Shown here piece after piece: positions 1-30,536 of a DNA stretch of 30,536 nucleotides (position 1 is its first letter; each line of letters starts with the position of its first letter). Source of the stretch: a virus (taxonomy: Duplodnaviria > Caudoviricetes); the IMG/VR virus record IMGVR_UViG_3300017911_002356, positions 1 to 30,536 of that record; one strand, 5' to 3'. The notes under the pieces are model-generated. The model saw nothing but the letters and a program-made list of their open reading frames with translations. It searched no databases and had not been told where the DNA came from. The translations under genes and the position numbers were made by a program.

Positions 1-1
1 A

Positions 2-301
2 TTATTAATAGTACTACTGTTGCAAGTTGATGATGTGTATGCCAAAGAATTGATAGTCGTAGGAGCCAAATGGTGTCCTTATTGCATCAAGCAGCAGGAA
101 TATATCAAAAATAATCCAGAAATTATTAAAAATTTTGAATATACATATATAGATGTTGATGAACATCCAGAATTAATTCAAAAATTAAATATTAAAGTAT
201 ACCCTAGTTCTTTTATCTTTGGAGACAATAATAAAAAGATTGCAGAACTACATGGCTTTACATCTAAAAATTTTAAAGAATGGATAAAGAAATATGAGTA
301 A
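2..301 (+). CDS. Thioredoxin/glutaredoxin-like protein (5' truncated by window edge, probable signal peptide)
   Basis: WCPYC redox motif, 'YIDVDEHPEL...IKVYPS' thioredoxin-fold signature; frame is open upstream of TTG at 20 and encodes hydrophobic LLIVLLL. Confidence 0.8.
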   Translation, partial: LLIVLLLQVDDVYAKELIVVGAKWCPYCIKQQEYIKNNPEIIKNFEYTYIDVDEHPELIQKLNIKVYPSSFIFGDNNKKIAELHGFTSKNFKEWIKKYE

Positions 302-488
302 TTTTACTAAAAATAAAAAAAGAGGTATGATTTTTGGTGTCTGTGCTGGATTTTCTGATTATACTGGCATTGACGTTACTATTATCAGACTAGCCACAGT
401 TTTCGGGGCAGTCGTTAGTGGATCTATTATATTCTGGCTTTATTTGCTCTTAGGAATTTTGCTGCCTAGCAAAGAGAATAATGATTAG
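294..488 (+). CDS. pspC: PspC domain protein
   Basis: 'MIFGVCAGFSDYTGIDVTIIRL' plus hydrophobic C-terminal helix 'YLLLGILLP' matches the PspC pattern. Confidence 0.85.
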   Translation: MSNFTKNKKRGMIFGVCAGFSDYTGIDVTIIRLATVFGAVVSGSIIFWLYLLLGILLPSKENND

Positions 489-855
489 TATTGCTAAATT
501 AATTAATCTACACAATAAGGCACGATCTAAAGGCACTATGTTTAGTGGGCCTAAAGAACCATTGGTAGAGGATGAACAATTATCTAGATATGCTCAAAAA
601 TGGGCAGAGCATATGGCTTCATCAGAAACTCTTCAGCATAGTAAGATGTCTTCGATTATGCAACTAGGCTTTAATAGAGCTGGTGAAAACATTGCATACG
701 GACAAAAGAATGAAGATCAAGTAATGAAAACTTGGTTAAATAGTTATGGACATAAAAGAAATATTATGAATAAAAGTTTTACTCATATAGGATGTGGATT
801 TGCTTATAACAAAAGAACTCTTTATTGGTGCGTTTGCTTTGGCAGAAAAGACTAA
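481..855 (+). CDS. CAP (SCP/YkwD-like) domain protein
   Basis: HNKAR, AQKWAEHM, GENIAYG, WLNSYGHKRNIM, HIGCG, YWCVCFG motifs. Confidence 0.9.
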   Translation: MISIAKLINLHNKARSKGTMFSGPKEPLVEDEQLSRYAQKWAEHMASSETLQHSKMSSIMQLGFNRAGENIAYGQKNEDQVMKTWLNSYGHKRNIMNKSFTHIGCGFAYNKRTLYWCVCFGRKD

Positions 856-864
856 AGAAACCGA

Positions 865-893
865 TTGACAAGTGACGATAGTTGTGATATAAT
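865..893 (+). promoter_or_regulatory. Consensus sigma-70 promoter
   Basis: TTGACA (865-870), 17-nt spacer, TATAAT (888-893); upstream of ORF 929 and tRNA-Leu. Confidence 0.85.
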
Positions 894-928
894 AGCGTAA
901 TTGGACTGACTTAACAAAGAGGATTGAG

Positions 929-1180
929 ATGAAAAGAAAACGATGTTCGGATGAAGATTTTTTGGATGCTGTTTATTCAAGTTCTAGTTATGCCGAAATT
1001 TCTGAAAAGACAGGACAGAAACTTTCTACAACAATGGCTAGATATGTTAGGACAAAAAATATACTAGCAGACCGTGGGATCTATTTGCCAAAAATGCAAA
1101 GAAAAAAACCTGTGAGAGCAAATAATATAGATAAAATGGTTGAGAAAGCCAGACTATTGCAAAGTCATTACAAATCATAG
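929..1180 (+). CDS. Small basic hypothetical protein, possible HTH DNA-binding protein
   Basis: 83 aa, GAGG RBS; 'SYAEISEKTGQKLSTTMARY' resembles helix-turn-helix spacing. Confidence 0.6.
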   Translation: MKRKRCSDEDFLDAVYSSSSYAEISEKTGQKLSTTMARYVRTKNILADRGIYLPKMQRKKPVRANNIDKMVEKARLLQSHYKS

Positions 1181-1199
1181 GATAAGGGAGTGGCCCAAA

Positions 1200-1283
1200 G
1201 CCGAAGTGGTGGAATAGGCAGACACAACAGACTTAAAATCTGTTGCTCATTTGGGCGTGTGGGTTCAAGTCCCACCTTCGGCA
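1200..1283 (+). tRNA. tRNA-Leu (anticodon UAA)
   Basis: Acceptor GCCGAAG/CTTCGGC, D-loop GG, anticodon arm ACAGA-CTTAAAA-TCTGT (TAA at 1234-1236), long variable arm, T-arm GTGGG-TTCAAGT-CCCAC, discriminator A; CCA not encoded. Confidence 0.95.
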
Positions 1284-1315
1284 TTATTGTATAACCTAAA
1301 CATGAAGGATAGCAC

Positions 1316-1639
1316 ATGGGATACGACGGAAAATTAGTTAATTCACATACTCCAAACCATCATAATACTAAGTCTTACTTTCAGGCTTTTGAGATTATTA
1401 CCTGTAGAGAGATTTCAGATTATGAGGGTGGTACTATTATTCAAGAGATTAAAACAGCGGAAGAATTCTTAAATGCTGATGAATTTGCGGTTGATCAACC
1501 ATTTTACAGAGTATTTGGGATCTATAAGCCAGAGTACTATAAAACAAGAAAAGCATTAGGAGATTTTTATAATGTGACTGATGCCTCTATTTTTATTGAA
1601 GAAATTACGGGAGTTCCCGTACATATCTACTCTTATTAA
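1316..1639 (+). CDS. Hypothetical protein
   Basis: 107-aa ORF with AAGGA RBS. Confidence 0.7.
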   Translation: MGYDGKLVNSHTPNHHNTKSYFQAFEIITCREISDYEGGTIIQEIKTAEEFLNADEFAVDQPFYRVFGIYKPEYYKTRKALGDFYNVTDASIFIEEITGVPVHIYSY

Positions 1640-1715
1640 TTCTAACAAACTTCTAACAATTTATCCTTGCCGAAATGAGTATTATAAGATATTCAATCAA
1701 GGCTCACTGTGAGTC
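1640..1715. promoter_or_regulatory. Candidate regulator binding sites: 11-bp-period direct repeat and imperfect palindrome
   Basis: TTCTAACAA at 1640-1648 and 1651-1659; GGCTCAC-T-GTGAGTC at 1701-1715. Confidence 0.35.
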
Positions 1716-1754
1716 TCCCGCCAAATAATCCCTCCAAAGCAAGAGAATATTAAT

Positions 1755-2150
1755 ATAAGAAATATTTTTACTGCACTCGTCCTAGCATCTGTTCTACTTA
1801 CTGGTTGTGGTCAAAGCATTAAGTATAAACCTTTAGAGCAAGTAAGAGGCAAAGTTTTATTGCCAAAAGGTGAACCTCTAGAGGGAGGTAGTATTATGCT
1901 AAAAAGAAAAGACAGTAGAGGAACCTTCTTCCTTGCAGAAATTAATAAGGATGGAACTTTTGAAGTAGATAATGAAATAATCCTAGAAGGCGATTATGAT
2001 ATTTATCTAGTATTTAAACGTACTACAGCAGAACGTAAGTATATTAAATACGTTCCAGCAAAGTATCATGAAATTGGAGAGGGCGATTCTGATATCTCTG
2101 TTACCTTAACTGAAGATAATCAAGACATTGTAATTAAACTTAAAGCATAG
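1755..2150 (+). CDS. Lipoprotein, carboxypeptidase-regulatory-like fold of the type common in Planctomycetes; no canonical start codon for the signal peptide
   Basis: Frame open upstream of the listed TTG start (1860): (I)RNIFTALVLASVLLTG-C lipobox, then 'VRGKVLL..GEPLEGG.I...EINKDGTF...GDY.I...VPAKY...S.ISVTL'; in-frame TGA at 1710-1712, no ATG; ATA at 1755 is the best start. Confidence 0.7.
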   Translation: MRNIFTALVLASVLLTGCGQSIKYKPLEQVRGKVLLPKGEPLEGGSIMLKRKDSRGTFFLAEINKDGTFEVDNEIILEGDYDIYLVFKRTTAERKYIKYVPAKYHEIGEGDSDISVTLTEDNQDIVIKLKA

Positions 2151-2153
2151 ATA

Positions 2154-2708
2154 ATGATTAATCACGATTATTTGGTAGACACTAGTTGGTGCGACTCTGG
2201 TGGATATTGCGATTTCCTGCCCATCAGAGGCCACCAAAATTTGGGTTTTAAATCTTTTAAGAATAAAACTAGGGCTAAAAAATCTCTGATTAATCAGCTT
2301 ATACTAAATAAGTTTGATTTTGCTCCTTCTGTTCTCACGCCACTCTGTAAAATAGCATACTGGTATGACCCAGAACTTTTAAAAACATGGACTCCTAGCG
2401 ACACTGTGACCAGTTGGGGCTATGTGACAGAGAAGGCTGTTCTATTTGATATTGATACTAAAATTCCATACAGGAAAATACAAAATTTAGTAGATAAGAT
2501 TAGAGAGAAAACAGGATTAAAGTTTTGGGATTGTCATATGAACAATATGGGCTACATTAAGAGAGGACAGAATAAAAAACTGGTATGCATAGATACTGGA
2601 TATGAAAGTTTTGAAGGATATTCAAATGCATGGGGATTTGAAGAACCGGGGCCAAAATGTCCCTACTGTGAAAAGTATAATTGTAAATGTCCTACTGTTT
2701 ATGACTGA
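2154..2708 (+). CDS. Atypical protein-kinase-like protein with C-terminal Cys cluster
   Basis: 'GFKSF' Lys, '[10 protein letters not shown]' (DxHxxN catalytic loop), 'VCIDTG' (DxG); C-terminal CPYC..YNCKC. Confidence 0.6.
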
Positions 2709-2719
2709 AAGGAAAGGTT

Positions 2720-3142
2720 ATGTCTCAATGTTTATTGTTTGACATTAAAAAAGAAGAGTGTGGTAAAGATCAAACAAATACAAAAAAATGCACAAAATGC
2801 CACGAATATAAAAATGAGGAAGAGTTTTCTTGGCGTGGTGGAGAAAATTACAGGAGAACAGAATGTAAGGAGTGTCTAAAAAAAATGGCCTCGCAGGCCA
2901 AAAAACTTAGGGAGATTCACGGAGATGCGCCAGATGATTATGTTTGTCCCATTTGTGAAAAGGGAATTGTCGAGGTAAAAGGACAAGGAGGAAAAAGAAA
3001 TAAGACTTGGGTTGTGGATCATAATCATATAACAGATAAGTTCAGAGGATGGTTATGTCATAAGTGCAACAGAGGTCTTGGTGCGTTTAATGATGATGTT
3101 ACACTATTAAAAAAAGCAGTACAATATTTAGATAAGGAATAG
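2720..3142 (+). CDS. Endonuclease VII domain protein
   Basis: CPIC...[23 protein letters not shown] motif; N-terminal CxxC pairs. Confidence 0.85.
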
Positions 3143-3150
3143 GTGTCATA

Positions 3151-3465
3151 ATGCCATATATTAAAGACGAAGCAAGAATATTTCTGGATGAATGTATTGA
3201 AAATATGACTCAATGCTTAACAGAGGGTAATGAATTAACAGACGAAGAATTTTTATCTATTTTAGGAGAAATTAACTACACTTTTAGTAGGATTGTTGCT
3301 GGTAGCATGGGCAAGGTTTCGTATTCCAAAATAGCCATGATTACTGGTGTATTAGAAAATATAAAACAAGAATTCTATCGTAGAATTGCATCACCATATG
3401 AAGATATAAAAATACTTCAAAATGGTGACATCCGAGAATATCTGAGGTTTAAAAATGGCAGATAA
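3151..3465 (+). CDS. Conserved phage hypothetical protein (MPYIK...KQEFYRR...PYED...NGD family)
   Basis: Recognisable motif pattern; GGTG RBS. Confidence 0.75.
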   Translation: MPYIKDEARIFLDECIENMTQCLTEGNELTDEEFLSILGEINYTFSRIVAGSMGKVSYSKIAMITGVLENIKQEFYRRIASPYEDIKILQNGDIREYLRFKNGR

Positions 3466-3730
3466 AGAAATTAATGAGCTAATTAAAAAAATTGAAAAAA
3501 ACCATAAAGACCTATTGACTAAGTATAATGTTCTAGTTAAAAGAACTAGCAGTATTATTACTACATTGGCTACCTTAAACGATAAATTGGATTATCTTGT
3601 TGAAACAATGTCTATGTTTGAACTAGTGGAAGAAGATGGTGATGCGGAAGAATATGAGGAATATTTTAGTCAATACGAAGATTCAGAAGATGACGATGAT
3701 GACGATGAGCATGGCAGAGGGTACGATTAA
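3455..3730 (+). CDS. Hypothetical coiled-coil protein with acidic tail
   Basis: 91 aa, heptad-like N-terminus, D/E-rich C-terminus. Confidence 0.7.
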   Translation: MADKEINELIKKIEKNHKDLLTKYNVLVKRTSSIITTLATLNDKLDYLVETMSMFELVEEDGDAEEYEEYFSQYEDSEDDDDDDEHGRGYD

Positions 3731-3741
3731 AAGATTAATGC

Positions 3742-3770
3742 TTGACAAGCCTAGTAGCCGATGGTATACT
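3742..3770 (+). promoter_or_regulatory. Sigma-70 promoter for rIIA/rIIB
   Basis: TTGACA (3742-3747), 17 nt, extended -10 TGnTATACT (-10 at 3765-3770). Confidence 0.85.
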
Positions 3771-3812
3771 TAGGCTATCACAGGACAATTTTCTTTTTTG
3801 GAGACTACACAG

Positions 3813-6437
3813 ATGAAACTTGCAGATCGCACCGTTGAAATTCACAGTCGAGGCATGGACAGTGCTAATCAGTTCACCATCGCCCAGACTAGCAAAATGT
3901 TTAAAATCCTTTCAGATTCTCTATATTCTGATAAGGTTATGGCAGTTATTAGAGAACTGTCTACTAATGCTTACGACGCTCATATTGCAGCAGGCAACAA
4001 GAATCCTTTTAAGGTAACTCTGCCTACCGCATCTAACCCTAACTTTACGGTGAGAGATTATGGTACTGGACTTTCTCAAGAGGACATGGAAGAACTCTAC
4101 ACGACTTATGGGGCTAGTAATAAGAACGACAGTAACGATTTTACTGGTTGTCTTGGTCTTGGTTCTAAGAGTCCATTTGCTTATACTAAGAGTTTTAGTA
4201 CCACTTCTTACTTCAATGGCAAAGCGTACAACTACATAGCGGCTATGGACGAGAACGGTGTGCCTAGTCTCAACCTATTCGGAGTCACTGAAACTGATGA
4301 GCCTAATGGTCTTGAAATTAGTTTTGCCGTAAAGCAGTATGATTATCAAGAGTTTAATCAGAAGGCTAAGAGAATATACCACTACTTTAAAACAAAGCCT
4401 ATTGTAGAAGGTTCGGTTGATTCTGATATGCAGGATCACTCTTACTCTTACCACAATTATGTGATTGATGGTGACGGTTGGAAGGTTGGTCGATTGTCTG
4501 GAGATAGTGGTCAATTTCCTTCGTCGCATCATAATGCTGGTGGAGTTGTTGCAGTCATGGGTAACATTGCGTACCCAGTTAGTGCCGATAAGATTATTGG
4601 TGAAGAAGAAGAAACGACAAATAGCAATATCCAAAAGTGGAATCGAACTTTCAGAAGGGCAGATGTTGACAACTGGAAGAACCTAGTCAGAGAGATTCTT
4701 AATGCTGGCCTATATCTACAAATCCAATTTGATATTGGCGAATTGGAGATGGATGTTAGTCGAGAAGGTTTGCAGTACACCAAGGGTGTGATCAATGTGC
4801 TGCGTAAAAAGACTCAAGAAATTTATCTGCAACTAAAAGAAGATATGACTACAAAGATTGCAGAATGTAAGACTCTGGTACAAGCATATCAGACATATTA
4901 TAGTCTAAGCGATCTTGCTGGCGGGTATAGTGCAGGTGCTAGTTGGACTGATCCTGAAGGCAAAAAGCATGAACTGTCTAGTGGTGTAGACCTTGAATAT
5001 AAACTAGGTAAGCACAAACAACTATATGCAATGAATTTTAGGTCTGGCACACATCGTAGTCGCAGGCTTGTTTATCTCACAGATAAAATCCATAGCGAAA
5101 CTCTAAACGGCAAAGGCAGTAATTACTACTGGAACGCATCAACTAGAAAAGATAAGATTGTATTTTTCCAGTGTGATACCAGAAGTGCTGAGAGTGCCAA
5201 GAAGATAGTCACCAAGTATTGCAATCTCAATAATTGTTTTGGCTATCTTATGATTGATAGCGAAAATCCTGAGACTGATTCTGGCAAGGGTTTTGACGAT
5301 CTCATTAAGGATGTTGGTGCTGATAATATTCTCAAGGTTTCAGACTATCGTAGTCTAATGAGGTCTGGGACTCGCAAAAGCGGTGGAACCTCTGGTAGAA
5401 TTAGTGCTGATGAAATCTTTATTATCTCAAACTCTAAAGATTGTGATAGTCATTGTAACCGCCTGTCTGGCAAAGCCCTTAATGATTCTGACCATCTTAG
5501 AGAATTGTCTGAAGAATTGCTTAGTGGTCTAGAGGATAGTGACCAGATTCTATATATTCCAATGACTAGATATGCGGCAGAAGAAGGCCATATCAGTATC
5601 TTTAATGTATATAGAAGGCTGTTGCATAAGGAAGAAAATAATTTACTCACTAAGATTTGCAAAAATAAGAATGTGTTTGCAATCAAGAAGGCTTCTGTAG
5701 CCAAACTCAAGAAGCAGGGATATAATCTTGTAGACTTTACCAAGTGGCTTAAGCCTAGAGTAGAGCATCTTGTGCAAAAGATTTCCAAGGCAACTGCCAA
5801 GTATGAGGCCATCATGGATTATTGTCAAGATCAATATAGTTCCAATGATGAATCTTGTACAACCAGATGGCATAGAACTTTTACAGACAGAAGGATAGCA
5901 TACCATGTTGTCAATATGTGTGGATTGAACTATCGAGAGATTATTCAGAACTCTAAACTGTCGGATCTTATTGACCAGTGGATGGTGATGGAATTTTTCA
6001 CTAACCATGTCATGGGAGATGAGAAGTTCAAGAGTATTAAAAAGGATGATTATCTTGCCCATATGACAAAGATTTTACATAAGTATGATCTGAATGGTTG
6101 CGATCCAGCCAAGATTAAAGACAATCATGTAAAACTAGTCAGTCTTTATACACAGATTCAGACGGTATATGGTTCATACGATGAATTTGACGTATCTGTA
6201 GATGTGTCGGAATATACCAGCAAGATTGGAAAAATGTCAGACCTGAGAAAAAATCTTCAAGCAGAGGTTGACAAATCACCGATGCTCAAGTATATTGTTA
6301 GTGCGGTCGATGTAGAAAGCATACGAGTGATCGGAAGAAAACCATTGGAATCAGACGGTTACTATGGATTCAAGAGTGACTGGTATGACAAGAATGATCG
6401 TGAAGGTTTGGGTAAGGATTTAGGGAAATTGGTTTAA
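3813..6437 (+). CDS. rIIA: rIIA-like protein (N-terminal GHKL ATPase)
   Basis: 'ILSDSLYSDK..AVIRELSTNAYDA', 'RDYGTGLS', 'GASNK', 'GCLGLGSKSPFAY', 'SREGL'; ATG at 3813 follows GGAG RBS; adjacent to rIIB. Confidence 0.9.
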   Translation: MKLADRTVEIHSRGMDSANQFTIAQTSKMFKILSDSLYSDKVMAVIRELSTNAYDAHIAAGNKNPFKVTLPTASNPNFTVRDYGTGLSQEDMEELYTTYGASNKNDSNDFTGCLGLGSKSPFAYTKSFSTTSYFNGKAYNYIAAMDENGVPSLNLFGVTETDEPNGLEISFAVKQYDYQEFNQKAKRIYHYFKTKPIVEGSVDSDMQDHSYSYHNYVIDGDGWKVGRLSGDSGQFPSSHHNAGGVVAVMGNIAYPVSADKIIGEEEETTNSNIQKWNRTFRRADVDNWKNLVREILNAGLYLQIQFDIGELEMDVSREGLQYTKGVINVLRKKTQEIYLQLKEDMTTKIAECKTLVQAYQTYYSLSDLAGGYSAGASWTDPEGKKHELSSGVDLEYKLGKHKQLYAMNFRSGTHRSRRLVYLTDKIHSETLNGKGSNYYWNASTRKDKIVFFQCDTRSAESAKKIVTKYCNLNNCFGYLMIDSENPETDSGKGFDDLIKDVGADNILKVSDYRSLMRSGTRKSGGTSGRISADEIFIISNSKDCDSHCNRLSGKALNDSDHLRELSEELLSGLEDSDQILYIPMTRYAAEEGHISIFNVYRRLLHKEENNLLTKICKNKNVFAIKKASVAKLKKQGYNLVDFTKWLKPRVEHLVQKISKATAKYEAIMDYCQDQYSSNDESCTTRWHRTFTDRRIAYHVVNMCGLNYREIIQNSKLSDLIDQWMVMEFFTNHVMGDEKFKSIKKDDYLAHMTKILHKYDLNGCDPAKIKDNHVKLVSLYTQIQTVYGSYDEFDVSVDVSEYTSKIGKMSDLRKNLQAEVDKSPMLKYIVSAVDVESIRVIGRKPLESDGYYGFKSDWYDKNDREGLGKDLGKLV

Positions 6438-6464
6438 GGTTTTTTAATCACAGGAGTTTTAATA

Positions 6465-7310
6465 ATGAGCGTTCCTTTTATGTGGGTTGACGGTAATTTG
6501 ACGGTGATCTTGGCTAACAAGGCTCACCAAGTTCTTCCAGATCATACAAATTACAAGTTGATTCTGGATTCTCTACCAACCGCAACAGAAGATGAGTTGC
6601 TGGGATTGGTAGACATTGAAAAAGCAGTTGCAAATTATAGCAACGGTCAGGTTGAAGTTAAGAACGGGCGAGTTCTCTTTGAGGGCGAAGAAGTTCATGG
6701 AAGTATTAGTAAGCGAATTCTAGAGTTTATGAGCAAGGGTCTACCTTTTGAGCCGCTCGTAAATTTCTTGAAGAATCTTATGGAGAATCCAAGTATGCAG
6801 AGTCAGACTGAACTGTATGATTTCTTGGAGCATGAAAATCTTCCTATCACTGAGGATGGACATTTCCTTGCATACAAAGCAGTCCGTAGCGACTTCAGGG
6901 ACAAGTGGAAAGGTGAGTTTGACAACAGGGTAGGTCAGGTCTGCACAATGCGTCGAGCAAAGGTGGACGATAATCGCTCAGTGGGATGCTCTCAGGGACT
7001 TCATGCTGGTGCATTGAACTATGTGGCATCATACGGAAGTGTTGAGGCTGGCGATAAGATCGTTATCGTTAAGATCAATCCTCAAGATGTTGTGAGTGTT
7101 CCTAGCGACTGTAATTGCGAGAAACTTCGTACTTGCAGATATGAAGTAGTCGGTGAATATCAGGGCGAATTGCTCAAGCCTCTTTACAAGAGCGAGTTTG
7201 CTGAAGATGAATACCACGACGATGAAGATGATAACATCTACGACCAGTATGATGAAGATTACTGGGATCAGTATGATGAAGATGACGAAGAAGAATACGA
7301 TGATTATTGA
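6465..7310 (+). CDS. rIIB: rIIB-like protein
   Basis: 'NLMENPS...ELYDFL...LPITEDGHFLAYKAV', 'CSQGLH', 'KINPQDVVSVP.D...KLRTCRYEV'; acidic tail; AGGAG RBS. Confidence 0.92.
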   Translation: MSVPFMWVDGNLTVILANKAHQVLPDHTNYKLILDSLPTATEDELLGLVDIEKAVANYSNGQVEVKNGRVLFEGEEVHGSISKRILEFMSKGLPFEPLVNFLKNLMENPSMQSQTELYDFLEHENLPITEDGHFLAYKAVRSDFRDKWKGEFDNRVGQVCTMRRAKVDDNRSVGCSQGLHAGALNYVASYGSVEAGDKIVIVKINPQDVVSVPSDCNCEKLRTCRYEVVGEYQGELLKPLYKSEFAEDEYHDDEDDNIYDQYDEDYWDQYDEDDEEEYDDY

Positions 7311-7323
7311 TTCTGTGATTGGA

Positions 7324-7369
7324 AGGGTGAGCATTTTGGGCTATGGCGGTTCGATCCCGCCGCATCCTC
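7324..7369 (+). ncRNA. Mini tRNA-like element (acceptor stem plus T-arm, no D or anticodon arms)
   Basis: T-arm GGCGG-TTCGATC-CCGCC (7345-7361); AGGGTGA (7324-7330) pairs 6/7 with GCATCCT (7362-7368); only 14 nt between them. Confidence 0.55.
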
Positions 7370-7387
7370 TGATAAGTTCTGTGTAGG

Positions 7388-7416
7388 TTGACTTTGAAGT
7401 GGCTACGGGGTATAAT
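7388..7416 (+). promoter_or_regulatory. Sigma-70 promoter
   Basis: TTGACT (7388-7393), 17 nt, TATAAT (7411-7416). Confidence 0.75.
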
Positions 7417-7463
7417 GTAGTAGTCTGTTGTACCTCATAGCCCTTCCTTGTCTGGAGAATGCA

Positions 7464-7859
7464 ATGAATCAAGAACCTGAATATGAAGATTATGATGATG
7501 ATGAACACAACTACTACCCAGAATATAATGAATATGGATATCCTAAAGACTTTAAAATAGATTGGGTTGCTTGGGAAAAATGGCTAAAAGCAGCAATGCA
7601 GGATATTGTATTCAATGATAATGGAGAGTGGATCGTATCATCTGGATATCTCCCGAACAAGCAACAGAATAAAGAAAACGAAATATCGCAAAAGTTTTTA
7701 TATTTTGGACAAAATCAATACGATGAGTCTATATGGAAATATAAATGTTTTATATCAAATTACTTTGATCAGCAATATAGAAATCACTTTATGTCACACG
7801 CATCTCACATTGTTAGACAACCAGTATATTATCGTGGTATGTTTGATATGTTAAACTAA
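7464..7859 (+). CDS. Hypothetical protein with acidic/Tyr-rich N-terminus
   Basis: ATG at 7464 after GGAG RBS, in frame with the listed ORF 7428..7859. Confidence 0.7.
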   Translation: MNQEPEYEDYDDDEHNYYPEYNEYGYPKDFKIDWVAWEKWLKAAMQDIVFNDNGEWIVSSGYLPNKQQNKENEISQKFLYFGQNQYDESIWKYKCFISNYFDQQYRNHFMSHASHIVRQPVYYRGMFDMLN

Positions 7860-7868
7860 AGGAATATA

Positions 7869-8303
7869 ATGAAAAATAATGGAGACTGGCTAGAAATTTC
7901 AGATATAAATAAATTTACTGACTATATTAGAAATATTGTATATATAAATTTTAAAGATGAAGATATAGATGAAGAAAACTATATAGTAGATATTAATGAT
8001 AGTTTTGAATCTCTAACTAAAGAAGAAATAGAAGAACTTGAAAGTGTCCTTGATAAAAAAGAATGCATTAATATAATCAAGGAGACTTCAAGAAAGATGA
8101 GACATAAAAAAACAAAGAAAATTAAGTACTTGATGGATGATAAGATACTCTATGATATTATAGAAAATATTAACCAAAGAATGGTTAGTAATATCATTAG
8201 TAATTTGGTGAAAAAGGGTTTACTTGAATCCGCTTTTGATGAAGAAAAGAACGACTTTATATTTTGGACAAAGGAAAATAAAGATGGCAACTCACAGACC
8301 TGA
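7869..8303 (+). CDS. Hypothetical phage protein
   Basis: 144 aa, AAGGA RBS; C-terminal 'LVKKGLLESAFDEEKNDFIFW'. Confidence 0.75.
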   Translation: MKNNGDWLEISDINKFTDYIRNIVYINFKDEDIDEENYIVDINDSFESLTKEEIEELESVLDKKECINIIKETSRKMRHKKTKKIKYLMDDKILYDIIENINQRMVSNIISNLVKKGLLESAFDEEKNDFIFWTKENKDGNSQT

Positions 8304-9180
8304 TAGTTTTGATAGTATTATTGGACAACAGGAAGTAATTAGAAGACTTAAAATTTCTACTTTTGGGTGTGCAAAGAATAATAAGCCATTATCTCATGTT
8401 TTATTAGATGGGCCTCCCGGTCTTGGTAAGACCACAATATCATCTGCAATAGCAAATGAACTCGGCGTGGAACTGATCACCGCTAATGCTGCTTCAATTA
8501 GAAGTGTTAGTAGTATGACGAAGTATCTTTTAAATATTAGTCATAATTGCGTGTTATTCATTGATGAAATTCATAGACTTCCTAAATTAGTCGAAGAGTT
8601 TCTGTATCCAGTGATGGAAGATTTTAAGGCAACAATTATCTTGGAGTCAGATCCAGAAGAAATAGATATTCCTCCATTTACATTGGTTGGTGCTACGACT
8701 AGCGGAGGAAGTCTTAGCCAGCCTTTTTATGATAGATTCACAATTAAAGAACATCTTAATTTTTATACCTGCGATGAACTAGCCAAACTAGCAAGGTTGA
8801 ATGCGGAAAAGTCTGGATTATCCCTGACAGAACAAAAGGCTTTTGAAATTGCTCAAAGAAGCAAGGGTACTCCAAGAATCTTAAATGCTAGAATGGAATG
8901 GTATGAAAATTACACATCATACTTTAAGGATGAAATGGATAGTATTAGTGTTGATCATGTTTTTCTTGACCAAGGAATTGACGAAAAAGGACTTGATGAG
9001 AATGACCGTAAGTATTTAGATGTATTGGGTAAAAATCTTGGCAATCCTTTAGGTATAAAGAATATCTCAAGCATGACAGGATTGGCTATGGATACAATAG
9101 AAAATAGCATTGAACCTTATCTAGTAAGAATGGGATATGTAATCAGAACTAGCAAAGGCCGTATATTAGGAAAGTATTGA
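8284..9180 (+). CDS. ruvB: Holliday junction branch-migration helicase RuvB
   Basis: RP..FD.IIGQ, Walker A GPPGLGKTT, Walker B LFIDEIHRL, EEFLYPVMEDF, GATT, GTPRI, IEPYL...RTSKGR; ATG at 8284 after AAGGA. Confidence 0.95.
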   Translation: MATHRPDSFDSIIGQQEVIRRLKISTFGCAKNNKPLSHVLLDGPPGLGKTTISSAIANELGVELITANAASIRSVSSMTKYLLNISHNCVLFIDEIHRLPKLVEEFLYPVMEDFKATIILESDPEEIDIPPFTLVGATTSGGSLSQPFYDRFTIKEHLNFYTCDELAKLARLNAEKSGLSLTEQKAFEIAQRSKGTPRILNARMEWYENYTSYFKDEMDSISVDHVFLDQGIDEKGLDENDRKYLDVLGKNLGNPLGIKNISSMTGLAMDTIENSIEPYLVRMGYVIRTSKGRILGKY

Positions 9181-9185
9181 TAATA

Positions 9186-9195
9186 GGTGTATATT
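9186..9195 (+). promoter_or_regulatory. GGTGTA motif, candidate phage-specific promoter
   Basis: Intergenic GGTGTATATT, 44 nt before ATG 9230; the hexamer recurs in other intergenic gaps. Confidence 0.5.
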
Positions 9196-9229
9196 CTAAT
9201 ATAGGAAACTATATCGGAGTACTTCTATT

Positions 9230-9544
9230 ATGAAATTTTCTATATTTAATTTTATACCTCTAAGATTTACAAAAAGGGCTATTGGTTGGCCTAAAGTTAG
9301 AGCGGAACATCTCAAGAAAAATCCAGAATGTGCTGCCTGTGGCTCTGAAAAAGGGTTAGAAGTTCACCATATAAAGCCTTTCCATCAATTCCCGGAACTA
9401 GAATTAGATCCAGAAAACCTAATAACTCTATGTAATAAATCTTGTCATCTTTATTTTGGACATTTAAAGTACTTCAAGAGTTGGAATCCAGATGTTGTAT
9501 CCGATTCTGCTAAATATTATGAAAAAATAAAAACAAGACCATGA
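9230..9544 (+). CDS. HNH endonuclease
   Basis: CAACG...EVHHIKP...PENLITLC..CH motif. Confidence 0.9.
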   Translation: MKFSIFNFIPLRFTKRAIGWPKVRAEHLKKNPECAACGSEKGLEVHHIKPFHQFPELELDPENLITLCNKSCHLYFGHLKYFKSWNPDVVSDSAKYYEKIKTRP

Positions 9545-10302
9545 ATAAGCAAATATTTATTATTGCATTTGTTATGTCTATTATTTGTAGTGTTTCTTTC
9601 TCTGGAACAATGAGGCACGACGTATCGCAAGAAAAATATATAGACTATGGGAGGAAATTTTATTGCGTAAAGAAAGTAGTAGGAGTTAAGGAGAATAAAG
9701 AAGGTAAAACATATTCAATAGGATCGTGCGTAGTCCTAAATAGTCATTGGATAATAACATGCGCCCATATAGCAGAAGATGAGGTTGATTATATTAATGT
9801 TGTTATAGACGATAAAGAACATCTTATTAATAAGTTTATTATAAATAAAGATTACAGTAAGAAAAAATTACAAGCTGATATTGCTTTGGGTTTTTGTGAA
9901 AAAGGATTTGGGCAAGTAGAAGAACCTCTGATACATAGGGGGAAAATAAAACTTAATGAATATTGTAGTTTTGCTGGATATGGACGATATGGAACCATGA
10001 TAACTGGAGCAAATAAATATGATGGACAACTTAGAGGCGGTACAAATAGAATTGATTCTTTTTTTAAGCTAGATATGGTTGTTGTTAATGGATCAAGGGA
10101 TAGAACTAGAACACAATTAGAATTCCTACCCAATGTTGGAGACAGTGGGGGTGGATTATTTATTCAAGGAAAGTTGGCTGGAATAACATCATTAGTTTTA
10201 AGTTTAGATAAAGTTGCTGATTCAAATTATGGTGATGAAGGTGCCTTCGTTCAAATATACCCACATTTAGAATGGATAGACAAATATGTTAAGAAAAAAT
10301 AG
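9541..10302 (+). CDS. Secreted trypsin-like serine protease (S1)
   Basis: Signal peptide; ITCAH (His), ADIAL (Asp), GDSGGG (Ser). Confidence 0.9.
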   Translation: MNKQIFIIAFVMSIICSVSFSGTMRHDVSQEKYIDYGRKFYCVKKVVGVKENKEGKTYSIGSCVVLNSHWIITCAHIAEDEVDYINVVIDDKEHLINKFIINKDYSKKKLQADIALGFCEKGFGQVEEPLIHRGKIKLNEYCSFAGYGRYGTMITGANKYDGQLRGGTNRIDSFFKLDMVVVNGSRDRTRTQLEFLPNVGDSGGGLFIQGKLAGITSLVLSLDKVADSNYGDEGAFVQIYPHLEWIDKYVKKK

Positions 10303-11182
10303 ATGCGGCCTACTTCCACATATAAGACAAAATATTTATGGTCTTAATTATAATAATCAACAAGTAATTCCTTGGTCTATTTCTAACTTCAAAGTCCAAG
10401 AACAGTGGTCAAAAGCTCAAGGAGAAGGCGTTGTTGTAGCCGTAATAGACACTGGCTGCGATCTAGACCATCCTGATTTAAAACATAGTCTAGTGGATGG
10501 CTATAATTTTATAGGACGCAACAAGGCTCCTGTAGACGATAATGGACATGGAAGCCATGTCGCTGGAACAATAGCGGCAGATAATAATAATAAAGGAATA
10601 GTCGGAGTTGCACCAAAGGCTAAAATAATGCCAATCAAAAGTCTTGGAAGGGATGGTACTGGCGATCTAAAAAGTATATGTGAAGGGATACTTTTTGCAG
10701 CAGATAATGGCGCTGATATAATAACGATGTCTTTAGGTACTCCAGTAGGATCGATGTACATGAGACAATGCATTAATTATGCAGTAGATAAGGGCTGTGT
10801 TTTCTTTTGTGCTGCTGGAAACAGCGGAAATAAAAGTGAACTTATGTATCCAGCTAAATATACAGACACAATATCAATAGGCTCAGTATCAAATGATTTG
10901 AAAATTTCAAGATTTAGTTGCAGTACAGGAAGTGAACTGGATTTTCTAGCACCAGGAGAAGATGTAATTAGTTGTGTTCCTGATGATAGTTATGCTAATA
11001 TGAGTGGTACAAGCATGGCTAATCCATTTGCTGCTGGTTGTGCAGCGCTATTGATGTCCTATAAAAAGAAAAGACTAACAAAGTTCGATTACATTGAACA
11101 CTTTAGTAAACATAGCCTAAAACCAGAGTATTTATTTAAAACATATAAGTCAAGAGGAATAATAACCCCAACTCTTAGATAA
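10286..11182 (+). CDS. Subtilisin-like serine protease (S8)
   Basis: VAVIDTG (Asp), HGSHVAG (His), AAGNSG, SGTSMA (Ser). Confidence 0.95.
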   Translation: MLRKNRCGLLPHIRQNIYGLNYNNQQVIPWSISNFKVQEQWSKAQGEGVVVAVIDTGCDLDHPDLKHSLVDGYNFIGRNKAPVDDNGHGSHVAGTIAADNNNKGIVGVAPKAKIMPIKSLGRDGTGDLKSICEGILFAADNGADIITMSLGTPVGSMYMRQCINYAVDKGCVFFCAAGNSGNKSELMYPAKYTDTISIGSVSNDLKISRFSCSTGSELDFLAPGEDVISCVPDDSYANMSGTSMANPFAAGCAALLMSYKKKRLTKFDYIEHFSKHSLKPEYLFKTYKSRGIITPTLR

Positions 11183-11218
11183 CAACCCATGCATAATATA
11201 TAGACCTGTATGAGATAT

Positions 11219-11255
11219 TGTCAAGTCTTGACAGCAGAAAAAAAAATTATATAAT
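11219..11255 (+). promoter_or_regulatory. Sigma-70 promoter whose -35 lies in a 15-bp inverted repeat
   Basis: TGTCAAG-T-CTTGACA (11219-11233); TTGACA 11228-11233, 16 nt, TATAAT 11250-11255. Confidence 0.7.
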
Positions 11256-11275
11256 GTTAGAGAAAGGGAAATACT

Positions 11276-11440
11276 ATGCGAGAGCGTGGAAATAATAGAA
11301 GAAACAAAAAGAAAACCAAAAGTAGAAAGTCTTTTGATTTTGAGGAAGAGAGTAGGAGAAGGAAGGACTTCAAAAAGAGAAGAAGGGAAATAAAGGAACA
11401 AGAGTATGAAGAAGAAGAATACTCATACAATAACGACTAA
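11276..11440 (+). CDS. Small highly charged protein (54 aa; not in ORF track)
   Basis: ATG after AAAGGGAA; MRERGNNRRNKKKTKSRKSFDFEEESRRRKDFKKRRREIKEQEYEEEEYSYNND; directly downstream of a promoter. Confidence 0.6.
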   Translation: MRERGNNRRNKKKTKSRKSFDFEEESRRRKDFKKRRREIKEQEYEEEEYSYNND

Positions 11441-11681
11441 GGCAATAAATTTCATCAAGAGTCTTTACACGCATATTAGGACAGGTATGAAAAAATGCAG
11501 TAAAGGCAAGATCTTGGAAAGATATTCTATTTGCCAAGGATGCGAGTTTTTTAATTTTATAAGCGATAAACAAGACATCAAAGCGACATGCGATGTCTGT
11601 GGATGTAATATTTCAGATAAAAAAATATTCATGAACAAGTTAGCATGGAAGGATCAGAAATGCCCAAAAGGCAAATGGTGA
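11406..11681 (+). CDS. Cys-rich putative zinc-binding protein
   Basis: R.SICQGCEF...CDVCGC...CPKGKW pattern. Confidence 0.7.
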   Translation: MKKKNTHTITTKAINFIKSLYTHIRTGMKKCSKGKILERYSICQGCEFFNFISDKQDIKATCDVCGCNISDKKIFMNKLAWKDQKCPKGKW

Positions 11682-11685
11682 TAAA

Positions 11686-12192
11686 ATGAAAACAACTATA
11701 AAGAATAGTATAAATTATTATACGAAAAATTTATTTGAAAGTATATCAGAAATAATCAATAACAAGAGCAAAGAAACGGATATCATTGTACCTAATATTT
11801 CTAATGTAGATTTTAAAATCAAAAGTCCATTTATAATTAGTGCGGAAAGTAGATACCCAGCTATTACGAATGAATTGCAGATACAGAAACACCAATTAGG
11901 GCAAAATCTTTTTATATAAACTAGCAGAATAAATAATAACAACCTGTACTTCTGCCAAATGTTTTGCGATAGAAATACTAGATTTAAAAATATCAACTAT
12001 ATACATCTAGTAAGCTGTATGATCGATGTTAGAAATTTCTGTTTAAAAATAAAAAATCAAGAAGATAAAAATGTGGAAATACATGCCCCAAAGTTTGGCA
12101 CAGGCAAATCTGGTGGAAGATGGACAACTATATCAGATCTAATTAATGATTGTTGGCAAGGAATACCTACTTTTATTTATAGGAACAATTAA
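11686..12192 (+). pseudogene. Macro-domain-like (ADP-ribose processing) gene interrupted by one in-frame TAA
   Basis: ORFs 11686..11919 and 11959..12192 share a frame; the only stop is TAA 11917-11919; C-terminal 'IHAPKFGTGKSGGRW..I.DLI' is a macro-domain signature. Confidence 0.7.
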
Positions 12193-12249
12193 TGGATTAT
12201 TATTATTTTCTTTGTTTTTGTATTATAGCAAAAATGATTGGTAGTTTTT

Positions 12250-12792
12250 ATGAAGATAGTCAATAGACTAAAGGGCCAGCGGGTTTATCTTGCTGGTGCG
12301 ATGGATCGTGTTCCTGACAGGGGTTCTTCTTGGAGGCAAAAAATAACGCCTTTCCTTGAAGAATTAAATATTATTGTTTTTGATCCACTAAAAAAACCTG
12401 GCACAGTTGGGCTTGAAAATGAAGAAACACATCTTCTCAAAAAACAACTAAAATCAACAGGACAATATGATCAATTAGCAGAAATAATGAAAACGATTCG
12501 CTCTGTTGATCTTAGGTTAGTAGACATTAGCGACTTTTTGATTGTTCACTTAGATATCGAAACTCATCCTTGCGGTACTTTAGAAGAAATATTTCTTGCT
12601 AATAGACAAAAGAAACCTATAATAGTTCATATAGAACAAGGTAAACAAAATTGTCCAGACTGGTTGTTCGGCACCATCCCTCATAATTTGTTCTTTGATG
12701 AATGGTCTCAAATTATAGAGTATTTATACACTATCAATAGCCAGCAAAATATAAATACTTTAAATAGATGGTGGTTTTTAAATGAAGATTAG
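12250..12792 (+). CDS. Nucleoside 2-deoxyribosyltransferase-like protein
   Basis: 'VYLAGAM', 'FDP', 'DLRLVDISDFLIV', 'GTLEEI..A....KPII'. Confidence 0.8.
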   Translation: MKIVNRLKGQRVYLAGAMDRVPDRGSSWRQKITPFLEELNIIVFDPLKKPGTVGLENEETHLLKKQLKSTGQYDQLAEIMKTIRSVDLRLVDISDFLIVHLDIETHPCGTLEEIFLANRQKKPIIVHIEQGKQNCPDWLFGTIPHNLFFDEWSQIIEYLYTINSQQNINTLNRWWFLNED

Positions 12793-13528
12793 AAAAAATA
12801 TTTGCGCCTTAATACAAGGACCATTAGATGACAGGACTTATGAAGCAATAGACTGCTATCAAGATTTCGGTGAAGTTATTGTTTCCACATGGAAAGGTGA
12901 GGACCTATCTTTACTAGATAAAGCCAAAGGTAGGTTTACGCTCATAGAAAATATATATCCAGATGCAATGCAAACCATCAACAATCATGGTCATAGATAT
13001 TTTATGGCAAGAACTATATTAGGAGGTGCAGTTAAAGCAAATTTTAAATACGTTATGAAGACTAGAACCGATGAGTTATATCCTAATCTGAATAGTCTTT
13101 TAGCAAACTTTGATATGTATCCACATAAAACACATACCACAGACAATGGTTTCTGGAAATCTATACCATTCTGTTTTTCTAATCATTTATTTATAGAAGA
13201 TAGAGACAAACTTATTAGTGCTTGCCAATTTTTAATAGATCATTGCGAAGGCAAAGACCATCAAGACGTTAAACTAGACACGCCAGAACAGGCTTTTGGA
13301 TGGGCTTTAATGAAAGCCAGAAATTTTAAGATAGATAGAACAAATTGGAGACCTATATTCAAGGATAATATTTTTATAACGCCGTGCAAATTATTACCAG
13401 AACATTTACATTCTGGTGGTAGTTATTACAATACCATTCCATTTAAAAGGGCTACCAACTATCCTTGGGGTAGACCAGACGGCCATCAAGTAGATCAATT
13501 ACATCAAAGCCACCTAGAATTCAAATGA
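12782..13528 (+). CDS. WavE-like LPS/glycan biosynthesis protein
   Basis: 'LIQGP', 'EVIVSTW', 'YVMKTRTD', 'PEQ' motifs resemble the WavE family. Confidence 0.6.
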   Translation: MKIRKNICALIQGPLDDRTYEAIDCYQDFGEVIVSTWKGEDLSLLDKAKGRFTLIENIYPDAMQTINNHGHRYFMARTILGGAVKANFKYVMKTRTDELYPNLNSLLANFDMYPHKTHTTDNGFWKSIPFCFSNHLFIEDRDKLISACQFLIDHCEGKDHQDVKLDTPEQAFGWALMKARNFKIDRTNWRPIFKDNIFITPCKLLPEHLHSGGSYYNTIPFKRATNYPWGRPDGHQVDQLHQSHLEFK

Positions 13529-15213
13529 AGATATTAGATTGTACATTGAGAGATGGGGGCTATTATACCAACTGGACTTTTACAGATAGTCTAGTTAGAA
13601 ATATGGTCAAAACACTTGACAACAACAATGTTTCTATTATAGAACTTGGATACAAATCTCCCAAAAAAGGAGGAGCATACAGAAAGTGTAATGACGGATA
13701 TATTAGTAGCATAATTGACTTCAAAACTAAAGCAAAATTGTCTTTTATGATTGATGCAAAAGATTTCGTTAATAATGATGAATCTGTCAATGTGACTCTT
13801 TTACAAGATTGCATCAAAGATTTCAACACCTCTCCTTTTAGTGTGTGTAGACTAGCAATAAAATTTACTGAAATCAAGCAAGCAAAAACTATTGCTCAGT
13901 TTATTACGGATAAAGGGTATGACCTTTTTGTTAATATCATGGGGTCTTCTCTTTTAACAGAATGTCAATTTGTTGACTTTATTACAAATATGAATCACTA
14001 TGCGTCATCACTATATTTTGCAGACTCATATGGCAATCTAACTCCTGATTCTGTAAGAAAAATTTGTAATATTTTCATAAAATCCACAATATTATCATGT
14101 GGTATTCATTGTCACGATAATTTAGGTCTAGCATTTGCCAATAGTCTAGAGGCTTTGAAGTCAGGGTTTTCTTATGTGGACGGAACAGTTTGCGGGATGG
14201 GTAGAGGAGTTGGCAATACAAGAACAGAGCAACTTCTTCTTTATTCTCAAGATAAATTAACCCCAGAACTACTAGAACTAATAAAACAGTTTGATGTACT
14301 TAAACATAAATATAATTGGGGATTTAATTCTCTTTATATGGTCGCTGGCATGAGCCACACACACCCATTACTTGCACAAGACTTAACATCTTCTGGACTT
14401 GGAGCAAAATCATTAGCAAATGCCATCAATTCACTGAGAGGAGAAAAGACATACAATAAAAAACTATTAGAAAAAATTACGCAACAAAAAGTAGCTGTGG
14501 TTATTCCAGCAAGATATAAGTCCTCTAGATTTCCAGGGAAGCCTCTAGCAAAAATAAATGGTAAAGAAATGATATTGCATGTAGCAGATAAATGTTCTGA
14601 AGCAGTTGGTAGTGAAAATGTATATGTCGCTACAGAGAACGATGAGATATCATCAGTAGTCAAGAAAGCTGGCTACCATGTAATTTTAACATCTGATAAT
14701 TGTTTAACAGGAACGGATAGAATAGCGGAAGCCTGCTTAGAAATAGATGCAGATATATTAGTTAATGTGCAAGGCGATGAACCTATGATAAATCCAAAGG
14801 ACATACTAAGAGTAGTAAAATGTAAACAAAATAATCCTAACGCTGTAATTAATTGTATGTCTAATTTAAATCATGATGAAGATTATAACGATAAAAAAAT
14901 ACCAAAAGTAGTTTGTGATAATAATAATTATTTACTCTACTCTAGTCGTAATGCTTTACCGGGAAGTAAAAATGGTATTAGTAAAAATGTTAAAAAACAA
15001 GTTTGTATATATGCATTTAATAAATCAGAACTATTACAATTCCATACTCAGAAAGATAAGTCACCACTAGAGCATCAAGAAGATATCGAGATATTAAGGT
15101 TTATAGAAAATGGCATTCCAGTAAAAATGCTTGAAGTAGATCATATATCTTATGCTGTTGACTATCCAGAAGATATACAACTTATTGAAAGTAAATTAAA
15201 TGTCTCATCTTAA
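13525..15213 (+). CDS. kdsB: Fusion: HMGL-like (DRE-TIM) aldolase plus CMP-Kdo synthetase (KdsB-like)
   Basis: N-term ILDCTLRDGGY, YFADSYG, GIHCHDNLGLAFAN, GMGRGVGN; C-term VIPARYKSSRFPGKPL, TGTDRIAE, NVQGDEP, EDIEILRF, VDYPED. Confidence 0.9.
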   Translation: MKILDCTLRDGGYYTNWTFTDSLVRNMVKTLDNNNVSIIELGYKSPKKGGAYRKCNDGYISSIIDFKTKAKLSFMIDAKDFVNNDESVNVTLLQDCIKDFNTSPFSVCRLAIKFTEIKQAKTIAQFITDKGYDLFVNIMGSSLLTECQFVDFITNMNHYASSLYFADSYGNLTPDSVRKICNIFIKSTILSCGIHCHDNLGLAFANSLEALKSGFSYVDGTVCGMGRGVGNTRTEQLLLYSQDKLTPELLELIKQFDVLKHKYNWGFNSLYMVAGMSHTHPLLAQDLTSSGLGAKSLANAINSLRGEKTYNKKLLEKITQQKVAVVIPARYKSSRFPGKPLAKINGKEMILHVADKCSEAVGSENVYVATENDEISSVVKKAGYHVILTSDNCLTGTDRIAEACLEIDADILVNVQGDEPMINPKDILRVVKCKQNNPNAVINCMSNLNHDEDYNDKKIPKVVCDNNNYLLYSSRNALPGSKNGISKNVKKQVCIYAFNKSELLQFHTQKDKSPLEHQEDIEILRFIENGIPVKMLEVDHISYAVDYPEDIQLIESKLNVSS

Positions 15214-15883
15214 CATAAGACATGCTGGTGGTATTGGCGACGGCATAATGTTTTCTGCAATAGTAAAGGATTATGCCAAAAAAAATGATACAGTTAGTGT
15301 TGTCCCAGATTCCTCATTATGTAAAGATATTTTCAGTCTGATATATGCAAATTATCCTAATATTAAATTGAATTTAGTTATAGATGCTCCTACTATACGA
15401 ATAGAATTTAAAGATGCGGTTGAAAATAAATATTGGAGAACTCTAGATTGGAAACAGGATCAAGAATTAGAAGATAAAATATATGAAGAGATAGTCTCTA
15501 AATTTGGTAAAAATTACTTAGTGATCCATGAACGACAAACTGATAACTGCGGCAGGAAACTAAGATTGCTGGAGCGTAAATATTTTTCACCAAACACACC
15601 GTATATTAATTTAGATGCAACATGGTTAAAAAATAATGGTATCACACCACATAATATTCTCCACTATAGAAAAACAATACATAATGCTCAACAAGCACAT
15701 TTTTATGAAGGCAGCTTTATGAACTTCACCGACTGCATATGTATTAAAAACACAAAATTATTTGCACACCTATATTGCAAGCCACATCTTTTTAACACAT
15801 CAATGGTACACAATCAAATTATTCAATACATCCAAAGCAATAAATGGCATAAAAACAAATGGAACTACATTTATGAAAACTGA
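15200..15883 (+). CDS. Hypothetical protein, possible glycosyltransferase
   Basis: N-terminal 'GGIGDGI' glycine motif seen in GT-B enzymes; glycan-locus context. Confidence 0.5.
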   Translation: MSHLNIRHAGGIGDGIMFSAIVKDYAKKNDTVSVVPDSSLCKDIFSLIYANYPNIKLNLVIDAPTIRIEFKDAVENKYWRTLDWKQDQELEDKIYEEIVSKFGKNYLVIHERQTDNCGRKLRLLERKYFSPNTPYINLDATWLKNNGITPHNILHYRKTIHNAQQAHFYEGSFMNFTDCICIKNTKLFAHLYCKPHLFNTSMVHNQIIQYIQSNKWHKNKWNYIYEN

Positions 15884-16553
15884 AATAATTAAAAATGAAT
15901 ATGGTATTTTTGAGTGTTTTTCTAATGATAGACATATCACTAAACACATAAAACAAAATAAAATATTTCACCCAACACTATACCATTGGATAAAAAACTA
16001 TTTAGAAGGAGACTTATTGGACATAGGTGCCAATATAGGATGCTACTCTATTCCAATAGCTAAGGAATTTAAAAATTATAAAGTGCATTCAGTAGAAGCT
16101 CATCCTGAAATCTTTGGTGTTTTAAATCATAATATTGTTCTTAATAAGCTAGATAATATGACAGCATACAATTTTGGTGCCCTAGATAAAGAACAAACAT
16201 TATTTTTACAACCACTAAAAGATATAGATAATTTTAATACCGGAGACATGAGGTTGTCATCCCAAAAATCCAACATTCCTATCAATTGCTTTCGTTGTGA
16301 TAATAAAATTAATGATATCGAGTGTTCTGTTATAAAAATCGATGCACAAGGATCGGATTATGAAGCATTACTTGGTTGTGAAAAAATAATTGACAAACAT
16401 AGACCATGTATTATTATAGAATGGGAACAACATATGGTTGCGACCAATACCTCTATAAAAGATGTAATTAAATATTTACAAAAATTTAACTACATACTGA
16501 AGGAAACATATATGAGAGATTTTTTATTTACCAGAAAAAATAATCATGATTAA
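15873..16553 (+). CDS. FkbM-family SAM-dependent methyltransferase
   Basis: LDIGANIG, VEAHP, IKIDAQGSD..AL.G, P.IIIE; ATG at 15873 in frame with the listed ORF. Confidence 0.9.
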   Translation: MKTEIIKNEYGIFECFSNDRHITKHIKQNKIFHPTLYHWIKNYLEGDLLDIGANIGCYSIPIAKEFKNYKVHSVEAHPEIFGVLNHNIVLNKLDNMTAYNFGALDKEQTLFLQPLKDIDNFNTGDMRLSSQKSNIPINCFRCDNKINDIECSVIKIDAQGSDYEALLGCEKIIDKHRPCIIIEWEQHMVATNTSIKDVIKYLQKFNYILKETYMRDFLFTRKNNHD

Positions 16554-16929
16554 AATTGAAGTTCCAATAGGAGATATCTTTGATAAAATGTCTATATTAG
16601 AAATTAAGGCATCTAAGACCAAAGAAGCAGATAAAATAAAAAATATAAATAAAGAATTAAACTACATAAAGAAACAATGTCATAATCTAATATCTACAGA
16701 TAACCAAGAATTAATACTATTATACTCTGACCTTAAAGAGACAAATCAAAAACTTTGGGATATTGAAGACAATATTAGAATTAAAGAAAAAGAAAAAAAA
16801 TTTGATGATAGTTTTATATCTCTTGCAAGATCAGTATATTTGACTAATGATCACAGAGCAGATATCAAGAAAAAAATCAATTTATTATTAGGATCTAAAT
16901 TTATAGAGGAAAAAATATATAATGATTAA
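16546..16929 (+). CDS. DUF6165-like protein
   Basis: 'V.IGDIFDK.SILEIK', 'LWDIEDNIR', 'LARSVY.TND.RA.IK..IN...GS...EEK.Y'. Confidence 0.8.
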   Translation: MIKIEVPIGDIFDKMSILEIKASKTKEADKIKNINKELNYIKKQCHNLISTDNQELILLYSDLKETNQKLWDIEDNIRIKEKEKKFDDSFISLARSVYLTNDHRADIKKKINLLLGSKFIEEKIYND

Positions 16930-17605
16930 TTTTGATAATTTTGATACTTTCGATTATCCATATCCCTACATGTCTACAGATCATTGTTTTTCAGAAACAG
17001 ATTTAGAGGCTCTTATCAATGAATTCCCAGATGTTACCAGTGGTAATTTAGTTATGGGAGGAAGAAGACAAAGAGATGCAAAGTCACTAAATGAATGGAT
17101 CAACAATGCCCCAACATGGAAAAGATTTTATGATTTTTTAAATACTAAAGATCGATTTGACAAAGTTACACAACAATATTCTGATGAATTAAAAAAATGG
17201 CAATCTATAATTACAGAAAACTCAGGACCAACAACAGATAGTTTTTTACACATAGATTGGTCTGAAGCAGGAGATGGTTACGTCAGAGAAATTCACAGAG
17301 ATACCGATCCTAGAATATGGAATTTTATTATTTTCTTTAATGATAAAGATTGGGATGGTGGAGATTTTATCATACATAGTTCTGATAGCTTAAAAATATT
17401 TCCTCGTCAAATTTTTGACAAAGAACTGCCGATTCATAAAACAATAGAAGCTAAAAAAAATAGAGCTATTTTTTTCCTTTCTACTCCAAATTCATATCAC
17501 TCCGTTTCGGTGCAGAAAAATACCATAACTCCTAGAAAATTTATATATGGTGCTTATACTATGAAAAATAACATAGATGTATTTAAAAAAAGATATATGT
17601 TTTGA
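16922..17605 (+). CDS. 2OG-Fe(II) oxygenase
   Basis: HRD iron ligands, 'WDGGDF', 'NRAIFF...NSYHSV', distal R. Confidence 0.85.
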   Translation: MINFDNFDTFDYPYPYMSTDHCFSETDLEALINEFPDVTSGNLVMGGRRQRDAKSLNEWINNAPTWKRFYDFLNTKDRFDKVTQQYSDELKKWQSIITENSGPTTDSFLHIDWSEAGDGYVREIHRDTDPRIWNFIIFFNDKDWDGGDFIIHSSDSLKIFPRQIFDKELPIHKTIEAKKNRAIFFLSTPNSYHSVSVQKNTITPRKFIYGAYTMKNNIDVFKKRYMF

Positions 17606-17606
17606 A

Positions 17607-17999
17607 ATGAATATCAACGATTATAATATTTTACAAGCATCGGAAAACAGTCAACAACTAGCTATAGATTTTGATGGTGTTATACATAAAAATTCTAAAG
17701 GATTTTATGATGGCACTATTTACGATGATCCAGTTGATGGTGCAATAGATGCTTTAAAAAAACTATCTGAACGATATAAAATCATAATTTTTACAGCAAA
17801 AGCAAAAACCGATAGACCACTATTAAATGGCAAAACAGGCAAAGAATTGGTGTCTGAATGGTTGGATAAGCATGGATTATTAGAACATGTAACAGATATT
17901 ACTAGTGAAAAACCTCGTGCTATTGCATATATAGACGATAAAGCAATAGAATTTATTTCATGGCCACAAACTATAGGAAAAATCAATGAAATCACTTAA
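17607..17999 (+). CDS. HAD-superfamily phosphatase
   Basis: IDFDGVI (DxD), IFTA, KP.A.AYIDDKA. Confidence 0.85.
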   Translation: MNINDYNILQASENSQQLAIDFDGVIHKNSKGFYDGTIYDDPVDGAIDALKKLSERYKIIIFTAKAKTDRPLLNGKTGKELVSEWLDKHGLLEHVTDITSEKPRAIAYIDDKAIEFISWPQTIGKINEIT

Positions 18000-19074
18000 T
18001 TATATAGCCCCTATCAACAATACCACTGGTTATGGAATTACATCTACTAATATTTTAAAATCAATAATAAAAAATACTAACAACGACTTATATCTTTTTC
18101 CTTTGGGAGCAATAGGGGTAGATGGTCCTAGTGAAAAACAAGTATTAGAAAGTTTACTACATAAAACACAATTAAATTTTGATAAAACTGCGCCATGTTT
18201 TAAAGTATGGCATCCACATGATTTATCAATGAGTGTTGGGAAAGGCAAGTATGGGGCTTTAATATTTTTTGAGCTAGATACAATTAAACAAATAGAAAAA
18301 ACACACATTAATAATCTTGATGTCGTATTTGTAGCAAGCAAATGGGGTAAAAGAGTTCTTGAAAATAACGGAATAACTACGAAAATTGTAGTGTCACCTC
18401 TTGCTGTTGATACTGATGTTTTTAAAGACCATGAACACCCAAAACAATTTACAAATGACACATATAAATTTATTAATATCGGCAAATGGGAAATTAGAAA
18501 AGGTCATGACTTTGTATTAGAAGCATTTAATAATGCTTTTACAGAAGAAGATGATGTTGAATTATTTATGATAAATCAAAATCCCTTTCTTTCTGCACAA
18601 GAGAATCAAATCTGGGTTGATATGTATAAAAATAGTAAATTAGGCAATAAAATTATGCCTATCGCTAGAGTCCCAACCCATCTAGCTTTGGCAAAAGTCA
18701 TTAGAGATATGGATTGTGGCTTTTTCCCAGCAAGAGCAGAAGGATGGAACAATGAAATCCTTGAAGTAATGGCATTAAACAAGCCCGTAATTACCACTAA
18801 TTATTCTGCTCATACAGAATATTGTACTAAAGACAATGCCTTTTTAATAGATATTGATGAACTTACTGTTGCTGAAGATGGAAAATTCTTTAATGGAGAA
18901 GGAAAATGGGCAGATCTTGGAGAAAAACAAATGGAACAAACTGTAGAGTATCTTAGAAAGGTGTATAAAGAAAATATCAAGACCAATCCCCAAGGGTTGC
19001 AAACTGCTAAAAAATACACCTGGGATAATACAGCCTCTATAATTACAAAGGAGATGTTCAATGCCTCTGCCTAA
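17986..19074 (+). CDS. Glycosyltransferase family 4 (GT-B)
   Basis: TGYG, GKWEIRKG, PARAEGWN..ILEVMALNKPVITT, YTWD. Confidence 0.9.
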   Translation: MKSLNYIAPINNTTGYGITSTNILKSIIKNTNNDLYLFPLGAIGVDGPSEKQVLESLLHKTQLNFDKTAPCFKVWHPHDLSMSVGKGKYGALIFFELDTIKQIEKTHINNLDVVFVASKWGKRVLENNGITTKIVVSPLAVDTDVFKDHEHPKQFTNDTYKFINIGKWEIRKGHDFVLEAFNNAFTEEDDVELFMINQNPFLSAQENQIWVDMYKNSKLGNKIMPIARVPTHLALAKVIRDMDCGFFPARAEGWNNEILEVMALNKPVITTNYSAHTEYCTKDNAFLIDIDELTVAEDGKFFNGEGKWADLGEKQMEQTVEYLRKVYKENIKTNPQGLQTAKKYTWDNTASIITKEMFNASA

Positions 19075-19576
19075 ACATAAAAGCGGTGAAGATAGAAATA
19101 AATTCGTAAGTCGCTGTATGAGCGATCCTATGTCCAAGAAAGAATTTCCAGACACCAAACAAAGAGTAGCATATTGTGTTAAAGAAGCCCGTGAAGGGGC
19201 TAAGTCATCTTTAATACAAGACGTACACGATGAACTATTAACCTCCCAAGCCACTTGGGACGACGAATGCGATGAATGGACATGGGAAGTGGTGGCAGAA
19301 ATGATATATGATGAAGACGGCAATGCTCTTGGAGCCGAATATCAAGGTAGAAAGGTAACATTAAATAAACCTTTCCTTACTCCAGACGGACCAAAGAAAA
19401 GAAGTGTTTATGTTAAAAACGACAAAGGGAATGTTGTTAAGGTCAATTTTGGCGATCCTAATATGAAAATAAAAAAGAGTGATCCTGCTAGAAGAAAATC
19501 CTTTAGAGCTAGACACAATTGTGATAATCCTGGACCAAAGTATAAAGCTCGTTATTGGAGCTGCAAGTTCTGGTAG
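19061..19576 (+). CDS. Phage protein with C-terminal DUF6321-like domain
   Basis: 'FVSRCM' N-module; 'VKVNFGDPNM.IKKSDPARRKSFRARHNC...KARYWSCKFW'. Confidence 0.7.
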   Translation: MPLPKHKSGEDRNKFVSRCMSDPMSKKEFPDTKQRVAYCVKEAREGAKSSLIQDVHDELLTSQATWDDECDEWTWEVVAEMIYDEDGNALGAEYQGRKVTLNKPFLTPDGPKKRSVYVKNDKGNVVKVNFGDPNMKIKKSDPARRKSFRARHNCDNPGPKYKARYWSCKFW

Positions 19577-19585
19577 AACAATACA

Positions 19586-20272
19586 ATGAGTCTTATAAAT
19601 CATATTCAAAAAGCTTTAGCAGAAAAAATAGATCAAATTGATAGTCTAAAATATAAGCAAAATTATGACTATATAACAACGCCATCTGCTAATATTGCTT
19701 TCCCTGAATTGGGAGATATCAATCTTTTCGCTATTGTTAACCAACCAAATAAAAATTCTAGTCCAGAAACTAAAAAAGAATTAGACTATGTGGCCAATCG
19801 AGCTAATAATAGGACTATAGAGGAAGTTCAATTAGTATATAATGTAGACGAAGATCCTATGTTTTTATACGAACCAATTATTGAAAAGTTTAAGCTAGAT
19901 TTCCCTTATCATAAATTTAATACAATATACGAGAACATAGTCTCGCCTCTTATAGACCACTTAAAAAACTATTATAATAGAGCCAGACCATTTCAGTTAG
20001 CAGAATTATACAATATAAAAATCGATAGAATCATAACAAAAACCCACCACACCCCATCATATCCTAGCGGCCACACAATGTATGCTGCTCTAATTTCTGA
20101 AATTTTATCTGCTATTTATCCCGAAAAAAAGAGTATTTTTGAAGATCTAACACAAAAAACAGCACTTGCTCGTGTATTACAGGGTGTACATTATCCTTCT
20201 GACAATGAAGCATCAGTAAAAATAATTCAAACAATTTATCCAAAATTAAGTGAATATTATGAGAAAATATGA
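19586..20272 (+). CDS. PAP2-superfamily phosphatase/haloperoxidase-like protein
   Basis: K..YNRARP, PSYPSGH, ARVLQGVHYPSD motifs. Confidence 0.88.
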   Translation: MSLINHIQKALAEKIDQIDSLKYKQNYDYITTPSANIAFPELGDINLFAIVNQPNKNSSPETKKELDYVANRANNRTIEEVQLVYNVDEDPMFLYEPIIEKFKLDFPYHKFNTIYENIVSPLIDHLKNYYNRARPFQLAELYNIKIDRIITKTHHTPSYPSGHTMYAALISEILSAIYPEKKSIFEDLTQKTALARVLQGVHYPSDNEASVKIIQTIYPKLSEYYEKI

Positions 20273-20681
20273 CATTTTATCTGACATAAATAAATCTTTG
20301 TCTAGCGAAAACGAAACTCCAGAAATGGAACTAGAAGAATACAAGCAAGATTTTCTTGAAATGAATATCGGTTCTCTTAATGCTATTATGAGACATGCAC
20401 AAGAATTATTAAATTCTCTTGGCGACGAATCAGTAAAAAACAACTTGACAGAAAGCTGGCTACAGGGTAAAATAGCAATAACAGAGGATTACATGAGAAC
20501 AATTCATGATTTTGTAAAGTATGTACCCTCAGATGACGATAATACTTTTGCTGCTGATAAGCCAGGACTCTGGGAAAACATTAGAAAGAAAAGAGAAAGA
20601 GAAGGAAAAAAATATCGACCAGCAAAGCCTGGAGATAAAGATAGGCCAGACCCAGAGGCTTGGAAAAAAGCACAAAAGTAA
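20250..20681 (+). CDS. Hypothetical phage protein with basic C-terminal module
   Basis: 'ESWLQGKI...EDYM'; 'KPGLWENIRKKRER...PGDKDRP'; start may be ATG 20259. Confidence 0.7.
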   Translation: MNIMRKYDILSDINKSLSSENETPEMELEEYKQDFLEMNIGSLNAIMRHAQELLNSLGDESVKNNLTESWLQGKIAITEDYMRTIHDFVKYVPSDDDNTFAADKPGLWENIRKKREREGKKYRPAKPGDKDRPDPEAWKKAQK

Positions 20682-20692
20682 TTTGCTTTTTT
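20664..20692 (+). terminator. Weak possible terminator
   Basis: AAAAAAGCA (20664-20672)/TGCTTTTTT (20684-20692) inverted repeat; AT-rich stem. Confidence 0.25.
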
Positions 20693-20719
20693 AGATTTAC
20701 ATTTTAGAGGACTTTAAAT

Positions 20720-21313
20720 ATGGATAATAAAGAATATAAGGATCTTGTTGAATATATTGATATGGCTAAAAAGACGATTAGGGCATTTTCTAATAGAATT
20801 TGCCCAGGAATCTGTAATCAAATGAGCAATAGTGAAGATGCTATTGCTGATATTGCTTATGCTATGATGCAAGCAGATTGGAAGTATGATAAAAACAGAA
20901 AAGGTAAGCAAAGCAACCAATCAAAAAGTCAGTATTCTTACAGAAATCAATGTGCTATTTGGGCAATACAAACATATATCAAAAAATATCTACGAACAAA
21001 TAAAACTGTCTATTTAAATAATATACTCTCTTCTGAAGATAGTACAAGTTTTTGTGATATCTTAGAGGACATGAATCAGAAAGAACCTGTAGATTATGTC
21101 TTGCAGCAAGAAAAAACACACCTAGAATCACAACTTGTAAAAGATATTTTTGATTCAGATTTACTTAATGACACACAAAAGGATAAGCTAAAACTTTATT
21201 ATATCGATGGTTTAAGTTTAGCGAAGATAGGGAAAAGATATGGTATTACTAGAGAAGCTGTTAGACAAAATATAAAAAATTCTATTGACAGGATACGGGA
21301 GAGTTTTGTATGA
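20720..21313 (+). CDS. Sigma-70-family RNA polymerase sigma factor-like protein
   Basis: Region 2-like 'AMMQADWKYD...YSYR..CAIWAI'; region 4 HTH 'LYYIDGLSLAKIGKRYGITREAVRQ'; GAGG RBS. Confidence 0.8.
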   Translation: MDNKEYKDLVEYIDMAKKTIRAFSNRICPGICNQMSNSEDAIADIAYAMMQADWKYDKNRKGKQSNQSKSQYSYRNQCAIWAIQTYIKKYLRTNKTVYLNNILSSEDSTSFCDILEDMNQKEPVDYVLQQEKTHLESQLVKDIFDSDLLNDTQKDKLKLYYIDGLSLAKIGKRYGITREAVRQNIKNSIDRIRESFV

Positions 21314-21741
21314 AAGTATATATACTATCTGTTATTTTTTGTGTTGATCAAATTAAAAAAATACCATATTTGTTAACTTCATCAAACGATGACCAGCTAT
21401 TACCAATATTAGAAATAAAATACCCTCAATATTTTTATAAAGAAATCTTTCACCAACTTAAGAATATCTTTACTGTTGATTCTATAAAAGTTGAGTCTGA
21501 TTGCAACTATAATTTTTTAGAAGTACAGCAAGAAATGAGTGTTCAATATGCTAAAGAGCATTATGATTTTATCAAAGACGATGATTTAATTATTACATAT
21601 GGTGGCATTTTATTAAAATATGAATGTTTAGAGGGCTTTAAATGGACAGAATATATTGCTAAGCAACAACATAACGGATACAGTAGTGATATGAATTTAA
21701 ATTTATTACTCGATAATATCATCCAAAGATCTTCAGTATGA
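21310..21741 (+). CDS. Hypothetical protein
   Basis: 143-aa ORF with ATGA overlaps at both ends. Confidence 0.7.
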   Translation: MKVYILSVIFCVDQIKKIPYLLTSSNDDQLLPILEIKYPQYFYKEIFHQLKNIFTVDSIKVESDCNYNFLEVQQEMSVQYAKEHYDFIKDDDLIITYGGILLKYECLEGFKWTEYIAKQQHNGYSSDMNLNLLLDNIIQRSSV

Positions 21742-22367
21742 CATTATCTAACGATACATTACAAGACATCCATAGCTATGGGGCCAATCTAAATTGTAGA
21801 GATATATTTCTACACAATTTCTTCTCTGGTACAGAGGATGAGAATCCTGGTGTCGATTATAGAATGGCAAATATTTTTCTTAAAAATCTAAGGACGTTAG
21901 AAAATAAATCTGCCGATCCGATTAGAATTCATATGAATAGCATTGGTGGCTCTTGGCCTGATGGTATGGTTATATATGATGCTATATGCATGTCTAAATG
22001 TTATGTTACAATTATTGCTTATGGACAAGCAGAAAGTATGAGTAGTATTATTCTTCAGGCTGGAGATGAAAGGCTAATCACTTCAAACACATACTTTATG
22101 GCTCATTATGGGTCTTCATCTTCATACGGAGATTATCTTAGTTCTCAAAATTGGATGCAATATGAAAAACACATTTGTGACACAATGTTAGATATTTACT
22201 CCACCAGCTGTATCAAAGGTAAATTCTTTAAAGAAAAATATGCGAAGCCAGATATTAAAAAAGTAAAACATTTTCTTTCTAAAAAATTACAAGATGGAGA
22301 TTGGTATATGACAGCAGAAGAAACTGTTTACTATGGTTTTGCAGACAGAATATTAAAAAGTATATGA
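21738..22367 (+). CDS. clpP: ClpP-like protease (S14)
   Basis: MNSIGG, IYDAI, GQAESMSS (Ser), FMAH (His), DWYMTAEE..YYGFAD (Asp). Confidence 0.88.
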   Translation: MTLSNDTLQDIHSYGANLNCRDIFLHNFFSGTEDENPGVDYRMANIFLKNLRTLENKSADPIRIHMNSIGGSWPDGMVIYDAICMSKCYVTIIAYGQAESMSSIILQAGDERLITSNTYFMAHYGSSSSYGDYLSSQNWMQYEKHICDTMLDIYSTSCIKGKFFKEKYAKPDIKKVKHFLSKKLQDGDWYMTAEETVYYGFADRILKSI

Positions 22368-22376
22368 ATCATAAAA

Positions 22377-22388
22377 GGTGTAAATTAT
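22377..22388 (+). promoter_or_regulatory. GGTGTA motif, candidate phage-specific promoter
   Basis: Intergenic GGTGTAAATTAT. Confidence 0.45.
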
Positions 22389-22404
22389 AGTAGATTTAAC
22401 TACT

Positions 22405-23082
22405 ATGATATATACTGATATGAAAATAGAATTTCAATATACAGATGAAACCTCGTCAAATCAAGATCTACTATCTGTATTCAATAAAGTAGAAGAATTC
22501 TCTTTTGTTGATAAGTTTAGCATACTACATCCATACGTCAAGTACATAAAAAATAAAATTTCTAAAGATAATAGTATAAAAATTGGATCACTTATAGATT
22601 TCCCTTTTGGCGTTCTTTCTACAGAAACAAAATTAGATATAATCAAACAGTCTATATCTGATGGTGCTGATTCCATTGAAATTATTATGCCTTCTTTTTT
22701 AATAAATAATAAACAAAATGTAAAAATAAAAAAAGATATTGAAAAATGTTACGAATTGTGTTCAGATAACGCTGTAAATTTACATTATATATTGGAATAT
22801 AGACTTTATAATTATTCTTGCCTCTCCAGATTAGTCAAATTTTTATTGGGCTTTAATCTGAATGATATATATATATCTACAGGTTTTAGATTAGATGATA
22901 TATATGATCATATTACAGCCATGGCTATGATATCTAAAGAAAATGAAAGTGCAAATATTATCTGTAATGCTAATATTTTCAATAATAGCCATTTAGAGCT
23001 GTTAGAATCAGCCAATTTAAGATGCTTTAGGGTTAACTCAATTTCGACACTAGGTTTAATTAGAGAAAAATATCAAATTTAA
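22405..23082 (+). CDS. Deoxyribose-phosphate aldolase (DeoC)-like protein, divergent
   Basis: 'IDFPFG..STETK...I...GAD.IE', 'ILE', 'STGF'; catalytic KTSTG reads YISTG; start may be ATG 22420. Confidence 0.7.
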   Translation: MIYTDMKIEFQYTDETSSNQDLLSVFNKVEEFSFVDKFSILHPYVKYIKNKISKDNSIKIGSLIDFPFGVLSTETKLDIIKQSISDGADSIEIIMPSFLINNKQNVKIKKDIEKCYELCSDNAVNLHYILEYRLYNYSCLSRLVKFLLGFNLNDIYISTGFRLDDIYDHITAMAMISKENESANIICNANIFNNSHLELLESANLRCFRVNSISTLGLIREKYQI

Positions 23083-23152
23083 ACTATTTTGGGGTAAAAG
23101 GTAACTAGTTCCTATAGCTATAGTTAACCGATCAACCATATGGAGAATAGAA

Positions 23153-23677
23153 ATGGCAACAGTACAACAAGGCAATTCAGCCGTAACAGCTACTAGTACA
23201 ATTAATAACGGTGGAACAGCCATAAATGTTGGCACTTCCAGTGTTTTAGACACAAGATCATTAGGCACAGTAGATTTAGGTGTATTTGGTTCAGCAGTGG
23301 TTTCCGGGGTTAATGCAGAAAAATCAGTAGATGCTGGTACTTTTGCGTTTGACAATCAAACCGGATTGATTATGAGAGTAACAGAATCTCTTGCAACAGT
23401 ATCGAACGATTTTCTTGTTTCTGCTGCTGATGATGTGACTAATGCAAGAAGTATCCATCAAGTTTCTGGTGTCTGGATCACCGATCAAACAAGTGCTATT
23501 CGTAATGGTGCTTGGAATGCATACAGTGGTGAATTTAGTCCAGCAACAACCGGAGAATTAGTCGATATGGGCGTTGACGCTGCTGCTAATCCAACTCGTT
23601 TAGCTCCAGGCGAACTTTACTACCTACAAGGCGGCAAAACAGCAGTCACAGGCACATACTCAGCAAAAAATACTTAA
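23153..23677 (+). CDS. Probable virion structural protein
   Basis: GGAG RBS; A/G/S/T/V-rich, few Lys; followed by a terminator. Confidence 0.6.
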   Translation: MATVQQGNSAVTATSTINNGGTAINVGTSSVLDTRSLGTVDLGVFGSAVVSGVNAEKSVDAGTFAFDNQTGLIMRVTESLATVSNDFLVSAADDVTNARSIHQVSGVWITDQTSAIRNGAWNAYSGEFSPATTGELVDMGVDAAANPTRLAPGELYYLQGGKTAVTGTYSAKNT

Positions 23678-23693
23678 TTAGATATTCTCATTA

Positions 23694-23704
23694 GGTGTAT
23701 TCAT
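23694..23704 (+). promoter_or_regulatory. GGTGTA motif, candidate phage-specific promoter
   Basis: Intergenic GGTGTATTCAT. Confidence 0.4.
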
Positions 23705-23710
23705 CTTAGA

Positions 23711-23745
23711 GAGCCAGAGGTGTGCAGGCATCTCTGGCTTTTTTT
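23711..23745 (+). terminator. Rho-independent terminator
   Basis: 12-bp stem GAGCCAGAGGTG/CATCTCTGGCTT, 6-nt loop, followed by a T-run. Confidence 0.85.
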
Positions 23746-23768
23746 ATACCACAGTTTGGAGAACTAAA

Positions 23769-24101
23769 ATGTCAGACCCAAATACATTAGGTCATTTTTT
23801 TGAAAATTTTACAACTTCTATGTTTAGTGTTGTAATCGCATTAATAGGTTTCTGGACTACTTTTGTAAAAAATTTAGTAAACAGAAAAGAAGTTGAAGAA
23901 ATGATTATAACTACTGCACAGGCTAGTCAGTATGCCAAAGACAGACAATTTATTATGGAAAGATTAAATAGTCATAAAGAAGATACAAATATTCTTTTTA
24001 GAGCTTTAGAAAAAAATACAGAAGTAATGACAGAACTAAAAGTACAAATAGCTACACTAGGCAAAACATTAGAAGCATTAGAACATAGAATTGAAAGGTA
24101 A
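23769..24101 (+). CDS. Membrane-anchored coiled-coil protein
   Basis: One N-terminal TM (MFSVVIALIGFW), C-terminal heptads; GGAG RBS. Confidence 0.7.
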   Translation: MSDPNTLGHFFENFTTSMFSVVIALIGFWTTFVKNLVNRKEVEEMIITTAQASQYAKDRQFIMERLNSHKEDTNILFRALEKNTEVMTELKVQIATLGKTLEALEHRIER

Positions 24102-24493
24102 TGATCATGGCATATGAATATGGTAAAGTGAAAATTCAGCTTAGAAGAGACACCTCTGCTAATCTTGCTACTAAGGTATTAGCAAGCGGAGAACCAGCCT
24201 ATGCTATAGATACTGCAACTTTAAAAATAGGTAATGGATCAGATACATTTTCTGCTCTCAGCGGGCTAATTGCTGGTGCTGGCGGTGCTGGAGACATTAC
24301 AGAAGTCACCGCTGGAACTGGATTAAGCGGAGGCGGAACAACTGGAGCCGTTACTTTGCATAGCGATTTATTCAGCGATACTGGAGTGGCTGGTGGAGGC
24401 AACACAGTAACAAATATTGTTAGTATTAGCTCCGGTGATTATGGCGCATTAGGATCTTATCATCCTACGACAATATATTTCGTAACAGGATAA
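24101..24493 (+). CDS. Short tail-fibre-like protein (hyaluronidase/major tropism determinant N-terminal domain)
   Basis: 'KIQLRRDT...VLASGEP.Y..DT..LKIGNG'; 'GDITEVTAGTGLSGGG..GAVTL'. Confidence 0.75.
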   Translation: MIMAYEYGKVKIQLRRDTSANLATKVLASGEPAYAIDTATLKIGNGSDTFSALSGLIAGAGGAGDITEVTAGTGLSGGGTTGAVTLHSDLFSDTGVAGGGNTVTNIVSISSGDYGALGSYHPTTIYFVTG

Positions 24494-24503
24494 GGTATTT
24501 GTA

Positions 24504-25133
24504 ATGTTTAATTTTTTTCATAATAACAAGAAACAACAAAATAGAAAACTGTATGAGTCTATTCTTAATAGTGAGGCTCAATCAGAAATTATAACATCTC
24601 TTGCATATGATGACCCATTAACAGATACCACAAAAATAGGAAATGCTTCTGTTTCTAGTTTAAAGATTGGAAATAATTCAGTTATTAAAATAGCTATTGG
24701 AAGTACCTTGGTTTACGACTCTACTGCTCAAGGTGGTGGTGGCGGTGTCCAGACGCTAGCATTAACTGATGCTGCAACAAATCAATGCTATGAGGAAGTG
24801 TCATATGTTTTTGGAGATTTACCAGCTGGAACAACTAAATTAACAGCAACTGCGGTAGGTATAGTAGAAGCTGGGGGCACTAGCACTGTAACAGCCACTT
24901 ATACATCCTTTACTACAAACACGGCAACTACATTAGGAACTGGAGGTATTGGTGGTAAAAATATCCTTTTATCACATCAAGGTGCTTCCAATCCAAAAGC
25001 TTTTCGATTAAGAGGTCAATATGACAGACCAATAGATAGTGCCACGCTAACCGTGCTTGCTAAAAATTCTAGTGATACTGTGTTAGCAAGCGGAACTATT
25101 AGCGGGCTGTCATCTGATGACTGTAGTGACTAA
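24504..25133 (+). CDS. Probable virion/tail-fibre-associated protein
   Basis: Repeated KIG-like units ('KIGNASVSSLKIGNNSVIKIAIGSTLVY'), Gly linker, T/A/S-rich beta domain. Confidence 0.55.
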   Translation: MFNFFHNNKKQQNRKLYESILNSEAQSEIITSLAYDDPLTDTTKIGNASVSSLKIGNNSVIKIAIGSTLVYDSTAQGGGGGVQTLALTDAATNQCYEEVSYVFGDLPAGTTKLTATAVGIVEAGGTSTVTATYTSFTTNTATTLGTGGIGGKNILLSHQGASNPKAFRLRGQYDRPIDSATLTVLAKNSSDTVLASGTISGLSSDDCSD

Positions 25134-25510
25134 TGAGATACGACAAATACTGCAAGAAAATAAACCCACCAGAATGGCTACTAAAAAATAGAGATGTGTC
25201 TGGATCTTGGGTATATAAAATAGGAGATTATCAAAACTGGCATACCAATTATCACATACCGGGAGCTAGAGTATATGTAGTCTGGTCCAAAAACAGCGAT
25301 AGTGGTATGAGGTTTATAATTAATGGAGAAGTAAAAACATTTCAAGACATAAAGGGTTGGCAATATAGAATATTTAATGTGCCACAACCACATTGCGTTT
25401 GGGCTAATTGCGATAGAATTAGTTATGGTTTTAGGATTAGTAAAATAGAAGAAGAAATATTAACACCAATACAGCTTAACGATGCTCAAGATATATTATC
25501 AATTACCTAA
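25133..25510 (+). CDS. Hypothetical protein, possible cupin/2OG-oxygenase-like fold
   Basis: 'WHTN' ... 'HCV' ... 'RISYGF' spacing resembles double-stranded beta-helix metal ligands. Confidence 0.45.
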   Translation: MRYDKYCKKINPPEWLLKNRDVSGSWVYKIGDYQNWHTNYHIPGARVYVVWSKNSDSGMRFIINGEVKTFQDIKGWQYRIFNVPQPHCVWANCDRISYGFRISKIEEEILTPIQLNDAQDILSIT

Positions 25511-26042
25511 TGGAAAATCATTTGCTCATGTAAGCCGCAGTTGTACTAGCACATTATGCGCAATAGCATTACAAACTTTTTATAAAAATAAATTTAAAGA
25601 ATGGAAAAATAAACCAAGCAGACCACAAGAATATTTGGAGGAACGATGGACTAGAAAATTGCCATCAAACTGTTTAGTGATGGTAAGAGATCCAGTGGAA
25701 AGATTAGCATCTTATTATTCAGTAAAAAAACAAAATTGGGATTGTGTATACCAAATAATAAAGGCGCAAAAAACAGGGGGTGTAATTAAACGAGAATTTT
25801 CTGAAAATATATCAATGAGGAGATATCACCATCTAGCACCATTGACATTAATAGCAGACCATGATTCTCATTTTATTTTGTTTCCAGAAGTCCAAAAGGC
25901 TTGTGACTATCTAGAGCTAGAATATAATCAACAAATTCATGTCTCAGAGCAAGATCCAAGCTATAATAAAGAAGTACCAGAAAATATACAAAATTTACTT
26001 AAAGATGATATTATCATGTATAATTTTTTAGCAGAAAAATAA
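25482..26042 (+). CDS. Sulfotransferase family 2-like protein (divergent)
   Basis: 'FAHVSRSCTSTL' (5'-PSB-like), 'VRDPVERLASYY' (3'-PB), 'HLAPL'. Confidence 0.65.
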   Translation: MLKIYYQLPNGKSFAHVSRSCTSTLCAIALQTFYKNKFKEWKNKPSRPQEYLEERWTRKLPSNCLVMVRDPVERLASYYSVKKQNWDCVYQIIKAQKTGGVIKREFSENISMRRYHHLAPLTLIADHDSHFILFPEVQKACDYLELEYNQQIHVSEQDPSYNKEVPENIQNLLKDDIIMYNFLAEK

Positions 26043-26128
26043 GCACATCCAACCAGTTAGGAATATTTTTATGACACATTATGCTTTATAAGATCGATCA
26101 AATTAGCTGATCATAAACAAAGCTTAAT

Positions 26129-26140
26129 GGTGTATAAGTA
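26129..26140 (+). promoter_or_regulatory. GGTGTA motif, candidate phage-specific promoter
   Basis: Intergenic GGTGTATAAGTA, 50 nt before ATG 26179. Confidence 0.5.
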
Positions 26141-26178
26141 ATACGAATATTCACACACTCTAATATAAAGGGTTAAAA

Positions 26179-26409
26179 ATGGCCATTTCTACTACAGATG
26201 TTGTCACTCCTGCAAATACTGGCTCAGACAATATTGCTAATGGCAATGCTATTGTTTATTGCACACAGGGCGGAGTATCTCAAGTATTGATTACTGATTC
26301 TTATGTTAGTAATCCAACATTTTCTGGCATTGAAGATAAATACACAAACAGATTTGACCAAGTTGCTTATTATAATACTGCAACTGGCATTGATGGCGGG
26401 GGAGCATAA
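26179..26409 (+). CDS. Small hypothetical, possibly virion protein
   Basis: 76 aa, T/N/G/A-rich, AAAGGG RBS. Confidence 0.6.
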   Translation: MAISTTDVVTPANTGSDNIANGNAIVYCTQGGVSQVLITDSYVSNPTFSGIEDKYTNRFDQVAYYNTATGIDGGGA

Positions 26410-26894
26410 TGTATAAACCAGGATATCGAACTTCCGAATTCTGGTTTACGTTAGTTAGTTTTATATTTAGCGCACTTTTTTTAATTGGTGTTATTAAAGA
26501 AGATCAGACTAAAGAAGAATTAATAAGTATAGTTTCGCATGGCGTTGAAAGTATAATCTTAATAGGTGGTCAAGTATTAATTTTTTATCGCTACATTAAA
26601 AGTCGAGACAAATATAAATATGAATATAGTAAAGAAAAACAAGAAGAATATGATAGCATAGGAAAAGAGCTAGAAGATTATGTTGGGGTTGACAAGTCAT
26701 ATGATCAGATTAATATAAATGAAGCGACTATTGGTGAACTCATACAACTGCCACATATAGGTCCATCATTAGCAAAAAAAATCATTGATTATAGAAATGA
26801 AAATGGCGATTTTGAGAATATAGAAGATATATCTTTGATTAATGGCATAGGACAAACAATATATAAAGATATTAAACATCATATTTGTACATAG
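26409..26894 (+). CDS. Two-TM protein fused to a ComEA-like helix-hairpin-helix DNA-binding domain
   Basis: 'KPGYRTSEFW' plus two hydrophobic helices; 'ININEAT..EL.QLPHIGPSLAKKIIDYRNENGDF.NIEDI..INGIG'. Confidence 0.85.
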   Translation: MYKPGYRTSEFWFTLVSFIFSALFLIGVIKEDQTKEELISIVSHGVESIILIGGQVLIFYRYIKSRDKYKYEYSKEKQEEYDSIGKELEDYVGVDKSYDQININEATIGELIQLPHIGPSLAKKIIDYRNENGDFENIEDISLINGIGQTIYKDIKHHICT

Positions 26895-26904
26895 GGAATA
26901 TTAA

Positions 26905-27351
26905 ATGAATACAGAAGAATTAATTAAGCAAGAAATCAATGACCTCATTGCTAAGAGTAAAGAATCTCTAGGAGAAGTAAAAAGTTTTGCTATAGGTGAG
27001 GCATGGAAGATTCTACAATTCTTAACTGCTGCTGTTATACAAATTATAGAAAAAATCGGTACTGATCTTGCTGGCCCAGAAAAAAAGAAAATAGCCATGG
27101 AATTAATTGATGAATTTTATGATACTATTTTTAGTGTCATTGATTTGCCATTTTTACCTAGTCCTATAGAATCAATTTTACATAGCTATATTAAAAAGAT
27201 ATTAATGCTTCTTGTAGACTCTGCTATTGACGCTATGGTAGCAACATTTAGAGATATTGGGGTGTTTAAAGTTGTAACAATAGCTGCAACGCAAGATAGT
27301 ATTACAAATGACTTTATTAAAAACTTAAACAATACAGTGAGGTTAAAATGA
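26905..27351 (+). CDS. Hypothetical helical protein
   Basis: 148 aa; 'GPEKKKIAMELI..FYD...IDLPFLP..IE'. Confidence 0.7.
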   Translation: MNTEELIKQEINDLIAKSKESLGEVKSFAIGEAWKILQFLTAAVIQIIEKIGTDLAGPEKKKIAMELIDEFYDTIFSVIDLPFLPSPIESILHSYIKKILMLLVDSAIDAMVATFRDIGVFKVVTIAATQDSITNDFIKNLNNTVRLK

Positions 27352-27701
27352 ATTTTTCATTAGATAATTTCGGAGCAGGTATTCAAACTATGGATGTTGT
27401 GTTATATGCTGGAGTAGCACTAATTGTTTATGTTTTATTTCAAGAAAAAATCCATCAACTACTAGATCAAGTAAAAGATAAATTAAAGAATGTAAAAGCT
27501 CCAGAATTGCCATCCATTGATACTGGGATTTTTGATGATCAAGAACCAGAAACACAAGATGATGTCTTTTTTCAATTAATTATGAGCTGGAAACAAACTC
27601 GAGATTTAGCAGAACAATATGGTGCAGACAAAGCTGTTGCTATTGCTGATCAGATGTTTCCTCATTTAGTACCAAAGGACTATAACAATGAAACTGAATA
27701 A
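27348..27701 (+). CDS. Hypothetical membrane protein
   Basis: TM 'VVLYAGVALIVYVLF'; ATGA overlap, GAGG RBS. Confidence 0.7.
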   Translation: MNFSLDNFGAGIQTMDVVLYAGVALIVYVLFQEKIHQLLDQVKDKLKNVKAPELPSIDTGIFDDQEPETQDDVFFQLIMSWKQTRDLAEQYGADKAVAIADQMFPHLVPKDYNNETE

Positions 27702-28173
27702 GCTATTAATACTGGGTATAGCTTTAATAGGCTTTTCCCTATATAGTAACGGCAGCGTTTCACTTCCGAATTTTGTTAATACTCAAGTCTGTGATTCATT
27801 GGTCATCGAAAAACCAAATGATGAGTTGCTATCACTAGTTGAACCTGTTACAGATGCATTAAAAAATGGTAGCGAAGATAGAAAACAAGATGGTGTTAGA
27901 TTAGCAAAGCTCTATAGAGATATGTCTCTTTTGATTTCTGTTGATGAAGATATTCTAAAAACAACAGAAGCTATTAGACAGGCAAATGTACTATCTGCAA
28001 AAATCTTAAAAATTGATCTAAGAGGTAAATATGAAGGCTTATCTGAAGCTGCCGATAACCTATTCAAAAATTATGTATCGTCAGATGCCGTAACTCTTGA
28101 TGCTGAACTAAGACAAAAATCTAGTGATGCATTTTTGGCTTTGGCCTGGGGCTTTTTAGAGGGTAGTAAATAA
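27688..28173 (+). CDS. Hypothetical exported/membrane-anchored protein
   Basis: Signal-like N-terminus MKLNKLLILGIALIGFSLY. Confidence 0.7.
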   Translation: MKLNKLLILGIALIGFSLYSNGSVSLPNFVNTQVCDSLVIEKPNDELLSLVEPVTDALKNGSEDRKQDGVRLAKLYRDMSLLISVDEDILKTTEAIRQANVLSAKILKIDLRGKYEGLSEAADNLFKNYVSSDAVTLDAELRQKSSDAFLALAWGFLEGSK

Positions 28174-29099
28174 TGCCAAGAATGACTCCAGAACAACTCT
28201 ATAATGAATATCGAAAAGGCTTTAGTGGATGTCTCTGGGAGCCACATGTATATGAAGAACTAATCGCTACAAGTAAATATGCTTATTTCAAAGATGGAGC
28301 AAAGCGTATTAAAAACAGTGGCAAAGGTAAATTATCAACACCTTTCAAATCAGTATTGAAATTTGATCAGAACGCTTATATAGAGAGACAAACCACAGGG
28401 GACTGTGTTTCCCACGCTACTCGCAACGGGTGTGATGTAACAAGAGCAGTAGAAATTGATATTAAAGGAGATAAAGAAAGCTGGATTGCTAGAGGTGCCA
28501 CAGAAGCAATCTATGGTTGTAGAGGTCATGGTGGACAAGGCATGAGTTGTAGTAGAGCTGCTACATTTGTGAGCCAAACTGGTGGTGTTCTTGTTCGTAA
28601 AAACTATCCTGGAGTAGCAGACTTTAGTAAATATAATGGGAATATGGGTGCTAAGTGGGGATCTAGAGGATTACCAGATAGTGTAATAGATGAAGCAGAC
28701 AATCACCAAATCCGTACTGTATCATTAATTAGAACAGTTGAAGAAGCCAGAGATGCTTTAGCCAATGGTTATGGTTTAAGTGTATGCTCTGGTTATGGAT
28801 TTTCTAATCGTAGGGATAGCAAGGGATTTGCGCGAAAAAGTGGGTCATGGGCCCACGCAATGGCATGGACGGCTTGTGACGATACCAACGGAGAGCCTGC
28901 CTTTCTTGTCCAAAATAGCTGGGGTAAATGGAATGATGGAGGCCATCCAGAATGGGGGCCTATCCCAGACGGTTCTTTTTTAATACACGCAGATGTAGCA
29001 GAAGGTATGTTGAGGCAGAATGGAGCGTATGCCTTTAGTGATTTTAATGGATTTCCACCACAAAAACTTCCAGATTATGGATTTGGAGAATACTTATGA
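28173..29099 (+). CDS. Papain-like cysteine peptidase (C1)
   Basis: QTTGDCVSHA (Gln/Cys), WAHAM (His), VQNSWG (Asn). Confidence 0.85.
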   Translation: MPRMTPEQLYNEYRKGFSGCLWEPHVYEELIATSKYAYFKDGAKRIKNSGKGKLSTPFKSVLKFDQNAYIERQTTGDCVSHATRNGCDVTRAVEIDIKGDKESWIARGATEAIYGCRGHGGQGMSCSRAATFVSQTGGVLVRKNYPGVADFSKYNGNMGAKWGSRGLPDSVIDEADNHQIRTVSLIRTVEEARDALANGYGLSVCSGYGFSNRRDSKGFARKSGSWAHAMAWTACDDTNGEPAFLVQNSWGKWNDGGHPEWGPIPDGSFLIHADVAEGMLRQNGAYAFSDFNGFPPQKLPDYGFGEYL

Positions 29100-29251
29100 A
29101 GCTCTTAGATAAAATAGCACTTAATTCATTAATCAAAACAATCAGTAATTTTATCCTCTCTCTGATCAAGATTTTAAGTCCTAGCCAGAGCGTAGACAAG
29201 CCTAGAAGAAGACCTTTGAAAGATATTCTAGATAGGTGGAAAAACAAATGA
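29096..29251 (+). CDS. Small amphipathic protein (51 aa; not in ORF track)
   Basis: ATGA overlaps at both ends, GGAG upstream; MKLLDKIALNSLIKTISNFILSLIKILSPSQSVDKPRRRPLKDILDRWKNK. Confidence 0.7.
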   Translation: MKLLDKIALNSLIKTISNFILSLIKILSPSQSVDKPRRRPLKDILDRWKNK

Positions 29252-29541
29252 AAACTATCACATCGTTAATCTTGTTTGCTGTGGTACTTAATTCTATTAA
29301 TTACGCAGATATTTCAACCACAGCAGGAGTATGTCTTGTTGGGGGTTCTATCAAATCAGAAAGCGATATTATAGTAGAAAAATATAAAAGAAAAGACTGC
29401 CCAGTATGCAAAGGAAAAGGTTGGTATATTAGTGGCGATGGTATAGCAAAAGTAGACTGTGGCTATTGTGAACCAGAAGACGGTAAATCTGCTGAAGAAA
29501 ATCAACGAGATAACTGTAAAACTGAAGTTATCAAAGGCTAA
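29248..29541 (+). CDS. Exported protein with CxxCxGxG zinc-finger-like motif
   Basis: Signal peptide MKTITSLILFAVVL; CPVCKGKG...CGYC. Confidence 0.7.
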   Translation: MKTITSLILFAVVLNSINYADISTTAGVCLVGGSIKSESDIIVEKYKRKDCPVCKGKGWYISGDGIAKVDCGYCEPEDGKSAEENQRDNCKTEVIKG

Positions 29542-30389
29542 TGTTAGAGTTTATTTGTTCATATTTCAACTTTAGCAATTCTTCTAAAATTAAAACAAAT
29601 TACATTGAGTTTAGAAAAAATTTTCCTTTTGATATTACAACAGTTGAAGTGGCATTGCCAGATCAGCAATTTTTTATAGACGACAGTATCAAAATTAGAG
29701 CTGATTATTCTAATGTTTTATGGCAAAAAGAAAGATGTCTTAATATAGCCATAGAAAATCTTAAATCACACACTGATAGTATAGCTTGGATTGATACAGA
29801 TATTATTTTTTCAAATAACAATCTTATTGAAGATACTAACAAGGCATTGAATAGATATAAAGTGGTGCAGTTGTTTGACAAATGTTTTGAAAGACCTACC
29901 GTTAATCCATATCATAATAATATTAGTCTTGGCAAAAAAATAGTTGATAACATAGATATTAAGTTCCCTGCTATTGGTTTCTGTTGGGCATTTAGAAGAG
30001 ACATACTAATAGAAGATAGGTTATATGATTTGGATCCTGTTGGAAATTCTGATGTTCTTCAAATGCTAACATGGATGGGGACATGGAACCATAAAACTAT
30101 TATAAACCTAAATTCTGGATACAGAAAAGAATTTTTACTATGGGCATGGAACAGTTATGAGAAAGTACAAGGAGATATTGGATATGTTCCTGGAACTATA
30201 GAACATCTATATCATGGTGATCAGTATTATAGACAATATCACAAAAGGAATGATATTTTGATAAGAAATAATTTTTTACCATCCAGAGACTTAAGAATAG
30301 ATCAAAATGGTCTATACTCAATACCATACAAACCTTCCATAATCTCCGACATAAAAGAATACCTAGACATCCGTGCAAAACACGAATAA
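29541..30389 (+). CDS. Glycosyltransferase-like protein (GT-A, DxD)
   Basis: 'LWQKERCLNIA', 'AWIDTDIIF', 'GFCWAFRR', 'HLYHG'. Confidence 0.65.
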   Translation: MLEFICSYFNFSNSSKIKTNYIEFRKNFPFDITTVEVALPDQQFFIDDSIKIRADYSNVLWQKERCLNIAIENLKSHTDSIAWIDTDIIFSNNNLIEDTNKALNRYKVVQLFDKCFERPTVNPYHNNISLGKKIVDNIDIKFPAIGFCWAFRRDILIEDRLYDLDPVGNSDVLQMLTWMGTWNHKTIINLNSGYRKEFLLWAWNSYEKVQGDIGYVPGTIEHLYHGDQYYRQYHKRNDILIRNNFLPSRDLRIDQNGLYSIPYKPSIISDIKEYLDIRAKHE

Positions 30390-30390
30390 T

Positions 30391-30400
30391 GGTGTATTAT
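30391..30400 (+). promoter_or_regulatory. GGTGTA motif, candidate phage-specific promoter
   Basis: Intergenic GGTGTATTAT, 44 nt before ATG 30435. Confidence 0.5.
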
Positions 30401-30434
30401 GTATCAGCAATAATACCATTTAAAAGGGTGTAAT

Positions 30435-30536
30435 ATGACTAAATTAGAATTAATAGGCCACAAGATTTTATCCAAAACTTCGATAAAACCAGAACAAAAA
30501 TTCGGCAGTGTCATTGCATTATTAATGGTGATAAGC
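30435..30536 (+). CDS. Hypothetical protein, 3' truncated by window edge
   Basis: ATG after AAGGGTG; open to the end: MTKLELIGHKILSKTSIKPEQKFGSVIALLMVIS. Confidence 0.6.
   Translation, partial: MTKLELIGHKILSKTSIKPEQKFGSVIALLMVIS

Follow-up and report, generated by a model that had tools for sequence, protein, structure and literature searches.

The 30,536-nucleotide stretch of Caudoviricetes DNA analysed here (the window) carries a gene for a tRNA that reads UUA, and two conspicuously TTA-poor genes, rIIA and rIIB. An earlier note proposed that early genes avoid UUA whereas the phage sigma factor and later genes depend on the phage tRNA, which would amount to a codon-based timer. We wondered whether this locus is consistent with such a switch. 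The model for it is Streptomyces coelicolor, in which TTA occurs in only 147 genes and the bldA tRNA is the sole reader of UUA, while Streptomyces regulators such as adpA bear a gating TTA (as described in PMC2000904 and PMC10732093).

The tRNA-Leu locus

The locus opens with a predicted sigma-70-type promoter at 865..893 (+) that, as claimed in the earlier note, is a perfect TTGACA-N17-TATAAT (12/12, with an extended -10 TG). Its spacer contains a CGATA-like word of this phage family, and CGAT[AG] was found in the spacer of 50 out of 87 sigma-70-type promoters on ten contigs. Downstream lie ORF 929 (929..1180, +), which encodes a small conserved protein without a Pfam or PHROG match, and, 300 bases from the promoter, the tRNA-Leu(UAA) gene (1200..1283, +; long variable arm, CCA not encoded, Rfam score 61.8 bits). 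This position suggests that the tRNA is synthesized early. None of the 6 Leu codons of ORF 929 is TTA, a deficit that is marginal by itself (P 0.04), and the six ORFs 3' of the tRNA (1316..3730, +) were background-like (TTA 19/57, P 0.26).

That this is the only tRNA is true of the 30.5-kb window but not of its closest long relative, G009 (rIIB 97% identical), in which five further tRNAs lie about 13 kb upstream. The window begins 1.2 kb ahead of the tRNA-Leu(UAA) gene, and its single tRNA is probably a fragment effect because fuller relatives have tRNAs for TTA, ATA, AAA and AGA alike. No other tRNA of the family is retained nearly as strictly as the tRNA-Leu itself, which follows the ORF 929 homologue at 66 of 68 sites, as a plain UAA type in 38 cases, a group-I-intron type in 17 and a CAA type in 11. 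Several unrelated sequence types, short-arm or long-arm, intron-bearing or CAA, occupy this site, and relatives also encode a tmRNA.

Several contigs were considered as natural contrasts to the window. G004, G016 and L056 were rejected as tRNA knock-outs, since an intron-split tRNA-Leu(UAA) occupies the usual site in each of them; a relaxed ARAGORN run, mostly noise, served only for spotting the intron, and the whole-contig Rfam search for group I introns is a weak test, Rfam having missed the intron of L076. As complete one-tRNA genomes both G001, with two capsid modules that are 81% alike, and G002, which is without capsid and far-early markers, are doubtful. A search for a complete Leu(CAA) genome gave none among G010-G012, which end 2-18 kb upstream of the tRNA; G017 prolongs G012-like DNA and had no tRNA match there, and a UAA tRNA may still lie elsewhere.

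Codon use in the window

A sigma-70-type promoter (3742..3770, +; 11/12 match) precedes rIIA (3813..6437, +), as do comparable sites in G001, G002, G003 and G009, and a candidate promoter-like site (6268..6296, +; 11/12) lies within rIIA, upstream of rIIB (6465..7310, +). Directly 3' of the rIIB stop codon we observed a predicted tRNA-like fold without an anticodon (7325..7367, +), which consists of an outer stem, a small D-like hairpin and a T-arm with a TTCGA loop; it is conserved and matches no Rfam family. A further sigma-70-type promoter (7388..7416, +; 11/12) precedes ORF 7464, ORF 7869 and ruvB.

Only 3 of the 68 Leu codons in rIIA are TTA, all in the final third of the gene (codons 611, 755 and 870), and rIIB has none among 25, nor any ATA among 10 Ile codons. 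Compared with the other window genes (273/668), the TTA deficit was strong in both rIIA (P 5e-12) and rIIB (P 2e-6). Low TTA might simply follow from GC3, the objection that the earlier note had foreseen. A regression on GC3, however, predicted TTA fractions of 0.30 for rIIA and 0.26 for rIIB and left residual deficits (P 1e-7 and 5e-4, respectively), which rules out GC3 as the sole cause. The deficit also extended to other codons. When the two rII genes were set against the rest of the window, AAA (31/93 versus 577/750), ATA (5/60 versus 310/753), CAA (16/38 versus 234/286) and AGA (18/47 versus 217/316) were reduced along with TTA (3/93), and the use of CTA, GCA and GTT was unaltered. Within the rII genes of the window TTA was not significantly below ATA (P 0.26); in the window and G009 TTA was the most depleted codon, with ratios of 0.08 and 0.10 versus 0.21 for ATA.

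We next consider the genes that were supposed to be TTA-rich. The TTA counts made by hand in the earlier note were reproduced for ORF 929, rIIA and rIIB as well as for the DUF6165-like ORF 16546 (16546..16929, +; 7/13) and the phage sigma-factor-like gene (20720..21313, +; 5/14, with the first TTA at about codon 98). Both of the latter nevertheless lie at background (P 0.25 and 0.74), and a separate TTA-rich class dissolved on inspection: the 50 Leu-containing genes other than rII were homogeneous (chi-square P 0.16) with TTA at 41% of Leu codons, so that only rIIA and rIIB stand out as TTA-poor. TTA is in fact the commonest Leu codon of the phage in the window, and occurs in 49 of the 53 ORFs. 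Genes behind the 7388..7416 promoter use it as well (ORF 7464 2/4, ORF 7869 1/9, ruvB 11/32), as the earlier note had correctly cautioned for the first and the last of these.

The proposed dependence of the sigma gene on the phage tRNA also found no support in its homologues. Pooled over 51 of these, TTA (283/787) was below the flanking background (1332/3056), TTA exceeded 50% in no alignment column, and it encoded the first conserved Leu in 5 of 46, although every homologue has at least two TTA codons. A TTGACA at 20445 was rejected as the promoter of the sigma gene of the window, as it falls inside a conserved coding stretch. No strong promoter was found within 130 bases of sigma homologues (0/50); the G001 homologue does have one nearby.

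Codon avoidance behind sigma-70-type promoters in relatives

To extend the comparison to the family, we considered 84 genes located directly behind sigma-70-type promoters on nine related contigs (promoter-first genes). These contigs are akin to each other, so that pooled P values are overstated. The odds ratios were 0.37 for TTA, 0.31 for ATA, 0.32 for AAA and 0.38 for AGA, followed by CAA (0.56), GGA (0.62), ACA (0.63) and GAA (0.68). These eight are the codons read by the tRNAs of G015, a contig that bears terminal repeats (rank test P 0.008), and the ratios of the comparison codons were 0.89 (CTA), 0.98 (GCA), 0.79 (GTA), 0.79 (CCA) and 0.61 (TCA), the last being depleted although no tRNA matches it. 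The claim that early genes avoid UUA thus held for promoter-first genes family-wide and beyond GC3, but not as something particular to UUA, since ATA, AAA and AGA were depleted equally. TTA was the most strongly depleted codon in some genomes only; it was reduced further than ATA or AAA in G001 (0.47, versus 0.63 for ATA and 0.69 for AAA), a contig that spans the early region and in which only a tRNA-Leu(UAA) and a tmRNA were seen. Avoidance was not confined to these genes, as putative major capsid genes also had few TTA (44/200) and ATA (2/88) codons; replication and late genes were alike in TTA use, and the putative capsid gene avoids it.

The pattern also did not follow the identity of the tRNA. 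In three contigs that show only Leu(CAA), TTA made up 45-51% and the early dip recurred, and one site without a tRNA (L233/L053) had the same pattern. ORF 929 homologues had TTA at 23 of 291 Leu codons when pooled and at 0 of 67 in the intron-bearing group, and at 5/8 and 3/3 in L013 and L039.

Readings of the pattern

The explanation that fits these data best, and that we hold with good confidence, is the one the earlier note had entered as a caveat: early or abundant genes are adapted to host tRNAs and the phage supplements the tRNA supply, in a graded manner over several codons. Phage tRNAs such as the G015 set read codons that are frequent in the phage, and genes behind host-type promoters shun that same codon set, as supplementation leads one to expect; the 11 Leu(CAA) sites are the exception, being inconsistent with a simple supplementation of UUA. 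Most likely, the tRNA-Leu(UAA) acts as an ordinary supplement to the tRNA supply of a GC-richer host and not as a bldA-like on/off switch. While codon counts, the promoter link and the tRNA sets of the family can be read directly from the DNA, the mechanism can be put only conditionally. rIIA and rIIB would be low in TTA, ATA, AAA and CAA as genes that are likely expressed first or most heavily, with codons likely tuned to the tRNA pool of the GC-richer host. The tRNA-Leu(UAA), probably transcribed from the same, presumably early, promoter class, would once charged raise UUA decoding and thereby likely supplement translation of the TTA-rich bulk of the genome. The outcome would be a graded translational efficiency over several codons, with no single regulator being gated.

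The host would be a PVC bacterium with a GC-rich genome, probably from the planctomycetes. Proteins of relatives contain DUF1559, DUF1501 and planctomycete cytochrome domains, and all four plasmid matches of the DUF1559 protein were in planctomycetes; a genome scan with DUF1501 led to two Verrucomicrobiota only. Three PVC stretches used as proxies, which may differ from the real host, had TTA at 9/742, 17/569 and 11/425 Leu codons. No cultured phage exceeded 42% rIIB identity, homologues of ORF 1749 had no informative names, and RNA runs, available as assembled contigs only, contained 6-9% of the words and were uninformative on timing, level and habitat.

A de facto gate, in which scarcity of host tRNA-Leu(UAA) blocks the TTA-rich sigma, polymerase and virion genes until the phage tRNA builds up, is unlikely. 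In its favour are a strictly kept tRNA-Leu, of several unrelated types, that directly follows an early-type promoter and ORF 929, the low pooled TTA of the ORF 929 homologues and the TTA codons of every sigma gene, and scarcity of Leu(TAA) has been reported to block phage Syn9 in Synechococcus WH5701 (PMC11726456). Against it stand the sigma counts given above, the 23% TTA (365/1620) that promoter-first genes still contain, the TTA-using L013 and L039 homologues, and the unchanged pattern on Leu(CAA)-only contigs and at a tRNA-less site. We consider equally improbable a variant in which the tRNA behind the first promoter must mature, in a quarter of relatives by group I intron splicing, before the whole TTA-rich genome is released. 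It is doubtful to a somewhat greater degree that the tRNA mainly replaces host tRNA-Leu destroyed during infection, by anticodon nucleases or phage-driven degradation, with the codon pattern a separate host adaptation. The repeated swaps among unrelated tRNA sequences fit turnover under such conflict, a tmRNA is present in relatives, and the idea is among the standing hypotheses in PMC12482277, but none of the 53 window ORFs was recognised as encoding a nuclease or a tRNA-repair enzyme, and the tRNA sets correspond to the depleted A-ending codons, which is what supplementation would predict. Finally, it is very improbable that the rII genes were recently acquired from a GC-richer genome and simply retain its composition, without translational selection. 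Among long genes in the left half of the window rIIA (0.39) and rIIB (0.43) do rank highest in GC, but the bias is retained in rIIA homologues merely 51-63% identical, recurs in unrelated, scattered promoter-first and capsid genes, and spares CTA, GCA and GTT.

Codon usage of early versus late genes is reportedly the topic of work on T4 by Cowe and Sharp in 1991. Supplementation by phage tRNAs is a known phage strategy, described for T4-like cyanomyophages (Limor-Waisberg et al. 2011, PMC3152331); the present family differs from these in being uncultured, with a probable PVC host. In addition, its genes behind sigma-70-type promoters form a sharply delimited codon-poor class, and its tRNA-Leu occupies a site of its own that is strictly conserved. 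Synonymous codon use is also described as varying with phage expression class, partly as host-tRNA adaptation (Mioduser et al. 2017, PMC5683454), the class here being deduced from promoter motifs. The available text of PMC3014915 yielded nothing on the T4 tRNA-Leu. That Leu(TAA) supply can decide phage protein synthesis is indicated for Syn9 (Zborowsky et al. 2025), where UUA, AGA and ACA are likewise the codons concerned; that case, however, is experimental and one of passive host resistance with no phage timer, and ours is comparative. Stop-codon recoding, proposed as a late-gene timer (Borges et al., 10.1101/2021.08.26.457843), shares the idea that late genes are licensed by a tRNA of the phage. 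The recoded codon, however, cannot be read unless that tRNA is present, and it is concentrated in lysis and structural genes, whereas UUA is a sense codon and here shows no late-gene enrichment.

Likeness to bldA itself is limited to the identical anticodon and a gene set without TTA. In this phage UUA is neither rare nor restricted to few genes, first-phase genes are not free of it (rIIA has 3 and ORF 7464 has 2), no conserved gating codon was found in the sigma homologues, which were the regulators examined, and the effect is not UUA-specific. With the tRNA lying behind an early-type promoter, no delay in its synthesis is apparent. A UUA-specific timer is not borne out. Had the phage possessed a genuine sense-codon timer, bldA-type control would have been extended to viruses, a finding of greater weight, but the specific predictions of it tested here failed. 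What the family offers is a clean comparative case in which codon avoidance by promoter-first genes mirrors the family's own tRNA set, and codon use serves as a handy early-gene marker and hints at the host of these uncultured phages, which probably infect planctomycetes.

Leucine codons and the rII dip in the window

The plus strand carries all long ORFs of the 30.5-kb record (GC 34%), and PHROG and Pfam backed the identities of rIIA, rIIB, and the sigma-factor-like gene. The single tRNA within the window, a tRNA-Leu(UAA) (1200-1283, plus strand), is preceded by a predicted sigma-70-type promoter 300 bases upstream (865-893, plus strand; 12/12 match), with the small conserved gene ORF 929 (929-1180) between them. 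An earlier note had proposed a bldA-like timer in which early genes avoid TTA and later genes, including that for the sigma factor, depend on this tRNA. Its hand counts of TTA per Leu codons were all correct: 0/6 for ORF 929, 3/68 for rIIA (3813-6437), 0/25 for rIIB (6465-7310), 7/13 for the DUF6165-like ORF 16546 (16546-16929), and 5/14 for the sigma gene (20720-21313). Across 53 ORFs chosen by hand, TTA made up 273 of 668 Leu codons outside rII (rIIA and rIIB together); rIIA (P 5e-12) and rIIB (P 2e-6) departed from this background, and no other gene did. Since TTA use was homogeneous over the 50 other Leu-containing genes (P 0.16), neither ORF 16546 nor the sigma gene stands out, and the supposed TTA-rich class dissolves, with 49 of the 53 ORFs containing TTA. 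The six genes downstream of the tRNA (19/57) did not differ from background. Depletion in ORF 929 was marginal by itself; pooling 68 distinct homologous genes gave 23/291. Because a fit on non-Leu GC3 predicts a TTA share of ~0.3 for rII, GC3 leaves the dip unexplained.

The avoidance in rII was not confined to TTA. Compared with other window genes, AAA (31/93 vs 577/750), ATA (5/60 vs 310/753), CAA (16/38 vs 234/286), and AGA (18/47 vs 217/316) also fell, and CTA and GCA did not. TTA had the lowest odds ratio (0.05), but this was not significantly below that of ATA (0.13; P 0.26).

Directly after the rIIB stop lies a predicted anticodon-less tRNA-like fold (7325-7367). Its T-arm hairpin was present in 43 of 58 distinct rIIB 3' regions, the 5' parts differing strongly; in 12 similar copies picked by hand, 92% of cells pair, and the T-stem pairs throughout (100%), one of its positions covarying in four pair types. 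By itself the fold did not exceed shuffled sequences in stability (z -0.06), no Rfam family matched, and a literature search found nothing on such a fold after rIIB. It could possibly be a processing or 3'-end signal. Elsewhere in the window, a lipoprotein-like ORF (about 1740-2150; ten homologues, none named) has no ATG, GTG, or TTG ahead of its signal peptide and may start at ATT or ATA. A glycan-modification-type block (12782-17999; WavE-like, HMGL-like fused to cytidylyltransferase, FkbM methyltransferase, and 2OG-Fe oxygenase genes) is missing from five long relatives.

Codon avoidance and tRNA sets across relatives

We compared nine long related contigs, whose shared ancestry makes P values over them optimistic, using ATG-started ORFs of at least 60 residues with a homologue in another contig and dropping the rest. 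In the 84 promoter-first genes (strong sigma-70-type match at most 130 bases upstream), TTA accounted for 365/1620 vs 11177/25393 Leu codons (odds ratio 0.37, interval 0.33-0.42). The data thus bear out the proposed association of promoter class with TTA, but it extends to several other codons: ATA 0.31, AAA 0.32, AGA 0.38, CAA 0.56, GGA 0.62, ACA 0.63, and GAA 0.68, with CTA at 0.89, GCA 0.98, GTA 0.79, CCA 0.79, and TCA 0.61. When gene classes were set without the tested codon, the most depleted codon was TTA in the window, in G009, and marginally in G004; in the seven remaining sequences it was either ATA or AGA. As a separate observation, 50 of 87 strong promoters (raw count), in relatives and at window 865-893 and 3742-3770, carry a CGAT[AG] word at a floating position in the spacer.

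The tRNA-Leu is the only tRNA within the window, which begins just 1.2 kb upstream of it, but not in the closest long relative (G009; rIIB 97%, rIIA 88%), where Thr(TGT), Gln(TTG), Asn(GTT), Ile(TAT), and Lys(TTT) tRNAs and a tmRNA lie 9-13 kb upstream. In G015, a contig with terminal repeats, tRNAs for TTA, ATA, AAA, AGA, CAA, GAA, GGA, and ACA (alongside others for Asn, Asp, and Ser) cover the eight most relevant depleted codons, with none for CTA, GCA, GTA, CCA, or TCA (rank test P 0.008). In bacteria, CTA, GCA, GTA, and CCA are read by tRNAs that also serve common G-ending codons; UUA, AUA, and AGA rely on minor tRNAs, a difference that would account for the two groups. G001 fits untidily: its contig includes the early region and shows only tRNA-Leu(UAA) and a tmRNA, with TTA (0.47) its most depleted codon. 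Two capsid modules 81% alike (6821-7831 and 148433-149446) suggest that this contig may be chimeric; G002 and G004 gave no capsid matches despite CheckV labels of 100%. The relatives' tmRNAs (tags ending LALAA) lie 7-9 kb upstream of tRNA-Leu (G001:31331-31670, G009:11788-12142, and others), that of G004 appearing permuted. The early cluster repeatedly includes a Ser-called tRNA whose anticodon, ACT, is unusual (G004:19951-20037, G013, G014, and G015).

The tRNA-Leu site and a possible UUA gate

A tRNA-Leu directly follows 66 of 68 distinct ORF 929 homologues (38 plain UAA, 17 intron-type, 11 CAA); one of the other two sites is empty and one lies at a contig edge. The strictness with which it is kept is the strongest reason to regard leucine decoding as a real bottleneck. 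Of the 17 intron-type tRNAs, 16 regain a UAA loop and a five-pair stem when the insert of 196-210 bases is bridged, and one insert scored as an Rfam group I intron. Such apparent group I introns in the anticodon loop of tRNA-Leu(UAA) occur in a quarter of relatives (L076, at G004:56709-57001; L056, about 3730-4010; L429; and 15 more), and our literature search found no account of a group I intron in a phage tRNA-Leu(UAA). The variable arm of the plain UAA tRNAs is short in 33 (for example L013 3890-3964 and L038 2063-2136) and long in 5 (among L205-L282). The CAA clade at the same site (L028, L065, L068, L210, L221, L254, and five more) uses TTG for only 12-14% of Leu codons and has rII genes richer in TTA (121/982 vs 163/3490); this might reflect another host or modification of the wobble base.

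In three contigs showing only Leu(CAA), TTA use is nevertheless 45-51% and the early dip persists (odds ratios 0.59, 0.21, and 0.27), and the empty-site phage resembles tRNA-bearing relatives (TTA in rII 3/90, downstream genes 10/24); these contigs, being incomplete upstream, give only suggestive evidence. The early tRNA clusters read in seven relatives named no tRNA-Leu.

A bldA-like design, as characterized in PMC2000904 and PMC10732093, predicts a regulator that carries TTA at a conserved position or in excess, whereas the phage sigma gene shows neither. Sigma homologues numbered 81, of which 51 were below 90% identity, and TTA was lower in these (283/787) than in flanking genes (1332/3056). 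None of 16 Leu-rich columns exceeded 50% TTA, the first conserved Leu was TTA in 5/46, and TTA occurred in 51/51, as chance at that rate predicts. TTA use stays at background in DNA polymerase genes (34-44%) as in those for the tape measure (36-57%), so there is no step between middle and late genes, and placement of the tRNA behind an early-type promoter builds in no delay. With the avoidance common to several codons as well, a bldA-like switch is not supported, and a de facto UUA gate is improbable. Six putative capsid genes (assigned by phmmer, E 2e-9 against a solved major capsid protein) are codon-poor (TTA 44/200, ATA 2/88), which indicates expression level as well as timing.

Probable host and a proposed graded codon dependence

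No cultured phage is close to this one. Proteins of its relatives include DUF1559, DUF1501, and planctomycete cytochrome domains; the DUF1559 protein matched four plasmids, all planctomycete, and matches to the DUF1501 protein lay in two Verrucomicrobiota genomes. TTA forms 1-3% of Leu codons in three such bacterial stretches, taken as proxies, with ATA and AGA also rare. Together these matches and codon use make a GC-rich PVC host likely.

Related phenomena have been described. Cyanomyophages add tRNAs with AT-rich anticodons, Leu(TAA) among them (PMC3152331), codon use differs between early and late genes in half of 14 phages (PMC5683454), scarce Leu(TAA) blocks Syn9 (PMC11726456), Sf14 tRNAs are argued to serve late genes (PMC12482277), and stop-codon recoding is proposed to time late genes (10.1101/2021.08.26.457843). 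Our literature search, with most subscription journals outside its coverage, found no phage-encoded bldA-type switch and nothing on this phage family.

The codon pattern is real and its explanation of a known kind; a T4 study by Cowe and Sharp in 1991 is reportedly a related precedent. Mutational AT pressure would have filled the genome with A-ending codons, and genes transcribed first by the host polymerase, or needed in bulk, would have been selected toward well-read host codons. The phages carry tRNA genes that would serve the codons the host reads poorly, and the one kept most regularly is that for Leu(UAA). Altogether, we consider it probable that codon-adapted first and bulk genes, combined with phage tRNA supply, give these phages a graded dependence rather than a switch.
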